DNA of 63,501 nucleotides, the filler included, from an uncultured Methanosarcinales archaeon (GTDB taxonomy: Archaea; Nanobdellota; Nanobdellia; Woesearchaeales; DSVV01), in NCBI GenBank assembly GCA_964593285.1. It is 4 parts of 4 records of this genome, joined end to end, with 100 filler letters (N's around TTAATTAATTAA, not from the genome) between each part and the next. Parts side by side here need not be neighbours in the genome. Positions count along the whole stretch, not along the records: positions 2,224 to 18,980 come from CAZQHZ010000002.1; positions 19,081 to 44,840 come from CAZQHZ010000016.1; 2 more parts are not named here. One strand, given 5' to 3'. How positions within the stretch are numbered: the first letter of the stretch is position 1; every line of letters begins with the position of its first letter. Positions 1-63,501 of the stretch are shown piece by piece. Below the pieces are notes generated by a model. It made no database searches. It was not told the origin of the DNA and saw only the letters and a program-made list of their open reading frames with translations. Position numbers and translations under genes: made by a program.

Positions 1-115
1 ATTCCATTATTTTTAAAATTACTCTTTCTTGTATAAATGTTTTTCGAATATAAAAGTTAATTAACTGTGTTTTAAAAAAGATAGCCTTAAATATAAGATA
101 CAAATATTTTACAAA

Positions 116-589
116 GTGAATACTAAAGTTGAATTAATTGCAGCAAAAGCTAGAAAATCCATTAGTGATTATTGTTATAATGATTGTAAATCATATTGTT
201 GTAGAAATGGTTATTTAATTTTAAATGAAAAAGAAGCTAAATTAATTATTAATGAAAAATTTGAAGAATTTATTGAAAATAATACATTAATTAAATTAGA
301 TGAAAACAAGTTTTCTTTAAATTTTAATAAAAACAACCGTTCATGTCCATGTTTAGTAGAATTTAAATGCACTATACATAAAAAAAGACTTAGACCAAAA
401 ACTTGTAAAAATTTTCCAATTTATGTAAATGAAGAAGAAAAAATGGTTTTAATTTCTAATAGATGTTTTGCAGTAAAAGAAGGAAAATTGTATGCTTTTA
501 TTTATCAATTTAAAAACTTAGGTTATAAAATTGTAAAAGGTCATGATAATTCAGATATAGATTTTTCCAAAATAATTGATTCTTGTTAG
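116..589 (+). CDS. YkgJ/CxxCxxCC family zinc/iron-chelating protein
   Basis: CYNDCKSYCC at the N-terminus and CPCL...CTIHKKRLRPKTCKNFP, typical of the family. Confidence 0.8.
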   Translation: MNTKVELIAAKARKSISDYCYNDCKSYCCRNGYLILNEKEAKLIINEKFEEFIENNTLIKLDENKFSLNFNKNNRSCPCLVEFKCTIHKKRLRPKTCKNFPIYVNEEEKMVLISNRCFAVKEGKLYAFIYQFKNLGYKIVKGHDNSDIDFSKIIDSC

Positions 590-660
590 ATAATTAATAT
601 CTTATAAAAAAAATAGTTTATTTGAAAAAGATTTATAAATTTGTAACTTTTTTAAATTGT

Positions 661-2123
661 ATGGATAAACAATTAATGGATTTTTTATTAAATTCTTCTT
701 CATATGAAGAAAAACCAAGAAAGGTAGAATTTAAACAAACACATATTTCTAATGTTTTTTTAACTGATAATTATGTTTATAAAATAAAAAAGCCAGTTAA
801 CTTTGGTTTTTTAGATTTTACAACTCTAAAAAAAAGAAGATTTTATTGTTTTGAGGAACTAAGGCTTAATAAGCGTCTTTCTGGTGATATTTATTTAGGT
901 GTTGTTCGAATTATAAAAAAAGATAATTTTACTAAAATTGATGAATCAAAGTTAATGGTTGATTTAGATGAAGATGATCAAAATTTTAATGAAAATGAAG
1001 AAATTATTGAATATGCTGTTAAAATGATTAGATTACCTGAAGATAGTTTAATGTCTAATTATATAAAAAAAGATAAATTAACAAAAAAACATATTAAAAA
1101 AATTTCATCAATTTTAGCTAATTTTTATAAAAATGCCAAAACTAATGATACTATTAATTCTTATGGTAGTATTGAAAATATTAAATTTATAACAAATCAA
1201 AATTTTGAGCAAACAGAAAAATATATAAGTAGTTTATTTGAAATGGAAAAATTTAATTTTATAAAATCTGCTACAAATAAATTCATTAATTCAAAAAAAG
1301 ATTTATTTAATAGTAGAATTTTAAATGGAAAAATAAAAGAGTGTCATGGTGATTTGCATTCTGGGAATATTTTTATTAATGAAAAAATTAATATTTTTGA
1401 TTGTATTGAATTTAATGAAGAATTCAAAAATAGCGATATTTGCTGTGATATTGCATTTTTGTCTATGGATTTAGATTTTAATTATAAAAAAGATTTATCA
1501 AAATATTTAATAAGTGAGTTTGTAGATTCAACTTCTGATTATTTATTATATGCATTACTTGATTTTTATAAGTGTTATAGAGCATTTGTTCGTGCAAAAG
1601 TTAATGCATTCATGAGTGATAATCCTAATTTAACAAATGATGAAAAAAATATTTATATAGAAAATGCAAAAAAATATTTTCATTTAGCGTATAGATATGC
1701 ATGTATTTTTAATGATTTAAAACCAACCGTTTTAATAAATTGTGGATTTTCTGGCACAGGTAAATCTAGATGGATTAAATTTGCATCAGATATGATTAAT
1801 TCATCTATTTTAAGAACCGATTCAATTAGAAAAAAATTATTAAATATTCAACCAGATACAGTTAAAGATGAAAAATATTATCAAAAATATTATTCTGAAG
1901 AAAAAAGACAATTAATTTATGATTATATTTATAAAAAGGCAAAAGATATTTTAAATCATGGTGGAAAAGTTTCAATTGATGCAACCTTTATTAAAAAAGA
2001 AAATAGATTATCTTACAAAAAATTAGCAGAAGAATTTAATGCAAAATTTATAATTATTCATACTGTTGCTTCTAGTAAAATTATAAAACAGAGAATAAAT
2101 GAACGAAAAGAAGATGAAAATAA
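661..2123 (+). CDS. Aminoglycoside-phosphotransferase-like kinase fused to AAA_33/gluconate-kinase P-loop domain (Rv2004c-like), 3' end lost in spacer
   Basis: QTHIS..YKIKKPVNFGFLDF, CHGDLHSGNI, FDCIEFN and Walker A GFSGTGKS; ATG at 661 follows a TTTATAAA box. Confidence 0.85.
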
Positions 2124-2223
2124 NNNNNNNNNNNNNNNNNNNNNNNNNNNNNNNNNNNNNNNNNNNNTTAATTAATTAANNNNNNNNNNNNNNNNNNNNN
2201 NNNNNNNNNNNNNNNNNNNNNNN
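2124..2223. other. Artificial contig linker (44N-TTAATTAATTAA-44N)
   Basis: Six-frame-stop 12-mer centred in Ns, identical at three places. Confidence 0.97.
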
Positions 2224-2403
2224 AATTATTATTTTTGTTTCCATTTTTATTAGATTTTTTTATTAATTTAAATTTTTTGTCAAAAAGTTGTCTGTTTTTT
2301 AAATTTTTAATTTTAAAAACGAAACTTTTATATATATAATTTATAAAAATAAAGTAATATATAACATATTATGATAATTTTTTTTATAAAAGAGGTATAA
2401 GTA

Positions 2404-5220
2404 ATGTTAAAAAATAGGGTTTTTTATTTATTTTTGATTATTTTTTTATTTGTTTTAGTTTTTTTTGTAATTTCAAACCCTCCATCTCCTGGAACTGTAA
2501 ATCCGGTTGATCCTGAAGAGTCATTAATAGATTCATTGGATGAGTATGTTAAAATAAGTACTTGGATTTCTTGTTATGATGAAAATAGAAATAGTGATAT
2601 TGTAGTTGATTCAAAAATTAATGTAAGTCCTTTGCCAGACGGAAGATCTTATTACCATAATTCTCTTACAAAAGATGTTTGTTTTGATTATAGATGTAGT
2701 AATAAAAATTCTTGTAGGCACATGGGAAAAGTTGGGCTTTGGGGCTGGAGAGGACCAGAAGATCAAGGAGAATGTTTCACATATGATTGGATGGATATAG
2801 CTAATAGTGAATATTGTTGTAATTTTGGTTCTAGATTGGAAAATTATCAATCTGATGGAAGCCGGGTTAAATTTGATTGTTGCATAGGTTCATTTACTAG
2901 TGAAGATGATGAGGAACCATATACTTTTTTTCAAGTTTTATCTACTCCACAATCTTACAGGCCATATTTACATAGATATGAAGGAGAATGTAGTATTTTT
3001 ACAACTGTTGAAACTAAAGGAAGAGTTCCAGATAAAGGTAAAACTAAATTTGTTACGCATTCTTCTACAACAAATGAATTGATACATACTATTGATTGGG
3101 ATGATAATCAAAGCGATTGTGAAGTAATTGGAGGAAATTGGACTGATGAAGCAGGATTTGATGGAAGACGATGCTGTGGTGATGATTATATATGGCTTTT
3201 TGATAATGATTTAGAATTATATGAAAATGATGAAATTTCAAGAGTTTCATATGATCCTTTTTTAGAAGCAGATGAAGATTATGAGCAATATTTATATGGT
3301 GACCCTAGCTATTCACATTTTTTTGCTGGTAGAGGTAATTTAAAAACAGACGTTGGAAAATGGACTGGTGATGATGATAATGTTTTAGTTTGTTATAATG
3401 AAAATGATAATTATGAATGGCTTAGTGAAAATGATGCAGCAAATCAAAATGAAGTATATTGTGAACTTTTTTTAGGTTATAACTGGACTGGTTCAAGATG
3501 CTGTGGGCTGGATGATTCTACATACGATGATGAAATAAATCATTGTGATGCAAAGGAAATTATTCATCAGATGAGTCCTGAAAATAATTTCATAACTCCT
3601 TTGTTTTTAGAACAATTTAATAGTTATTGTTCTCAATATGATACTAGTAATAGGGCATGTTTTCAAGGAAACATTGTTGAAAATAATACAATTACAAAAT
3701 CAGATGCAAATCAAAATGAAGTTTATTCATTAGATGGTAAATTATATTTTTGTAATAGGGATTCACAAAATCAAATTTATGAAGATTTTGAGCATGTAGA
3801 TAAATGTCATGTTTTTGGAACAACTAGTGATGATTTAGCAATATGTGGATATACTAATGACTCTTGGTATGATTCTTATGATGCATCATCCTTTTTAGGA
3901 TTTGATTTTTCAGATTATTCAGCAAATCAAGATGTTGATTTGGTTTTATCACAGTTACATGAAAGTAGTTTACCTCACCCACAAGATTTTGAATATCCAA
4001 GGGAGTGTTGTTTTTTTAATAGGTGCTGGAATGGAAGCCAATGCGTTGATGAAGATGAGGTTTATTCATTTGATGGAGATAATTGGAATTATTTTGATAA
4101 ATATCATGGTGATGAATATAATGGTAATCATGAATATTATGTTTGTCATGAGGGTGATTGGATAAATTCAGATGTAAAATTAAATCATTTTAAAGATTAT
4201 TCTGATCCTGGATTTTGTAATATGAACTTTTCATGTTATTGTAATCAAAATTCAAATTATCCATATAATTATGTGTGTGATGCAGATGATGATGAGGTTT
4301 CAATGGATTGTACAATAAATGAAAATTTTTATTCAAATGATAATTATTGTCTTGCAAATTATGAAGGAGATAGTGCTGTTTCTTCACAATGGATTACTAG
4401 AACCAAATTAGTTGCTATTCAATTAATTTTAATGGCGCAAGAAAATGATTTTGTCTTATTTTGTGATAAATTTGATAATTCAGTAAATTATCCAATAGAT
4501 TTAGAAAATACAAGATATCCAATTAATAGTGTTTGTGTAATTGAATATGATGAAAAAAGAATCATGGGTTTTTCTTTTAATCCAGAAAAAGAAGATGAAG
4601 ATGCACTCGATCAATTTTTATTCGATCCATCAAATGGTTTTTTAAATTATGTAATTGATAGTGATAATTTAGAAGATGAATTTTGTAATGCTTTAAATTC
4701 TGATGTTGATGGTTCAAAACACGGAAATTATGTTAATTGTATTAATAATTCAATATGGATAAATAAAAAATTATCTACAATTATTTATTCAAAAGATGGA
4801 ATTTCACAAAGTAATATTTTTTCAATTGATTCTTATGTTGATATTTTAGATAGTGAAGATGAAAAAATTAATAGTTTAATTGATTCAATTTCAAATAAAG
4901 AAGTTTATCATTATAATTTTAAAAACCCAACGGATTTTTCAAGATTTTATTATTCTAAAAAAGAAAATCAAGAAATTTTAGGATTAATTGATAAAAGGTA
5001 TGATGAATGGAAACCATCTCCTCCAAAACTTATGAACTATATATATGTTAGATATAGTGGTTTTAGTAATGTTTGCAATCACGTAGATTTTGCAAAAAGT
5101 GCTAGAAATTTTGGAATCTCTTGCCATGAATTAAATGATGATACATATGTTCTTGCGAGAACTTCAATTGATAATCCAGCTTATTGGCTTGATTTAACTT
5201 CAAAAATGAGGGCTAATTAA
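2404..5220 (+). CDS. Large Cys/Asp-rich exported or membrane-anchored surface protein (938 aa)
   Basis: N-terminal hydrophobic segment; repeated C...(G/Y)NWT...RCCG-DD motif; many paired Cys. Confidence 0.8.
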   Translation: MLKNRVFYLFLIIFLFVLVFFVISNPPSPGTVNPVDPEESLIDSLDEYVKISTWISCYDENRNSDIVVDSKINVSPLPDGRSYYHNSLTKDVCFDYRCSNKNSCRHMGKVGLWGWRGPEDQGECFTYDWMDIANSEYCCNFGSRLENYQSDGSRVKFDCCIGSFTSEDDEEPYTFFQVLSTPQSYRPYLHRYEGECSIFTTVETKGRVPDKGKTKFVTHSSTTNELIHTIDWDDNQSDCEVIGGNWTDEAGFDGRRCCGDDYIWLFDNDLELYENDEISRVSYDPFLEADEDYEQYLYGDPSYSHFFAGRGNLKTDVGKWTGDDDNVLVCYNENDNYEWLSENDAANQNEVYCELFLGYNWTGSRCCGLDDSTYDDEINHCDAKEIIHQMSPENNFITPLFLEQFNSYCSQYDTSNRACFQGNIVENNTITKSDANQNEVYSLDGKLYFCNRDSQNQIYEDFEHVDKCHVFGTTSDDLAICGYTNDSWYDSYDASSFLGFDFSDYSANQDVDLVLSQLHESSLPHPQDFEYPRECCFFNRCWNGSQCVDEDEVYSFDGDNWNYFDKYHGDEYNGNHEYYVCHEGDWINSDVKLNHFKDYSDPGFCNMNFSCYCNQNSNYPYNYVCDADDDEVSMDCTINENFYSNDNYCLANYEGDSAVSSQWITRTKLVAIQLILMAQENDFVLFCDKFDNSVNYPIDLENTRYPINSVCVIEYDEKRIMGFSFNPEKEDEDALDQFLFDPSNGFLNYVIDSDNLEDEFCNALNSDVDGSKHGNYVNCINNSIWINKKLSTIIYSKDGISQSNIFSIDSYVDILDSEDEKINSLIDSISNKEVYHYNFKNPTDFSRFYYSKKENQEILGLIDKRYDEWKPSPPKLMNYIYVRYSGFSNVCNHVDFAKSARNFGISCHELNDDTYVLARTSIDNPAYWLDLTSKMRAN

Positions 5221-5236
5221 TTTATTTGTTTTTAAA

Positions 5237-6817
5237 ATGAGTTATAAAAAAAGTCAAATTACAATATTTTTAATATTAGCAATAATTATTGTTTTTATTT
5301 TAGTTTTATCTTTTAATTTGGATAAAGTAGTTATTAATTCAAATCAGCCATTTAATATTAATCAAATAGAATCAAATTTTAAATCTCATGTGGAAAGTTG
5401 TATTGAAAGTAGTGCAATTGAAGCTTTATTTTTAGTTGGAAGGCAAGGTGGTGTGATTTATGATTACCAGGTTAATGGTGCTTTGACATATTTAGGTCCT
5501 AATTTGTTTAGTTATGGCGAGTTTATTTTGCCAGTTAAAGATGAATTTGGTGTTTTTAATGTAAGTTATGGTATTGTTAGATCAATTAATGAGTTAGAAC
5601 CACCATTTTATCCATATGGTTTTGAAAAATTAATAGAAAATCCAAAATTAATAAATTCAGATTATAAAAATATTTTTGGAAATTATCCAGAACCTGGACC
5701 TTTAAATCCTTTGTGCAATCCTACAGGTCCAAATGCAAAGGATACTCCAGGAATTATTTATTTTTGCACTAGTTATGGCTCAAAAAATTTGAAAAATAGT
5801 ATTCAAGATTATTTAAATTTATACATCACAAATAAAACACTTGAATGTATTGATTATTCTATTTTTAGTAATGTTGAAAATTTTGAATTAGATGAAAATT
5901 TAGTTAAAACTGATGTTAAATTTACTAATGAAGAATTAATTGTGGATGTTTTTTTTCCAGTTAGATTAAAATTAGATGAAAATACTTTTATTAAAGTAGA
6001 TGATTTTACTGTTAATATACAGAATAGATTAAAATTAATTCATGAATTAGCTGAAAAGTTAATAGAACATGATGTTAATAATGTTTTTTTTGATATAGTA
6101 AGGCATGCTGAGCGATTAAATGATTGTCGAAAATGGAAGGGTACTAATAGTTATTGTTTAAAAGATGGGATTAGTGTTTCACGAATTATTAATCCTTGTT
6201 TAAAAAATGAAAATAAAAATTGTCCAAAAAGAGGAAACTACGATAATGTTTTAGTTATTGAAGATAAAAAAGTAACTTTACAAGGGGCACCATATACTTT
6301 TTATTTGGCAATCCAAAATAGAAGACCTGCACTTGATTTAATATATAATGATTCTAAAACTTATGAGGGTTTTGATATAGTTGGTGTTGTTGGTGAGCGA
6401 ATTGTTATTGATCCAAAAGGCTATGATCCAGATTCTGATTATCATGGATATGATGGAATTATGAAATCTAGGTATAGTTATAATATGTGGAAAGAAGATT
6501 ATAATGACATTTATAAAAAATGGTATTGTGAATATAAGCGTGATGATATTTATGTTAATTTAGATAGTTGCTTAAATGATCTTTTTGATGAAGCTGTTTC
6601 AAGAATTAATGAGCGACCTAAAAATTTCACACAATCAATTGAATTTGTAGAAACTAAAAGGAAAGCTGGTTATACTCCAACAAAAAAAGATATTGGGGCC
6701 CATAATTTAAAAGTTCAAGTTTGCGATGAAGAAAATTTATGTGATTTTCAAATTTTAAAAATTTTAATTTGCTGTAAATTTGAAGATGGTGAATGTATTT
6801 TGGTATGTGAGGATTAA
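5237..6817 (+). CDS. Class III signal peptide (pilin-like) protein with C-terminal Ig/PKD-like region
   Basis: KKS/QITIFLILAIIIVFIL; VESCI...GRQGG shared with 53047; C-terminal YDPD...GAHNLKVQVCD. Confidence 0.8.
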   Translation: MSYKKSQITIFLILAIIIVFILVLSFNLDKVVINSNQPFNINQIESNFKSHVESCIESSAIEALFLVGRQGGVIYDYQVNGALTYLGPNLFSYGEFILPVKDEFGVFNVSYGIVRSINELEPPFYPYGFEKLIENPKLINSDYKNIFGNYPEPGPLNPLCNPTGPNAKDTPGIIYFCTSYGSKNLKNSIQDYLNLYITNKTLECIDYSIFSNVENFELDENLVKTDVKFTNEELIVDVFFPVRLKLDENTFIKVDDFTVNIQNRLKLIHELAEKLIEHDVNNVFFDIVRHAERLNDCRKWKGTNSYCLKDGISVSRIINPCLKNENKNCPKRGNYDNVLVIEDKKVTLQGAPYTFYLAIQNRRPALDLIYNDSKTYEGFDIVGVVGERIVIDPKGYDPDSDYHGYDGIMKSRYSYNMWKEDYNDIYKKWYCEYKRDDIYVNLDSCLNDLFDEAVSRINERPKNFTQSIEFVETKRKAGYTPTKKDIGAHNLKVQVCDEENLCDFQILKILICCKFEDGECILVCED

Positions 6818-6930
6818 TAAAATTTATATTTTGTTATTATTTTAGGATTTTAATCACAAAATATATAAATGTAATATTTAAGTTTTAATAATAAATAAAA
6901 TAGTTTACATATGTTTTAAAAATAAAAAAA

Positions 6931-9900
6931 ATGAGGTTTAATTTTTTTAATAAAAAAAAAAGTATTTTTTGTTTTATTTTTTGTTTAATGTTAGTTATTT
7001 TTGTAACTTCCTTTGCTTATTCAGAAAGTAGCCAAGGATATTGTGCAAATCCTTTTGTTAGTCCTGCTTCATTATTGTGTAGTGATTCAAAAATTTCAAG
7101 AGATTTGTGTTGTCCTGAAAATGTAAATTATTATGATGAAGGAAATTTTATTGAAACACGGGAAGAATGTGTTGAAAATTATTTTTTTGAAGAAAAAAAT
7201 GATATATATGAAGAATATTGTTCTGTTAAGTGTTGTCTTGATTCTTCAGAAACTGATTGTGATGAGATTTATAAAATAAAGTGTTTGGGTGAAGAAGGCA
7301 CACCTTCTGTAAATGAAACTTGTAATAATGCAGGGGTTAATGATTTACCTAAATGTATGCAAGGGTGTTGTTGTTATACTCAAAATGAAATAGATTTTTC
7401 AGATATTATGTCTAATAGTAGATGCGATGAATTTGATGGTAGTTTTGATAGTACAATAACTAATTCAAACAATTGCATGGAAATTTGTGAAATTGAAGAT
7501 GAAGGTGTTAGTGGGTGTTATCCTGAGTGTGATGTTGGGTATGAATGTATAAATAGTGAATGTGTTTATATTGAGGATGAAGAAGTGTGCGATCCATGTG
7601 AGGATTTTGATTGTGATGGTGAATGTGATTTATTTTCATCTTGTCCGATTGATGAATTTTTAGTTTCTAATTGTAATTGTTTTGGAAGTGTTTGTGGAAG
7701 TGAAAAATATTGTTGTGATGGGATTGGATGTACTAATTCTCCTTGTAGCTCTGCAGAGTGTAGTTCAGATATTCCTTGTGGTACAACTAATGATGAAGGA
7801 TGTCCTTTATTTAAAAGATGTAGGATAGATAATACTTTAAGTGCTGTGTGTGAACCACGGGCTGATTGTGGTATGGAATTAGAAATATGTGATACTCCAG
7901 AAGATGATAATCAAAATGATTTAATCAATTGTCAAGATAGATTTTGTCATGATGTGGTTTGTGCAAATTCAGAAGATGATTATTCAAATTGTATGGACAG
8001 GGGGTATTTTGATCATAATGATGAAAATTGGAAATGCTGTTACAATGGGCCTTTGCAAGACTGTAATGAGGATGGAGTTAAAGATACTTGTGGGGCTTGT
8101 AATTGTTTATTATTAGATCCTTTGCCAAGTCCAATACTTAAAAATATAACTTTAATTGGAAATAAAGATAAATTAAAAATTGAATGGTCACTTAATTGTG
8201 AAATTGATTTTTATTTGTATAAGTGTGAAGGTGAATCTTGTTCATCAATTGAAAATTTTGAACAAATTAAATCAACTAGTGAAAAAATATATGAAGATTC
8301 AGCCATAAATTATGATACACCATATTGTTATTATGTTTCTGCAATTTATCCAAATGAAGTTAAAAATTCAGACATTAAATGTATTGACGGTATAGATAAA
8401 ACTTGTATGGGAACACCACATACAAATTTTTGTGTTGATGAAAATAATGAATTTAAATCAAGGTTAACTAAAAGAGCAATTTGTGATAGTAAAGGCCAGT
8501 TGATTATTTCTGAAGATTGCACAAATAAGGGAGAAGGATATATGTGTAAAGGTCCAAATTCAGGTGGGCAAACTACTTGTCTTATTACAGATGATTGTGA
8601 TAATTGTGGTGATCCATTTAATGTTTTTGCATATTTTGATAAATCAAAAACGCTTGATAAAGACTTAAATGAAGTTTTATGTAAGAATTTAGATAGTTGT
8701 TTTTATGATTTTTCTTCTTCTTCAGTTGATTATTTTAGAAGTTGTTTTGATGTTCGAAGTTGTTATGATTATAGAAGTAAATTTGCATGTGAAGAACAAA
8801 ATTTAAATGATTTTAACAATAAATGTCTTTCAAGGAATTGTGAATGGGTTTTTGTTGATGAAGAATTAAATCAAGGAATTTGTAGAGAAAAAAATCCACT
8901 TCATAATAGATGTGAATTATGTAATAGTAATGAATTTAATGAAGTTTTTGGTTTATGTAATTATGAAAAATGTGAATTATTTGGTGATTGTGTTTATAGG
9001 TCAAGCGATGGTTTATGTATTGATTCATATGGGATGGAATGTAATGATTTTTTAACACAAACGCATTGTACTGGAGGTAGTAATTTAGATATGGATATTT
9101 CTTATAATTCTGAAGGAAAAAGAATTTCTGGAACTAACGAGATAATTACAAGAAGTGCTGATGTTGGTGGAATTGGTCTTTGCAGATGGGATAGTACTAG
9201 AAGTGAAGGTGATAAATGCTATAAAGATGCAAATTTTGATGAAAGTTTAGATCCTTTAGGTTTTATAGATTATACGCCACCAAAAACAACAATTGTTTCT
9301 CCAGATAAAATGAGAAATTTAAATATTTCTTTTCATGTATCGGATTTAGCAGGATTTGGTAAACAAAATTCAGGAGTTAATGATTATGATGTTTTCTTCT
9401 GTGTTACTAAACAAAATGAAGATCCTTGTTATCCAAATAAGCGACCTAATTTTATGGAAAATAACAATGGTTGGTTTTATGAAAGTGTTGATGATGGAAA
9501 ACATAATGTATATTTTTATGCAGTAGATAATGCAAATAATTTAGAAGTAGTTAAAAAATTTGAAGTTAATATTGTTAAAAATGGACCAGAAATTACATTA
9601 AATGCACATACTTATTTATATGAAGATAGTGGTGCGGTTTTATTTGAGATTATTTCACCAGAAAATTTATTTTGTTCAGATATATTTTTTAAATCTGAAA
9701 CTGAAGAACTATCTAATTTAGAAAATTCATATGGGGATTATTTTCAATCTAGGTTTTATGATTTGGATGATGGTTTTTATCAATATGCAATTTCATGTAT
9801 AGATGAATTAGGAAATCAAATTACTGAGGAAAAAACAGTTAGAATATTATTTGATCAATCTATCTTTGAAGTTTTACCTACAGGGGTTTTAGATTTAGAG

Positions 9901-12900
9901 GAAGTTGATTTAAATTTAAAAACACGTATTTCTGAATGCAGATGGTCTTTTGAAGATATTGATTTTGATGATATGGATAATAATTTTAATTGTCAAGAAG
10001 GTGTTATTGATTCTGAAACATACTATGATTGTGTTGATACTTTTAATCCTACAGAAAGTAAAACATATCATATCCATGTTGCATGTAAAAAAAATAATCA
10101 AATAAGTAAAGATAAAATATTATTTGTATATGATAATTCATCTCCAACAACTAATATTGTAGATTCTAATGATAATTTATTTAATTATTTTGCAGCACAT
10201 ACTCCAAGTTCACTTAATAATAGTTTGTTTTTAAATTGTACTGATTCACCTAGATTTGGTTTTGGATGTAATTCTTCATTTTATTGTCTTAGTAATCAAG
10301 GTTATTGTAATCCTAACATAAAAGTATCAAAAAATAAGGCTATAAATTTTAATGTTACATCTTTTAATAATTTAGTTGTATGTTTTAATTCTAAAGAAAA
10401 TGTTATTGATGGTATGGGCGGATTAACTGAAACTAGAAAATGTTATGATATGGATAACGTAGATGTGGATGATCCAATTATTAGTGTAATGGACACATTA
10501 AAAAATTATGACCAAAGTGATGATCCTCTTAGAGTTCATGAGTTGAATTTAACAGATGATAAATTTTTATTATCTGGTATTGTAATGGATCCAGATGTAT
10601 CTGATGTAAATTTATTAAATAATAAATTAGACCTAATTGTTAAACACAACGGTACTCAAAATTCATATTTAAATATCGGAGCAAATCCAAATTTTGAGCA
10701 AGAAATAGTTTTAAAAAAAGGTGGTATTAATACTATTGAACTTAGAGCTAGGGATAGATCTAATAGTTTTTCAAATATTTATTCGTATTATATCTCTTAT
10801 ATTGATTATTTTGGAGATAAAATTTATTTATTAGAACCTTTATTTGGTGTATCAGATTCTAAACAATTTGATCTATTAATTGAAACTTATAAAGGTGCAG
10901 ATTGTAGATATTCACTAATCGATGGAGGTTATAATTCTGCAAAACCTATGGATAAATTTAATGAAACAAACAACCAACACACAATATTTTTGAATTGGGA
11001 GCATTTTTCTGAAAATTTAAAACAAGAGATTTTTATTTATTGTAAATTTGATGGTGAAAATTTAATTGATGAAAAATCTTTTTATTTATCTTATAATACA
11101 AAAGTTCCAAAAATTGATCTTTCTATAGATAATTCAGTTTTTGGTTTAATTCCTTTAACTATTGTTGAGCGACCATTTCAAACTAACATAACAGTTAAGT
11201 CTGATGTTTTAGTTAGATGTAAATATACTACTTCAAAAACTGTTTCATTTGATAATATGAATAAATTTGATGGTTTTGATGATGGGTTATTTAATACTAC
11301 AAATGTATTGTCTATTACTGATTTAGAAGATAATAAAGGTTATACATTTTATGTACAATGTGAAAATGAAGCATTAAAAAGATCAAAAAAAGAAAAAATT
11401 TATTTTGAAATTGATAGTTCAAAAGATCCCGGTATTCATTTAGTTTCTCCAAAAAGTCCAACAGCGAATAATTCTTTTAAAGTTAGTGTTAGAACCTCTA
11501 AATTAAGTTTGTGGTGTAAACTTAAACAAAAAGGTAATGAAGAGCGAGAGATGGAAGAATTAACTAATTATGATTTTATTTCACACACAACTTTTAATGT
11601 ATTAGATGGAAAAAATGATTTTTCTGTGAGTTGCTTAAATAATGATGGATTGTCTTCACAAGATTTTAAGATAATTGTTGATACAAAAAAACCAAGTACG
11701 CCGCTTGTAGAAACAGATTCAAAAACCAATAAAAAAGATTATTTAAGTGCAAAATGGTCCGTAAATAAAAGTATTACAGATATTGTATTATATAATTATT
11801 CAATAGGTAAATCACCTGGCGCTCATGATGTTTTTAATTGGACAACTACTATTAGGACTGATGAAATGGTTACTGGATTAAATTTATCTGATAAAATTTC
11901 ATATTATTTTAATGTTAAAGCAAAAAGTGAAGTTGGGCTTTGGAGTGATATGGGTTATTCTAGTATTTTAGTAGATTTTGAAAGTCAAACAAATGGTACA
12001 AATGAAACTCAACCTGATTTATGTAGTAATGGTGAATTGAATTCAGATCATGGTGAAACAGATATTGATTGTGGCGGGCCGTGCGAAGAATGTGGATTTA
12101 ATCAGTCATGTATTTTAAATTCTGATTGTATGTCTGGTGTTTGTTTTGAAGAAAAATGTGCTATGCCTAGCTGTGATGATGAAATAAAAAATCAGGATGA
12201 AACTGCAGTTGATTGTGGTGGAAAAGTATGTGATTCATGTACTGAAGGTAAAAGTTGTAAAAAAGATGCTGATTGTATTACTGAATTTTGTCATCCGTTA
12301 GATAAAAAATGTCTTTATGCAGCATGTGATGATGAATATATAAATTGTCATATTGATGAATATGGTGTAAGAGATTGTGAGGAAGGAACTGATTGCGGAG
12401 GACCATGTGAACCATGTCCTGAAGATTCTGGTGATGTTTGTTATGTTAATGAAGATGGTGAAAACTTACTAGATAGTGATTGTGATAAAATTCCTGATGA
12501 TTGGGAAGAAATGCATGGATTAAATCCAAATGATCCAGACGATGCACTATTGCCAAATAACGATAATCCAAGATTAACTAATTTAGAAGCATATAAAGAA
12601 AATATAAAAAGATCTGATGAACTAGAACCATCAAAAGATAAATCTAGTTTATGGTTTATTATTTTAATAATTTTATTAATTATTATTTTATTAATTGCTT
12701 TATTAATAACTTTATATTATGCATTTTATGATAAATTTCCATCTAAATATAGGTTCGTTATAGATAGTTATATAAATAAAATAAAAAGTTATTTTTTAAA
12801 CTTAAAAAACGAAATTTTAAAAAACAATTTTTTAAAAAATAAAATATTTAATAAAAATTCAAAAAAAGAGAATTCTTATCAAAATAATTCATTTAAAGAT

Positions 12901-13245
12901 TATGGTTTTAATAGTGATATTGGAAAGTTTAAACCAAGGCAGGATTTTAATGATTCATATTCAGCAAAATTTATAAAACCCCAAAAAATTAATAAACCAA
13001 TTAATGTAAAAATTGATGATTCAAAATATATGGATGTAAAAAGTACTAAAGAAATGGTTAATTTAATTAGAAAGGATAGAAATGAACAAATAAAAAAACA
13101 AGCTGAATTAATGCAAAAATCAAAACCAAAAGAAAAACCAAATTTAAAAGATTTAAATGTTAGAAAAAAATCATTGTATGATAAAATTAGTGATAGTTTT
13201 GGAAAAACTGAAGAAACTGAGAAATTAAAAAAAAGATTAAAATGA
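6931..13245 (+). CDS. Giant Cys-rich single-pass surface adhesin-like protein (2104 aa)
   Basis: Sec signal; Cys-rich N-half; FN3/Ig-like segments; three DCGG-type Cys repeats; DSDCDKIPDDWE Ca-binding-like motif; TM LWFIILIILL...; basic cytoplasmic tail. Confidence 0.85.
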   Translation: MRFNFFNKKKSIFCFIFCLMLVIFVTSFAYSESSQGYCANPFVSPASLLCSDSKISRDLCCPENVNYYDEGNFIETREECVENYFFEEKNDIYEEYCSVKCCLDSSETDCDEIYKIKCLGEEGTPSVNETCNNAGVNDLPKCMQGCCCYTQNEIDFSDIMSNSRCDEFDGSFDSTITNSNNCMEICEIEDEGVSGCYPECDVGYECINSECVYIEDEEVCDPCEDFDCDGECDLFSSCPIDEFLVSNCNCFGSVCGSEKYCCDGIGCTNSPCSSAECSSDIPCGTTNDEGCPLFKRCRIDNTLSAVCEPRADCGMELEICDTPEDDNQNDLINCQDRFCHDVVCANSEDDYSNCMDRGYFDHNDENWKCCYNGPLQDCNEDGVKDTCGACNCLLLDPLPSPILKNITLIGNKDKLKIEWSLNCEIDFYLYKCEGESCSSIENFEQIKSTSEKIYEDSAINYDTPYCYYVSAIYPNEVKNSDIKCIDGIDKTCMGTPHTNFCVDENNEFKSRLTKRAICDSKGQLIISEDCTNKGEGYMCKGPNSGGQTTCLITDDCDNCGDPFNVFAYFDKSKTLDKDLNEVLCKNLDSCFYDFSSSSVDYFRSCFDVRSCYDYRSKFACEEQNLNDFNNKCLSRNCEWVFVDEELNQGICREKNPLHNRCELCNSNEFNEVFGLCNYEKCELFGDCVYRSSDGLCIDSYGMECNDFLTQTHCTGGSNLDMDISYNSEGKRISGTNEIITRSADVGGIGLCRWDSTRSEGDKCYKDANFDESLDPLGFIDYTPPKTTIVSPDKMRNLNISFHVSDLAGFGKQNSGVNDYDVFFCVTKQNEDPCYPNKRPNFMENNNGWFYESVDDGKHNVYFYAVDNANNLEVVKKFEVNIVKNGPEITLNAHTYLYEDSGAVLFEIISPENLFCSDIFFKSETEELSNLENSYGDYFQSRFYDLDDGFYQYAISCIDELGNQITEEKTVRILFDQSIFEVLPTGVLDLEEVDLNLKTRISECRWSFEDIDFDDMDNNFNCQEGVIDSETYYDCVDTFNPTESKTYHIHVACKKNNQISKDKILFVYDNSSPTTNIVDSNDNLFNYFAAHTPSSLNNSLFLNCTDSPRFGFGCNSSFYCLSNQGYCNPNIKVSKNKAINFNVTSFNNLVVCFNSKENVIDGMGGLTETRKCYDMDNVDVDDPIISVMDTLKNYDQSDDPLRVHELNLTDDKFLLSGIVMDPDVSDVNLLNNKLDLIVKHNGTQNSYLNIGANPNFEQEIVLKKGGINTIELRARDRSNSFSNIYSYYISYIDYFGDKIYLLEPLFGVSDSKQFDLLIETYKGADCRYSLIDGGYNSAKPMDKFNETNNQHTIFLNWEHFSENLKQEIFIYCKFDGENLIDEKSFYLSYNTKVPKIDLSIDNSVFGLIPLTIVERPFQTNITVKSDVLVRCKYTTSKTVSFDNMNKFDGFDDGLFNTTNVLSITDLEDNKGYTFYVQCENEALKRSKKEKIYFEIDSSKDPGIHLVSPKSPTANNSFKVSVRTSKLSLWCKLKQKGNEEREMEELTNYDFISHTTFNVLDGKNDFSVSCLNNDGLSSQDFKIIVDTKKPSTPLVETDSKTNKKDYLSAKWSVNKSITDIVLYNYSIGKSPGAHDVFNWTTTIRTDEMVTGLNLSDKISYYFNVKAKSEVGLWSDMGYSSILVDFESQTNGTNETQPDLCSNGELNSDHGETDIDCGGPCEECGFNQSCILNSDCMSGVCFEEKCAMPSCDDEIKNQDETAVDCGGKVCDSCTEGKSCKKDADCITEFCHPLDKKCLYAACDDEYINCHIDEYGVRDCEEGTDCGGPCEPCPEDSGDVCYVNEDGENLLDSDCDKIPDDWEEMHGLNPNDPDDALLPNNDNPRLTNLEAYKENIKRSDELEPSKDKSSLWFIILIILLIIILLIALLITLYYAFYDKFPSKYRFVIDSYINKIKSYFLNLKNEILKNNFLKNKIFNKNSKKENSYQNNSFKDYGFNSDIGKFKPRQDFNDSYSAKFIKPQKINKPINVKIDDSKYMDVKSTKEMVNLIRKDRNEQIKKQAELMQKSKPKEKPNLKDLNVRKKSLYDKISDSFGKTEETEKLKKRLK

Positions 13246-13739
13246 AAATTTTTAAAAAAGCGGATACAGCATCTCAAGCATTTATTTACATTTTTACTTT
13301 ATTTGTAATTGCTTTTTTGTTATTTATGGGTGTTAAATGGCTTTTAAGTTTGATGGCTTTAGGTGAAGATATTAATGTTTCACGGGTTAAAATTGATTTA
13401 GAGAATTCTTTTGATTCAATAAAAACAAGGTATGGAAGCCGGGCTGTTAAAACTTTTACCATACCAAATGAGGTTAGTGTTGTTTGTTTTTTTGGAGAGA
13501 GTTATAGTGGTGGAGATATTTGTGATAGTTTAAAAGATGATTATAATCCAATACTTTGTGAGCTTGGAAAAGATCAAGGAATAAATGTATTATTTTTCCC
13601 ACTTGGAAATATCCCTATTTATTTACCAGATTTAGAAATTGCAGATGAAGATTATTTATGTTTTGATGTTACTAATGGTAAAATTAAGGTCAGATTACAA
13701 AGTCTTGGGAACAAAGTTAAAATTTCAGAACCTTCTTAA
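13242..13739 (+). CDS. Pilin-like protein, class III signal peptide
   Basis: KKA/DTASQAFIYIFTLFVIAFLLFMG; ATGA overlap with upstream gene. Confidence 0.8.
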   Translation: MKIFKKADTASQAFIYIFTLFVIAFLLFMGVKWLLSLMALGEDINVSRVKIDLENSFDSIKTRYGSRAVKTFTIPNEVSVVCFFGESYSGGDICDSLKDDYNPILCELGKDQGINVLFFPLGNIPIYLPDLEIADEDYLCFDVTNGKIKVRLQSLGNKVKISEPS

Positions 13740-13758
13740 ATTTATAATATTTTTAAAA

Positions 13759-14463
13759 ATGAGAAAAAAAAATAAAAAAGCAGTTGTTGAAATACAATTT
13801 AGTTGGATTTTTATTTTAATTGCAGGTTCTGTTATTTTATTATTTTTTGTAAATGTTGCTGGTAAATATAAAAGTTCTCAAGAAGATGCACTTGCTAGTG
13901 ATATTTTAGTTAGGTTATCTGCAATAATTAGTGCTGGGCAGATGAGTGCAAATTCAAATATATTATTAGATTTACCAAAAAATGAGATTGAAGTTATGTG
14001 TTTTCCAGAAACTTGTGAAAAAAAAGGGTGTGATACTATATTTGATTTTAAAAAAAGTAGTATCTCACCACCTGCATGGATGGATATTGAACCTATTTTT
14101 TCTAGTAGTTTTATGAAAGATGATCAGTTAATTACGTGGTCATTAGATTGGTTTACTCCATTTAAAGCAACAAGTGTATTATATTTATCTACAATTAATC
14201 AAAAGTATGTTTTAGTTTATGATACTTTCCCAATGTCGGGTAGTAGTGTGATTTCTCAAGATTTTACAGAATTTTTAAAAGAAAGGTTAGATCAAAATAA
14301 TTTTACAAATTTTGATTACGTTGAATTTGATAATTTAGAAAGTTATGAATATTCAGGAGAATTATCAACAAGATTTATTTTTTTAAATGCAGCACCTGTT
14401 AACGAAATTGATTTACATAGTAGTTTTGATAGAAATAGTAGAATTAGTGCATTGAAAATAACT
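13759..14463 (+). CDS. Pilin-like protein, class III signal peptide (3' end in gap)
   Basis: KKA/VVEIQFSWIFILIAGSVILLFF from ATG 13759; the ORF track fuses it to the next gene across Ns. Confidence 0.8.
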
Positions 14464-14563
14464 NNNNNNNNNNNNNNNNNNNNNNNNNNNNNNNNNNNNN
14501 NNNNNNNNNNNNNNNNNNNNNNNNNNNNNNNNNNNNNNNNNNNNNNNNNNNNNNNNNNNNNNN
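14464..14563. other. Scaffold gap (100 N)
   Basis: Run of Ns. Confidence 0.99.
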
Positions 14564-14568
14564 AAAAA

Positions 14569-15051
14569 ATGAAAATTATAAAATTAAAAAAATCACAAAT
14601 GAAAATGCTTGAATCTATTTTTGTTCTAATTATATTTTTTTTTATGTTAATTTTTGGTATTATTTTTTATACAAATTATAAAATTCAAAATAGTAAAGAT
14701 AGAGATTATGAATCAAGTGAAATTAGATTGATTGAAATTTCTAATAGACTTCAAAACCTTCCAGAAATTCAATGTACAATTGATGGAGTTTATGTTGAAT
14801 TTGATTGTATTGATTTGCATAAATTTGAATCATTTGTTGATTATTCAAAAGATAATGTTGGTTATTATTCAAAACTATTGTATAATTCATTTATTAATGT
14901 AACACAAACTTATCCAACAACTTTTAATCATCAAATTTATTCAAGTGGTGAAACTGATAATTTTAATATTGTAAGGTTACCTGTTAATATATATAATGCA
15001 TCATCGAAGATGAATAATTTTGGCTATATTACAATTGGGGTGTATCGGTAA
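14569..15051 (+). CDS. Pilin-like protein, class III signal peptide
   Basis: Own ATG at 14569; KKS/QMKMLESIFVLIIFFFMLIFG; LPEIQC...CID. Confidence 0.8.
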   Translation: MKIIKLKKSQMKMLESIFVLIIFFFMLIFGIIFYTNYKIQNSKDRDYESSEIRLIEISNRLQNLPEIQCTIDGVYVEFDCIDLHKFESFVDYSKDNVGYYSKLLYNSFINVTQTYPTTFNHQIYSSGETDNFNIVRLPVNIYNASSKMNNFGYITIGVYR

Positions 15052-15581
15052 TGACTAGAAAAAATGCACAAATTGAAATTGTTGGTTTATTAATTATAGT
15101 TTTAATAATTACCTTTATACTTATTTTTATGTTTACATCTAATTCAAATGAAAGTGAAGTTAATTTAGATGAAATTCATGATGTAAATTTAGCAACAAGT
15201 ATTATTATTTCAATGATTAATACAGATACTGATTGTACTTCTGCAAAACCAAGAGTTAGAAATTTAATAATAGATGCAGCAAGAGCAAATGTAACAGGAA
15301 CTTATTTTATTACTTGTACTGGTGGAGAAAATTCTTTAGTTTTTTCAAAACAAGTTTTTAAAGAAATTTTAGATAAAACAATGGATGAATGGAATAAAAA
15401 TTATGAATTTATTGTTACAAAAGCCGGAGGTGATTATAATACACCAGATGATCGTTTAATTCGTTTTACAAATTCAGATTTTGAACAAAAAGATGATGCT
15501 GAAGTTGGAATTGTTGCATTACCTTTGACAAATCAAGGTACAATCTCTATTGTTTTATGTATTGGTGGATGTGGTAGTTAA
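15051..15581 (+). CDS. Pilin-like protein, class III signal peptide
   Basis: RKNA/QIEIVGLLIIVLIITFILIF; TAATG coupling to upstream gene. Confidence 0.8.
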   Translation: MTRKNAQIEIVGLLIIVLIITFILIFMFTSNSNESEVNLDEIHDVNLATSIIISMINTDTDCTSAKPRVRNLIIDAARANVTGTYFITCTGGENSLVFSKQVFKEILDKTMDEWNKNYEFIVTKAGGDYNTPDDRLIRFTNSDFEQKDDAEVGIVALPLTNQGTISIVLCIGGCGS

Positions 15582-15582
15582 T

Positions 15583-15598
15583 CCAAAAAATTTATAAA
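15583..15598 (+). promoter_or_regulatory. BRE-TATA promoter for the two small pilins
   Basis: CCAAAAAA-TTTATAAA about 35 nt before ATG 15634, with AAGGTG Shine-Dalgarno-like sequence between. Confidence 0.55.
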
Positions 15599-15633
15599 TA
15601 ATAAAAATAAGAAAACATAAAGGTGTTATAAAA

Positions 15634-15882
15634 ATGATTAAAAAAGCTCAAGGAATGTCTTTAAATGTTGTAGTTATTGCTGCATTAGTTGTTTTAGTTT
15701 TAGTTATTTTATCTGTAATTTTGCTTGGACGAATGGGAGTTTTTACAATGGACTTAAATAAATGTAAAGGTGAATGTATGCAAAGTTATTGTGATGAAGG
15801 ATATAGTGAAATAAGTGGTAATTGCTATGATGGTAATGAAATAGATCCATCTCTTAAATGTTGTGTGGAATTAAATGTTTGA
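15634..15882 (+). CDS. Small type IV pilin-like protein (major pilin candidate)
   Basis: KKA/QGMSLNVVVIAALVVLVLVIL; short Cys-rich head ending CCVE. Confidence 0.85.
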   Translation: MIKKAQGMSLNVVVIAALVVLVLVILSVILLGRMGVFTMDLNKCKGECMQSYCDEGYSEISGNCYDGNEIDPSLKCCVELNV

Positions 15883-16135
15883 CAAAAAAGCAGTTGAAAT
15901 GTCTTTAAATACTATAGTTATTGCTGCAATTGCATTAACTATTTTGGTTGTGTTAATAATTATTGTAGCTGGAAGAATGGGTATTTTTACTCAAGGATTG
16001 GATGATTGCACAGATAAAGGAGGAGATCAAAAACCATCTGCAGCAGAGTGTGTTAATGAAGGTGGAACATCAATTGGTCCTTATATAAATAGTGATAATG
16101 AAAAGGATGGTGTTTGTTGTGTTGAAGCGAAGTGA
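15875..16135 (+). CDS. Small type IV pilin-like protein, paralog of 15634
   Basis: KKA/VEMSLNTIVIAAIALTILVVL; shared GRMG(V/I)FT and CCVE. Confidence 0.85.
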   Translation: MFDKKAVEMSLNTIVIAAIALTILVVLIIIVAGRMGIFTQGLDDCTDKGGDQKPSAAECVNEGGTSIGPYINSDNEKDGVCCVEAK

Positions 16136-16248
16136 AGTTACTAATATTATTTAGTATAATTTTATTAATTATTTATGTTTTTGATTATTATTAGTAAAAT
16201 CTAATTAATCAAAATATTTATATATTTTAATTTCTATTTTTTTATTAT

Positions 16249-16371
16249 ATGGATAAAAACGCTTCATTTGAATTTAGTTTAACTCAATTAATTACTGTGA
16301 TTGTTATTGTTTTTATTGCAGTTTTATTATTTTTAGCAGTAACTAATCTTTCGGGTATTTTATCAAATTAA
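16249..16371 (+). CDS. 40-aa micro-pilin (not in ORF track)
   Basis: MDKNA/SFEFSLTQLITVIVIVFIAVLLFLAVTNLSGILSN*; TTTATATA box at 16217-16224; ends 14 nt before next gene. Confidence 0.65.
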   Translation: MDKNASFEFSLTQLITVIVIVFIAVLLFLAVTNLSGILSN

Positions 16372-16385
16372 ATTTTAGGTTAAAA

Positions 16386-17204
16386 ATGAATAAAAAATCA
16401 CAAATGACATCTTTGATACAGATAATTTTAATTGTTATAGTTTTAGTTGCAATACTTTTTTTTATGAGGTCTTTTATATCTATAGGTGAAAAAGTTGTAG
16501 ATGATGAAATTTGTAGAACTACTGCTGCTGCAAACGTTAAAGCCAAATTTGTTGGATTGGAATTGTTTCAATTAAAATGTCCAAGAAAAGTAGTTCATTT
16601 TTATGAAAATGGTTATAAAATGTATTATTCATCTAGAGATATTGTTGATATTGAAAAAAAAGAATTTTATAAAAGGTTTAATTATGATGGTGATGATAAG
16701 TTATTAAAAAATGAATACTATGAATTGCTTGCAGATGAAATGGCTGGTTGCTGGTATAAACTTGGAGAAGGTAAGTACAATTTTTTTAAAGGATTAGTTG
16801 AGGGTAGAGCTACAAAAGCACAAGGTTGTATTATTTGTAGCGATATTATAAATCATGTTGATAATATTGATTTTAATCTTTTAGAATTTAAACAATTTTT
16901 AAAAAAAAATAAATTTACAAAATATGGGAAAGATGTTTATTATTATGATTATTTAGAATATGATTTAATTCAGGAAAAAGTAAAAATTGCGAATTCAGAA
17001 GAAAATGATTATATGTTTTTTGATCCTGATCTTATTGATCCTGATGTTATTGATTTAAAAGATTTTCCTTTATTTATTGATGATAGCAATACTTTTAATT
17101 TTTTGATTACTTATAATGTTATTTCAATAAATGCATTTGAATATTTTTTTGTTTCAATTACAAATACAGATTATAATGCTTATTTTTGTGATACTATAAA
17201 ATGA
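16386..17204 (+). CDS. Pilin-like protein, class III signal peptide
   Basis: KKS/QMTSLIQIILIVIVLVAILFF; LADEMAGCWY...CIICS core. Confidence 0.8.
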   Translation: MNKKSQMTSLIQIILIVIVLVAILFFMRSFISIGEKVVDDEICRTTAAANVKAKFVGLELFQLKCPRKVVHFYENGYKMYYSSRDIVDIEKKEFYKRFNYDGDDKLLKNEYYELLADEMAGCWYKLGEGKYNFFKGLVEGRATKAQGCIICSDIINHVDNIDFNLLEFKQFLKKNKFTKYGKDVYYYDYLEYDLIQEKVKIANSEENDYMFFDPDLIDPDVIDLKDFPLFIDDSNTFNFLITYNVISINAFEYFFVSITNTDYNAYFCDTIK

Positions 17205-18091
17205 AAAAAAAAGGTGAATTAAATAAAATAATTGTATCGTTAGTTTTAGTTTTATTTGTATTATTTATTTTATTTATTTTTTATACTGATTTGTTTGAGA
17301 CATTTTATGATAAAAAACATAAAAATGAGTGTAAGCAAGCATTATATATGGCTTCATTATCTAATATTAAAAATAATGATTTTTTAAATTTTTTTGGTGG
17401 ATTTGGTTCTGGTAGTGATTCTGGAAATGTTCCTTGTAAAATTAATGTAAAAAAAATAACTACTGGTGATAAAGAAGATGTAAAAAAAGAAATTGCTAAT
17501 TTAATGTATGATTCTTGGGATATGATGCATATGGGACAGCTTGATTTTGTTTCAGGTAGAAAGACTGAAACTTATTGTATTATTACAGATGTAATTGAAT
17601 TTGAAGATGATTCTAAAAATATTGGTGAAATTGATAATTTTTTAGATTATTTATCTGAAAAAAAAATTACAAATCCATCTTTTGAAGATACAACATATTT
17701 AGAATATTTACAATGTTACAACACTGTAAGTAAATATTTTGATGATAAGATAATGATTGAACATGATTTTGATTTTAATATAGATACTAATCAAGATTAT
17801 GCAATTATGTTTGTTTATTCAAGGGAGGGATATTTACATAGAATATGGGCTGGGATGAAAGGTGCTGGTGCTGGTGGGGTAATTGGTGGTGTTTTAGCAG
17901 TTAAATTTGGAGCATTAACCGGTGGTGTTGGTATTATTGTATTAGGTGTTGCTGGTGCGGGTATTGGTTATGAAATAAATCCTAGCGTTGGTGCTGATTG
18001 GAGTTCTTGTATTATATTAATACCATATGAAGAAAATTTTTTATCTGAATTAAATTGTACTTATATGCCTGGAATTTTTGATACAAGATAA
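17201..18091 (+). CDS. Pilin-like protein with glycine-zipper hydrophobic hairpin
   Basis: KKG/ELNKIIVSLVLVLFVLF; core similar to 16386; GAGAGGVIGGVLAVKFGALTGGVGIIVLGVAGAGIG. Confidence 0.8.
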   Translation: MKKKGELNKIIVSLVLVLFVLFILFIFYTDLFETFYDKKHKNECKQALYMASLSNIKNNDFLNFFGGFGSGSDSGNVPCKINVKKITTGDKEDVKKEIANLMYDSWDMMHMGQLDFVSGRKTETYCIITDVIEFEDDSKNIGEIDNFLDYLSEKKITNPSFEDTTYLEYLQCYNTVSKYFDDKIMIEHDFDFNIDTNQDYAIMFVYSREGYLHRIWAGMKGAGAGGVIGGVLAVKFGALTGGVGIIVLGVAGAGIGYEINPSVGADWSSCIILIPYEENFLSELNCTYMPGIFDTR

Positions 18092-18124
18092 ATTTAAATA
18101 TAATAAAATTAATAATTTGTTAAA

Positions 18125-18271
18125 ATGAAGTTAAATAAATTTGCAGAAATGCCTTTTTGGCTTGTAAAAATGGTTATTGCTTTAGCATTATTATTAATTT
18201 TAGTAATAATAATAACAACTATAAGTGGACATAATTTTGAATTTTTAGATTGGCTTAAGAGTTGGTTTTAA
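18125..18271 (+). CDS. 48-aa micro-pilin (not in ORF track)
   Basis: MKLNKFA/EMPFWLVKMVIALALLLILVIIITTISGHNFEFLDWLKSWF*; stop 1 nt before next ATG. Confidence 0.7.
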   Translation: MKLNKFAEMPFWLVKMVIALALLLILVIIITTISGHNFEFLDWLKSWF

Positions 18272-18272
18272 A

Positions 18273-18980
18273 ATGTTTAAAAAAAAAGCCATGGAAGTTA
18301 AATTTTTAGTTGGTATGATATTGGCTTTATTAGTTTTATTTATTTCTATATCTATTTTTACTAAATATTCAATACTTGATAGAGTTTATGAAATTGGTTG
18401 CAAGGAAGGATACCAAAAAATGTGTGATAAATTAGATCCAGCAAAACAACATTATCCTAATTCAATAGTTAATGCAAGAGATGACTGTTCAAGTCAATTT
18501 AATTTAGATGCCGATGAATTTGAAGATAAAAAAAATAAATATTTTAATTTAGCTTTTTATGAGGATGAAAATTATTTGTTAGAAAAAATAAGTCTTTGTG
18601 TTTATGAAGATTTATTAGAAAAATCTAAAGATCCTTCAATTAATGTAAATCAGCTTATTGATATGGATTTATCTTACTCAAAAACAGATAGTGTTCATAT
18701 TGCTAAAAGTATGGATGAATGTTTAAAAAAAGAAGAAGATAATGGATTTTATATTCAAATGAATGAAATAAAATATAATTATTTAAAAGAAAGTCTTATA
18801 GATATTAAAGAAAAATCAGCAGATAAATTAGATTTATTAAGTAAATTATTTAATTATGTAGACTGTAGTATTAAAATGTTATTTGACCAAGGTATTTTAA
18901 ATTGTGATAAGAATAGTGAAAATTATTATTCTATACTTTGTGAACTAGAAGAAGAAATAAATGAACAAGATGAAAAAGAA
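18273..18980 (+). CDS. Pilin-like protein, class III signal peptide (truncated by spacer)
   Basis: KKA/MEVKFLVGMILALLVLFISISIF. Confidence 0.75.
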
Positions 18981-19080
18981 NNNNNNNNNNNNNNNNNNNN
19001 NNNNNNNNNNNNNNNNNNNNNNNNTTAATTAATTAANNNNNNNNNNNNNNNNNNNNNNNNNNNNNNNNNNNNNNNNNNNN
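18981..19080. other. Artificial contig linker
   Basis: 44N-TTAATTAATTAA-44N. Confidence 0.97.
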
Positions 19081-20007
19081 ATTTTTAAAATATGGTATTG
19101 TTTTTTTTAACCCTTCATTTAATTCTATTAAAGGTTTCCATGATAATTTTTCTTTTGCAAGATTGATATCTGGTTTTCTTTGTTTTGGATCATCTCCTGG
19201 AAGTTTTTCATAAATGATTTTTGAATTTGAATTTGTTAATTTAATTATTTTTTCTGCAAGTTCAATTATTTTAAATTCATCTGGATTTCCTAAATTGACT
19301 GGACCTTTAAAATCTTTGGAATTCATCATTTTAATCATTCCATCAATTAAATCATCAACATATTGAAAAGACCTTGTTTGCATGCCTGTGCCATAAATTG
19401 TTATATTTTTATTTTGTAATGCTTGCATAATAAAATTACTAACAACACGTCCATCATTTGGATCCATATTAGGACCATACGTGTTAAAAATTCTAACAAT
19501 TTTTATATTAACATTTTGCATTCTATTATAGTCCATACATAAACATTCTGCAACACGCTTTCCTTCATCATAGCAACTTCTAATGCCAATTGGATTAACA
19601 TTACCAAAATAATCTTCTTTTTGTGGATGGAGTAATGGATCGCCATATATTTCAGAAGTTGAAGCATGAAGAATTTTTGCTTTAGTTCGTTTTGCTAAAC
19701 CTAAAATATTAATCATTCCAATAGTTGAACATTTAATTGTTTTTACAGCATTATATTGGTAATGTGGAGGAGATGCTGGACATGCTAAATTATATATTTC
19801 ATCACATTCAATAAATAATGGTCTAGTAACATCATGCCTTATTAATTCAAAATTTGGATTTTTTAAAAATTCTAAAATATTATCTTTTCGTCCTGTAAAA
19901 AAATTATCAACACATAAAACAGTATGGCCTTGATTTAATAATTTTTTCGTTAAATGGCTTCCAATAAATCCTGCACCTCCTGTTATTAATATTGTTTTTT
20001 TATCCAT
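19081..20007 (-). CDS. uxs: UDP-glucuronate decarboxylase (extended SDR), last codons in spacer
   Basis: [53 protein letters not shown]. Confidence 0.92.
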
Positions 20008-20050
20008 AATTTTTAATATTTAAAATTATTTATAAATTTTTTGTAATTAT

Positions 20051-20617
20051 TTATAATTTATCATAACAATACTTTTTTTCTAAAATTTCAATAATATGTT
20101 TTTTTGATTTTGTAACTGGATTTATTGGAACAAAGGGACATTTTGTAGTATCTTTTGTTGAATCATTAAAAGTATTAATTTTTCTTGCAATATTGATAAT
20201 TTCATCTTTTTCAAAACAAAGTAATGGCCGCAATATTGGTAAATTTATGTTTGAAGAAATAACTGTCATGTTAGATAAAGTTTGAGATGCAACTTGTCCT
20301 AAATTTTCACCAGTAATTATACAATCAACATTATGTTTTTTTCCAATTTTTTCTGCTTCTTTTAACATTGCTCTTTTGCATAAAATACAAGTATATTTAT
20401 CATCTACCTTTTGTTTTATTTTTTCAAGTTTTAAAAAAAAATCATTAATAATTATTTTTGCATCTTTATCAATTTTTTTTATTAAATCTTTTATTATTTC
20501 ATCGCCCTCATTTTTTATTTTTAAATGTAGATATATAATTTCAAACCCTTGTTTTTTTAATAAATAAGAAGCAACTGGGCTGTCTATTCCTGTACTAATT
20601 AATGATATTGCTTTCAT
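20051..20617 (-). CDS. thiI: ThiI-type tRNA sulfurtransferase, stand-alone PP-loop catalytic domain
   Basis: STGIDSPVA, CILCKR, TGENLGQVASQTLSN, LRPL...K.EI; no THUMP domain. Confidence 0.8.
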   Translation of the reverse strand: MKAISLISTGIDSPVASYLLKKQGFEIIYLHLKIKNEGDEIIKDLIKKIDKDAKIIINDFFLKLEKIKQKVDDKYTCILCKRAMLKEAEKIGKKHNVDCIITGENLGQVASQTLSNMTVISSNINLPILRPLLCFEKDEIINIARKINTFNDSTKDTTKCPFVPINPVTKSKKHIIEILEKKYCYDKL

Positions 20618-20755
20618 TTTAAATAGAATTTTATTAAATTATAAAAGATTATTGCTAAAAAAATATTAAAATTAATATATTCTTAAAAACATTTATAAAT
20701 AAATATTTAATTCAAGAATAATAATAAGAATAAAAAGTTATAAAATAGAGTGAAA

Positions 20756-21163
20756 ATGGATTATGAAAAATTATTAGATACGGCTTATGAAAAATTACCT
20801 GAAAAATCAAAACTAGTTGAAAGATTTGAAATACCAAAGGTTAGAGGCCATTTACAAGGAAATAAGACAATTGTTACAAATTTTCATCAAATTGCACAGC
20901 TTTTAAATAGACCGGTTGAACATTTATTAAAATATGTTTTAAAAGAACTTGCAACCCCTGGAAATTTAGTAAAAAATGGTGTTATTTTTGGAACAAAAAT
21001 TCCTGCATCTAGATTAAATGAAAAATTAGAAAAATATGTTGAAGAATTTGTTTTATGTAAAGAATGCCAAAAACCAGATACTAAATTAATAAAAGAAGAC
21101 AAATTTTTATTTAAAAAATGTCTTGCATGTGGATCTAAACAATCTGTTAGGATAATCAAATGA
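20756..21163 (+). CDS. eif2b: Translation initiation factor aIF-2 beta
   Basis: ERFEIP, GNKTIVTNF, KELAT, CKECQKPDT...CLACG zinc ribbon. Confidence 0.95.
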   Translation: MDYEKLLDTAYEKLPEKSKLVERFEIPKVRGHLQGNKTIVTNFHQIAQLLNRPVEHLLKYVLKELATPGNLVKNGVIFGTKIPASRLNEKLEKYVEEFVLCKECQKPDTKLIKEDKFLFKKCLACGSKQSVRIIK

Positions 21164-21462
21164 TTCTTGTAAAAAAACATATTACAAATAATAGATTAAT
21201 GCTTGCATTATGTGATAAGGATATTTTTGGGAAAAAATATATTGAAAATTCTGTTGTTTTAGATTTAAATTGTGATTTTTATAATGGCCTTGTTATGCCT
21301 GATGATGAAATAAAAGAGTTAATAAAAAAGTCATATATAGTTAATGCTGCTGGAATAAAATCAATAAATCTTATAAAAGAACTAAATTTGATAGATGAAA
21401 AAAATATTCTTTTTATTGAAAAAATACCGCACGCACAAATATTAATAACAATTAATGAATAA
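21160..21462 (+). CDS. DUF424 family protein
   Basis: ALCDKDIFGK...FYNG...IVNAAG...IPHAQ; typical neighbour of aIF2-beta. Confidence 0.85.
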   Translation: MILVKKHITNNRLMLALCDKDIFGKKYIENSVVLDLNCDFYNGLVMPDDEIKELIKKSYIVNAAGIKSINLIKELNLIDEKNILFIEKIPHAQILITINE

Positions 21463-21465
21463 ATC

Positions 21466-21681
21466 TTATTTAGAATTTAATTCTTTTTCAATTTCTTCTT
21501 CTTGTGGAGCTTTTTTTTTATTATCTACCATGTCTTTAATTTTTTTTGCTATTTTCTCAACTTCAACTAACATTGATAGATCTCCAAAATGCTCAATAGC
21601 ACAATCTTTACAATAATAATCATTTGTACCTTTTATATTATATTCGGCATCTTCAGAACATATTATACATTTTTTTGGCAT
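21466..21681 (-). CDS. Small zinc-finger protein
   Basis: CIIC...YYCKDCA. Confidence 0.7.
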   Translation of the reverse strand: MPKKCIICSEDAEYNIKGTNDYYCKDCAIEHFGDLSMLVEVEKIAKKIKDMVDNKKKAPQEEEIEKELNSK

Positions 21682-21788
21682 TATTTTCTTTGTATACCTA
21701 ATAATTTATAAATTTTTTGATATTATAACCTTTTTTGAGTGATTAAATATTTATAAGAATAATGCAATTTCGTAATTTTAAAATTAAA

Positions 21789-22844
21789 TTAAACCTTATA
21801 TCTTAAAATTGCACCAATTCCACCAAGTCCCTCAAGCTTTTTACCAGCTTCATGATCAGAACTAATAATTCTTATTTTTGCATTTATTGATTCTGTTGTT
21901 TTTAAAATATTGTCTAATTTAGAAAAAGTATTATCTTCTCGTGTTTTTTTTATCAAATTATCTGTAACCAATAATTCTTTTACTGCACCTAAATCAACTG
22001 CTTTTTTTGTTTCATTAAATCCATATACATAATTTTTTTCTTTTTTTATTTCTGTTAACAATTCCTCAACCGCTTTTGTTTCATTTACTATTCTATCTTC
22101 AGATAAAGCAGTAATAATTTCTGGACGTCTTAATACTTCATTAATTCCTTGAATTCCTGTATTGTTACAATTAGCTGAAATAATCTTTTTTTTTAAATAA
22201 TCATCTTTTATTTCATTTAATAAATAATCTTTAAAAAAAGAAGGACTTGCAACAACGATTTTATTAATATTATATTTTGTCGAATAATCTTTTAATACTT
22301 CAATTATATTTTTATAATATTTTTTGTTATCTATTTTTTCATCAACATATTTTTTTTGCATCTCGCCTTTAAATTCTGTTAAAATTTCAAAACCATAATT
22401 TTTCATTAAAGCAAAAATACATTCTTCTCGATCAAAAACACAAATTAAAATTCCTAACTTTTTTTCAGTTTCTGCTTCTTTTAATTTTTTTAACTGATAA
22501 TCGTAAAATTTTTCTTTTTCAATTGAAAAAATGGTATTTACTTCAAGATTAATTGTATGATATGAACCTAGTGAAATATCTTCTGGGGCTTCTATTATTT
22601 TCCCAGAAATTCTAAGAGCACTAGAATATTTATGAAATTCAATTTTTTCAACATTTATTTTTAATACAAATTTTTTCTTAACAGATTTACTAGATTCATC
22701 ATTTCCAACTTTAATCTTTCTATAAGTTACTGACTTAATTTTATCATTAATATCGATAATATGACTTAAAAACCATAAATCTTCTTCAGAACTAATTTGA
22801 ATTTTAGCAAAACCTTTTTTTAAATCTTTTTTTATAACTTTCAT
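21789..22844 (-). CDS. pelA: mRNA surveillance protein pelota
   Basis: EDLWFL, LRISGKI, GSYHT, LGGIGAILRY. Confidence 0.95.
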   Translation of the reverse strand: MKVIKKDLKKGFAKIQISSEEDLWFLSHIIDINDKIKSVTYRKIKVGNDESSKSVKKKFVLKINVEKIEFHKYSSALRISGKIIEAPEDISLGSYHTINLEVNTIFSIEKEKFYDYQLKKLKEAETEKKLGILICVFDREECIFALMKNYGFEILTEFKGEMQKKYVDEKIDNKKYYKNIIEVLKDYSTKYNINKIVVASPSFFKDYLLNEIKDDYLKKKIISANCNNTGIQGINEVLRRPEIITALSEDRIVNETKAVEELLTEIKKEKNYVYGFNETKKAVDLGAVKELLVTDNLIKKTREDNTFSKLDNILKTTESINAKIRIISSDHEAGKKLEGLGGIGAILRYKV

Positions 22845-22859
22845 TTTTTAATAAAATTA

Positions 22860-23339
22860 TCAATTAATAATGTCTTTTACTTCTTTAAAAATTTTTATAT
22901 TATATTTACTAATAAAATTTTCAAGTTCACTAGTAAATAAGTGATGTTTGTCTTTTGTTAAAATAACTGAATTTGTTTTGATTGCAGATGCAACTAAAAC
23001 TGCATCGCTTGGATCGTGAATGTGTTTTAATAAATTTTCATCTATGTTGTTAATAAAATCCCTTTGTTTTTTTATTTGTCCTAAACTTACATCTATATTT
23101 AAAATATCAATTTGTTTTTCTTTAAAAAAATCTCTGACTTTATGTTTTAAATTATGTTTAATACTATGAGTTACATGGATTAATTCTTCTATATTAAATG
23201 AAGTCATAGAAAAATTAATATTTTTAATAGTACTATGCTTGTCTTTTTTAATAATATCTATAAAAAAACAAGTATCAAACAATATTAAATTCTTTGAATT
23301 TAAATCAATATAATTAAATTTATTAAATATTTCTTTCAT
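22860..23339 (-). CDS. PIN domain protein
   Basis: LFDTCFF, EEL, DPSDAVLVA, LTKDKHH acidic pattern. Confidence 0.8.
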   Translation of the reverse strand: MKEIFNKFNYIDLNSKNLILFDTCFFIDIIKKDKHSTIKNINFSMTSFNIEELIHVTHSIKHNLKHKVRDFFKEKQIDILNIDVSLGQIKKQRDFINNIDENLLKHIHDPSDAVLVASAIKTNSVILTKDKHHLFTSELENFISKYNIKIFKEVKDIIN

Positions 23340-23341
23340 TT

Positions 23342-25360
23342 TTAGTTTTTTTGTTCATTAAAAAAATTTAAAGCAAAATTATATACAAGCGGTTTAAAAT
23401 TTATGGTATTATCAATTTTATTTAAATTAGGAAATTTATGATTTTTGTTTTCAACACAAAATCTAAATTGATTTTTAAATGGAATTTCACATTGATTTAA
23501 ATCATTTTCTTCTAATTGTTCCATATAATTAATATCTGCTAAAATAAATTTATCTTCTTTTTTAAATATATAGATTGAATCACTAACAAAATTTAAATCT
23601 TTATTTTTTGTAAAAAAATTAATAACTTTTTTAAAAATTCCTTCTTCATTAAAACTTAATGAGTATTTATTTTCCTCTTTTATGTCAAATTCATCATTTG
23701 AATCAAAATAATACAAATTATATTCTTTTAAAATTATTTCATTTAAATTATTATTTAAATCAACAAAAGAAATGTTTTTTTTATTATTTTCATCATAATT
23801 TATTATTTCAAAATCAATTTTTTCATTATTTAAAAAATCAATGTCTTGTAAACTTATATTGCAATAACAATCATCATCAGTTGTTAATAAACATCTTTTA
23901 ATTTTATCATATAACTCATAAAATAAATGCTCATTATTAGCATTACATTTTCTAGACCATGTTATATTTTCATTATTAAAAGTTATTATTTTTTCATCAA
24001 CACAATTTTCAATTCCTTCATTTAATTTACAATTATCTATTAACTCAATACTTTGCTTTCTAAGTTTTGTATAAAAATTAAAATCATAATTGATTTTTGT
24101 TTTAAAATTTGTATCAATTAAATAATTAAAATATGAATAATCAGTTGAATAATCAAATGCTAAATCATCTTTTTTTATATTTGATTGTTTTATGTTTTCA
24201 TATTTAGCTTCCTCGTCTTCTGCTGAAATTAATGGCATGTCTTGTTTCATTTCTAAAAAATCATATCTATAAACTGCAACAATTTCATGTTTTGCTCCTG
24301 GCCAATAAAATGAGGGTATTTTTTCAATAACTAAACCTTTACTTCCTCTGCTATGCATTATTTCACTATTCTCTTTATATATTCCAATATGACAAATTTT
24401 TCTATTTAAATTATCATGGCATGGATCAATAAATAATATATCACCATTTTTTGCATTTTTTTCAATAATTTCTTTTGTACATTTTTTATTAGTATTAGAA
24501 TCACAAATTACTTCGCCATACTCTTTTGCATATTTTAAATAATACATTTCAGCAGTTGTTCTTTCAATATTTATACCAATGTGTCTTAAATTCCACCAAA
24601 CAAACCCTGAACAATCAAACCCTGGATTTATTTCTGTTGGAATTTGTATTCCTCTAAATATAGGATTATTTTGTTTTTGTAAATTTAAAACTTCTTGATA
24701 ACTATATGGACTAATACCACCTAATTGATAAGTTAAACCATTAAAAATTTTTGCAAAATTGTATGCTGTTTCATAAAATATTTTGTTAGCATTGTTTTCG
24801 TCAAATTCGCTAATTCTTGTTTGAACTGAATCATAATTTATTAAATAATCGTCTGCTGAAGAAAAAGTTAAAGGTGTAAATGAATGCCCTTCTAATTCGT
24901 TTTCTTCATTTATATATAAATGATAATTAAATTTTTGAAATTGAGCATAATTATATTTTTCTAAATATGAATTTAATTTTAAAATAAAATAATAATTCAA
25001 TGAATTTTCCAAATCTTTTTTTTGTGGAAATGAACCATGTGTTTTAAATTTTTCACAGTTCCACAAAACAAATCCTAAGGCCTTACCACATTTTGAATCA
25101 TTTTTATATCCCCCATATTTTGATAATTGAATTAATGATTCAACATAACTAAACTCAACACTTTTATCTAAATAAAATAGAGCATCTTGTGCATTAAATG
25201 TTGTATTTAAAATAATAATTTGAAACTTTCCAACACTATCTTCAAAAGAATTTATATTTGAAGAAAAAATAACTAACAATGAGCTAAAAGCAACTAAAGT
25301 TATTATAACTAAAAATACAGGAAATACCCATCCTTTTTTGTGTTTTTTTAAATTAATCAT
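23342..25360 (-). CDS. Class III signal peptide protein with internal NlpC/P60 cysteine peptidase domain
   Basis: KKG/WVFPVFLVIITLV; YQLGG...GFDCSGFVWW...RTTAEMY...GDILF...HIGIY...MHS. Confidence 0.88.
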   Translation of the reverse strand: MINLKKHKKGWVFPVFLVIITLVAFSSLLVIFSSNINSFEDSVGKFQIIILNTTFNAQDALFYLDKSVEFSYVESLIQLSKYGGYKNDSKCGKALGFVLWNCEKFKTHGSFPQKKDLENSLNYYFILKLNSYLEKYNYAQFQKFNYHLYINEENELEGHSFTPLTFSSADDYLINYDSVQTRISEFDENNANKIFYETAYNFAKIFNGLTYQLGGISPYSYQEVLNLQKQNNPIFRGIQIPTEINPGFDCSGFVWWNLRHIGINIERTTAEMYYLKYAKEYGEVICDSNTNKKCTKEIIEKNAKNGDILFIDPCHDNLNRKICHIGIYKENSEIMHSRGSKGLVIEKIPSFYWPGAKHEIVAVYRYDFLEMKQDMPLISAEDEEAKYENIKQSNIKKDDLAFDYSTDYSYFNYLIDTNFKTKINYDFNFYTKLRKQSIELIDNCKLNEGIENCVDEKIITFNNENITWSRKCNANNEHLFYELYDKIKRCLLTTDDDCYCNISLQDIDFLNNEKIDFEIINYDENNKKNISFVDLNNNLNEIILKEYNLYYFDSNDEFDIKEENKYSLSFNEEGIFKKVINFFTKNKDLNFVSDSIYIFKKEDKFILADINYMEQLEENDLNQCEIPFKNQFRFCVENKNHKFPNLNKIDNTINFKPLVYNFALNFFNEQKN

Positions 25361-25853
25361 TTTTCACAAGCAACCCGTATATTTTTATTAATTCATCATT
25401 TTTTAAAGTAGGAATATTTATTATACAATCATATCCTTTTTTATCGTGTGGATTAACTAAATAAGCATCGTTAAGTTCTAAATTATCAGAATATAATACT
25501 ACTTTTTCATAATTTGATTCTTTTTGTATAAATAAAATTAAATCATTTAGCTGATTTTCTAAATCTTCAATATAATTTTCATCATAATATGCAAATGCAA
25601 TATAGGTTGCAAAATCTGTTTTATAACCATCAACTTCAATTGGTGTTTTTAATATTTGAGTTAAAATAATATTACAATCATAATTATTTGTAGCAACATC
25701 TATTTTAGAAACAATTTTATCATTTGAAATAGAAAAAACAATTATAAAGATTATAAAAATTATAAAAATAGCTAAAATTGCAAACACATCTATTGTAACT
25801 TCTGCAAAAAATGCTTTTTTATTTTTTATAAAATTTTTATTTTTTAATTTCAT
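25353..25853 (-). CDS. Pilin-like protein, class III signal peptide
   Basis: KKA/FFAEVTIDVFAILAIFIIFIIF. Confidence 0.75.
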   Translation of the reverse strand: MKLKNKNFIKNKKAFFAEVTIDVFAILAIFIIFIIFIIVFSISNDKIVSKIDVATNNYDCNIILTQILKTPIEVDGYKTDFATYIAFAYYDENYIEDLENQLNDLILFIQKESNYEKVVLYSDNLELNDAYLVNPHDKKGYDCIINIPTLKNDELIKIYGLLVKND

Positions 25854-25861
25854 TTTAAAAT

Positions 25862-26470
25862 CTAACTTCTTGGAATTAAAACTGTTATATTAATAAAACC
25901 TTGATTTATATTACCATCTTCATAAATATTAACATAATAAATTTTATTTTTTTTAAATATGCTTCCTGGGCCAAAATCTTCATTTTTATTTCTTTTTGAT
26001 TGCATAAAATTCATATTAGCAATAGGTAAATATGTATCAAATAAATTTTTATTTAAATAAATTGAATTTGATAATTGTTTATTATTGAATTGATATCTTT
26101 TTTTATTTTTATTTAATAAAGAAATTTTCATTGTAGCCATTTTTAAATTATTATCGTTTCCTAAATCAAATAATTCATCTAAAATATTTTCATTATTAAT
26201 TAAAAAAAAAGAAGCATTTATTGTAAATGGATAGTTTCTATTAATTGAATTATCAAAATATGATGGACCATCTAAATTTAAAAAAGTTAAATAAATTAAA
26301 TTATTAGCTTCAAGTTCAATTGTATCTATATCAAAAAAAATATACTTATTTACAACAACAACAAATGCAATAAATAAAAAACTTAACATAAATAACCGTA
26401 CAAAAACAAACATAATTGTTTTAAATGTGGTTTCTGCTCTTTTTTTTTTAATAATTTTTTTTATTTGCAT
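25862..26470 (-). CDS. Pilin-like protein, class III-like signal peptide
   Basis: KRA/ETTFKTIMFVFVRLFMLSFLFIAFVV. Confidence 0.7.
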   Translation of the reverse strand: MQIKKIIKKKRAETTFKTIMFVFVRLFMLSFLFIAFVVVVNKYIFFDIDTIELEANNLIYLTFLNLDGPSYFDNSINRNYPFTINASFFLINNENILDELFDLGNDNNLKMATMKISLLNKNKKRYQFNNKQLSNSIYLNKNLFDTYLPIANMNFMQSKRNKNEDFGPGSIFKKNKIYYVNIYEDGNINQGFINITVLIPRS

Positions 26471-26473
26471 TTT

Positions 26474-27457
26474 TTATTTTTCATAAGTTGAAAAAGAATT
26501 TAATAACGTTCTTGAAAATTCTGTTTCAAATTTATTAATAAATTCTTCATCGTTAAATAAATCTTTTGGAATAATAATTTTAATTACAAATGAAAAATCA
26601 TAAGATGAACCAATATTACCACTAAAATAAAATTCATTATTTCCTGGAAGAATTTTTACATCAGTAAAATAATTTAAATCTAAAATTTCTTTTTGAAAAT
26701 TACATATTAATCCTTGATTTTTATCATCTAAATTAAAATAATAAATTGTTAAATCAATATCATCAATGTTATTTTTTTCAACTAAATCAATTGCAAATAA
26801 AATATTAATGAAATTTTTATTTAAATTTCCATATTTATTATTTACATCATCTATACTACTTTTTTGTAAACGATAATTATTTAAATTAATATATTTAAAA
26901 TCTGTTAAAAATAAATCAACTATTTTTTTTGAATTTTTTATATTAACTATATCAACATATTTAAATTCAGATAAAAATTTTTCATTCGCATTATTACATA
27001 CTATATCTAAATCAAACAAATTTAAATTTGCTCCAATATTAAAATTGTTTTTTGTTTTTTTAAATGTGACTACATTTGAATTTTTTATATCTTCAAAATT
27101 TTTTATTATTTTTTTATTATTAAAATAAGGATATGAACTAATTCTTGTTTTTTCATCTATATTATTAATTAAAACTTTATTATCAGTAAATGAAATTTCA
27201 AAATCATTTAAAATTGTTTTTGAGTAAGAAAAAAATAAATCACCAGGTATTGATTGAATTGTATTTACAATAAAAGAAATATCTTTTGATAATGCTTCTC
27301 TTTTAAAAGATGAATTATCTTTTACATCACTAATAAAATTAAAAAGAGCAATAGTGATTAATGATATTAAAATTATTTCAATAATAGTCCATAAAGATAA
27401 CCTAATTCCAGCTTTTTTTTTGAATTTAAAAAAATTATTCTTATTATAATTATACAT
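26474..27457 (-). CDS. Pilin-like protein; C-terminal half possibly a degenerate Amidase_3-like fold
   Basis: KKA/GIRLSLWTIIEIILISLI; fold call is by pattern only. Confidence 0.65.
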   Translation of the reverse strand: MYNYNKNNFFKFKKKAGIRLSLWTIIEIILISLITIALFNFISDVKDNSSFKREALSKDISFIVNTIQSIPGDLFFSYSKTILNDFEISFTDNKVLINNIDEKTRISSYPYFNNKKIIKNFEDIKNSNVVTFKKTKNNFNIGANLNLFDLDIVCNNANEKFLSEFKYVDIVNIKNSKKIVDLFLTDFKYINLNNYRLQKSSIDDVNNKYGNLNKNFINILFAIDLVEKNNIDDIDLTIYYFNLDDKNQGLICNFQKEILDLNYFTDVKILPGNNEFYFSGNIGSSYDFSFVIKIIIPKDLFNDEEFINKFETEFSRTLLNSFSTYEK

Positions 27458-27574
27458 AAATAAAATTATTAAGAAAGCTATATAAAAATGTTTTTATTAA
27501 TTAATGAATATTTATAAATTTTTTTAAAATAAAAAATATTAATATTTATAAACACTAAAATATTTAACTAAATA

Positions 27575-28939
27575 ATGGTTGAAATTAATAAAAATAAATT
27601 AACCAGAATTTTTTTAAATGAAAATAAAACAAAAAAACCATTAAAAAGATCAACATCTGGCTATGAAACAGAACAATTTGTTTTAAATAATGATGGAAGT
27701 ATTGATAATTCTGAAATTTTAATTAAAAAAGCAAAAGCAAAAAAATTACCAATACAAAAAGAATGTGCAAAAAGCATGATTGAATTAAGTTGTCTACCTG
27801 CAAAAAGGCTAAAAATGACATCTGAATCAATGGTAGATAACCACATACTTTTACAGGAAATTGCTTATGGTGAGGATAAATATCTATATCCTTTTGGAAC
27901 ATATTTTGGAAATAATAATGTTGTTTTTCGAAATAAAATTAATTATAATATTAAAAAAAAAGTTTTAGGAGAAAATAGATTTAAATATGCAGGATACTGC
28001 TGTGGATGCCATCAACATTATGCCTTGCCAAGAGGAATTTTTGATAAAAAAAACAAAATAATTAAAGAGATGAATTATTCTAAAATTAATAAAACATTAG
28101 TTGATAGTTTTAATTTTATGACTGCAATAGATCCTGTGCTTACTACATTAACTCAAAGTTCCCCATATTTTGATAATAAATTATTTGCAAAAAATTCTAG
28201 AGTTATAATATATAGAGGTGGAAAATTTTTAAAATTTAAAGATGGAACATATTCAAAACATAGATTATTTGGTGGACTCCAGCAATATAAAACTACAGTT
28301 AGGGATTTAAATACAGTTCAAAAAAGAAGATTTCAAAAATGGAAAATATTAGTTAAAAAAGCAGGATATGATGTTAATAAACATATAAAATCAGAAAAAA
28401 TATTATCATACAATTGGTCTCCAGTAAAAATTAATCCACTTGGAACACTTGAATATAGAGGATATGATATGAATTATTTATCTACAATATTTGGAGCATC
28501 AACCTTATTAAAATTTTCATTAAGAGAAATACAACAAAGATTTAAAATTGTTGTTCCATTAGATATTTCAATTAAAGAATCATTTAAAATAGAAAATAAT
28601 ATGATTTTTATACCTTCATTTTCTGAAATTTTAAGATTACAAAAAAAAGCAGCATATTATGGTTTAGAAGATAATGATGTATATACATATGTTAAAAATT
28701 TTTATAATTTAGCAAAAGATATGACAAATAAAAATTATCATCCTTTGCTTTTACCAATAAAAGAAATAATAGATAATAGAAAAACAACATCTGATGAAAT
28801 TATAGATTATTTTAAAAAAAAAGGTTTTAAAAATAAAATAAACCAAAGTGTAGCAAAAGAAGCAGCAATTTATTTTTCAAATAAATTTAGAAAAGATTTA
28901 GTTAGGACAAAAAATATTTTTGATGATGTTAGAGATTAA
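27575..28939 (+). CDS. Glutamate-cysteine ligase family 2 (GCS2) / carboxylate-amine ligase
   Basis: GYETEQFV, MIELS, PFGTY, GCHQH, SSPYFD, GTLEYRGYD. Confidence 0.8.
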   Translation: MVEINKNKLTRIFLNENKTKKPLKRSTSGYETEQFVLNNDGSIDNSEILIKKAKAKKLPIQKECAKSMIELSCLPAKRLKMTSESMVDNHILLQEIAYGEDKYLYPFGTYFGNNNVVFRNKINYNIKKKVLGENRFKYAGYCCGCHQHYALPRGIFDKKNKIIKEMNYSKINKTLVDSFNFMTAIDPVLTTLTQSSPYFDNKLFAKNSRVIIYRGGKFLKFKDGTYSKHRLFGGLQQYKTTVRDLNTVQKRRFQKWKILVKKAGYDVNKHIKSEKILSYNWSPVKINPLGTLEYRGYDMNYLSTIFGASTLLKFSLREIQQRFKIVVPLDISIKESFKIENNMIFIPSFSEILRLQKKAAYYGLEDNDVYTYVKNFYNLAKDMTNKNYHPLLLPIKEIIDNRKTTSDEIIDYFKKKGFKNKINQSVAKEAAIYFSNKFRKDLVRTKNIFDDVRD

Positions 28940-30042
28940 TTTTTATTAATCCTAAATCCTTTTTCTTCAACTATATCAAAAATTTTTACTAAATCATTTG
29001 ATATTTTTTCGGTTTTTGTTTTGTATGTTCTTAATCTATTTTTTGACATGTAAATTTTTTTATTAATTTCCATTGAAAATATGAATAAAAAAGGATATTT
29101 ACTTGAAAGCCACTTTAATATAAAACCACCACCATAAGGTCTATTAATTCCAACTTTTCTATAACCTAAAGAAATAATTCTTTTTTTAATACTTTTTACA
29201 ATAGGCAGATAAAATTTTGGAATAAAATGTGTTCCAAGTGAAAAATCAGGTCTTTTAGGTTCATGTCTCATGGAATGTGCATCAAAAATAATATTAAAAT
29301 TAAAAACATCTAAAAGCCTTGTTAATAATGAATAAAAACTTGAATAAAATGAATGTATTTCATTAATTTCTTTTGTTGTTAAATCTTCTTTCCATATTTT
29401 ATTTAAATTGTTGTTTTGGTTTTGCTTGTTTTCATAAATACAATTACTAATATTTCTATTTAAATCACAATAAAATCTAGAACATTTATTATCAATCCAA
29501 ACACCACCCTGATTTAAAACAAGTTTAGAATATAATTTATTTGTATCAATATCTTCTTCTTTTTTTCGATTAGTTGAAGAAAGATACATTTTTTTTTCAA
29601 CATTATTAGGTATATATGTTCCTGAATGAATTGTTAATAATAGAATATTAAATTGATTTTTTTTATAATTATTATATACAATTATCCCATGTTTTGTAAT
29701 CGTAACATTAATATTATTGTTTATTAAATAAACATGTTCTAAATCTTCTTTTATTTGCTCCCATATTTTAACATCTAAAAAAAAATCTTTAAAATACCTT
29801 TTGTTTCTATCTTTATAAAATTCTTTTATATCTCCTTCTAAAATTTTACCAAAAACCTTATAATATTTTAATAATGAAATAAAATTTAAATGCAAATCAT
29901 TTTCGATTCTTAAACTTATATTTTCAACTAATTTAAATAACATAAATCTTTTTGATAAGCTAATTGTAATTGAATTAGAAGTTGGTTTTAATAAAATGGG
30001 ACTTATTCTTTCAATAAATTTATTAAAATTATCTTTTATCAT
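28936..30042 (-). CDS. N-formylglutamate amidohydrolase family protein with N-terminal extension
   Basis: IHSGT, EEDIDT, SRFYCDLNR, DAHSM, RPDFSLG, NRPYGGG, MEINKKIYM. Confidence 0.88.
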   Translation of the reverse strand: MIKDNFNKFIERISPILLKPTSNSITISLSKRFMLFKLVENISLRIENDLHLNFISLLKYYKVFGKILEGDIKEFYKDRNKRYFKDFFLDVKIWEQIKEDLEHVYLINNNINVTITKHGIIVYNNYKKNQFNILLLTIHSGTYIPNNVEKKMYLSSTNRKKEEDIDTNKLYSKLVLNQGGVWIDNKCSRFYCDLNRNISNCIYENKQNQNNNLNKIWKEDLTTKEINEIHSFYSSFYSLLTRLLDVFNFNIIFDAHSMRHEPKRPDFSLGTHFIPKFYLPIVKSIKKRIISLGYRKVGINRPYGGGFILKWLSSKYPFLFIFSMEINKKIYMSKNRLRTYKTKTEKISNDLVKIFDIVEEKGFRINKN

Positions 30043-30098
30043 CAGAATTTAATTAAATAAATAGTTTATATATTTTTTGAATTAAAAATAAAAAAAAA

Positions 30099-30290
30099 TT
30101 ATTTTTTACGCTCAACTTTTCCATCAATAAAATTAATTTCGTCTTTGATTTTTCTTAAAAGGTCTTTGTCTTGCAGACTACTTTTAATGTCTGATTTAAT
30201 GTATGAATCAAAATATGCTATTTTTTCTTCAATTAAATCAAGACGTTTCTCTATTTTTTCAATTCTTAAATCATTTACTGTATGTGTCAT
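30099..30290 (-). CDS. Small coiled-coil hypothetical protein
   Basis: Packed 3 nt after upstream gene; heptad pattern. Confidence 0.6.
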   Translation of the reverse strand: MTHTVNDLRIEKIEKRLDLIEEKIAYFDSYIKSDIKSSLQDKDLLRKIKDEINFIDGKVERKK

Positions 30291-30293
30291 TTT

Positions 30294-30605
30294 TTATTTT
30301 TTCTTTTTTACTATTTTATTAATTGTTGCAGTAACAGCAGCACCAATAGCAGCACCAACTCCAGCTGCAATTAAAGCTGCTTTTTCTGGATGTTTTTTTG
30401 CATAAGTTTCAGCTTTTTTTTCTGCTGTAATTAATTGTTTTTTTAATTTATCCATCTCTTTTGTTGCTACATCTTTTACATTTGTTGCTCTTTGTTTAAT
30501 TGTTGTTTTTGCTTTATTTACTGCTTTTTTTGCTTTTTTTATAGGTACACTTTTTTTAACTTGTTTTTTTTTAACTACTTTTTTTTTAGTAACCATTTTT
30601 TTCAC
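30294..30605 (-). CDS. DUF883 / ElaB-YqjD-like tail-anchored protein
   Basis: Basic helical N-part then YAKKHPEKAALIAAGVGAAIG. Confidence 0.7.
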   Translation of the reverse strand: MKKMVTKKKVVKKKQVKKSVPIKKAKKAVNKAKTTIKQRATNVKDVATKEMDKLKKQLITAEKKAETYAKKHPEKAALIAAGVGAAIGAAVTATINKIVKKKK

Positions 30606-30946
30606 TCTCCTTTTTTATTTTTTTCAATTTTTGATTTTAAAACTAATGAACAAACAAGCATTATATTACCAAGTATTAATATAGACCACTCATAAGCCAA
30701 AATACTATTTTTGTGCAATAAAATAATGAATGAAATTAATACTAAAATAATTCCAAATAAAAAAAAGATAAAACTTGCAACAATTTTTACAACGTTAGTA
30801 ATTAATCGCTCAATTGTTTTACTAATAGATTCAAACAAATTATCAAAAAAATTCTTAAATAAATCATATAAAAATCCACTACTAAAAGTTTTTAATAAAA
30901 TATCAAAAAAACTTTCTTTTTTTTCTTTTCCCTCTTTTTTTTCCAT
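30602..30946 (-). CDS. Two-TM protein, YqjE/holin-like
   Basis: Amphipathic N-helix plus two TM helices, overlapping the DUF883-like gene. Confidence 0.55.
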   Translation of the reverse strand: MEKKEGKEKKESFFDILLKTFSSGFLYDLFKNFFDNLFESISKTIERLITNVVKIVASFIFFLFGIILVLISFIILLHKNSILAYEWSILILGNIMLVCSLVLKSKIEKNKKGE

Positions 30947-31011
30947 TTTATTATATTAAAACCTCTTTTATATTTAAATTTTATGAAATAAAATAAATTA
31001 AAAAATAAAAT

Positions 31012-31104
31012 TTAGTTTTTCTTTTCTAATCTACTTTTTCTAAGTTTTATAAATTCTCGCCAATCTTTTTCAATTTCATCATTTGTTCTTTGTTGGTTTT
31101 CCAT
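31012..31104 (-). CDS. Possible 30-aa small protein
   Basis: MENQQRTNDEIEKDWREFIKLRKSRLEKKN*, 10 nt after upstream stop with GTGA SD-like sequence. Confidence 0.4.
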   Translation of the reverse strand: MENQQRTNDEIEKDWREFIKLRKSRLEKKN

Positions 31105-31114
31105 TTTATTTCAC

Positions 31115-31351
31115 TTAATTAAAATTATTAATTCCTTTTAATTTTTTAATATTGTTTATTAAATCATTATCATTATTGTTAATATTTAAATTTTTTTGAT
31201 ATTCATTTAAAAAATTAATAAAAAAATTTATTTCATCAATTGCACCACTAATTTTCAATACTCTTTCTTCTTTTAATTCTCGTGTATCAATTAAATATTG
31301 TAATTTTTCTTTTCTTTTCATGTAAGCTTTTATAATTGGTTTATATACCAT
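31115..31351 (-). CDS. Hypothetical protein
   Basis: ATG 31351 preceded by GGTGA; overlaps upstream gene. Confidence 0.6.
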   Translation of the reverse strand: MVYKPIIKAYMKRKEKLQYLIDTRELKEERVLKISGAIDEINFFINFLNEYQKNLNINNNDNDLINNIKKLKGINNFN

Positions 31352-31667
31352 TAAAATCACCTTTTGCTTGATAATTATTTTTTATTTGTTTAATTTCTGA
31401 TAAAAAATATTGTAAGCAATCTATTTCACAAAATATTGCTTTTTTTCTAAATTCATTTTCACCAAAAATTAATGTAAATGATGTTGGATGGCTTGATACA
31501 TCTTTTCCACAAGTAATACAATAGCCTGTTTTTGAATTTTCTAATAATTTTATTTTTTTATCTAATTGCTTTTTTAGATTAATTGCACCATTTGATATTT
31601 CTGCCCGTAATTTATATAATTCATTTTCAGGCATTGTTTCAATAATTTGATTAATTTTTGAATCCAT
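31341..31667 (-). CDS. Hypothetical treble-clef/TRASH-like zinc-binding protein
   Basis: CITCG...FCEIDCL; GGTGA SD. Confidence 0.7.
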   Translation of the reverse strand: MDSKINQIIETMPENELYKLRAEISNGAINLKKQLDKKIKLLENSKTGYCITCGKDVSSHPTSFTLIFGENEFRKKAIFCEIDCLQYFLSEIKQIKNNYQAKGDFNGI

Positions 31668-31690
31668 ATTTTCACCTTTTTTTATATAAT

Positions 31691-32944
31691 TTACAAATCA
31701 TAAAAGTCACCATTGTTTGGAATAATAACATTACATTTATCTTTAAATTCATCTTCTATTGATTTTAATGCTTCTCTGTCGCCATGTTGTAAAAATAAAT
31801 TTTTAGGATTTGCTTTTTTTATTAATTCTATAATTTCATTTTTGCCTGCATGAGCACTAAAATCAAATTTTTCTAAATTACACTGTACTTTTATTCTGTT
31901 TCCATCAATAAATACTCTTCCTTCATCAACTAATAATTTACCATTAGTTCCATCACCTTGATAGCCTGTTAGTAATATTGAATTTTTAGAATTGTGAAAA
32001 AAATATTTTAAATAATCAATAACAGGTCCTCCATCAAGCATTCCTGATGTTGTAATTATTATTGATTGAGTTTTAGCTATTTGTTCTCGCTCTTTCCATG
32101 ATTTAACATATTTTACATTACTTAAAGATTTACAATATTTTTCATGATTAGAAATATATTCTGATTTATTTTTATATAAATTTGAAACTTTTTTTGCCAT
32201 TCCATCTAAATAGATTGGTACTTTAAAATTTCTAGATGCCAAAATAAGAATAATTTCTTGAGCTCGTCCAACTGCAAATGCAGGAATTAAAACATTTCCA
32301 CCATTCTTTAGTGTTTTAGAAATTTTATCTAAAAATTTCTTTTCTTCTTCTTTTCTATTAGGATGGTTTCTATCTCCATATGTTGTTTCACATATCATAT
32401 AATCTATATTAGAAAAATTTGGTTTTGAAGCTTTTAATAGTTTTGTATCTAATGTATTAAAATCTCCTGTATATAATATTTTTTTGTCATTTATTTCTAA
32501 AAAGACATACGCTGAACCTGGAATGTGTGCAGAATAGTGAAAACTAAATTTTATATCTTTAAAATCATATATATTTTCATTTTTTATTATATTCATATAT
32601 CCTAAGATTGAATATAAATTTTCTTTTGTATAAATTGGAAATTGTTTATTAATTAACTCAATTTTATAAGAGTCTTTTAATAAAATTTTAGAAGTCTCCT
32701 TAGTCATTAAATTACAAAATATAGGACATGATAATCCTTTTTTATTTAGTAAAGGTAATGCTCCTGTATGATCTAAATGAGCATGACTTAAAAAAACTGC
32801 CTCAATATCTATGCAATCATGAATTAATGGGTATTCACTTCCTTCCTCAGTTATTTTAAGGCCAGAATCAAGTAAAAATCTGCCATCTACTTTAATACAA
32901 CTTCTTCCAACTTCATTTGCTCCACCAAAAAATTCAAATTTCAT
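31691..32944 (-). CDS. Beta-CASP metallo-beta-lactamase ribonuclease (aCPSF2-like)
   Basis: GGANEVGRSC, SHAHLDH, AHIPGS, YTGDF, ETTYG, AVGRAQE, FSAHA, QHGD. Confidence 0.92.
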   Translation of the reverse strand: MKFEFFGGANEVGRSCIKVDGRFLLDSGLKITEEGSEYPLIHDCIDIEAVFLSHAHLDHTGALPLLNKKGLSCPIFCNLMTKETSKILLKDSYKIELINKQFPIYTKENLYSILGYMNIIKNENIYDFKDIKFSFHYSAHIPGSAYVFLEINDKKILYTGDFNTLDTKLLKASKPNFSNIDYMICETTYGDRNHPNRKEEEKKFLDKISKTLKNGGNVLIPAFAVGRAQEIILILASRNFKVPIYLDGMAKKVSNLYKNKSEYISNHEKYCKSLSNVKYVKSWKEREQIAKTQSIIITTSGMLDGGPVIDYLKYFFHNSKNSILLTGYQGDGTNGKLLVDEGRVFIDGNRIKVQCNLEKFDFSAHAGKNEIIELIKKANPKNLFLQHGDREALKSIEDEFKDKCNVIIPNNGDFYDL

Positions 32945-33189
32945 TTTATAATAATTTTCAACATTTATTAGTAATTAATAATATACTAAAAAGTATACTT
33001 ACATATTTTATATATTAACTAGTATATAAAGTTTTTTGTTTTTGCTATTTTTTGAAATATATAATCAATTAGAAAATTTAATTTTAAAATTAAAATACAC
33101 ATTATTTTTATGCATTATTAATAAAAAATTTTATATGTTATTTATTCACATATAAATTATTAAAATATTTTTTAACAATCAAATTATAA

Positions 33190-33917
33190 AATATGTTTTG
33201 CTTTAATAGTTTACTTTTTATTAAGTGTGTTTTTATTTTTTTAGCAAAAATTGTTAATTTATTTTCCAACAAATCAAAATTTTCATGATTGTAAATACTT
33301 TTTAGATTATGAAAAAAAATATATAATAATATCAGATTTTATTTTAAAGAAAGTATTAATAATTAATGTATTAGTATATTACCACGGAAATTATGATTCT
33401 ATGTGTGAATCGATGAATTTTAAAAAAAATTTTGAAAAAACAAATAATAATCTAATTTTTTTTGAATATGCAAGGTATTCTAATGATAATAAAAAACTTT
33501 CAAAATTAATACTAAAAGATGTAGAAAATATTAATCTATTTATTTTTAAAAAAGATATGATAAATTTTTTGTATATGGCGAAGATATTGGTAGTGGTGCT
33601 TCAATTTATCATGGGAAAATTAGAAAGGTAGATTATTTCACTTTTTTCTATTTTAAAAAATGTAGCACAAGATACATATAAAATATATCCTGCATCAATC
33701 TAATTAAAAGAAAATTATGATAATATTAAAAGGCTAAAAAATTATAAAAACAACATAATTATTTTTCATGGAGACAAAAACAATATTATTAATCCTAAAT
33801 TTTCAAAAAAATTATTTGAAAATTTAAATACAACAAAAAAAATATGAATTAATAGAAAATTATGAACATAATAATATTTGAAATTCAATAGAATTTAAAA
33901 CCAAATTAATAGAATAA
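33190..33917 (+). pseudogene. Degraded alpha/beta hydrolase
   Basis: In-frame TAG at 33242; motifs IYFP, YHGN, YGEDIGSG, IFHGDKNNII and EHNN fall in different frames; nucleophile Ser position is Asp. Confidence 0.75.
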
Positions 33918-33940
33918 TATTAAAAAAAATAATTAAAAAA

Positions 33941-34678
33941 TTAATAAAAAATTTCTATTTCTGCAGTTTGACTTAATTCGTCTGCTAATTCAAATAATAA
34001 TTGATTAGCTTTTTGCGCTGCTAGATGTTCTTTAATGTCTTCACTGATAACTTCAAATGATTCATTACCCATCATTTCTTGATTTTCTTCATAAAAATTC
34101 ATTGCTTCTTCATCACTAATTTCAATATCTTGTTTTTCTTCTTCAATTAATAACATATATTTTGCTTCGCCCTTTTGTTCTTCAATGAATTCATCATAAT
34201 CTAATCCTTGTGTTGCAACCATTTCTTTTAACTCCTCAATACTTAACCCTTGTTCTAAAAACAATGCTTCTACATCTTCTTTGCTTGCAGAATATCCACG
34301 ATCATCAGCTTCTTGAATTAATAGTTGTTGTGTAACTAATTGGTTAACTGCATCTTCAACTGAAAGTTCCATTCCTTGCATTTGCATTTGTGTTTGCAGT
34401 GATGAAACAGTTTCTCCTAAAATTTCATCTCCATTAACAGTTGCAACAACTTCTGGTAATTCTTCTTGTGCTGGTTGCTCAACTTGTTGGTCATCTACAA
34501 CAATTTGATCATCTGTAGTAGGTTGATCATCAACAACTGGTTGCTCAACTTGTTGATCGTTTTGTTGATCGTTTTCATCTAAATCATCTAATTGATCTTC
34601 ATATGCAGGTCCTTGATTACATGCACTAACAAATAACACAGCAACCATACATAAAATAAGCATTAATTTTTTGTTCAT
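33941..34678 (-). CDS. SurA N-terminal-domain (foldase-like) lipoprotein with Q/D-rich linker
   Basis: Lipobox-like LFVSAC; VVATVNGDEI, LVTQQLLIQEA, ISDEEAMNFYEEN. Confidence 0.85.
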   Translation of the reverse strand: MNKKLMLILCMVAVLFVSACNQGPAYEDQLDDLDENDQQNDQQVEQPVVDDQPTTDDQIVVDDQQVEQPAQEELPEVVATVNGDEILGETVSSLQTQMQMQGMELSVEDAVNQLVTQQLLIQEADDRGYSASKEDVEALFLEQGLSIEELKEMVATQGLDYDEFIEEQKGEAKYMLLIEEEKQDIEISDEEAMNFYEENQEMMGNESFEVISEDIKEHLAAQKANQLLFELADELSQTAEIEIFY

Positions 34679-34738
34679 ATTTATCACCTTTATATTTCTG
34701 AAAAAACATTTTATATTTAAGTTTTGTGTAAAACTTTT

Positions 34739-34948
34739 TTAGTTTACTAATTGATCATCAGTAGTAGGTTGATTATCTACAACCACATTATCATCTGTAG
34801 TAGGTTGATCATCAACAACTGGTTGCTCAACTTGTTGATCAGTTTCACCTAAATCATCTAATTGATCTTCATATGCAGGTCCTTGATTACATGCACTAAG
34901 AAATAATACAGCAACCATACATAAAATAAGCATTAATTTTTTATTCAT
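34739..34948 (-). CDS. Truncated tandem duplicate of the 5' end of the SurA-like gene (69-aa lipopeptide or pseudogene)
   Basis: Near-identical SD, signal peptide and linker; stops before the SurA domain. Confidence 0.75.
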   Translation of the reverse strand: MNKKLMLILCMVAVLFLSACNQGPAYEDQLDDLGETDQQVEQPVVDDQPTTDDNVVVDNQPTTDDQLVN

Positions 34949-35050
34949 TTTTATCACCTTTGTTGTAAAAAAAAAAAATCATTTTTAAATTTTTTGATAA
35001 CATCTTTACAAACATTTTTATAACAGATATTTGTTCCTATAAAATACTAA

Positions 35051-35527
35051 ATGAAATTAATAAATATAATAAAATTAATTATTTCAATTATTATCTGTCA
35101 ATTAGCAGGTGTTATTGGTTCTATTTTTACAGTAAATACAATTGCAACATGGTATGAAACATTAAATAAACCTTTTTTTAATCCACCAGGATTTATATTT
35201 GGTCCAGTATGGATTATTTTATATTTTTTAATTGGAATTTCTTTATATAGTGTGTGGAGTAAAAAAATAAATACAAAAACTAAAAAACTTGCAATAATTA
35301 TTTTTTTTATTCAATTAATTTTAAATGCAATGTGGTCAATAATTTTTTTTGGTTTAAAATCACCTTTTTTTGCATTTATTGAAATAATTTTTTTGTGGAT
35401 TTTTATTTTTTTAACAATGTTTTATTTTAATAAAATTTCAAAAATTGCAACATATTTGTTAATTCCTTATTTATTATGGGTTAGTTTTGCATTAATATTA
35501 AATTTTTCAATTTATCTTTTAAATTAA
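35051..35527 (+). CDS. tspO: TspO/MBR tryptophan-rich sensory protein
   Basis: WYETLNKPFFNPPGFIFGPVW, LNAMWSIIFFG, PYLLWVSFA. Confidence 0.95.
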   Translation: MKLINIIKLIISIIICQLAGVIGSIFTVNTIATWYETLNKPFFNPPGFIFGPVWIILYFLIGISLYSVWSKKINTKTKKLAIIIFFIQLILNAMWSIIFFGLKSPFFAFIEIIFLWIFIFLTMFYFNKISKIATYLLIPYLLWVSFALILNFSIYLLN

Positions 35528-35541
35528 TTATTTTATTAATT

Positions 35542-35988
35542 TTGAAAATAAAAATTGAATACATAAATAAATTATATAAATGTAAAAATATTATACACCA
35601 AGGAGAAATTTCTTTTGGAAATTATGAGCAAGCAACATATCTTGGTAGTTGTATTAGTTTAATTTTATTTTCTAGTGAATTAAAAATGGGTGGATTATCA
35701 CATATTGTTGAACATATAACAAATATAGGTAAATACAATTTTGCAAATGAAATAATTGATAAATATTTAGAAATTAAAAAAAATTACAAACTTTTTGATT
35801 CAAAATATTATATTGTTGGTGGTTCATCAACAAGTGGACATGTTTTTAAAAATACAAAAATAGAATTAGAAAAAAACAATATTAAATATAAAATTATTGA
35901 TGTTTTAGGAAATTACCATAGAAGTATATGTTTAATTCCAAAAGAAAATACAATAAAAATATTTAAAAAAGGTTTTGCTAAAATTTAA
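35542..35988 (+). CDS. CheD-like deamidase
   Basis: LGSCI, GGLSHI, VGGS, DVLGNYHRSI; TTG start. Confidence 0.7.
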   Translation: MKIKIEYINKLYKCKNIIHQGEISFGNYEQATYLGSCISLILFSSELKMGGLSHIVEHITNIGKYNFANEIIDKYLEIKKNYKLFDSKYYIVGGSSTSGHVFKNTKIELEKNNIKYKIIDVLGNYHRSICLIPKENTIKIFKKGFAKI

Positions 35989-36623
35989 ATTTTTTCAAAA
36001 TATAAATTTGCTAATTCGTTTATTTTATCTTCTTTTTCATTATTATAATAAATTATTGGAATCCTAAAATTGATTATTTTTTGATTATTATGTATTGGAA
36101 TTAATAATTGCATATCGTCTGTAAAATCATCCCAATCAATAAAAATTATTTCATTTTTTGATATTTCTTCTAAGGAATCATAAAAAACAATATTTTCTTC
36201 TAAAAAATAATTTTTTACTATTTCTTTTGGTAAATATGTATGAATTGTTAAATTATTTAATACACTATAATCAATGAATTGCTTTGTTTGATAAATTAAA
36301 GTGTAACTTTTTTTTAATTTTATTTCATTTTTATTTATTAATTCTGTATCTAATGCAGTTCTTCCAACAATTACTAAATCTAAATTATTTTGATTTAATT
36401 GTTTTAAAGCAGAAGCTGTTGTATCTAATGGAATTAATTCAATATTATCAACAATTTTTTCTTCATTATTTATATTAATAAATTCATCAACATATGGTTT
36501 CATAGTCGGACAATACCCTAATGTCAAATTAATTTTTTGATTATCAATAATATTTTTATCACTAGAACAAGAAATTATAAATAAAAATATAGTTATTAGT
36601 AAAAATAATTTTTTAACAGTCAT
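35985..36623 (-). CDS. Lipoprotein, possible periplasmic-binding-protein-like fold
   Basis: Lipobox-like FIISC; GYCPTM, TASALKQL...DLVIVGR. Confidence 0.55.
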   Translation of the reverse strand: MTVKKLFLLITIFLFIISCSSDKNIIDNQKINLTLGYCPTMKPYVDEFININNEEKIVDNIELIPLDTTASALKQLNQNNLDLVIVGRTALDTELINKNEIKLKKSYTLIYQTKQFIDYSVLNNLTIHTYLPKEIVKNYFLEENIVFYDSLEEISKNEIIFIDWDDFTDDMQLLIPIHNNQKIINFRIPIIYYNNEKEDKINELANLYFEKI

Positions 36624-37035
36624 TGTCAATACATTCAATAATTTGATTTGTTATTTGATCTTTAATCCCTTCATTATAACCAACCCAAGTTTTATTTCCA
36701 ATAATTGTAATTGGTGTTGATGCAGGATTAAAATTTAATATATTTGATATATTATTAAAAAAATCTTTATTGTCTTTATTATTTATTTCATATTTAAATA
36801 AAAGAACATTAGAATTTGAATTTTCAATTTCTTCTAAAATTGGTTTTAAAATATTTGATGCAGAGCAGCTTTCCTGCCAAAAAAAATATATAATTAATCT
36901 ATTTTGACTATCATATGTCCTAAAAGTGTATTTATCTTCTAAAGTTTCATCATCTGTTTTATTTGTTTGACTATTACAACCAAATAAAGCTAATGAAATT
37001 AAAAAAAATACAATTAAAAATTTTTTATTTTCCAT
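36613..37035 (-). CDS. Thioredoxin-fold lipoprotein (CxxS)
   Basis: LFGC lipobox; YFFWQESCSAS; TPITIIG..WVGY. Confidence 0.75.
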   Translation of the reverse strand: MENKKFLIVFFLISLALFGCNSQTNKTDDETLEDKYTFRTYDSQNRLIIYFFWQESCSASNILKPILEEIENSNSNVLLFKYEINNKDNKDFFNNISNILNFNPASTPITIIGNKTWVGYNEGIKDQITNQIIECIDNDC

Positions 37036-37059
37036 TTTGAAAATTTACTTTTATATATT

Positions 37060-37470
37060 TTATGGCATAGTACAGTTTGTAGCTTTAGCTAATGCTTCAA
37101 GAGTTCTTTTACCTTCATAAATGTTTCCATTTATATGTATTTCTGGAATATAATTAGTTTTTGTCTCTTCATTGCATCTTTCTTGTTCTTCACTGCATTC
37201 AACATAAACTGGTTCTGCATTTTCAAGTCCACCTAGTGTTTCAACTAAAGCACTACATGCAGGACAAAATTTACTTCCATAAATAGTAATGCCATTTTCT
37301 GCTAAACATTGATTAAATTCAAGCATTGTAATTTCATCTTCATCGGTTTTATTTTGATTATCATTCTGGTCAGTGTCATTATTTAAACTATTATTACACC
37401 CACTAAAAAATAAAGCAAATAAAACCAAAACAAATAACATTTTATATTTAATATTCATATTTTTCACCAT
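37060..37470 (-). CDS. Thioredoxin/glutaredoxin-fold lipoprotein (CPAC)
   Basis: FSGC lipobox; YGSKFCPAC, YVEC, YIP..INGNIYEG. Confidence 0.8.
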   Translation of the reverse strand: MVKNMNIKYKMLFVLVLFALFFSGCNNSLNNDTDQNDNQNKTDEDEITMLEFNQCLAENGITIYGSKFCPACSALVETLGGLENAEPVYVECSEEQERCNEETKTNYIPEIHINGNIYEGKRTLEALAKATNCTMP

Positions 37471-37707
37471 TTATTTTTCTAATACTTCATTTATTTTTTT
37501 TTCATCAAATCCTGCTAAAATTTCATCATCAATTTGAATCATTGGAATTCTTCTAACTTTTGTTTTTTCAAATAATTCCTTTGCTTTTTTTGGATTTTCA
37601 AAAGTATCTATTTCTTCAAATTCAATATTTTTATCTTTAAAAAATTTTTTTGCTTTTTCACATTCCATACATACAGGAGATGTATATACTATAACTTTTT
37701 TTGTCAT
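37471..37707 (-). CDS. Glutaredoxin/NrdH-like protein
   Basis: VYTSPVCMEC, IPMIQI, GFD. Confidence 0.9.
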   Translation of the reverse strand: MTKKVIVYTSPVCMECEKAKKFFKDKNIEFEEIDTFENPKKAKELFEKTKVRRIPMIQIDDEILAGFDEKKINEVLEK

Positions 37708-37719
37708 TTAAAATCACCT

Positions 37720-38874
37720 CTAAAAAAACTTAATTATGTAATAATATGCAAGTGCAAATAAAACCACTGAACCTGCAAGATAAATCCATGTAATAAATTT
37801 TGAATTTGCAAACCAAACATCTTTTGTTATAACTGCACCAACAAATATTGCAATTTGTATAAACATATAAAAAAATAGATATAAAATAATATATGAAATA
37901 TAACTAAGTGTTGATAAACCATGATCTGCTAATATAGCTCCATAAACCATAGGTAATGCAATTGAACATGGAAGTTCAATAATTGTTACAATTCCTGCAA
38001 AAATAATAACTGCAAAAGTTAATGCAAAAAACCCAGCTTTTGTATCATTAAATGTATGTTTTACTTTTTGTGTCGCTTTAACTAAAAATTTATTTCCACT
38101 AAACTCACACCCTGGGCCATATTTATAAAAGTCAATAAATTTTTTAAAAAAATATATTCCTCCAGCTAGTGCAAAAAAACCAATTATTAAGCTTAAAAAA
38201 CTAATATGTGCTTCAATAACTCTTGAAAAGGTAGTCCATGCAAAAACTAAAACACCATAAACTACTGCAGTTGTTAAAATAAAAATACCACCATAAAAAA
38301 ACATTTTAAATCTTGAATTAAATGCTCCAATAGCAATAGTAATTATTAAAATTAATGCACCAATTGAGCAAACATTTAAACCATCTAAAAGCCCAATGAT
38401 TAATGCTAATAAAGGAATAGATAAATTACCAATATTTGTTTCTCCAAAAAAAGGTATTTGTATTATGTGTTCTCCTCTAACAGCTAAAATTTCGTTTACA
38501 ACATTTTCACCTTCAATTGCTCTTCTTACTAAATCTTTATCATCATTATAAAAATTTTGAAAATAATTATCACCAATAAAAACTGTTGGAACAATCATTC
38601 TAAAATCATCAACATTTCTCTCATCCATCATTTGATAAAATTTATCTTGATTTTCAGAATCCATTATAGAATAAGAAATAATATTAATATTTGGATATTC
38701 TTTAAGGATATTATTATCTAAAAAATCTTTAAATCTTGCACAATCAGGACACCCTCTTTGTTCAAAAAAATGTATAGTTACATCTTCATAAGTATTGTCT
38801 GCTAATGCTACTTGAAACATCACACTAAATAATAGCATGAAAAACATTGCTTTTATTAATTTTTTATTAAACAT
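37720..38874 (-). CDS. Thioredoxin-fold plus CcdA/DsbD-like multi-TM electron-transfer protein
   Basis: GCPDC and VPTVFIG; membrane Cys motifs DGLNVCS and ELPCS. Confidence 0.8.
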   Translation of the reverse strand: MFNKKLIKAMFFMLLFSVMFQVALADNTYEDVTIHFFEQRGCPDCARFKDFLDNNILKEYPNINIISYSIMDSENQDKFYQMMDERNVDDFRMIVPTVFIGDNYFQNFYNDDKDLVRRAIEGENVVNEILAVRGEHIIQIPFFGETNIGNLSIPLLALIIGLLDGLNVCSIGALILIITIAIGAFNSRFKMFFYGGIFILTTAVVYGVLVFAWTTFSRVIEAHISFLSLIIGFFALAGGIYFFKKFIDFYKYGPGCEFSGNKFLVKATQKVKHTFNDTKAGFFALTFAVIIFAGIVTIIELPCSIALPMVYGAILADHGLSTLSYISYIILYLFFYMFIQIAIFVGAVITKDVWFANSKFITWIYLAGSVVLFALAYYYIIKFF

Positions 38875-38940
38875 TGTACTGTTATAGAAAATGAAACAAT
38901 TTATAAATGTTTGTTTCATATTTTGAAACTAAAGAAAAAT

Positions 38941-39429
38941 TTAAAAATTGTCTTTGTAAATTTCATAAATATTTTCATCTAAAATAATCTTATTTGAGAT
39001 ACCATTTTTTTCCTTTTTTATGAAATTTTTTTCTTCTAATTTTGATAAAATTCTAAAAACTTTAACTTTATCTAAATTAGAATTTTTAACTAATAAAGAT
39101 TGTGAAATATTTCCTTTGTTTTTAATTATTTCAATTAATATTTTTTTCTCATCTTTATCAAAAAAATCCAAGGTTTTCATAATATTTTGCTTTATTTCTT
39201 TTTTTTCTTTAATCATTAATTTATTTAAAAAAAAGAAAGTGATTGAACCAACAAAAACACCAAGTGTTGATAAACTAATAATTATTAAAGGCATTGAAAC
39301 AGAACAACCACACCCATCTTCTATTAGAATATTCTCTTTAATATAATAAGAAATAAATGAAACTAAAAAAATAAAAGCCATTAAAATAGCTGATGCAATA
39401 AAATAAGATTTTAATTCTGTTAAATTCAT
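38941..39429 (-). CDS. Membrane-anchored winged-HTH transcriptional regulator
   Basis: Two TM helices around GCGC; DEKKIL...ISQS.L...KVKVFRILSKLEEKNFI. Confidence 0.8.
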   Translation of the reverse strand: MNLTELKSYFIASAILMAFIFLVSFISYYIKENILIEDGCGCSVSMPLIIISLSTLGVFVGSITFFFLNKLMIKEKKEIKQNIMKTLDFFDKDEKKILIEIIKNKGNISQSLLVKNSNLDKVKVFRILSKLEEKNFIKKEKNGISNKIILDENIYEIYKDNF

Positions 39430-39467
39430 AATTTTTAGATAGAAATAAAAGAAATTTAAAAAAGTTC

Positions 39468-40091
39468 TTATTTTTCTTTAAAGAAAGATAAACTTTCTTT
39501 TGACTTTTTTTGATCCATTTTTATAGTATTAAAAAAAGCAATTAAATCTTTTGGATTTCTCATCTCAAATATATTAGTTGCAAATGATGCAATTATTGTA
39601 TTAACATTATATTTTTGTGCAAGTTTTATATTTTGCATAATTTTACCAATTAATTTTTCTTTATTTTTTGATTTTAAAATATGTGAAAAAGAAAATACTA
39701 AATAAATGTTATTTTGATGCATTATTTTTGCTAAAATATGATTTAATCCTGAATTTTTATAATGCATTGAATCATTTATTGTTTCATTTTCAACATTAAA
39801 AATTGCAGTTGGTTTTTTTTTCTCAATAATTGTTCTTAAATTTTCACCAGGGTTTATAAATACAATTTTTGATAATTTTTTTGCTTTATCTAAATTATTA
39901 AAATTTGCAATTATTCCAAAATCTAAATTTATTTTATTGTCTTTTGCTTTTTTTAAAACTTTTTTATCTTTTGTTTTAATTAAAAAACTATCTAAATCAT
40001 ACAAAAAACATAAATTTTTTAAATTTAATTTTCCTGAAAATTGAATTAATTCTTCTTCATTATTATTTGGCAATAAAAAATCTGTATACAT
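39468..40091 (-). CDS. rnp3: RNase P protein component 3 (Rpp30)
   Basis: SGLNHILAK, KYNVNTIIASFA...EMRNPKDL. Confidence 0.85.
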   Translation of the reverse strand: MYTDFLLPNNNEEELIQFSGKLNLKNLCFLYDLDSFLIKTKDKKVLKKAKDNKINLDFGIIANFNNLDKAKKLSKIVFINPGENLRTIIEKKKPTAIFNVENETINDSMHYKNSGLNHILAKIMHQNNIYLVFSFSHILKSKNKEKLIGKIMQNIKLAQKYNVNTIIASFATNIFEMRNPKDLIAFFNTIKMDQKKSKESLSFFKEK

Positions 40092-40138
40092 AAATTTATG
40101 AAAAGAAAAGCTAATTTAAATTAATTTGTTTTTTTTTA

Positions 40139-41032
40139 TTAAAAATTAATTAATTCTTCTGTTTTTTCTTTTATTTGTTTTTCATTAAAAGAATGGAGTG
40201 GTGATAAAATAATTAAATTGTTTAATAATTTATTACTAAAATTTAAATTATTTATAAAGTCAATATAATCTTTTGAAGTTAGTCCTAAACTTAGTGCAGT
40301 TATTTTATATTTTGTTAAAAAATCATTATCTATATATTTTATATTTACATAATGAAATTTTTTTCCTTGCTCAAATTTTTTTAAAAACAAAAAATTGTTT
40401 TTTTCTTGTTCATTATTTACTGCAAAATAAATTTTACAACCTCGTTTCATTAAAAAAAAAGCAGCTAATTCATCAAAATTGTTTTTATATTTTATTGTAT
40501 CTTTTATAACTAAAATATTGCCATTTGTTGAAATTGGAAGACCCATTATACTAGAGATAGAATTTGTAAAAATATAAGCTGAATTGTCAAAAATTTCTAT
40601 AGTTATATTTAAATCATAATCTTTTAAGTCAACTTTTTTATTATAATTTAAAAAAACATGTTCCCCTATTTTTGAACTATAAAAATATGAACTTTCTTTG
40701 ATTTTTTTATCTGCTTTTTTTGTTGTAACTCTAAATGTATTAAATTTTAACTTAATTAACAATTTATCAACTACTTTTTTTATTGAATCTAATGAAATAT
40801 CTGTTTTATAAGAAAAAGAAATTGAATGAATGCCAAAAACATATCTTAAAAAATCACAGTTTTTATTTGTTAAAATAAAAATTCTACCAGGAAGCTTTTT
40901 TATTTTATAATCAAAAACATTGTTTGATTTTAATGAAAGTACAATGTTGTCTTTTAATTTTTTTTCAAAATAATTTCTATTTTTACCTTTAAGCATTATT
41001 TCAGAAAATCTAATTATGTAAGTTTTTTGCAT
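40139..41032 (-). CDS. ThiI-like THUMP-domain protein with degenerate catalytic domain
   Basis: IRFSEIMLKGKNRNYFE, FGI, FRVTTKKADK, KVDL, GLP, LMKRGC; SGGIDS loop absent. Confidence 0.8.
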   Translation of the reverse strand: MQKTYIIRFSEIMLKGKNRNYFEKKLKDNIVLSLKSNNVFDYKIKKLPGRIFILTNKNCDFLRYVFGIHSISFSYKTDISLDSIKKVVDKLLIKLKFNTFRVTTKKADKKIKESSYFYSSKIGEHVFLNYNKKVDLKDYDLNITIEIFDNSAYIFTNSISSIMGLPISTNGNILVIKDTIKYKNNFDELAAFFLMKRGCKIYFAVNNEQEKNNFLFLKKFEQGKKFHYVNIKYIDNDFLTKYKITALSLGLTSKDYIDFINNLNFSNKLLNNLIILSPLHSFNEKQIKEKTEELINF

Positions 41033-41080
41033 GTTTTTATTAAAAATTGCTTTTATATTTAATATTTTGGTGTTTTTTTT

Positions 41081-41180
41081 NNNNNNNNNNNNNNNNNNNN
41101 NNNNNNNNNNNNNNNNNNNNNNNNNNNNNNNNNNNNNNNNNNNNNNNNNNNNNNNNNNNNNNNNNNNNNNNNNNNNNNNN
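41081..41180. other. Scaffold gap (100 N)
   Basis: Run of Ns. Confidence 0.99.
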
Positions 41181-41202
41181 TTTTTCTATTTATTTTAATT
41201 TT

Positions 41203-41223
41203 TTCCAGTGGAAATGAAGGGGT
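41203..41223 (+). promoter_or_regulatory. Origin recognition box (ORB), candidate oriC
   Basis: TTCCAGTGGAAATGAAGGGGT: TTCC..GGAA dyad plus G-string, in AT-rich intergenic DNA between divergent genes. Confidence 0.75.
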
Positions 41224-41342
41224 CTTTATAATAAAAAAATCTATATTAAAAACATTCCATTTAAAAATAAAAGTATTTATAAATAAGGTGTGTTTTTAAA
41301 AGATTTATAAATGAATTTATTAGCATTGGGGGTGCTTTAAAA

Positions 41343-41909
41343 ATGAATAAAAAAAATAACAATAATAATAAAAAAGAAGTACAAGTTGTAAATATTGTTG
41401 TTTCAACTTCTCTAGAACATGATATACCATTAGAAAAAATGGCTGCAACACTTAGTAATACAGAATATAATCCAGAACAATTTCCAGGATTAGTTATTAG
41501 AATAAAAGAGCCAAAAACATCTGCATTAATTTTTTCAAGTGGAAAGGTTGTATGTACTGGTGCTAGAACAATGGCTAAAGTTGAAGAATCTATTGTTAAA
41601 ATAATTAAAAGTCTTGAAAAAATTGGTATTAAAATCACAATAAAACCAGTTATTAAAATTCAAAATATTGTTGCATCTGGAAGCATTGGAATGGATTTAA
41701 ATTTAAATATGCTTGCAATGAAACTTGAAAATACAGAATATGAACCAGAACAATTTCCTGGATTAGTATATAAGTTACCAAGTGCAAAAGCTACATTTTT
41801 ATTGTTTTCAAATGGAAAAATTGTTTGTACTGGTACAAAAAGTGAAGATGAAGTTCATATTGCAATGGATATTTTAATTGAAAATTTAAACAAAATAAAA
41901 ACTAAATAA
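41343..41909 (+). CDS. tbp: TATA-box binding protein
   Basis: Two repeats: NIV(V/A)S, EY(N/E)PEQFPGLV, FS(S/N)GK(V/I)VCTG. Confidence 0.98.
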   Translation: MNKKNNNNNKKEVQVVNIVVSTSLEHDIPLEKMAATLSNTEYNPEQFPGLVIRIKEPKTSALIFSSGKVVCTGARTMAKVEESIVKIIKSLEKIGIKITIKPVIKIQNIVASGSIGMDLNLNMLAMKLENTEYEPEQFPGLVYKLPSAKATFLLFSNGKIVCTGTKSEDEVHIAMDILIENLNKIKTK

Positions 41910-41957
41910 TTTTTTTTTAACTTTTTTTAATAATATACTTATTATAACTATCTTAAA

Positions 41958-44003
41958 ATGGAAGTTGGCATGCAAATAAAAATTTTTGAAGATTTTATTA
42001 AAGAGTTCTATGAAAAAGAATTAATGAAAATTTCAAGAGAAGGAGGTTTACCTTTAATTATTGATTTTAATGAACTTGCAATTTTCAATCCAGAAATTGC
42101 AGATTTAATTCTTGAAATGCCAGAAGAAGTTATAAAAGCTGCAGAAATTGCTGTAAATAATATAGAATTACCATTTGATGTAAAAGACATTAAAATTAGA
42201 ATAACAAATTTGCCTTTTGAACAAAAAATTATGGTTAGAGACATTAGGGCAAAACATATTGGAAAATTTTTAATGATTGAAGGAACCGTTAGACAAAAAT
42301 CTGATGTTAGACCACAAGTTACTAGTGCAAAATTTGAATGTCCAAGTTGTGGAAATGTAATTAATGTATTACAGCTTGATCAAAAATTTAAAGAGCCAAC
42401 TAGATGTGGCTGTGGTAGAAAAGGAAAATTTAGATTATTAAATAAAGAATTAATTGATGCTCAGGGTATAATTTTAGAGGAAGCAACAAAAGATTTAGAA
42501 GGTGGAGAGCAACCAAAAAGAATGAAGGTTTTACTTAAAGGAGATTTAGTAAGCCCTATGTCTGAAAAAAAAACTAACCCTGGAAGTAGTATTAGAATTT
42601 ATGGAACAATAAAAGAAGTTCCAATAATTTTACGAACAGGTGGGCAATCTACAAAATTTGATTTAATGATTGATGCAAATAATGTTGAAGGACTAGAAGA
42701 AGATTACTCAAATATTGATATTACTCCTGAAGAAGAGCTTGAAATAAAAGAACTTGGAGCACAAAAAAATATTTTAGCAAAACTTTCTGAATCAATTGCT
42801 CCAGATATTTTTGGCCATAATAAAATTAAAGAAGCTATTGTTTTACAATTTTGCGGGGGTAGTAGAAAAACAAGTAAAGATGGCGTTTCAACAAGAGGAG
42901 ACCTTCATGTTTTACTTATTGGTGACCCTGGTGCTGGTAAGTCACAATTACTAAAAAGAGCATCAATTGTTGCACCTAAATCTAGATATGTTTCTGGAAA
43001 AGGAACTAGTGGTGCTGGGCTTACTGCAAGTGTTGTTAAAGATGAATTTCTATCAGGCTGGAGTCTTGAAGCTGGAGCTTTAGTTTTAGCAAACAAAGGA
43101 ATTTTAATGATTGATGAGTTAGACAAAATGACAAAAGAAGATAGAAGTGCTATGCATGAAGGATTAGAACAGCAAACAATTAGTATCTCAAAAGCTAATA
43201 TTCAAGCAACCCTTAGATGTGAAACTACAGTACTTGCAGCAGCTAACCCTAAATTTGGAAGATTTGATCAATATGAAACAATATCAAAACAAATAAATTT
43301 GCCACCAACATTAATTAACAGATTTGATTTAATCTTTGCAATTAAGGATTTACCAAATGAAGAAAAAGATGGTAAACTTGCAGGATTTATATTAAATAAA
43401 CATAGAAAAAATTTGTTAAAAACAAAAGATGAAGATAAAAAAGATGATAAAATAATTCCAACAAAATTATTACGAAAATATATTGTTTATTGTAGACAAA
43501 AGATTAAACCAATATTATCAAGAGATGCAATATCAAAATTGCAAGAATATTATGTGAAGATGCGAAACCCACAAAATGAAGAAAATCAAAATAATACAAT
43601 ACCAATAACAGCAAGACAACTTGAAGCATTAGTTAGGGTTTCTGAAGCTTCAGCAAAAGTTAGATTATCAGAAAAGGTTACAAAACAAGATGCAAAAAGA
43701 GCAATTGCACTACTACATTATTGTCTTGAACAAGTTGGACTTGATCCTGAAACTGGAAAAATTGATATTGATAGAATTAGTTCAGGAATTCCATCATCTG
43801 AAAGAAACAAAATTTTTATAATTAAAGAGATTATCAAAACTTTAGAATCTAAAAGTGAAGATAAAATTGTTGCAGTGCAAGATATTATTGAATTGGCTGC
43901 TGAACAAAATATTAGTGAAGATGATGTTGAAGAAGTTATTCAAAAATTAAGATTATCAGGAGATTTGTATGAGCCTAAACGTGGGTTTATTTCAAAAATT
44001 TAA
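41958..44003 (+). CDS. mcm: Replicative helicase MCM
   Basis: CPSC zinc finger, GDPGAGKSQ, IDELDKM, AAANPKFGRF, RFDL, ITARQLE; no intein. Confidence 0.98.
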   Translation: MEVGMQIKIFEDFIKEFYEKELMKISREGGLPLIIDFNELAIFNPEIADLILEMPEEVIKAAEIAVNNIELPFDVKDIKIRITNLPFEQKIMVRDIRAKHIGKFLMIEGTVRQKSDVRPQVTSAKFECPSCGNVINVLQLDQKFKEPTRCGCGRKGKFRLLNKELIDAQGIILEEATKDLEGGEQPKRMKVLLKGDLVSPMSEKKTNPGSSIRIYGTIKEVPIILRTGGQSTKFDLMIDANNVEGLEEDYSNIDITPEEELEIKELGAQKNILAKLSESIAPDIFGHNKIKEAIVLQFCGGSRKTSKDGVSTRGDLHVLLIGDPGAGKSQLLKRASIVAPKSRYVSGKGTSGAGLTASVVKDEFLSGWSLEAGALVLANKGILMIDELDKMTKEDRSAMHEGLEQQTISISKANIQATLRCETTVLAAANPKFGRFDQYETISKQINLPPTLINRFDLIFAIKDLPNEEKDGKLAGFILNKHRKNLLKTKDEDKKDDKIIPTKLLRKYIVYCRQKIKPILSRDAISKLQEYYVKMRNPQNEENQNNTIPITARQLEALVRVSEASAKVRLSEKVTKQDAKRAIALLHYCLEQVGLDPETGKIDIDRISSGIPSSERNKIFIIKEIIKTLESKSEDKIVAVQDIIELAAEQNISEDDVEEVIQKLRLSGDLYEPKRGFISKI

Positions 44004-44005
44004 AA

Positions 44006-44674
44006 ATGGATGAGAAAAAAACAATTAAAAGAGAAACTGCAAAAAAAGTTAAGATTAAAGAAATTAAAGAAGGTAAATATATTAAGATAGATGAAGAATG
44101 GGAACCTAATTATGTTGAAACTGTTAGTGGCAAAAAGGTTTCTAGAATTAATGTTTTAGGAAGCGTTGTATCTGAAGTTACAACTGAAGGTGGAAATTCA
44201 TTTCTTTTTGATGATGGAAGCGATAATATTACTATTAGAAGTTTTGAAGAATTTAAAACAGATATTAAATTAGGTGATATTTTATTAATTATTGGAAGGC
44301 CTAGAGAATTTTCAAATGAATTTTATATTTTACCTGAAATTATTAAAAAAATAGAAAAAGATAAAGAAAAATGGATAGAACTTAGAAAAATTGAACTTAA
44401 TAGTTATGATGATGAAAAAAAAGTTGAAACTATAAAAAAAGAAGAAGAAGAAAAAAGCATTAATCAAGAAGAAAAAGATGATGTTAAATTAAATTCATTT
44501 GATTTGGTATTAAATGTAATAAAAGAATTAGATAAGGATGATGATGGTGCTGAGATTGAAGCGATTATTGAAAAGGTTGGTCTTGATAGAGAAACTACTG
44601 AAAATGTTATTAATAATTTGTTAATGGATGGGGAAGCTTTTGAAATTAAACCTGGACGATTAAAATTACTTTAA
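44006..44674 (+). CDS. RPA32-like OB-fold plus winged-helix ssDNA-binding protein
   Basis: VSRINVLG, DDGS..I.IRSF, IIGRPREF, C-terminal GEAFEIKPG. Confidence 0.8.
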   Translation: MDEKKTIKRETAKKVKIKEIKEGKYIKIDEEWEPNYVETVSGKKVSRINVLGSVVSEVTTEGGNSFLFDDGSDNITIRSFEEFKTDIKLGDILLIIGRPREFSNEFYILPEIIKKIEKDKEKWIELRKIELNSYDDEKKVETIKKEEEEKSINQEEKDDVKLNSFDLVLNVIKELDKDDDGAEIEAIIEKVGLDRETTENVINNLLMDGEAFEIKPGRLKLL

Positions 44675-44711
44675 ATTTTTATTATATATTCTGTTTTGTT
44701 TATTAAAAAAA

Positions 44712-44840
44712 TTACTTATATTTTTCTATCAATTTTTTTGAAAATAATGTATTTGTAAAATAACTTGCAACGTGTCTATCTTTTTTAAGATTAGCATATA
44801 ATTGTGCATCTTCTTTTTTTATTGAAAGTTTATTAATTAC
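44712..44840 (-). CDS. 3' fragment of a gene cut by the spacer, possibly HEPN-like
   Basis: Open frame ...LYANLKKDRHVASYFT...EKYK*. Confidence 0.35.
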   Translation of the reverse strand, partial: VINKLSIKKEDAQLYANLKKDRHVASYFTNTLFSKKLIEKYK

Positions 44841-44940
44841 NNNNNNNNNNNNNNNNNNNNNNNNNNNNNNNNNNNNNNNNNNNNTTAATTAATTAANNNN
44901 NNNNNNNNNNNNNNNNNNNNNNNNNNNNNNNNNNNNNNNN
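44841..44940. other. Artificial contig linker
   Basis: 44N-TTAATTAATTAA-44N. Confidence 0.97.
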
Positions 44941-46055
44941 TTAGTTGAGACATTAAAAGTTTGTGGGTATGTTAGAGGTGAAGTTTCATTAAATACAACT
45001 TCGCAATTATCTTGTGATTTAGTAATATTTAAATTATAAATTGTTGAATTTATATTTCCACTTGTATCATTTACTGATACATTAATATAATAATCACTGA
45101 CGGATAATTTTTTTGTCCAATTTAAAAAACCAGTTTCATTAATTTCAAAATTTATTGTATCATTAATAAACCACTTATCAATATAATTATTATCTGTTGC
45201 ATAAAAATTTACACCATTCCATAAACCAGTATAACTAATTGATATATTATCAGGGATTGTTGTAAATTCAGGAGATATTACATCTGGGTAAATTTTAATA
45301 TTTTTTCCAATAGATATATTTTCTTGAATTGTTAAGGTAGGCTCTTGGCTTGTAATGATTGCATTACCAATAAATCTTCCGTTTCCACCTAATATAATGT
45401 TTTCTTCTTGCATAAAGATTATATCATCATTAAATGTAACATTTTCATTATTTAATCCCCATGCAAGTATTGTAAATCCATTATCTCTATGAGTTTGATT
45501 ATTTTTTGGATTATCCCTATTATTTCCATCATAGTATTCAAAGAAAGTTATATTTATTGCATCAAAACTAATTTCATTAAATGCCATTCCACCAAGATTT
45601 TTTGCATAAATATATAAATTTTCAAAAACATAATCTTCTTCATGAACACCAAACCATGTTGTGGATTCACCTAATGTTAAGTTTAAATTTTTGAGTTTAA
45701 AACCAACACTCCCACTCAAATTTAAAGAAACAATATCTGAAACAATAAAATCAACCATTAATCTTGATTCATCTCGATTAGAGCCGTTGATAGTTATATT
45801 ATCTTTGTTATTTAAATCAATATATGTTGCATTTAATAAATAATTATTTAAATCTAATACTACATTATGTGAAGTAAAAGTTATAGATGTACTATTAATA
45901 TTATCTTCTAAAATTATTTTTGTAATTGTTGGATCTGCAATTGCAGTTAATAATTCTGCTTCATCATTTACATTTGCAGTAGTTCCAAGTACACTAAATG
46001 AAAATAAAATCATAAATAAAACTGTTGAAATTAATAAAATGTTTTTTTTTACCAT
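44941..46055 (-). CDS. Exported Asn/Thr-rich surface glycoprotein (beta-helix and Ig-like segments), truncated
   Basis: Sec signal; many NxS/T sequons; INVSVNDTSGN Ig-like motif; GAGGGG SD. Confidence 0.7.
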
Positions 46056-46326
46056 ATAAAATCCCCCTCTAAAATAAATTAATGTTTATTAGAATATCTT
46101 TTTAGTATTTAAACATTTTTGTTAGTAACTATTAATTAATAGTATATGTCACTAATTGATAACTAATTAATATATTTTTAATAATTTAAAAAAATAGTTT
46201 ATTTTTTATTATACTTTGTTATTTTTTGTTTTTTTTTATTTTTTTTGAAAATTTTATATTTTTAGCTGAATATCTTTCAATATTTTTTAGTTAAACTTTA
46301 TTAATTTTTTATGTATAAAAATAATA

Positions 46327-48120
46327 ATGGATTATGCAATAAAAACAAAAGATTATCATGTGTTGTTTAGTACAAAAAAAATAAGAAACATTAATGGAAC
46401 ATTAGTTTCTGATGATAATATAAAAAAACATTCTTCTATTGAAGATATAGTTGAACAATTAAAATTTAATCAAACAAAATCTGTTGCTTTAAACAAAAAT
46501 GAAGTTTATGAAGTTACAAAAAATGTAAATAAAATAACAAAAAATGAAAAAGATTTAGCAAAAAAATTAATTGATTGTTATATTCAAAATAATTATTTAA
46601 AAAACATAGGAATTGTAAAAAATAATAAAATTTTAATTTTAGATAAAAACGATAATCTTTTTGATGTAATAAAAAAAGCTTCAAAAAATAATTTACCAAA
46701 ATCTTCAAAAAAAAAATTAACAAAAAAAACAAATGAAATTATTGATACTAAATTTTCAAAAATTCCTTTTTTTAAAAAAACAAGAATTAATAAGCAAACA
46801 AAAGATGCAATGAAAATTAAGGAGTCTACATTTTCTTCTAAAATTTATAATTCAGTTAATACTTGTTTTAAAAAATCTCTAAATTCTTTTACTAATCAAA
46901 AAAAATATATTCAAAAAGAATTAGATAGAATGTTTTTTTATAATAAAAGACAGGATTTAATTATGAAAGTAAGATCTAATAATAATATTCAAAAAACAGA
47001 ACTTGCAGATAAAATTTCAAAAGCAATTAATTCAAAAGAATATTTTGTATTTAAAAACATTCCATACATTGCTGTTTCTTGTTCAATAAAAGATATAAAT
47101 AAAGTTACAATGAATTTTAATACCAATTTAAATAAATATAACATTAATAATAATTTTTTTAAATTAATTCAAAAAACACAAAGATCTTTTGGTTTGTATA
47201 TTCCAGAACTTTATTTAGAAATTGCAAAAGATAATAAATTTTTAAAATATAAAAATGTTTTAAAAGATCAAGGGTGGAATTTACGAAATATAAGAGCTTT
47301 AGATGCCTGGAAAATAACAAAAGGATTTGGTTCAACAACTTTAGTTATAGATACAGGTATAGATTATAGACATCAAGAATTGTCGGATTGTTTTGATGAA
47401 ATAAAAGGATTTAATTTTGTAAATAACACAAAAAATCCAATGGATGATAATGGTCATGGAACTCATGTTGCAGGAATTATTGCAGGATATAGTGTTGGTG
47501 TTTCACCTGATTCAAAATTAGTTGCAGCAAAAGTTTTAGATAAAAATGGTTCTGGAAGTAATACTGATCTTATAAGAGCAATTGATTATGCAATTAATGA
47601 AAATTATATTGATGTAGTTAATATGAGTCTTGGTTCATCTTCTTATTCATATGCATTAAATGAAATCTGTAGTAAGGCATATAAAAATGGTTTAATTTTA
47701 TGTGCAGCAGCCGGTAATGAAGGTTATGGTGCAGAGTATCCTGCTGCATGTAGTGGTGTAATTTCTGTTGCTGCAGTTGATTATAATAATAATCATGCAA
47801 CATTTTCTAATATTGATTCTTCAGTAGATATAAGTGCACCAGGGGTTAGTATATTTTCAACTTATCTAAATAATGGTTATAAGCAATTATCTGGAACTTC
47901 AATGGCAAGCCCTCATGCTACTGGTGTTTCAAATTTGTGTGTTTCAGTTAAAAATAATTTAGATAATCGAAACTTTGAAAAATTACTAAATAATACTTCT
48001 TTAATATTAGGTGCTGGTGAGTCATATCAAAGAGAAAAATATGGTATGGGTTTAATTCAAGCTGATAAATTAGTTAATAAAATTAATAATTCAAGTTATA
48101 TTAGGTGGAAAAAATGGTAG
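46327..48120 (+). CDS. S8 family subtilisin-like serine protease with long N-terminal extension, no signal peptide
   Basis: VIDTGID, HGTHVAG, AAAGN, SGTSMASPH. Confidence 0.95.
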   Translation: MDYAIKTKDYHVLFSTKKIRNINGTLVSDDNIKKHSSIEDIVEQLKFNQTKSVALNKNEVYEVTKNVNKITKNEKDLAKKLIDCYIQNNYLKNIGIVKNNKILILDKNDNLFDVIKKASKNNLPKSSKKKLTKKTNEIIDTKFSKIPFFKKTRINKQTKDAMKIKESTFSSKIYNSVNTCFKKSLNSFTNQKKYIQKELDRMFFYNKRQDLIMKVRSNNNIQKTELADKISKAINSKEYFVFKNIPYIAVSCSIKDINKVTMNFNTNLNKYNINNNFFKLIQKTQRSFGLYIPELYLEIAKDNKFLKYKNVLKDQGWNLRNIRALDAWKITKGFGSTTLVIDTGIDYRHQELSDCFDEIKGFNFVNNTKNPMDDNGHGTHVAGIIAGYSVGVSPDSKLVAAKVLDKNGSGSNTDLIRAIDYAINENYIDVVNMSLGSSSYSYALNEICSKAYKNGLILCAAAGNEGYGAEYPAACSGVISVAAVDYNNNHATFSNIDSSVDISAPGVSIFSTYLNNGYKQLSGTSMASPHATGVSNLCVSVKNNLDNRNFEKLLNNTSLILGAGESYQREKYGMGLIQADKLVNKINNSSYIRWKKW

Positions 48121-48359
48121 ATGAATATGAAAAACTTATAATAACATATAATGGAACAAAAGAAGATTTTGATAAAAATTATTATTCTAAATTAAAAAAT
48201 GACAATTGTTCAATTTCATTATATATAGATGCAGATGATAAAACACTAGTTTTTTTAGATTGTAAAAAAAATAATATAAATGATTTAGAAAAAAAAATTA
48301 ATTCTTTTGAAGATGAAAATATTATTTTAGAGAAAGATAAAAAAATAACTTTCTTATAA
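48114..48359 (+). CDS. Small protein coupled to the subtilase, possible I9-type inhibitor
   Basis: AGGTGG SD; overlaps protease stop; 81 aa ending LEKDKKITFL. Confidence 0.5.
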   Translation: MVDEYEKLIITYNGTKEDFDKNYYSKLKNDNCSISLYIDADDKTLVFLDCKKNNINDLEKKINSFEDENIILEKDKKITFL

Positions 48360-48504
48360 TTGTTATAAAATGTGGTAAGTATTTTGAAAATTTATTTAAA
48401 ATTTCATTTTATTAACCACTAATCCAAAAAATATTTAAATGAATTCAAAAAACCTTAATAAGATATATGTAAAATTATTTATTTTATAATAATAGGTGAG
48501 TTAA

Positions 48505-48699
48505 ATGGTTAAAAAAAAAGAATTATTTGTTCCTTTTCAAAAAATTAAAGGAATAAAAAAAGTTGTAAAATGTAAATGTTGCGGCAAGAAAATTGAAATA
48601 AATAATTTTAATAGAAGTCTTTGTGAGGAATGTGGTTATAGGGGAACGAAAGCAAAATCTGAAGATAATGCTGAAAATTTAGTTAATTCTGTTGCATAA
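48505..48699 (+). CDS. Small zinc-ribbon protein
   Basis: CKCCG...LCEECG; GGTGA SD. Confidence 0.65.
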   Translation: MVKKKELFVPFQKIKGIKKVVKCKCCGKKIEINNFNRSLCEECGYRGTKAKSEDNAENLVNSVA

Positions 48700-48743
48700 C
48701 TTTTTTAATAAGATTTATTAATTAATTAATTTTATTCTTTTTA

Positions 48744-49673
48744 ATGGTAAGTAAATATGATAAAACTATTTATGATTTAATTATAATTGGTGGTGGGTGT
48801 TCTGGTCTTTCTGCACTATTATATTCTGCAAGATTTAAACTTAATTGTATTATGTTAACTAAAGATATTGGTGGTAGTTTAAATTGGGCAAAAAAAGTTG
48901 ATAATTATCTTGGGATTGAAAATGTTAGTGGCGTTGATTTAATTGAAAAATTTAAAAATCACGCAATGAAATTTTATAATGAAAATTCTATTAAATATGA
49001 AAATGTTTTAGATTTAGAGAAAAAAAATGAAATATTTGAAATTACTACAAATAAAACAAAATATTTTTCTAAAACGATAATTCTAGCAACAGGATCAAAA
49101 ACTAGGAAATTAAATATTAATGGTGAAAAAAAGTTTTTTAAAAAAGGAGTTTATTATTCTACAATATCTAATTTTAATTCTTATAAAGGTAAAACTATTT
49201 GTGTTGTTGGTGGTAGTGATAGTGCATGTAAAGATGCTTTGATTTTAGCTAAAAATTCTAATAAAGTTTATTTGATATATAGAAAAGATAAACTAAGGTG
49301 CGAGCCTATTATTTATGATGAAATTTTAAAAAATAATAAAATTGAAATAATTTATAATACTAATATTAGTGAAATTAAAGGAGATAAATATGTTAATAGT
49401 ATTATTTTAGATAATAATTTAGATGAATTAAATGTTGATTTAGTAGTTATTGCTATAGGTAATACTCCAATGTCTTTAATTTCAAAAAAGTTAGGTGTTA
49501 ATGTTAATGAAAAAAATGAGATTATAATTGATACTATGTCTTCTACTAATATATTTGGAGTTTATGCTGCAGGAGATGTTACAAATAATCCTTTTAAGCA
49601 AGTAATAACTGGGGTATCAGAAGGTGCATTAGCATCATATAGTGCACATTTATATTTAAAACAAAAAAAATAA
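48744..49673 (+). CDS. Thioredoxin reductase-like flavoprotein lacking the redox CxxC
   Basis: IIGGGCSG, LATG, VGGSDSA, AAGDVT, KQVIT; STIS at the CxxC position. Confidence 0.85.
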   Translation: MVSKYDKTIYDLIIIGGGCSGLSALLYSARFKLNCIMLTKDIGGSLNWAKKVDNYLGIENVSGVDLIEKFKNHAMKFYNENSIKYENVLDLEKKNEIFEITTNKTKYFSKTIILATGSKTRKLNINGEKKFFKKGVYYSTISNFNSYKGKTICVVGGSDSACKDALILAKNSNKVYLIYRKDKLRCEPIIYDEILKNNKIEIIYNTNISEIKGDKYVNSIILDNNLDELNVDLVVIAIGNTPMSLISKKLGVNVNEKNEIIIDTMSSTNIFGVYAAGDVTNNPFKQVITGVSEGALASYSAHLYLKQKK

Positions 49674-49677
49674 AATT

Positions 49678-50022
49678 TCACATCATTTGTAAATCCTTTG
49701 TAATTTTATCAATTTTTTCTTCAATATCAGGGCCAATTGCTCCGCAAGTTACGGTTCCAGGAGCAATAACAGTTTTTCCTGCATCTGTAATTAGAGAAGT
49801 TTTTAAATTTAAATCTTTTGCAGTTTGTATATACTTATATAATTCTTTTTCATCTTTTACTTTTAATACAATTTTTTTACTTCCAATCATTCGCCAGTTT
49901 TTTATATTTTCATTATCTGATTTTAAAACAGCTTCAACGCTTGCATGAGCTACCTGTGCTGCTAATTTACCTTTTGGAAGTTTTAGATCGTGTCTTACTA
50001 ATATTACTTGTTTATATTCCAT
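49678..50022 (-). CDS. pth2: Peptidyl-tRNA hydrolase Pth2
   Basis: KQVILVR.DLK..KGKLAAQVAHA, KKIVLK, DAGKT, IGPD. Confidence 0.97.
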   Translation of the reverse strand: MEYKQVILVRHDLKLPKGKLAAQVAHASVEAVLKSDNENIKNWRMIGSKKIVLKVKDEKELYKYIQTAKDLNLKTSLITDAGKTVIAPGTVTCGAIGPDIEEKIDKITKDLQMM

Positions 50023-50063
50023 TATAAATTTTAGAAATTAAATTTAAATAAAAAGGTTTGTAT

Positions 50064-51476
50064 TTAAAAAGTGCAAAGTCCAGTAAATTCTAAAAATCTA
50101 TAAATTAAATATTTAATTTTACTTGTATCTTTATATGCTTCATAATGTAATGTATTTTGATTTATTTTTTCAAAAAATAAAAATATATCATTTGTAAAAT
50201 TGGTATTTATTGGCGATATTATTTTAACATTTGTTTCAAGATTATAATTATTTAAATTTCGTCTTGTAAAATTTGCAGAACCACCATGAACAATTATTTT
50301 ATCTTCTTTTATAATAACTAATATTTTAGCATGAAACTGCTCACCGTGTGTATCATACCATCTAATGTTTATGTTATCTAATCTTTCTAATTCATATGCA
50401 ACTTGTCTATTTGGAATTCCATTTTTTTCTCGACCAAATGAATCTTTATTTGGATCTAGTATAATATCAATAGTAACACCTCTTTTTGCTGCATTTTTTA
50501 ATGATTTAATCAATTTTCTATCTGAAATATAAAACACTGCAATTTGAATTTTTTCTCCACTTTTTGTTTCATCAATATCTTTGATCATTGCTTTTTTAAT
50601 TGCATTTTCTGTTAATAATTGTACACTTATATTTCCAGATTCATTTGTTTGCTTAATTACTGGTTTTTTAAAGTCAGCAATTATATTTTCTGTAAAGATA
50701 ATATCTTTTGCAATTTGGCCATTTATTTTAAATCCAATATTTGAATGAAGACTACTTGGATTGTGTGGGTTTGCTGAAATTATAAATGAAGTATAACTTT
50801 CATCACTATCCATAACTCCTATTTTTCTATGATTTGCTTTAAAATTTAATAAAGATAGAAGTGATCTGATTGTAACTTTTTGATTTAAATCACCAAATGG
50901 ATGTTTTATTATACCACTGCCTTTAGTTGGAATCCATTGTAAGAAAGGATAATAAATACCACTCCATAAAATGTTACTTTGTCTTAATTTAGATAAATCT
51001 GTTATATATACTTCAATATTTTTTGATTTTGCAGTTTCTAATGGAATTGATTTATGTGAACCATAAAAAGTATTTATTGGGTCAGTTATTAATACTTTTT
51101 TAATATTTTTATCTTTATTGTATGAATAAATTAATTGTTCTGTTAAATTAATGTATTTATCATTTGGTTTATAATTTGTATTTAGTAAAAACATATCTAA
51201 AATTATAAATTCTTTTGCGTTTTTCATTGAATTAAAAAGAGTTTTAAAAATAGTTTGATTTATGTTATCTTTGTAAGTAATATCATATAAAAATTTAATA
51301 TCATTATCAGAAATATTATAAATCTTACCTTCATATGAGAAATATTTATTGTAAGGTTTTATTGAAAGATAAATTATATTTAAGAATAAAATTAAAATTA
51401 TGCTAATTAAAATTGTTTTAAATTTATTTTTTTTAATTATTTTTTTTAAGTTTTTAAATTTTTGATTTTTTTTCAT
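50064..51476 (-). CDS. Membrane-anchored phospholipase D family protein
   Basis: N-terminal TM; NHRKIGVMD...SANPH and FHAK...GSANFT. Confidence 0.9.
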   Translation of the reverse strand: MKKNQKFKNLKKIIKKNKFKTILISIILILFLNIIYLSIKPYNKYFSYEGKIYNISDNDIKFLYDITYKDNINQTIFKTLFNSMKNAKEFIILDMFLLNTNYKPNDKYINLTEQLIYSYNKDKNIKKVLITDPINTFYGSHKSIPLETAKSKNIEVYITDLSKLRQSNILWSGIYYPFLQWIPTKGSGIIKHPFGDLNQKVTIRSLLSLLNFKANHRKIGVMDSDESYTSFIISANPHNPSSLHSNIGFKINGQIAKDIIFTENIIADFKKPVIKQTNESGNISVQLLTENAIKKAMIKDIDETKSGEKIQIAVFYISDRKLIKSLKNAAKRGVTIDIILDPNKDSFGREKNGIPNRQVAYELERLDNINIRWYDTHGEQFHAKILVIIKEDKIIVHGGSANFTRRNLNNYNLETNVKIISPINTNFTNDIFLFFEKINQNTLHYEAYKDTSKIKYLIYRFLEFTGLCTF

Positions 51477-51589
51477 ATTTATTTATTTTTTATTTTTATT
51501 AATTATTAAATATTTTGTTTATTTTGTAAATTAATTTAATTTTAAAAAAATCGTAAGTTATAAATAATAAATATCATTACTACTATAAA

Positions 51590-52585
51590 ATGAATAATAA
51601 AACTGATTATATTTATTCTGTTTTTAAAAATTTTAAACCTCATCATTGGTATCAAAATGAAAAACCAATTTATTCTATAAAACGTGAGCATGGTATAAAT
51701 GCAAGTTATCAATTACATAATATAAATGATAAAATAAATGAAAATTTAGAAGATTTAGATAAAATTATTTTAGAATATAAATTTAAAAATTTAAGTTATT
51801 CTTTATATAATATTAACGATTTATTAAATGGGAATTTTAAATTTGATTATGAGCATCAGGGAAATATAGTTGGCGATATTGCTGAAAGAATCTCTAGAAG
51901 AATTACTAAATATTTTTTAAGAACATATTCTGCTCATGGAAAACCAGGTGGAATTTTTGATAAAAGTTTTGATCCAAAAAATAGAGAAGGTTTTATTGTT
52001 GCAAATACAAAAGATTATATTTTAAAAATTCAAAAATATCCAAATCTAGTCATTTTAAAAAAAACAGGACATGGAAAAAAATTTGGTTATGAGAATATTA
52101 AAGAAATAGATGGTTTATTTGATTATCGATACTTTAGAAAAAGAAATATTGTTATTTTAGAAAGCAAGGTTGATAGACTAAATATTAATGAAAATAATTT
52201 AGTTAATAATTTATTTAAGCCTTTAAATGAATTTTTTCCAAATTGCTATTTTACTTATGCTTTATTTACAACAAAAGATGCTCTTTATTCAAAAAATAGA
52301 CATAGAAAAAAACGAAAATTGCTAAATAAACCAATAAAAATTTATGAAACTTTAAAAAAAAATGATATTGCAACTCTTTTTTTTAGTTTTAATGAATCAA
52401 AAGAAGATTTGAATAAAATGAAAGATCATTTAATAACACAATATAGATTATTAAACAATTTAAATATAACCCTGCAGCATAAAACCATAGTCTCAAATGA
52501 TGAAATTATAATTTATGATGCAGGTAAAAGGCCTCTAAAAAAATTAATTAAAGATAAAAACACCGGTTTTTGGATAGATAATTAA
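51590..52585 (+). CDS. Hypothetical protein with PD-(D/E)XK nuclease-like motif
   Basis: GDIAE...EIDGLF...VILESK. Confidence 0.55.
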   Translation: MNNKTDYIYSVFKNFKPHHWYQNEKPIYSIKREHGINASYQLHNINDKINENLEDLDKIILEYKFKNLSYSLYNINDLLNGNFKFDYEHQGNIVGDIAERISRRITKYFLRTYSAHGKPGGIFDKSFDPKNREGFIVANTKDYILKIQKYPNLVILKKTGHGKKFGYENIKEIDGLFDYRYFRKRNIVILESKVDRLNINENNLVNNLFKPLNEFFPNCYFTYALFTTKDALYSKNRHRKKRKLLNKPIKIYETLKKNDIATLFFSFNESKEDLNKMKDHLITQYRLLNNLNITLQHKTIVSNDEIIIYDAGKRPLKKLIKDKNTGFWIDN

Positions 52586-52642
52586 AAAAATCAAAAAGCA
52601 TTTAAATAATTGCTTTATTTTGAATTTAAAGTAAATATTTTT

Positions 52643-52767
52643 ATGTAGTAGTGTATTGTCTGCGAATGGTTTCACCCTTTTAAAAACCCAAAAAAACATT
52701 TTCGCTTGGCTTACTACATTTTCCGCTGTAGCTTCGGAGGTGTGTTTCGCTTTGCTCAAGCACACTC
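52643..52767. ncRNA. Unassigned GC-richer structured element (ncRNA or REP/MITE-like)
   Basis: Complementary pairs ATGTAGTA/TACTACAT, GCGAA/TTCGC, GTGTG/CACAC, TCCG/CGGA. Confidence 0.4.
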
Positions 52768-52799
52768 AAAAAATATAAAGTAAAAAAATAGTTAAATAT

Positions 52800-52860
52800 A
52801 ATTAATAAATAATAATAAATAATAATAATAATAAATAATAATAATAATAATAATAATAAA
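52800..52860. repeat. Imperfect (AAT)n microsatellite
   Basis: aataataat run upstream of the tRNA. Confidence 0.8.
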
Positions 52861-52867
52861 CCAATTT

Positions 52868-52990
52868 GCCGCGGTCGCATAGTCTGGTATTGCGCAGGAT
52901 TGCTAAGAACTTTTGTTTTTATGATTACCTCACAATATCCGCAAAGATCCTGTTCCTTTGGAATCGTGGGTTCAAATCCCACCCGCGGCG
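52868..52990 (+). tRNA. tRNA-Ser(GCT) with 41-nt intron (52906-52946) at position 37/38
   Basis: Acceptor GCCGCGG/CCGCGGC, anticodon stem CAGGA/TCCTG, variable arm TTCC-TTT-GGAA, T arm GTGGG-TTCAAAT-CCCAC, G discriminator, T-run after; BHB helix TTGC/GCAA. Confidence 0.95.
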
Positions 52991-53046
52991 TTTTTTCAAT
53001 TTTATAAAAAGTTTTATATATATAATTATTATTTATTACATATATA

Positions 53047-54792
53047 ATGCATTTTAAAAAATCTCAAATCACAATTTTCATAATTCTTGGACTAATTATA
53101 TTTTTTATAATAGTTTTATTTTATATGTTATTTAAAAATATAGAAACACAAGAAATTGAAAATAAAGTATCTACTTCAGCTAATGATCCTGCAGATTTTA
53201 ATAGTGTTGAAAATTTTATAAAACATTGTGTTGAGGAAGTTCCAATTGAAGGACTTATAAAATTAGGAATGCAAGGTGGTTATATTGACATACCAGAAGT
53301 TATTAATTATGATGATAAAAGTTTTTGGTATGTAGATCAAATCAATATACAACCATCGTTAAATCAAACTTTAGTTAGATTAAAAGATTATGTAGAAGAA
53401 AATTTAGTAATTTGTTCTGATTTTGATAGATTATCTAATTTGTATAACATGGATATAAAATATGAAAAACCAAATGTAACTATTTTTTTCTCAAGAGATA
53501 AAGTTTATTTTGATATAAATTATTCAATTACAGTTAGTCGAGATGAATATGTTAATAAATTAGATTCTTTTAGTACTTCTTATGATTTAAAATATCGAGA
53601 AATTTTTGAAATGGCCTCGCTTTTATTAAATAATCAATTAAAACCAGAATTTAATATTTCAAATCCACTAAAAGATATTGCATCATCAAATTTTTATATT
53701 ACACAAGAAAGACCAAGAAGTGACATTTTAGTTTATACAATCATTCCTCGTGTACAATTAGAAGATGGCAGAAATTATGTTTTTAATTTTGCTAGTAAGT
53801 TTGGAAGGAGTGATTTAGCAAGATCAGTAAAATTACATGATAATAGTAGAACTTCGGGCGTAGTTTTCCCATATGTTATATTTTCAATTGATAGGATGGC
53901 TCAATTATTTATACTAAGTGAAACTAGAATGGAGTTAGATGGAAAAGATGTTGAAGATATTACTGTGAGACAATTTTACCCAGAAGAAGTAGTAAGGGAA
54001 GATATAACTATACATTTAACAGTTTATGGTGAGGATAAAGATTCAGAGAGAGTTACACAAGATAAAATTTGGGAAACAAAATATCCAATTTATCAATTTG
54101 AGCCAACAGGTTTAAAATTTAATAATCCACAAAGGTTAGTTTTATATTGGGATGATGAATTATTACCACGAAAAGGAGAAATGGGTATAATTTATAATAA
54201 TGGTAGTGGCTGGGTTCCAATCCCATCAGCTGCAAATTATGATTCAAATTTTTTATATACAGATATTGAAGGATTTAGTGAATATACTTTAATTGATTGT
54301 GGAGAATTAGAAAAAGATAAATTAACTGTTAAAGGAGTAATTGATCCAGGATCAGGTTGTTTTGTTAGATTAATCGTAATCGCCGCAGTAATCGCAGTTG
54401 TAACTATTATGACTGCCGGTGCAGGGGGTGTTTTGGTTGGTAGTAGTACTTCTACTAGTGCTTTTTCTTTTGCCACAACTTTTAGTGCAATGAGTACTAC
54501 AGTTAAAGTTGCAATTTTAGCTGGTTCGTTAGTTGGTGGGGCTGCAATTAATGCTGCTATTGGTTTTGGAGAGGATGATAATTCAATTAATTTTGTTTCA
54601 ACATGTAAACAAGATTTAACAATAACTGAAAAATTAGATGGTTCAGAAGGAAAATGCCATCCAGATAAAGGTACATACAATGCGAAAGCTGGAGAAGTTA
54701 TAGTACTTGCATCAAAAATAAAAAAATGCACGGGTTTTTCAAGTTACATTTGTGGTTCATGTAGTCTTGAATGTTCAACGGAGTTTATTTAA
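53047..54792 (+). CDS. Class III signal peptide protein with ZU5-like domain and Gly/Ala-rich hydrophobic hairpin
   Basis: KKS/QITIFIILGLIIFFII; LGMQGG; YQFEPTGLKFNNP...GWVPIPS...FSEY; Cys-flanked hydrophobic stretch. Confidence 0.8.
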   Translation: MHFKKSQITIFIILGLIIFFIIVLFYMLFKNIETQEIENKVSTSANDPADFNSVENFIKHCVEEVPIEGLIKLGMQGGYIDIPEVINYDDKSFWYVDQINIQPSLNQTLVRLKDYVEENLVICSDFDRLSNLYNMDIKYEKPNVTIFFSRDKVYFDINYSITVSRDEYVNKLDSFSTSYDLKYREIFEMASLLLNNQLKPEFNISNPLKDIASSNFYITQERPRSDILVYTIIPRVQLEDGRNYVFNFASKFGRSDLARSVKLHDNSRTSGVVFPYVIFSIDRMAQLFILSETRMELDGKDVEDITVRQFYPEEVVREDITIHLTVYGEDKDSERVTQDKIWETKYPIYQFEPTGLKFNNPQRLVLYWDDELLPRKGEMGIIYNNGSGWVPIPSAANYDSNFLYTDIEGFSEYTLIDCGELEKDKLTVKGVIDPGSGCFVRLIVIAAVIAVVTIMTAGAGGVLVGSSTSTSAFSFATTFSAMSTTVKVAILAGSLVGGAAINAAIGFGEDDNSINFVSTCKQDLTITEKLDGSEGKCHPDKGTYNAKAGEVIVLASKIKKCTGFSSYICGSCSLECSTEFI

Positions 54793-54794
54793 AA

Positions 54795-56225
54795 ATGATA
54801 AAAAAAGTAAATTATAAAATTTTAGTAACCCTACTATTATTTATTGTATTTTCAATTTATGTAATTTCAAATTCTCATATAAATCTTAAATTAGAACAAA
54901 CAGGAAGTGGATGCTGTGAAGATGTATGTAAAGAATTAAAAGAAAGTGATTGTCCTGGAAAATACCATCATGGTAAATCTTGCTTTGAAATAAATGAATG
55001 TAATGTTGGTTGTTGTATTGATAATGAGGGGTATTGTTTTAGTAATTATTTAGAAGGGAATTGTATTAAAAACGGATTTACTTTCATTTCAGAACATGAA
55101 TGCGACAATCATTTTGAATGTTTATTTACTAATGAAGATTCTTTAGTCGGATTTACTGGTTTAAATGTAAATAAAAAAGAAGATGCATCAGATTCTGTCG
55201 TTTCATATATTGAATCAAATACTCATACTAAAGGTGATAAATTTACAATTAAATACATGGCTCCTTTTAGTACTAACAAAGATGTTAAAGCAAGAATTAA
55301 TTATGATGGATATGAAAAAACAATAAAACTATACGATGATGGAATGCATGATGATGGAAATAAAGATGATGGTTTATATGCTGGAAAATGGGATTCTTCT
55401 GATTATTTGCATGTACATGGAATACAAAAAATTCCATATTCAATTATTGTTGATGGAGAATTAGTTGAAAATACTAATTTTAATATAATTATATCTTCAA
55501 ACACATGTAGCCCTTTAGTAAATCAATTTAATAAAAGTAATAGAAACATTATTTTTATTATCTCATCAGATGTTGATGAATTTAGTGATTATAAAGAAGT
55601 TGCATACTTTATTTTAAATTCAATTGTGAGATTAAATGCTTTAAGTATAAACGATTACAATTATTTAATTGTTAATACACCAATTGGTTTAAGTGATGTA
55701 AATTTTGCTAAAAATTTTATTGAATCAAGCTGTACGAATGATTATAATCCATCTAGAGATTTTGTTTTTTTTATTGATAAAAATTATAATAAATGCACTA
55801 TTAATTCAAGATTTATCCATTTAAGTCCAATGTTTTTTATTAATAGTAATAAAATTCGAGAATATGATAATTATCTAGATTTAATGAATAATTTTTGCGA
55901 TGTTATAATTTTAGAAGATGAACTAAATGCTACATTAAACCCACAGCCATACAATGCAACAGTTACAATAAATCATCCACTAAATCATGAAACATATAGT
56001 CAAAATCTACTTGAAGTAAATTTCACAATAACTCATAATTCAGATGATGATTTAGAATTTGAAATTTTTGATGAAGGTGTTTTATTGCATACGGGTTATA
56101 GCAATAAAAGCGAAAATTTTAGTTTTGATTTTAATTTTGATCAAGGAAGCCATAGAATTTGGATTGAAGTTGATTTAGAATATGAAATGTATATATCTAA
56201 TTTTGTAGAATTTGCTGTTAGTTAA
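54795..56225 (+). CDS. Exported Cys-rich protein with choice-of-anchor-X-like Asp/Gly motif
   Basis: N-terminal TM; GCC...GCC repeats; LYDDGMHDDGNKDDGLYAG; C-terminal Ig-like segment. Confidence 0.75.
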   Translation: MIKKVNYKILVTLLLFIVFSIYVISNSHINLKLEQTGSGCCEDVCKELKESDCPGKYHHGKSCFEINECNVGCCIDNEGYCFSNYLEGNCIKNGFTFISEHECDNHFECLFTNEDSLVGFTGLNVNKKEDASDSVVSYIESNTHTKGDKFTIKYMAPFSTNKDVKARINYDGYEKTIKLYDDGMHDDGNKDDGLYAGKWDSSDYLHVHGIQKIPYSIIVDGELVENTNFNIIISSNTCSPLVNQFNKSNRNIIFIISSDVDEFSDYKEVAYFILNSIVRLNALSINDYNYLIVNTPIGLSDVNFAKNFIESSCTNDYNPSRDFVFFIDKNYNKCTINSRFIHLSPMFFINSNKIREYDNYLDLMNNFCDVIILEDELNATLNPQPYNATVTINHPLNHETYSQNLLEVNFTITHNSDDDLEFEIFDEGVLLHTGYSNKSENFSFDFNFDQGSHRIWIEVDLEYEMYISNFVEFAVS

Positions 56226-56303
56226 TTTTTTTTAAAATTTTATCAAAAGATTTTTAAATGACTTAATTTTCTAGAAATTATAAAATTTTTGGAGGATATA
56301 AAA

Positions 56304-56561
56304 ATGGAAAATAATGAATGTTGTTCAAATACAGATGATTGCTGTGATGTTGAAGATCAAGAAATGCAAATGGAAGAAATTATTTCAGAAAATAATGTAG
56401 TATTAAATTCTTTAATTGATTTATTAATTGAAAAAAAAATAATTTCAGAAGAAGATTTACAAAAAAAAATTGATGAGATGGATAGCGAATTAGAAGATGA
56501 ATGTGATAGTAAATTAGATGATATTGAAGAAAAAATTGATGAAGAATTAGAAACAAAATAA
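56304..56561 (+). CDS. Small acidic hypothetical protein
   Basis: GGAGG SD; LNSLIDLLIEKKIISEED. Confidence 0.7.
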   Translation: MENNECCSNTDDCCDVEDQEMQMEEIISENNVVLNSLIDLLIEKKIISEEDLQKKIDEMDSELEDECDSKLDDIEEKIDEELETK

Positions 56562-56632
56562 TTTTTTTTTTATTTTAATTACACTGGACATTTTACCGTA
56601 TAATTTTTAAATATTCTAAATAAAATCATTTT

Positions 56633-57391
56633 ATGATAAAAAATAGTTTTATTTTTCTTGACAAAATTAGTTTTAAAAAAGAAAAATTTTTATGGGATAG
56701 TAATATTAAAGACTGGAATAGTTTTATAAAAACAAAAAAAATAAAAAATATTTCAAAAAAATTTAAAACTTTTTATGATTTAAAATTAAAAGAAGCATCA
56801 AATGCATTAATTGAAAATAATTCAAGTTATTTTTATGATAAATTTTCTTTTGCAAATAGTTATAGATTATTTGATTATTTTAGTGATGAAGCTGTTTTTA
56901 TTGATATTGAAGTAACTGGTGTTAAAAGATTCGATGATATTATTGCAATTGGTTTATTTGATGGTTTTGATTATAAATTAATGATAAAAAATGTTAATTT
57001 AGATATGAATTTTTTTTTTCAAGAAATGAAAAAATATAAAATTATTGTATCTTTTAACGGTTCTTGTTTTGATATACCCTTTATCAAAAAAAGATATAAA
57101 AATATTATTCCAAAAATTCCAATAATTGATTTAAAATATTTAGCTTTAAAATTAGGGTTTAGTGGTGGTTTAAAAAACATAGAAAAACAACTTAAAATTA
57201 ATAGAAATATCATTGTTAATAGAATTAGAGGAGGCGATCCCTATAGGCTGTGGAAAATGTATTTTGCAAGTGGGGATAAATACTATTTAAAAATATTAAA
57301 AGAATATAATGAATATGATACTATTAATTTAAAAGATATAACTACTATTTTAATAAAAAAAATGAAGGAAGAATTAAGTTTTAAAATTTAA
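56633..57391 (+). CDS. YprB/RNase_H_2 family exonuclease
   Basis: FIDIEVTG, SFNGSCFDIPF, GGLKNIEKQL, YNEYD. Confidence 0.88.
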   Translation: MIKNSFIFLDKISFKKEKFLWDSNIKDWNSFIKTKKIKNISKKFKTFYDLKLKEASNALIENNSSYFYDKFSFANSYRLFDYFSDEAVFIDIEVTGVKRFDDIIAIGLFDGFDYKLMIKNVNLDMNFFFQEMKKYKIIVSFNGSCFDIPFIKKRYKNIIPKIPIIDLKYLALKLGFSGGLKNIEKQLKINRNIIVNRIRGGDPYRLWKMYFASGDKYYLKILKEYNEYDTINLKDITTILIKKMKEELSFKI

Positions 57392-58824
57392 ATCCATTCT
57401 TTTTTTTCTTTTTTGATAAATAATTCTGTTTCTTTTGGGGGTTTATCTCCTGCATTATAATTTGGAAATTTTGTTTTTTTATTATTTAATAATTTTTTTA
57501 AATTTAAAGAAAATAAAGATAATATTTCAAGTTCTTTAAGTGTTTTAAATCTTACTTTTTCAGAAATTATTATATCATAAATTATTTCTTCATAAAAGTC
57601 GATCATCTCTTTTTTGTTAATTTTAGATTTTAAAATAACTTCATTTTCAGTTTTATCTTCTGTTTTAGTAATTAAATTTAAATTTATTCCAATATATTCT
57701 TCTGGGAATATATTAAAAGTAATAATATTATTTTTTTCTTTAAAATTTAATGAATTGTTTTTACTCTCTTTTAATATAAATTCAATTTTGATTAAATCAT
57801 ATAGTGCTTTTGCAGATCTAATGTAAAAAGGGACATTTTTCCAATTTTTATCTTTTGTCTTTAATTTAACTAAACAAAAAGTTTCAGTTTTTGATTCTTT
57901 TAATTTTGTATCTTGTTTTTTATATGCTAAAATTTTTTTATCATTAATTTTTCCATTTCCATATTGTCCAAATACTACATCTTTTATTGTAGGTTTAGAA
58001 ATATTTTTTAAAAAATTAATAGTTTCTTTTTTAATTGCATCTTCATTACAATTTTTTAATGAATTTAATGTTATATAATTCATTAAATCTAATCCATAAC
58101 TTGTAATTACATGATTTATTTCTCCAAATTCATCATAATTATTAATGTTTGTTGTATCATTTTTTGAAAAAAGAGTTATTTGTACATTGTCTATACATTC
58201 ATTATTCATAACTTTTCCAATTATAGGATTTTTATTTTTTAAATAAATTAAATTTTCAAGAATATTCTTACTAGGAGCGTTAGTTATTCTAAATATGTCA
58301 TCTTCTTTTGTAATTTCATTTAAATTTTTGTTTATCTTTTTTGTTTTTTCAAAGTTATCAAAAAAATTATTTTCATATGAAACTCTAGTCCATCCTCTAC
58401 CCAAAGTGATTTTACTTTTTTTTATATTTTCAATTAATTGTTCAAAATTATCTTCTAAATCCAAAAATAATAAAATTTTATTTCCTTTACAATTATTAAC
58501 TTTATCAAGTCTTGAAACTGATGATACTAATGATGTATAATCTTTTGATTCTATATCATGTTTTACATAATTTATTAGTTGCAAAAAACCAGATAAAATA
58601 TTAGTATTAACAAACGGTAAATTTTTTTCAGCTTCAATTAAATCAATATAGTTACTTTTAGTCATCTTTTCTTTTCCAACACAAAGAATAGGGGTTGTTT
58701 GTGAAACATATCCTGTTTCATATAATTTGTATAATGCAGGAATTATATTTTTTTTAATATGATTCGTTAGTGCTCCAAATATTATTATCATATGATTTTG
58801 TATTTTTACTTTCTGTTGAAACAT
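57388..58824 (-). CDS. zwf: Glucose-6-phosphate dehydrogenase homolog with degenerate active site
   Basis: IIFG, IPALY, IDNVQIT, FGQY, TETF, WKNVPFYIR; signature RIDHYLGK appears as RITNAPSK. Confidence 0.8.
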   Translation of the reverse strand: MFQQKVKIQNHMIIIFGALTNHIKKNIIPALYKLYETGYVSQTTPILCVGKEKMTKSNYIDLIEAEKNLPFVNTNILSGFLQLINYVKHDIESKDYTSLVSSVSRLDKVNNCKGNKILLFLDLEDNFEQLIENIKKSKITLGRGWTRVSYENNFFDNFEKTKKINKNLNEITKEDDIFRITNAPSKNILENLIYLKNKNPIIGKVMNNECIDNVQITLFSKNDTTNINNYDEFGEINHVITSYGLDLMNYITLNSLKNCNEDAIKKETINFLKNISKPTIKDVVFGQYGNGKINDKKILAYKKQDTKLKESKTETFCLVKLKTKDKNWKNVPFYIRSAKALYDLIKIEFILKESKNNSLNFKEKNNIITFNIFPEEYIGINLNLITKTEDKTENEVILKSKINKKEMIDFYEEIIYDIIISEKVRFKTLKELEILSLFSLNLKKLLNNKKTKFPNYNAGDKPPKETELFIKKEKKEWI

Positions 58825-58894
58825 TTAGTTTTCACCCCATATTTTATCTTATTATCTTTTTTAAATGTTCTATTATATAATATTTTTGATTTTT

Positions 58895-59884
58895 CTAAGC
58901 ATTTTTATTCTTAAATGCAAAAGCTGCACCTTTTAGTCCAATATCATAGTTAATTATTCCAATAATTGGTATATTTTTTAATATTTGACTATATTCCTCA
59001 TGTTTTATAAATTCATTTATAAAATTCTTATTAAATAATTCTTTATTTTTTGAAAATATTCCTCCTGCTAGATATAAACCACTAACACAATAGCTATTTA
59101 AAGCAATATTTTTCGCACACCTTGCATAAAATTTGATAAAATTATCTAATGTAATTTTTGAACATTTATTTGTTTTAATTGTATTAGAAATTTCACTTGC
59201 AGTTAATTTGTTTGGAATATTTTTATTATTTTTAAAATTTTTAATTTTATAATATTGATATAAAGATTCTATTCCTTTTCCAGAAACAATATCTTGTTGT
59301 CTTAAAAATGTTTTATTTTTTTGTTTTGCTTTAATAAATTTATAAATTTCAAATTCTTTTTTATTTTTAATTGCAAAATCACAATGTCCTCCTTCAGACC
59401 TTATTGGAATATAATATTTATTCTTTTTGTCAAAGTAAAGAATTGTTTTTCCAAGACCAGTTCCTGCACCAATTATTGCTTTAGTATCATTTTTTATTCT
59501 TTTTCCTTTATTAATAATTATTTTATCTTTTAAATTTATTTTATTTATTGCAAAACCAACAGCTTCAAAATCATTTATAAATAAAATATTTTTTAATTTA
59601 GTTTTTTTTAGTATTTTTTTTTTATCTATAATGATATTTCCATTTGTTATTTTAACCCTATCTGATTTATTGACAGGTCCTGCAAGTGCAAATACTGCAT
59701 TTGTTATGTTTTTTATTTTTGATCTATTTAAAAAATTATTAATTAAAATAGAAATATCCTTTATTTTTTTTGTTAAATGTTTTTCTTTATAAATAATGTT
59801 TAAATTTTTTATATTAATAATTGCAAAAGTAGAATTAGTTCCACTAATATCTGCAGTAAATATATTATATTCTATGTTATCCAT
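58895..59884 (-). CDS. glk: Bacterial-type glucokinase
   Basis: ADISGTN, AGPV, INDFEA, GAGTGLG, SEGGH, YLAGGI. Confidence 0.92.
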   Translation of the reverse strand: MDNIEYNIFTADISGTNSTFAIINIKNLNIIYKEKHLTKKIKDISILINNFLNRSKIKNITNAVFALAGPVNKSDRVKITNGNIIIDKKKILKKTKLKNILFINDFEAVGFAINKINLKDKIIINKGKRIKNDTKAIIGAGTGLGKTILYFDKKNKYYIPIRSEGGHCDFAIKNKKEFEIYKFIKAKQKNKTFLRQQDIVSGKGIESLYQYYKIKNFKNNKNIPNKLTASEISNTIKTNKCSKITLDNFIKFYARCAKNIALNSYCVSGLYLAGGIFSKNKELFNKNFINEFIKHEEYSQILKNIPIIGIINYDIGLKGAAFAFKNKNA

Positions 59885-60139
59885 ATAGATAATTTTAGAT
59901 ATATATTATTTAATATTTTCGAATTTTTGCAAACATAAAGTATAGTATCTAAAGAAAGATAATATCATAAGGTTAAAAATTTATTAAAGTAAAAAATATG
60001 ATCTGTAGCGAAAGGCTAATTAATGTGAAAGTGTAGAACTTTTAAAACAATCATAGAATGTTTTGAAGATATTACTTATCTTTTATGTTAACTTTATACT
60101 TTCAAATTTTTAAGAAAGAAAAAATAATTCTGTAAGAAA

Positions 60140-60484
60140 TTAATGTTTTTTAATAATTTCAACTATTTTTTTCATATTTTCTTGAGATACTGTAATAGTA
60201 TAGCCTTGAAGAATTAGTTTTATTGAATCTATATCTTTTGGAAATATATCAATTATTTTATAAATATGATCTGATTTTAGTCGTGGAATTTTTAATTTTT
60301 CTATTTCATTATATAGTTCTTTTCCTTTTTTTAAACTTAAAACATCAATTGTATTGAGATATTCTTCTGTTTTTTGTGCTCTAAAACTTAATTCATTATC
60401 TCTTTTTTTAATTTTTTCAATTTCATTTTTTAATTCATAAATTGGAATTGCATTTTCTTCAATTATTTGTGGTTTTGAATCCAT
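60140..60484 (-). CDS. rpoF: RNA polymerase subunit F (Rpo4)
   Basis: ELSFRAQKTEEYL, KIIDIFP; directly after L21e (conserved order). Confidence 0.88.
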   Translation of the reverse strand: MDSKPQIIEENAIPIYELKNEIEKIKKRDNELSFRAQKTEEYLNTIDVLSLKKGKELYNEIEKLKIPRLKSDHIYKIIDIFPKDIDSIKLILQGYTITVSQENMKKIVEIIKKH

Positions 60485-60485
60485 T

Positions 60486-60776
60486 TTAAAGCCTCTTTAA
60501 ATGAACTGGATGTACAATTAAAGTTTTATCTTTTTTTCTATCTTTAATTGCAATTTCATAACACCATCCTTTTTTTGTTTTAACAATACCTGTTTTTCCA
60601 TGAAATCTTGGAAAATACATACCTTTTTGATATGAAGAATCAGCTTTTAAACATACTTTTTCGCCATTTTCAAAAGTTTGCATAAAATTTGAAATTTTTA
60701 TTGTTCCTTTATCTTTAGGTAATCTTTTGTATACATTTCGTGTTTTTCTTCTATTTCCACCAATTCTTTGAACCAT
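60486..60776 (-). CDS. rpl21e: 50S ribosomal protein L21e
   Basis: RRKTR, GMYFPRFHGKTG, LIVHPVHLK. Confidence 0.97.
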   Translation of the reverse strand: MVQRIGGNRRKTRNVYKRLPKDKGTIKISNFMQTFENGEKVCLKADSSYQKGMYFPRFHGKTGIVKTKKGWCYEIAIKDRKKDKTLIVHPVHLKRL

Positions 60777-60907
60777 TTTTTTAATACCTTTTATTTTATT
60801 ATAAATATTATATTATTTCTTTGAAAATATAACCTATTTAAAAATATTTTGTTTTATTTTTATAATTGTTTCAAAAACTATTTATATTATTAAATTTTAA
60901 TAAAAAT

Positions 60908-61495
60908 ATGTCTTTTTTTGAAAATTTTAAAAAAATTTGGGATTTAATTGAAATTCCAACTTATTTTATGTTTATTTGGACAATTTTTATCATTATTTTT
61001 CCATTAGATAAGTATTTTGATGTAATTTTTTCACAATTGCTTTCATTATTTATTTTTATTAGTTATTTTTGGTATTTGGGTTATTTGGTATTTAAAAATG
61101 AGGAGTTATTTGAAAAATCTTTTATTATTGGTTTATTTGCAGGAGTTATTTTGGGTTTATTTTCAGCAATTGCTACATTAATTACATATTATTTTTATCC
61201 ATCAATTTTTATTGAACCAATTCAAATAATGGTTGAATCTGGACTATCTAATGAACAAGCCTTAATTTTTTTTAAAATTGGTATGTATCTTTCTATTTTA
61301 ATTTCTCCAGTAATTAATGGTTTCTTTGGTGGTTTAATAACATGGGTTTCATTTATATTTTTTAAAAAGTTTAAATCGAATGAAGAAATCAAAAAAATTA
61401 AAGATATAGACGATAAAAAAGTTATTAGTGTGGAAAAAAATTCTAAAAAAATAAAAAAATCAAAACAAAGTAAAAAGTTTGTCACTAAAAAGTAA
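60908..61495 (+). CDS. Four-TM membrane protein
   Basis: Four hydrophobic helices and basic tail. Confidence 0.7.
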   Translation: MSFFENFKKIWDLIEIPTYFMFIWTIFIIIFPLDKYFDVIFSQLLSLFIFISYFWYLGYLVFKNEELFEKSFIIGLFAGVILGLFSAIATLITYYFYPSIFIEPIQIMVESGLSNEQALIFFKIGMYLSILISPVINGFFGGLITWVSFIFFKKFKSNEEIKKIKDIDDKKVISVEKNSKKIKKSKQSKKFVTKK

Positions 61496-61542
61496 CTACA
61501 AAATAAAAACATTTAAATATAAGCTATGTTCTATTAAATAGT

Positions 61543-61917
61543 ATGGCAAAAAAATATCAAAAAATAGGGGCTGGTTTAGCCGGCATTTTAGTTGGTGCTT
61601 GTATTGCTATGGGTGAATATAACCCTGAAAAAATTGAAATAAATCATGATGACAAAAAAATAACCTATCAAAAACCACATATTAGTGTTTTAGATAAAAA
61701 GATAAATGATTCTTCATACAACTTAGGATTTAAAAATTATAAGGTTATGCCAGGTGATAATTTAACCAAAATATACAATGAAATTAAGGGTTCAAATCCA
61801 TCAGATTTAGAAAAACATCTGTTTACATATTTAAATAATCATAATAACTTAGGTAAAATAAAACCTGGTAATGAATTCAAAGTACCATATTTTGAAAATA
61901 AAATAAAAAAATATTAA
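61543..61917 (+). CDS. Exported LysM domain protein
   Basis: N-terminal hydrophobic segment; YKVMPGDNLTKI...LN...IKPGNEFKVP. Confidence 0.8.
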   Translation: MAKKYQKIGAGLAGILVGACIAMGEYNPEKIEINHDDKKITYQKPHISVLDKKINDSSYNLGFKNYKVMPGDNLTKIYNEIKGSNPSDLEKHLFTYLNNHNNLGKIKPGNEFKVPYFENKIKKY

Positions 61918-61918
61918 A

Positions 61919-62626
61919 TTATCCAACATAATTTAATTGTTTTTTTTTAAGTTGTGTTTGTGTTATTTTTCCATGTTGAATTATTTTATTAAATTTTTCT
62001 TCAAACAATTTTGCTGATTCATATAATGGCTTTGGATCAACTTCTAAAGTCAATACTTTATCTAATATTTTAATTAATTCAGCAGCTGCCTTGCTATCTG
62101 GAAATTCAGAATGTGTTTCAACAAAATATGCATTAACATTCCTGCTTGTTTTTAACAATAATGCAGATGTAACACCCATAATTATTCCTTCATCTAATGG
62201 TTTTATTTCAAGTTCTTTATTTTTAATTTTATTTTCATCTAAATTACTATAAAAATAAATATCAGGAATTTCTGTTTCTTTAGCAGTTCCAATACCATCT
62301 AGTGCAATAAATTCTTTTGCATCTAATTCATTTCCCAATTGTTCTAAAAAATCGCCTATTTTCCATTCCATACCAGGAACTCCAGTGATAGAATGTACAA
62401 TAATTAAATTATATTTTTCATTATAATAAATTCCTATAGGTTGAATTAATTCACCTTTGTGAATTGCAACTGCACTAGGCAATTCTTCAAACCATTTTTT
62501 TCCAATTAATCTGCATTCTAAATGATTAATTAAAAATTCGGTTGTAATTGTTCCAACTAATCCAAAACCAGGAAAAGCCTGAATTATTGAAGGATTTTGA
62601 GGTTTTTCGGTTAATTCCATTTCCAT
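61919..62626 (-). CDS. PAC2 family proteasome assembly chaperone
   Basis: FPGFGLVGTI, GIIMG, PDSKAAA, L.ESAK.FE. Confidence 0.9.
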   Translation of the reverse strand: MEMELTEKPQNPSIIQAFPGFGLVGTITTEFLINHLECRLIGKKWFEELPSAVAIHKGELIQPIGIYYNEKYNLIIVHSITGVPGMEWKIGDFLEQLGNELDAKEFIALDGIGTAKETEIPDIYFYSNLDENKIKNKELEIKPLDEGIIMGVTSALLLKTSRNVNAYFVETHSEFPDSKAAAELIKILDKVLTLEVDPKPLYESAKLFEEKFNKIIQHGKITQTQLKKKQLNYVG

Positions 62627-62718
62627 TTTATCTATTCAAATATTTTATATTTTAAATATGTTTTGGATTATTTTAAAATAGAAGTTTTTTTATATTTTAA
62701 TTTATTTTTAATTTATTT

Positions 62719-63243
62719 ATGGATAATTTAATAATTTACATTGTGTGTAGTATAATTTTAATATTTTTAATTTATATTTTTATTTATAATAAATTTATTT
62801 CAATTAGACAATATGTTTTTTCAAGTTGGTCTGGAATAGATGTTCAATTAAAGAGGCGAACAGAATTAATACCTAATCTTGTAAATACTGTTAAAGGCTA
62901 TGCAGTACATGAAAAAAAATTATTAGAGGAGATTACAAATATTCGTTCAAAATTAGTAAAATCAGATGATGATGATGTTTTAGAAAATTCTAAATTAAAT
63001 CATGAATTAACAAAAGAATTAAAAAATTTATTCATGGTTGCAGAAAACTATCCTGATTTAAAAGCTAATAAAAATTTTTTAAAATTACAAACTGAATTAA
63101 CTAAAACAGAAAATCAAATTGCAGCACAACGAAGAATTTATAATTCTAATGTAATGATATATAATACTAAAGTTGAATCTTTTCCAAGCTTTATTATAGC
63201 AAAAATTCATAATTTTAAAAAATTTAATTTTTTTAAAAAATGA
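62719..63243 (+). CDS. lemA: LemA family protein
   Basis: WSGIDVQLKRR.ELIPNLV, AENYPDLKAN.NF..LQ, RRIYN, FPS. Confidence 0.95.
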   Translation: MDNLIIYIVCSIILIFLIYIFIYNKFISIRQYVFSSWSGIDVQLKRRTELIPNLVNTVKGYAVHEKKLLEEITNIRSKLVKSDDDDVLENSKLNHELTKELKNLFMVAENYPDLKANKNFLKLQTELTKTENQIAAQRRIYNSNVMIYNTKVESFPSFIIAKIHNFKKFNFFKK

Positions 63244-63280
63244 TTTTAATTCTAAAAATAAAATACTTTAATTTTTAAAA

Positions 63281-63478
63281 TATGTAAAAAAATAAGTATT
63301 TTTATAATAAGAAATAATATAAATATTTTAAGTATTGTACAAATTTACTCTGTAATCCAAATAAGTATGTAAAAAAATAAGTATTTTTATAATAAGAAAT
63401 AATATAAAAATTTTAAGTATTCTATGATTTTACTCTGTAAATCAAATAAATATGTAAAAAAATAAGTATTTTTATAAT
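63281..63478. repeat. 85-bp tandem repeat, about 2.3 copies
   Basis: TATGTAAAAAAATAAGTATTTTTATAAT begins at 63281, 63366 and 63451. Confidence 0.9.
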
Positions 63479-63501
63479 ATAAAAAATTATTACAATTTTA
63501 A

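What the first reader, a model, noticed from the sequence alone, without database searches (positions are those of the whole stretch)
2404..27457. Synthesis: candidate pilus-borne host-attachment and wall-breaching system in a DPANN archaeon
Seen: about 16 class III signal-peptide genes in two loci in this span (plus one at 53 kb). They come with giant Cys-rich surface proteins, an NlpC/P60 domain, a glycine-zipper hairpin, a possible amidase-like fold and, elsewhere, an exported LysM protein. Known: class III peptides are cleaved by PibD/FlaK-type prepilin peptidases and route proteins into type IV filaments; NlpC/P60 and LysM act on peptidoglycan, which archaea lack; DPANN cells are largely host-dependent. 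Inference: these are subunits of a filament or tip complex that adheres, digests the wall and inserts into the membrane of a bacterial or pseudomurein-walled host, conceptually like the Tad-like Kil system of myxobacteria. The loci lie on different contigs, and no assembly ATPase is in view.
Basis: partly seen in the sequence, partly recalled or inferred. Interest (0 to 1): 0.85.

Follow-up and report, generated by a model that had tools for sequence, protein, structure and literature searches.

The report
Archaeal pilus carrying swappable wall-cutting enzymes
This tiny symbiotic-type archaeon carries a widely conserved set of about twenty pilus-subunit-like genes whose products bear interchangeable enzymes that cut bacterial cell walls, which suggests a surface filament used to grip and open bacteria.

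Summary
Largely confirmed. The span holds 15 genes with class III (prepilin) N-termini, and five more follow beyond the window. The two loci are one operon in relatives (contiguous in 67 of 87 loci) and are split here. The last gene is a scaffold with a cargo slot: an intact NlpC/P60 here, and a peptidoglycan hydrolase in 50 of 74 scaffold-picked relatives (M23, lytic transglycosylase, M15, GH73, amidase, 3D, M74). A lytic-transglycosylase pilin and a degenerate amidase-3 fold complete the set here. The missing motor exists elsewhere in the genome (contig C14). In 9 of 17 loci from other orders it directly precedes the operon, and three small genomes hold ATPase, platform, pilins and prepilin peptidase in one locus. 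The enzyme set points to bacterial murein, not pseudomurein. LysM is unconfirmed. Polymerisation, membrane insertion and live-host attack are inferred, not shown. Most loci from other orders carry no recognisable hydrolase. Woesearchaeotal wall hydrolases and DPANN pilus motors are in print separately; my searches did not find this operon. This scan noted the same operon earlier, in other genomes and in another piece of this one.

The parts
2404..5220 (+). A1: 938-aa Cys-rich exported protein, not class III; first gene of the operon
   Evidence: homologue at this position upstream in 13 of 20 relatives' loci
5237..6817 (+). A2: class III protein of the KKS|QITIF type, between the two large surface proteins
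6931..13245 (+). A3: 2104-aa Cys-rich protein with C-terminal TM helix; homologues reach over 5000 aa and carry Ig-like, CarboxypepD_reg and TSP3 repeats; probable adhesin
13242..13739 (+). A4: class III minor-pilin-like protein
   Evidence: 29 of 30 orthologues with an N-terminal TM carry the motif
13759..14463 (+). A5: class III protein, 3' end lost in the N gap 14464-14563
14569..15051 (+). A6: class III protein (KKS|Q)
15051..15581 (+). A7: class III protein (variant KNA|Q here; motif in 39 of 40 orthologues)
   Evidence: order A4-A5-A6-A7 kept in 30 of 30 loci
15634..15882 (+). A8: 82-aa small pilin-like protein with Cys-rich tail; candidate major pilin (four paralogues in this operon)
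15875..16135 (+). A9: 86-aa paralogue of A8
16386..17204 (+). A10: class III protein, paralogue of A11 without the hairpin
17201..18091 (+). A11: class III protein, long N-terminal helix (4-57), with a Gly/Ala-rich hydrophobic hairpin at about 17846-17980
   Evidence: no clear fold match
18125..18271 (+). A12: 48-aa pilin-like peptide (variant motif)
18273..18980 (+). A13: class III protein cut by the contig end. Beyond it on G000:C2 follow a pilin-SLT fusion (16863-17702) and four more class III genes up to 19178
26474..27457 (-). B1: pilin-like N-domain (helix 17-69 plus beta sheet) fused to a degenerate Amidase_3-fold domain (aa 161-327, 26477-26977)
25862..26470 (-). B2: class III minor-pilin-like protein
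25353..25853 (-). B3: class III minor-pilin-like protein
23342..25360 (-). B4: class III scaffold (aa 1-175), cargo slot, and conserved C-terminal domain (aa 406-671) of no known family
24299..24637 (-). NlpC/P60 peptidase cargo in B4, catalytic C250, H324, H336
53047..54792 (+). Unlinked KKS|QITIF class III protein with its own Gly-rich hydrophobic segment, followed by a Cys-containing exported protein; membership of the system not shown
61543..61917 (+). Possible divergent LysM protein; unconfirmed and unlinked

Best explanation
The genes are the subunit set of one type IV filament system that is conserved across the class Nanoarchaeia. In this genome the prepilin peptidase (C22) would trim the class III leaders, and the ATPase plus fused double-TadC-like platform on C14 would polymerise the small A8-type pilins. 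The single-copy minor pilins (A4-A7, A10/A11, A17, B1-B4) would form priming or tip complexes. In Woesearchaeales the B4 subunit, and sometimes another subunit, carries an interchangeable peptidoglycan hydrolase, and the A1-A3 giants provide grip. The filament therefore most likely delivers wall-cutting activity to one spot on an attached bacterium, and the A11 hairpin may then enter the exposed membrane. Shown: motifs, synteny, linkage to motor and peptidase in relatives, cargo identity and exchange. Inferred: processing, polymerisation, tip position, a live bacterial host, membrane insertion.
For: A and B contiguous in 67 of 87 loci; B1<B2<B4 in 76 of 76 and A4-A7 in 30 of 30. Motor directly upstream on the same strand in 9 of 17 other-order loci. 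ATPase, platform, pilins and A24 peptidase in one locus in 3 of 5 further genomes; that peptidase is 32% identical to the C22 one. Hydrolase domain in 67 of 145 variable B4 segments against 6 of 111 other variable segments, and in 50 of 74 scaffold-picked loci, in seven families. Well-supported sister scaffolds carry different cargo, e.g. M23 vs SLT, and Amidase_2 vs M23 vs 3D (SH-aLRT 98). L146 has motor, pilins and SLT+M23 together; L266 has motor, pilins, peptidase and Amidase_2 together. The hairpin is in 31 of 34 loci with both paralogues.
Against: No pilin structure was matched. The B1 fold lists were filled by the amidase domain, A11 had best Z 3.9, and the B2 profile hit an archaellin N-terminus only at E=0.057. 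In Woesearchaeota the motor is unlinked (0 of 45 motor loci; 0 of 20 upstream regions), and two other ATPase/TadC loci exist. The platform's TadC identity is weak (hhalign E 6e-5 and 7e-4; one T2SSF hit at E=0.047 in 16). 24 of 74 scaffold-picked loci and 16 of 17 other-order loci show no hydrolase. Four NlpC homologues lack the catalytic Cys and B1 is mostly degenerate (5 of 62 long forms have DPGH). The hairpin is low-confidence in the model. No host is known.
Confidence: 0.55

Rival explanations
1. Same filament, but for scavenging: it binds and digests wall debris of dead bacteria or biofilm matrix rather than breaching living hosts.
For: Cargo also includes GH3, phosphoesterase and GDSL lipase domains. 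No toxin or channel was identified. Cargo is often missing or inactive.
Against: Tethering to a pilin with a motor, a conserved hydrophobic hairpin and repeated exchange among non-homologous wall enzymes fit contact with a specific cell better than bulk digestion (inference).
Confidence: 0.2
2. Not a long pilus but a short pseudopilus or membrane-anchored display platform (bindosome- or T2SS-like) at the contact site; the class III leader is only an anchoring route.
For: About 20 different subunits, several with large cargo. The motor is unlinked in Woesearchaeota. No structural pilin match.
Against: Small multicopy A8-type proteins resemble major pilins (1-5 copies per locus in 59 loci). A complete ATPase-platform-pilin-peptidase locus occurs in relatives.
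Confidence: 0.17
3. A general adhesion pilus of Nanoarchaeia whose wall-enzyme domains only bind peptidoglycan or deter competitors; the host may be archaeal.
For: The cargo-free core is in other orders (16 of 17 loci). The motor is in 295 of 301 phylum genomes. The B1 amidase is degenerate.
Against: The NlpC triad here is intact, the SLT passes Pfam's cut-off, and most M23 and SLT cargo score far above cut-off.
Confidence: 0.08

Closest known systems
Conserved type IV pilus-like loci of cluster-2 DPANN archaea (Hamm et al. 2024, PMC11291902; passages read)
   Same: ATPase plus TadC-like platform with neighbouring coiled-coil proteins, conserved in Woese-, Pace- and Nanoarchaeota. The C14 motor has this arrangement and is probably one of the two loci (not matched gene by gene).
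   Different: The passages name CpaF, TadC, FlaF and PilA only; 'pilin' and 'peptidoglycan' have 0 occurrences in the main text. No 20-gene operon or hydrolase cargo is described.
Archaeal T4F system 1 / Epd pilus of Methanococcus maripaludis (PMC13705601, PMC4858521; passages read)
   Same: Many pilins in one operon, K-[GA]|Q leaders, small major pilin, an EppA-like peptidase (C13, 379 aa) in the genome.
   Different: One fused platform instead of two genes. Small pilins read Q-G-x-S-x-N rather than the Q-x-S-x-E recalled for Epd pilins. No sequence hit to Epd families; hydrolase cargo. PMC13705601 states that Nanobdellati rarely show an ordered T4F locus.
Kil (Tad) pilus of Myxococcus xanthus with interchangeable Tips (PMC12075869; passages read)
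   Same: Major pilin plus minor-pilin sets with variable domains, used for contact with bacteria.
   Different: Kil needs a needleless T3SS for lysis, and 'peptidoglycan' has 0 occurrences in that paper. Here the variable domain is itself a wall hydrolase, swapped between lineages rather than among co-existing tips. No homology was shown beyond a weak TadF hit (E=0.0011).
Woesearchaeotal and archaeal peptidoglycan hydrolases (PMC8204110, PMC9723730, PMC12352652; passages read)
   Same: Lytic transglycosylases and other hydrolases in Woese-/Pacearchaeota, taken as a hint of bacterial hosts or prey.
   Different: None links them to pilins ('pili' or 'pilin' 0 occurrences in each main text). PMC12352652 required a wall-binding domain (section 14), which the window's B4 lacks.

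Membership tests
Archaeal type IV filament (T4F) superfamily | VirB11-type assembly ATPase | tested here: met
   PF00437 over cut-off at C1, C4, C14. C14 has Walker A/B and His-box-like motifs and is linked to the operon in relatives.
Archaeal type IV filament (T4F) superfamily | TadC/PilC membrane platform | tested here: inconclusive
   The 750-aa membrane protein next to the C14 ATPase has two weak TadC-like repeats; T2SSF only at E=0.047 in 1 of 16 homologues. Clear TadC pairs exist at C1 and C4.
Archaeal type IV filament (T4F) superfamily | Class III signal peptidase (A24) | tested here: met
   C22 (E=6e-16) and C13; an A24 gene closes the operon in L265-L267.
Archaeal type IV filament (T4F) superfamily | Subunits with class III signal peptides | tested here: met
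   85-100% of orthologues against 22-28% background.
Archaeal type IV filament (T4F) superfamily | Pilin fold of the subunits | tested here: inconclusive
   Models show a long N-terminal helix plus beta sheet, but no pilin appears in the fold lists.
Archaeal type IV filament (T4F) superfamily | Cleavage and polymerisation into a filament | not testable with these tools
Epd pilus (system 1) | Two separate platform genes | tested here: not met
   The motor linked to this operon has one fused platform of about 720-750 aa.
Epd pilus (system 1) | Q(+1)/E(+5) pilin N-terminus (recalled) | tested here: not met
   Q+1 is common, but no family has E+5; E lies at +3 (A7) or +6 (A6), and the small pilins have S+4/N+6.
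NlpC/P60 peptidases (PF00877) | Profile score over cut-off and Cys-His-polar triad | tested here: met
   57.3 bits against 23; C250/H324/H336; PDB relatives CwlO, Spr/MepS, LytE.
NlpC/P60 peptidases (PF00877) | Hydrolysis of peptidoglycan | not testable with these tools
   Enzyme assay needed.
Amidase_3 (PF01520), B1 C-domain | Fold | tested here: met
   The top 14 VIA rows are amidases or cell-wall hydrolases, best Z 12.1; homologue L076 E=3e-18.
Amidase_3 (PF01520), B1 C-domain | Zinc ligands (DPGH...E...H) and catalytic Glu | tested here: not met
   The window protein shows no DPGH or SxH motif; DPGH in 5 of 62 long homologues.
Myxobacterial Kil system | Tad-type pilus with TadEFG-like tips and partner T3SS | not tested
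   No T3SS search was run; the resemblance is conceptual.
LysM (PF01476), 61543-61917 | Profile match | tested here: inconclusive
   No Pfam hit; weak NCBIfam hits.

The most novel reading that the evidence does not exclude
This is the class-wide host-contact machine of Nanoarchaeia: one ancestral type IV filament, which Woesearchaeales armed with bacterial wall hydrolases in a fixed tip slot so as to drill into and feed on living bacteria. The cargo family would then predict the wall chemistry of each lineage's host, and the A11 hairpin would be the membrane-breaching element.
Probability: 0.4. Interest if true: 0.93.

Novelty: new variant of a known kind. Interest (0 to 1): 0.8.

Why it matters
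All cultivated DPANN archaea live on archaeal hosts (PMC11291902, abstract), and whether Woesearchaeota live on bacteria is open (PMC8204110). This operon names the proteins that would make such a cross-domain contact, ties them to a motor and a peptidase, and gives direct tests: enzyme specificity of the cargo, and probes for host capture. It also supplies ordered pilin loci for a phylum in which current T4F models mostly find scattered genes (PMC13705601). The cargo slot is a catalogue of naturally tethered wall hydrolases.

Tried and rejected
Expression: no RNA holder was listed. Pfam and NCBIfam name none of the pilin-like heads. PDB profile searches gave only weak N-terminal hits. A11 had no fold match above Z 3.9. 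The Atlas gave only unnamed archaeal clusters and DUF7287 leads for B2 and nothing for the B4 C-domain. hhalign found no pair of operon families above 40% probability. The B4 profile did not convincingly match the B4-position gene of L267 (13.5%); B2 did match L265 (89.8%). Motor co-occurrence is uninformative because the motor is in 295 of 301 genomes. M23 and Amidase_3 profiles found nothing in this genome. Rejected: mixed bin; a split caused only by assembly (both junction ends lie inside contigs next to unrelated genes); pseudomurein target; A1/A3 as pilins. Literature: searches found no paper describing the operon. The library lacks most subscription journals, and I opened no supplements; tables of PMC12352652, PMC13705601 and PMC11291902 may list some of these genes.
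Full report
Setting. The window is four contig pieces of one 1.18-Mb genome (95.9% complete, 0.12% contaminated). Of the 80 closest records to its C14 ATPase, 45 are labelled Woesearchaeota, Nanoarchaeia, Nanoarchaeota or Nanobdellota, 33 'Methanosarcinales' (which I take as submitters' mislabels) and 2 otherwise. Gene names A1-A17 and B1-B4 are mine.

Observation. Locus A (2404-18980) has 11 class III-type genes and two large Cys-rich proteins; locus B (23342-27457, minus strand) has four. Locus A continues on C2 with five more class III genes. The first of these is a pilin-lytic transglycosylase fusion (SLT 23.9 bits against a cut-off of 21.3). The leader motif is in 85-100% of orthologues per family, against 75 of 269 other N-terminal-TM proteins of the genome and 22% after shuffling. 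B4 has an NlpC/P60 domain with an intact C250/H324/H336 triad. The B1 C-domain has the Amidase_3 fold without the zinc motif; homologues reach E=3e-18 with PF01520. LysM at 61543 was not confirmed.

One operon. B4 matched 160 of 301 genomes of the order as a single protein, and its N-terminal profile matched 252 of 301 genomes of the phylum (the weakest hits may be QITIF-type paralogues). I fetched 80 loci from the listed rows and 10; 87 held B4N. A and B genes were contiguous on one strand in 67 of 87; many of the rest are short contigs, and some are true splits as here. Order was B1<B2<B4 in 76 of 76 and A4<A5<A6<A7 in 30 of 30. The A3 giant, A2 and A1 usually precede them, and A3 homologues carry Ig-like, CarboxypepD_reg and TSP3 repeats.

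Cargo slot. B4 homologues keep the N- and C-terminal domains and vary the middle. Pfam found a peptidoglycan-hydrolase family in 67 of 145 variable B4 segments, against 6 of the 111 longest variable segments elsewhere in the same operons (124 shorter segments were not scanned). After dropping 13 loci picked through NlpC/P60, 50 of 74 had one: M23 23, SLT 22, M15/VanY 5, GH73 4, Amidase_2 2, 3D 2, M74 2 (hand-transcribed; it includes some hits under Pfam's cut-off). Within this genome's own family the slot holds NlpC/P60, M74, M23+SLT or SLT+M15. On a quick tree of 87 scaffolds the cargo label needs 41 changes (minimum 9, shuffled mean 52); deep branches are weak, but several 95-98% sister groups differ in cargo. 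From established knowledge, SLT, 3D, GH73 and the amidases need MurNAc or beta-1,4 glycan, and M15, M23 and M74 cut peptide bonds typical of murein, mostly at D-amino acids; pseudomurein has neither. The target is therefore bacterial murein.

Motor. The genome has three ATPases. C1 and C4 each have two TadC genes and their own pilins; C14 has a fused 750-aa platform and no pilins. In 17 loci from other orders of the class, homologues of the C14 platform (with the ATPase wherever the locus reached it) sit directly upstream of the core operon in 9; six loci end near a contig edge and two run on without the motor. Of five further genomes that the B4 profile had missed, three hold ATPase, platform, 8-10 class III genes and an A24 peptidase in one locus, one has the motor without adjacent pilins and no A11 match, and one has a distant weak match. 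That peptidase is 32% identical to this genome's C22 peptidase. In Woesearchaeota the motor is unlinked (0 of 45 loci), so its use by this operon here is inferred from the linked state elsewhere. The motor is in 295 of 301 phylum genomes.

Against the predatory reading. Only 1 of 17 other-order loci (L146, SLT+M23) and 1 of the 3 complete loci (L266, Amidase_2) carry a recognised hydrolase, so wall cutting is an add-on to an older contact machine. Four NlpC homologues lack the catalytic Cys. No pilin structure was matched. The A11 hairpin is conserved in composition (42 of 65 loci; 31 of 34 with both paralogues) but is poorly modelled. No host or expression data were obtained.

Mechanism. Most likely (0.55): a processed, motor-driven filament or tip complex holds a wall hydrolase against an attached bacterium, with giant adhesins for grip and possibly a hairpin for membrane entry. 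That it is a T4F system at all I put near 0.85. Rivals are debris scavenging (0.2), a non-filament display platform (0.17) and plain adhesion (0.08).

Literature. I read passages found by term search of PMC12352652 (plus section 14), PMC9723730, PMC13705601, PMC4858521, PMC8204110, PMC11104419, PMC11291902, PMC12075869 and bioRxiv 10.64898/2026.06.04.730037; bioRxiv 10.64898/2026.05.13.725050 had no occurrence of the six terms. No supplements were read. The hydrolases and the motor loci are each in print; the ordered pilin operon with a swappable hydrolase slot was not found in searches. Earlier notes of this scan describe the same operon or parts of it; they are not independent support. I reached the synteny, cargo and motor results before reading the notes that match them; the Hamm paper came from those notes.

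Verdict. Real, widespread, a new variant of the type IV filament kind, and it makes the question of bacterial hosts for Woesearchaeota directly testable. Interest 0.8.

Noticed in passing
G000:C3:23959-33452 (L261): A second wall-enzyme locus: a class III protein, a 1094-aa membrane protein with an SLT domain (E=5e-16) and four lipoprotein-like genes.
   Followed up: partly
G000:C10:20772-21980: Stand-alone exported protein with an SLT match (E=3e-7).
   Followed up: no
G000:C5, C8, C9: Five scattered archaellin-family genes; no archaellum operon was seen next to the three I inspected.
   Followed up: partly
G000:C1:90119-105877, C7:10714, C11:14181, C12:30693, window 53047: Several unlinked KKS|QITIF class III genes, most next to a large exported protein; possibly exchangeable adhesin cassettes. 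One matches the B4 scaffold weakly (E=4e-4).
   Followed up: partly
G000:C1:44436-51253 and C4:7874-20564: Two other complete ATPase + two-TadC + pilin loci.
   Followed up: no
L026:2804-9415 (G025): 2203-aa giant with NlpC/P60 behind a QITIF class III gene: hydrolase cargo on an adhesin cassette.
   Followed up: no
L113:11769-16202 and L079:4007-7147: Multi-enzyme genes (phosphoesterase, M15 and NlpC/P60; L113 also GDSL and M23) inserted between the split B4 halves.
   Followed up: partly
window 27575-30042: GCS2-like and N-formylglutamate amidohydrolase genes next to locus B.
   Followed up: no
window 33941-34957: SurA-like lipoprotein preceded by a short near-duplicate of its 5' end.
   Followed up: no
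window 63278-63501: About 85-base tandem repeat at the end of contig C20.
   Followed up: no

Follow-up and report, generated by a model that had tools for sequence, protein, structure and literature searches.

An NlpC/P60 peptidase domain inside a pilin-like scaffold of a Nanobdellota archaeon: a candidate modular minor pilin with exchangeable wall-hydrolase cargo

Why would an archaeon that appears to make no murein carry a peptidoglycan-type peptidase inside a protein that resembles a pilin? The question is raised by a gene for a 672-aa protein in a member of the Nanobdellota (Woesearchaeota-type), a tiny DPANN archaeon. We analysed the gene within a window of 63,501 nucleotides, filler included, which joins four parts of four records of assembly GCA_964593285.1. 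The reading that we consider probable, with real room for doubt, is that it encodes a modular minor pilin, part of a Nanobdellota-wide type IV filament, that cuts the wall of a bacterial host or prey on contact. The pilus assembly, enzyme activity and lifestyle of its bearer are what we infer here from the evidence given below.

The gene and its peptidase domain

The initial annotation of this DNA proposed a gene at 23342–25360 with an NlpC/P60 domain at about 24260–24780; an open reading frame of 672 aa is indeed present there on the minus strand, as a single copy in the window's genome, and the domain was located at 24257–24790 (Table 1). The class III leader that had been claimed (KKG/WVFPVF) was found as well: the protein begins MINLKKHKKG/WVFPVFLVIITLVAFSSLLVIF, has one hydrophobic segment, and thereby shows the short basic leader ending in G, A or S and followed by a hydrophobic helix (KKG/WVFPV) that is expected of a type IV minor pilin. 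Since the class III motif is degenerate, with the pattern used matching 66 of the 1830 ORFs of the window's genome, the leader by itself is weak evidence, and the stronger argument is that 124 of 137 orthologues have kept it.

Table 1. Positions of the 672-aa protein, its parts and the associated pilin locus along the window
Feature	Position	Strand	Description
Modular pilin-like protein gene (scaffold + NlpC/P60 insert)	23342..25360	-	672 aa; fourth and last of a conserved four-pilin row
Class III-like signal	25262..25360	-	basic leader, residues 1-10, ending KKG; predicted cut before Trp11; hydrophobic segment 11-33
Scaffold N-terminal half, residues 11-170 (profile A2)	24851..25330	-	helix 12-81, disulfide hairpin, helix, three strands
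NlpC/P60 (MEROPS C40) cysteine peptidase insert, about residues 191-368	24257..24790	-	from Pfam, fold and alignment
Second scaffold half, residues 409-505	23846..24136	-	directly after the N half in empty orthologues
C-terminal scaffold strands, residues 591-672	23345..23590	-	conserved RFC...YxFAL ending
Third row gene, class III-like protein	25353..25853	-	166 aa; conserved LRTP motif
Second row gene, class III-like protein	25862..26470	-	202 aa; YPGxID-type motif conserved in orthologues
First row gene, class III-like protein	26474..27457	-	327 aa; C-terminal Amidase_3-type domain in relatives
Upstream part of pilin locus (contig C2)	2404..19028	+	938, 526, 2104, 165, 176, 82, 86, 272, 296 aa and others

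The HMM search that had been proposed against PF00877 gave a match of the NLPC_P60 profile over residues 242–354 (E 1.7e-15, 57.3 bits against a Pfam cut-off of 23), and the Pfam scan of the 672-aa protein found no other domain, hence no recognised wall-binding domain. The three active-site residues picked out earlier, namely the Cys of FDCSG, the His of HIGIY and the polar residue of MHS, are Cys250 (24613–24611), His324 (24391–24389) and His336 (24355–24353, the H of MHS), all of which correspond by alignment to the catalytic positions of NlpC/P60 domains with solved structures. Tyr211, Asp249, Cys250, Ser251, Arg267, Gly306, Asp307 and His324 do not vary among the 11 aligned homologues, in which the third catalytic position is His, Glu or Asp. 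By this alignment the triad order is unpermuted, with the upstream Tyr and the DCS and GD motifs in place (Y211, D249, C250, G306-D307, H324, H336). The top Foldseek rows are NlpC/P60 structures throughout (probability 1.0, TM by target 0.68–0.81) and the closest folds are the peptidoglycan endopeptidases CwlO, LytE and MepS, which agrees with the proposed wall-peptidase family rather than with non-wall papain-like families. Judged by alignment and fold, the domain is a canonical, unpermuted NlpC/P60. It is also the most conserved extracellular part of the protein, with an identity to 9 distant homologues of 34–46% as compared to 15–36% for the N-terminal scaffold.

The gene is not a chimera: a single contig of one metagenome run, possibly the source of the assembly, spans all of it, overlapping contigs from a second study's run cover it with at least 38 listed single-base differences, and the same scaffold-NlpC/P60 fusion occurs in 11 database proteins. 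An assembly chimera, a contamination or a decaying recent bacterial insert, to which we give next to no credence, would find some footing in the bacterial type of the domain and its slightly higher G+C (0.255 vs. 0.225 and 0.175 elsewhere in the gene), and in silent changes not being in excess within it (2 silent and 4 replacement codons). The 38 listed differences, which leave aside 2 positions where the first run differs from the window, are overall too few to judge selection. The coverage from two studies and the 11 database fusions argue against any such origin, as do the archaeal neighbouring genes (pelota, TBP, MCM) and the domain tree (FastTree only, with archaeal rows L068 and L134 mis-cut and two more dropped), in which the domain groups with archaea only (18 rows, support 95). 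A donor was not found among 80 bacterial loci, all of them 22–35% identical to the domain (short alignment, FastTree).

The scaffold and its changing cargo

Matches to the scaffold were found in 249 of 301 genomes of the phylum. In empty orthologues the two scaffold halves join without an insert, and in some relatives the second half (residues 409–505) is a gene of its own. The model of the empty scaffold (pLDDT 91.7) places a long first helix across an antiparallel sheet, a topology that fits a pilin, with GspK as the best pilin match (Z 5.5, rmsd 3.0 over 89 residues), followed by PilV (Z 4.5), PilX (4.2) and PilB (4.0); all of these are under Z 8, and gp25-like proteins outrank GspK (Z 6.0 and 5.8 vs. 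5.5). Foldseek returned nothing for the empty scaffold at E ≤ 0.001, and the Atlas models that come nearest to it, self matches aside, belong to TadE/G-like pilin clusters, with a TM of 0.63–0.64 by target, below the naming bar. An Atlas feature search with the full protein minus PF00877 gave nothing usable, and no Pfam or NCBIfam pilin model matches the 672-aa protein or its three row neighbours. Structural support for a pilin fold from these predicted models is weak. A complex prediction for the four-pilin row, carried out with the empty orthologue set L153, scored 0.84 against controls of 0.00, 0.00 and 0.76, and is counted neither way.

The slot in the scaffold is occupied by a Pfam peptidoglycan hydrolase in 67 of 119 same-order orthologues (20 of 24 within the window's family) and in 45 of 73 scanned library representatives, the latter by hand count in a set that overlaps the genomes. 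The cargo falls into nine Pfam groups with several unrelated folds: SLT, M23, NlpC/P60, Amidase_2, M74, M15/VanY, 3D, Amidase_3 and GH73. The initial annotation had described an exchangeable cassette inside a pilin scaffold and asked whether M23, lytic transglycosylase (SLT) or M15 domains occupy the equivalent position in orthologous scaffolds. All three do, with M74, Amidase_2, Amidase_3, GH73 and 3D besides, and the description as a cassette holds up well given that unrelated hydrolases share the slot, empty forms exist and sisters differ in cargo. The scaffold tree is a quick tree with 22 of 134 branches well supported, and only supported sister groups were used: M15_4 and M74 (support 99), empty and GH73 (98), M23 and NlpC-like inside one genus (100), and M23 and NlpC/P60 plus SLT (97). 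With so few supported branches, a count of cargo changes over the tree (30 among 65 labelled rows) was unreliable and was discarded.

Orthologues of the 672-aa gene are without a Pfam peptidoglycan hydrolase in 37 of 119 same-order scaffolds and in 17 of 17 from other orders, where the empty scaffold is the usual state; therefore the filament can do without this cargo. The idea that other orders lack these enzymes was rejected, as 37 of 80 other-order genomes (80 of 84 were scanned) contain SLT and 18 contain M23, and at the 6 loci examined in these orders the enzymes sit on upstream pilins of the same operon.

The pilin row and its filament machinery

Homologues of the upstream genes in Table 1, which lie on a separate contig in this assembly, immediately precede the four-gene row on 12 of the 15 long contigs from the same order, and this part of the locus encodes a second pilin-like SLT protein. 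Two more SLT proteins are encoded away from the locus in the window's genome, and M23 was not found in this genome, which is 95.9% complete. Partner genes of the orthologues add GH25, GH3, GDSL, GDPD, NAGPA and metallophosphoesterase domains. The possibility that the 327-aa protein of the window itself retains an Amidase_3 relic was considered and rejected, its score not being significant.

Among relatives of that first row gene the C-terminal domain has an Amidase_3 Pfam match in 10 of 81 scanned and is mostly degenerate, with the Zn-binding GHG motif kept in only 5 of 75 scanned. This loss, together with a degenerate M23 in the slot of one orthologue (L083) and the mostly adhesive function of the modular pilins known so far (in passages of PMC8179133), would fit an adhesin, whose hydrolase-fold domain chiefly grips peptidoglycan while cutting is incidental or lost. 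We regard such an adhesin as improbable, given that all 11 homologues keep the catalytic Cys and His as well as the oxyanion Tyr despite a domain identity to the window's copy of 34–65%, and that none of the listed strain differences falls on these residues.

The window's genome contains 3 T2SSE ATPases, 4 T2SSF (TadC-type) matches and 2 A24 prepilin peptidase matches, and the row is on a contig other than any ATPase contig. No ATPase or platform gene was found within about 15 kb upstream of the row in 15 same-order loci; directly upstream of the operon, both are present in 4 of 5 other-order loci. A separation of ATPase and platform from the pilin genes is also what passages of Hamm et al. 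(2024, PMC11291902) report for the type IV pilus loci of DPANN, as seen in Nanobdellati.

Downstream of the row, 83 of 119 same-order loci have an RPA-like gene for an ssDNA-binding protein (46 of them within 300 bp), as do 17 of 17 loci from other orders (14 within 300 bp). Taken with the prevalence of the empty scaffold outside the order, this could be read as a pilus for DNA or nucleotide uptake, in which DNA capture is ancestral and the hydrolases are additions that serve to release DNA from walled cells. We hold this to be quite improbable since RPA is a housekeeping gene, located on another contig in the window's genome, with PIN and pelota following the row instead, and since no DNA-uptake channel or nuclease gene is seen within the locus. 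These PIN and pelota genes are co-oriented with the row and lie outside its conserved part.

For the modular minor pilin, we would expect the following course of events. A prepilin peptidase would cut after KKG, and the 672-aa protein would assemble with its three row neighbours at the filament tip, in the manner of GspK with GspI and GspJ, a position proposed because bulky inserts fit a tip. The cognate motor would be a pair formed by a 766-aa ATPase and a 750-aa platform protein on another contig (C14). On contact, the NlpC/P60 domain would cleave bacterial peptidoglycan in a stem peptide or a cross-link; the most likely site is the gamma-D-Glu-diamino acid bond, which CwlO and LytE cut. The local wall breach would let a biosynthetically poor archaeon attach itself to a living bacterium and feed from it, and cargo swapping would track the wall chemistry of the host.

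Substrate, known parallels and meaning

A foreign wall had been proposed as the substrate, and this is borne out to the extent that no Mur ligase was found in the window's genome except FolC, the single Mur-ligase match, so that the substrate should be foreign. Sacculi and pseudomurein had both been put forward as candidate walls; the cargo set favours the former and not the latter. SLT, muramidase, GH73, amidase, M23, M15 and M74 enzymes need N-acetylmuramic acid or D-amino-acid bonds, both of which pseudomurein lacks. The cargo as a whole points to bacterial peptidoglycan, not pseudomurein, as its common substrate. An archaeal substrate, be it the pseudomurein of methanogens or surface proteins of the cell itself, seems very improbable to us. 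It could appeal to the Peptidase_C39_2 domain of two orthologues (L057 and L141), as a C39-type pseudomurein endoisopeptidase exists, and to the enzymes with non-wall substrates that occur among NlpC/P60-like folds. It is opposed by a slot common to SLT, muramidase, GH73, Amidase_2/3, M23, M15 and M74, and by bacterial peptidoglycan endopeptidases as the best structure and sequence matches. The catalytic domain of the pseudomurein endoisopeptidases PeiW/PeiP and PeiR is transglutaminase-like or of C39 type and is often accompanied by pseudomurein-binding repeats, whereas by Pfam the 672-aa protein has neither these catalytic domain types nor the repeats.

The refilling of one slot with unrelated wall-cutting enzymes, in an archaeon with no sign of murein synthesis, suggests a surface filament used on bacteria. 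Two considerations count against this. The outer membrane of diderm bacteria would shield their wall. Cultivated DPANN all live on other archaea (according to PMC11291902); Woesearchaeota themselves are a very large uncultured group.

It is also conceivable, though we think it unlikely, that a class III-anchored enzyme on the cell surface or on a short bindosome-like pseudopilus serves scavenging, yielding amino acids and sugars by digestion of the peptidoglycan of dead bacteria without any part for a living host. Archaeal class III signals also anchor substrate-binding proteins (passages of PMC13705601), the partner genes bear a broad envelope-degrading set (GH3, GDSL, GDPD, NAGPA), the genome has its further SLT proteins outside the locus, and the metagenome runs examined are from microbial mats, a habitat with abundant bacterial biomass. 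However, little would be gained from fixing one enzyme at a set place in a conserved pilin row, repeated one-for-one swaps of chemistry between close sisters are more in keeping with host specificity or conflict than with bulk digestion, and no transporter genes are seen beside the row. Sequence alone does not separate parasitism from the scavenging of dead walls.

CwlO and LytE of B. subtilis, MepS/Spr of E. coli, and Acd24020 and Acd33800 of C. difficile have in common with the 672-aa protein an unpermuted domain, the Tyr...DCSG...GD...H...H pattern and the fold. Unlike these enzymes, it comes from an archaeon in which no murein genes were found and holds its domain within a pilin-like scaffold, without LysM, SH3b or other wall-binding domain, and with two additional Cys-containing inserts and an archaea-only clade. 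As in the modular minor pilins PilB/PilC of S. sanguinis, GspK of the T2SS and ComZ of Thermus (described in passages of PMC8179133), a functional domain is grafted on or into a pilin module and the gene closes a short minor-pilin row. The modules of Raynaud et al. (2021, same source) are mostly adhesive, with S74 and M26 as the peptidases named in the passages considered, whereas the cargo of the present lineage is a rotating set of peptidoglycan hydrolases; the survey covered bacterial IPR012902 proteins, and its main text has "archaea" 0 times. The IPR012902 motif of bacterial N-methylation was not found at the N-terminus of the 672-aa protein by Pfam at E ≤ 0.01, as expected for archaeal class III signals, so that the protein works like the modular pilins without membership of that census.

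An analogue in the way it works is, by description, the Kil/Tad pilus of Myxococcus xanthus, a Tad-type filament with interchangeable minor-pilin tips whose variable domains meet bacterial prey (Herrou et al., 2025, PMC12075869; also treated in Seef et al., 2021, PMC8460266). It differs in being bacterial, experimentally proven and dependent on a T3SS-like partner, and the abstract of Herrou et al. names no wall hydrolase among the tip cargo. The bindosome T4F (passages of PMC13705601) likewise has a class III signal that loads a functional domain onto a filament machine, with solute binding as the cargo's function; "peptidoglycan" and "hydrolase" occur 0 times in that source, and "peptidoglycan" 0 times in PMC11291902.

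Bacterial-type wall hydrolases are reported in archaea, prominently in Nanoarchaeota (Strock et al., 2025, PMC12352652), and two enzymes of halophilic archaea kill bacteria (bioRxiv 10.64898/2026.07.27.741052), each according to the passages considered. To be counted in the former survey, a protein needed a wall-binding domain beside its catalytic one (175 of 3,706 genomes; "pilin" 0 times in the main text), and the 672-aa protein falls outside it for that reason. In those passages the Strock enzymes are patchy and often plasmid-borne, whereas the pilin locus is chromosomal and fixed. In the same lineage, passages of Castelle et al. (2021, PMC8204110) describe fam00969, whose large SLT proteins are extracellular and come from Woesearchaeota and Pacearchaeota (1,947 aa listed, GH23 in 53%), and passages of Vigneron et al. 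(2022, PMC9723730) describe "vampiristic" Woesearchaeota; both draw the same inference of archaea acting on bacterial walls. The 672-aa protein differs from fam00969 in its much smaller size and in having no SLT, and a tblastn of the 2104-aa protein against 50 short loci around SLT/M23 matches, a test of the fam00969 link, gave no match. The word "pili" is absent from the main texts of both papers, and their passages describe no exchange of hydrolase families. A literature search found no description of a pilin-hydrolase locus.

A fixed, lineage-wide locus refilled again and again with unrelated enzymes that appear to have only one substrate in common makes a much stronger case that archaea act on bacteria than do the scattered transglycosylase genes known from earlier reports. 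Surveys that demand a wall-binding domain overlook such archaeal wall hydrolases, and slot inserts without a Pfam match are candidate new hydrolases. The question of archaea living on bacteria becomes testable with small soluble domains, defined sacculi and a choice of bait bacteria guided by cargo type. A wider possibility, which we put forward tentatively and would not call the expected outcome, is that Woesearchaeota-type archaea and several sister Nanobdellota orders are ancestrally epibiotic parasites or predators of bacteria. One type IV filament would be dedicated to this use, and its minor-pilin tip would act as an exchangeable warhead, loaded many times over with wall hydrolases that were captured from bacteria and matched to the peptidoglycan chemistry of the host. 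If this were true, cargo type would predict host range, and the filament would be an archaeal contact-dependent anti-bacterial machine.

The NlpC/P60 domain and its pilin-like carrier

The 672-residue protein begins with MINLKKHKKG/WVFPVFLVIITLVAFSSLLVIF; a basic leader that ends in Gly precedes its only hydrophobic segment, and NLPC_P60 is the sole Pfam family matched in it (residues 242-354, E 1.7e-15). The initial annotation had placed an insert with an intact Cys, His and third polar residue at about 24260-24780, which agrees well with the domain limits in the table below, with the Pfam match and with the alignment to homologues and solved structures, where the canonical positions are filled by Tyr211, Asp249-Cys250-Ser251, Arg267, Gly306-Asp307, His324 and His336 (Cys250, His324 and His336 being the three residues claimed). 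The AlphaFold model of the protein (mean pLDDT 70.5) matches CwlO, Acd33800, Acd24020, LytE and MepS with a probability of 1.0 each; that the domain serves purely in adhesion seems improbable to us. Two homologues carry an additional muramidase.

The fusion of pilin-like scaffold and NlpC/P60 domain is real. Since the fused gene is spanned by contigs of two studies and the same fusion is present in 11 database proteins, an assembly artefact was rejected as its source, and the chance that an artefact accounts for the finding is practically nil. Sequencing run X2 contains two haplotypes over the scaffold-NlpC/P60 junction, one with 9 base differences in 117, the densest variation of the gene.

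The class III-like leader recurs in 124 of the 137 orthologues. An orthologue with an empty slot was modeled with greater confidence (pLDDT 91.7, pTM 0.83) as an antiparallel sheet under a long first helix, the cargo site being an inter-strand loop. The top pilin match to this empty scaffold is GspK (Z 5.5, rmsd 3.0 over 89 residues, across GspK's own insert), followed by PilV, PilX and PilB (Z 4.0-4.5), with gp25-like proteins matching equally well and every match below Z 8. Its nearest non-self Atlas models are TadE/G-like clusters, and Foldseek returned no match at E<=0.001. The protein is thus likely a pilin on the basis of leader, operon and topology, the fold falling short of proof.

Features of the window and of related loci
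Feature	Position	Strand	Basis or remark
Modular pilin-like gene, 672 residues	window 23342-25360	minus	ORF
NlpC/P60 domain	window about 24257-24790	minus	alignment and model
Cysteine-rich surface protein, 2104 aa	window 6931-13245		heads pilin cluster, kept in relatives
Junction haplotypes	window 24731-24847		run X2
First gene of the row	window 26474-27457		Amidase_3-type domain in orthologues (L051, L106, L113, L159, L161); no significant match in the window's own copy
PIN-domain gene and pelota	window 21789-23339		3' of the pilin row, where an RPA gene is usual; local rearrangement
N-formylglutamate amidohydrolase and 454-aa protein	window 27575-30042		convergent pair; the latter without significant family, by eye resembling a glutamate-cysteine ligase type
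Class III-like SLT protein, 279 aa	L315:3564-4400		contig C2 of the window's genome, just past the window's part; SLT E 3.3e-5
Slot inserts without Pfam match	L129:3001-5025, L146:3001-5076, L103:3382-7498, L107:2941-4434, L046:5366-7501
Giant multi-enzyme versions	L107:4437-8870, L137:3010-6759, L152:2995-7239, L122:1089-6302
Third gene of the row in a relative	L042:3935-5104		DUF2272
Gene upstream of the row in a relative	L103:8331-9716		Peptidase_C39_2
Upstream pilin-like gene in a relative	L047:1996-2988		Hint/intein-type domain

Exchange of cargo between scaffolds

Loci were drawn from 37 relatives found with a whole-family profile and from 100 genomes among the best-scoring 150 places of an N-terminal profile, so that the sample is biased to close relatives. 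A Pfam peptidoglycan hydrolase lies inside the scaffold gene itself in 67 of 119 loci from the same order (20 of 24 in the window's own family); 13 have such a domain only in a partner gene or by motif only, 37 have none and 2 are broken by contig ends. The cargo comprises SLT (25, including locus L062, length-filtered from the 119), M23 (21), NLPC_P60 (9), Amidase_2 (8), M74 (6), M15_4/VanY (5, with one VanY match slightly below the curated cut-off), 3D (4), Amidase_3 (1) and Glucosaminidase (1), several domains being possible per gene. Partner genes contribute GH25, GH3, GDSL, GDPD, NAGPA, metallophosphoesterase and PGA_cap domains.

Most cargo sits between the two scaffold halves, exactly at the NlpC/P60 position of the window, and some behind the second half; in the empty scaffolds L038, L086, L101 and L112 the halves are linked by a few residues, and in several genomes they are encoded as two genes. 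Sister scaffolds (starred groups of the scaffold tree) carry unlike cargo: M15_4 against M74, empty against GH73, M23 against NLPC_P60 plus SLT, and, inside one genus, M23 against an NlpC-like domain. The exchangeable cassette proposed initially, with M23, SLT and M15 expected at the same position in orthologues, is therefore borne out by the comparison, which indicates that the slot is exchangeable. The window's NlpC/P60 domain falls in an archaea-only group of 18 rows spread over at least 3 families, other NlpC-type cassettes are placed elsewhere, and no donor was identifiable in the domain tree.

The Amidase_3-type domain of the row's first gene is mostly degenerate (GHG motif kept in 5 of 75 scanned) and is replaced by SLT in L153 and by M15_4 in L084, a second exchangeable slot. 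One family has a domain of 130-150 aa among the slot inserts without Pfam match; others are tandem cysteine-rich NlpC/CHAP-like domains or, by motif, an alpha/beta-hydrolase-like domain, and all are candidate new envelope enzymes. Among the giant versions, a 1,477-aa partner protein combines metallophosphoesterase, GDSL, M15_4, M23 and NLPC_P60.

Genomic setting and spread of the scaffold

The genome of the window (1.18 Mb, 95.9% complete, about 22% G+C) is that of a DPANN archaeon, probably of a Woesearchaeota-type order; close homologues carry the names Nanoarchaeota or Nanobdellota, and orthologues bear the label Woesearchaeota. Separate contigs are joined in the window: 19081-44840 is contig C16, whereas the pilin cluster at 2404-19028 belongs to the beginning of contig C2. 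The modular pilin-like gene, present in one copy, is the last in a row of four class III-like genes that overlap or abut (327, 202, 166 and 672 aa).

The whole-family profile matches 38 of 41 genomes, and the N-terminal 170-residue profile alone 249 of 301 genomes of the phylum, counting this genome and two unpublished ones (247 of 299 without those two), as well as 2,120 library representatives at E<=0.001. Two or more of the three neighbor genes accompany it at 108 of 119 loci of the same order and at 13 of 17 from other orders, and an RPA-like gene typically follows (83 of 119 and 17 of 17), which is not so here. Scaffold trees cluster by family, which fits vertical descent, and the scaffold is ancient and widespread in the phylum.

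In other orders the fourth gene is 240-295 aa long and empty in all 17 fetched loci, and best frames were generally short too in a search of 71 genomes, mostly from other orders. The scaffold match in f81, a family of another order, falls into short frames of some 150-170 aa, and the gene may be split there. Hydrolases occur in other-order genomes (SLT in 37 of 80, M23 in 18 of 80), and at L169, L173 and L316-L319 an SLT, M23, Amidase_2 or lysozyme-like domain lies on upstream pilins of the same operon. The other-order operon stands directly behind homologues of the ATPase and platform pair on contig C14 of the window's genome in 4 of 5 loci, the fifth having the platform only, and in 12 of 15 same-order loci the operon follows homologues of the 2404-19028 cluster; no ATPase was found in roughly 15 kb upstream of the 15 same-order operons. 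From these arrangements the four genes appear to close a single long type IV filament locus, which is broken in this genome.

Within the major pilin cluster sits the 279-aa SLT protein. The 2104-aa protein is close in size to Castelle's fam00969 and is without SLT, and no link between the two was found with tblastn against 50 short loci around SLT and M23 matches. Two further SLT proteins (L262 on contig C3, L263 on C10) are a multi-pass membrane protein of roughly 1,100 aa among surface-protein genes and a 402-aa, N-terminally anchored one. Three secretion ATPases, four TadC-type matches and two A24 peptidase matches make up the filament machinery; that the filament serves DNA uptake we consider quite unlikely. 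At least five class III proteins on contigs C5, C8 and C9 have the EMGVGTLIVFIAMLLVAA pattern, from which we take them to be of the archaellin family, and this suggests an archaellum too.

Novelty, substrate and probable role

Published work covers archaeal wall hydrolases (PMC12352652), large SLT proteins in Woesearchaeota and Pacearchaeota, taken to hint at bacterial hosts (PMC8204110; PMC9723730; bioRxiv 10.1101/2023.06.16.545063), modular pilins (PMC8179133), archaeal filaments functionalised via class III proteins (PMC13705601), DPANN pilus loci (PMC11291902) and interchangeable predatory Tad tips (PMC12075869). No description of a DPANN pilin locus whose peptidoglycan hydrolases are exchangeable was found in the full-text, mostly non-subscription literature outside the supplementary tables of PMC13705601 and PMC11291902, which may list these genes. 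The window contributes an NlpC/P60-loaded instance of this locus, together with the cross-genome comparisons.

The enzymes rotating through the slot have no common fold, only a common substrate. Some cleave the glycan at N-acetylmuramic acid, others the amide bond to the stem or peptide bonds of D-amino acids, and since pseudomurein contains neither N-acetylmuramic acid nor D-amino acids, their target would be bacterial peptidoglycan. An archaeal substrate is very improbable. The search of this genome for Mur ligases gave FolC as the only match and thus did not find a ligase set for murein or pseudomurein.

Many scaffolds are empty, an outer membrane would be in the way of the wall, and every cultivated DPANN archaeon has an archaeal host, all of which speak against a wall-nicking tip pilin; a class III-anchored enzyme scavenging dead walls is a possible, if rather doubtful, alternative. 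We nonetheless favor, with moderate confidence, the tip pilin as the most likely reading: the protein would be displayed as a tip-type minor pilin whose NlpC/P60 cargo nicks the wall of a bacterium on contact, and the nicked wall may let the archaeon attach and feed.
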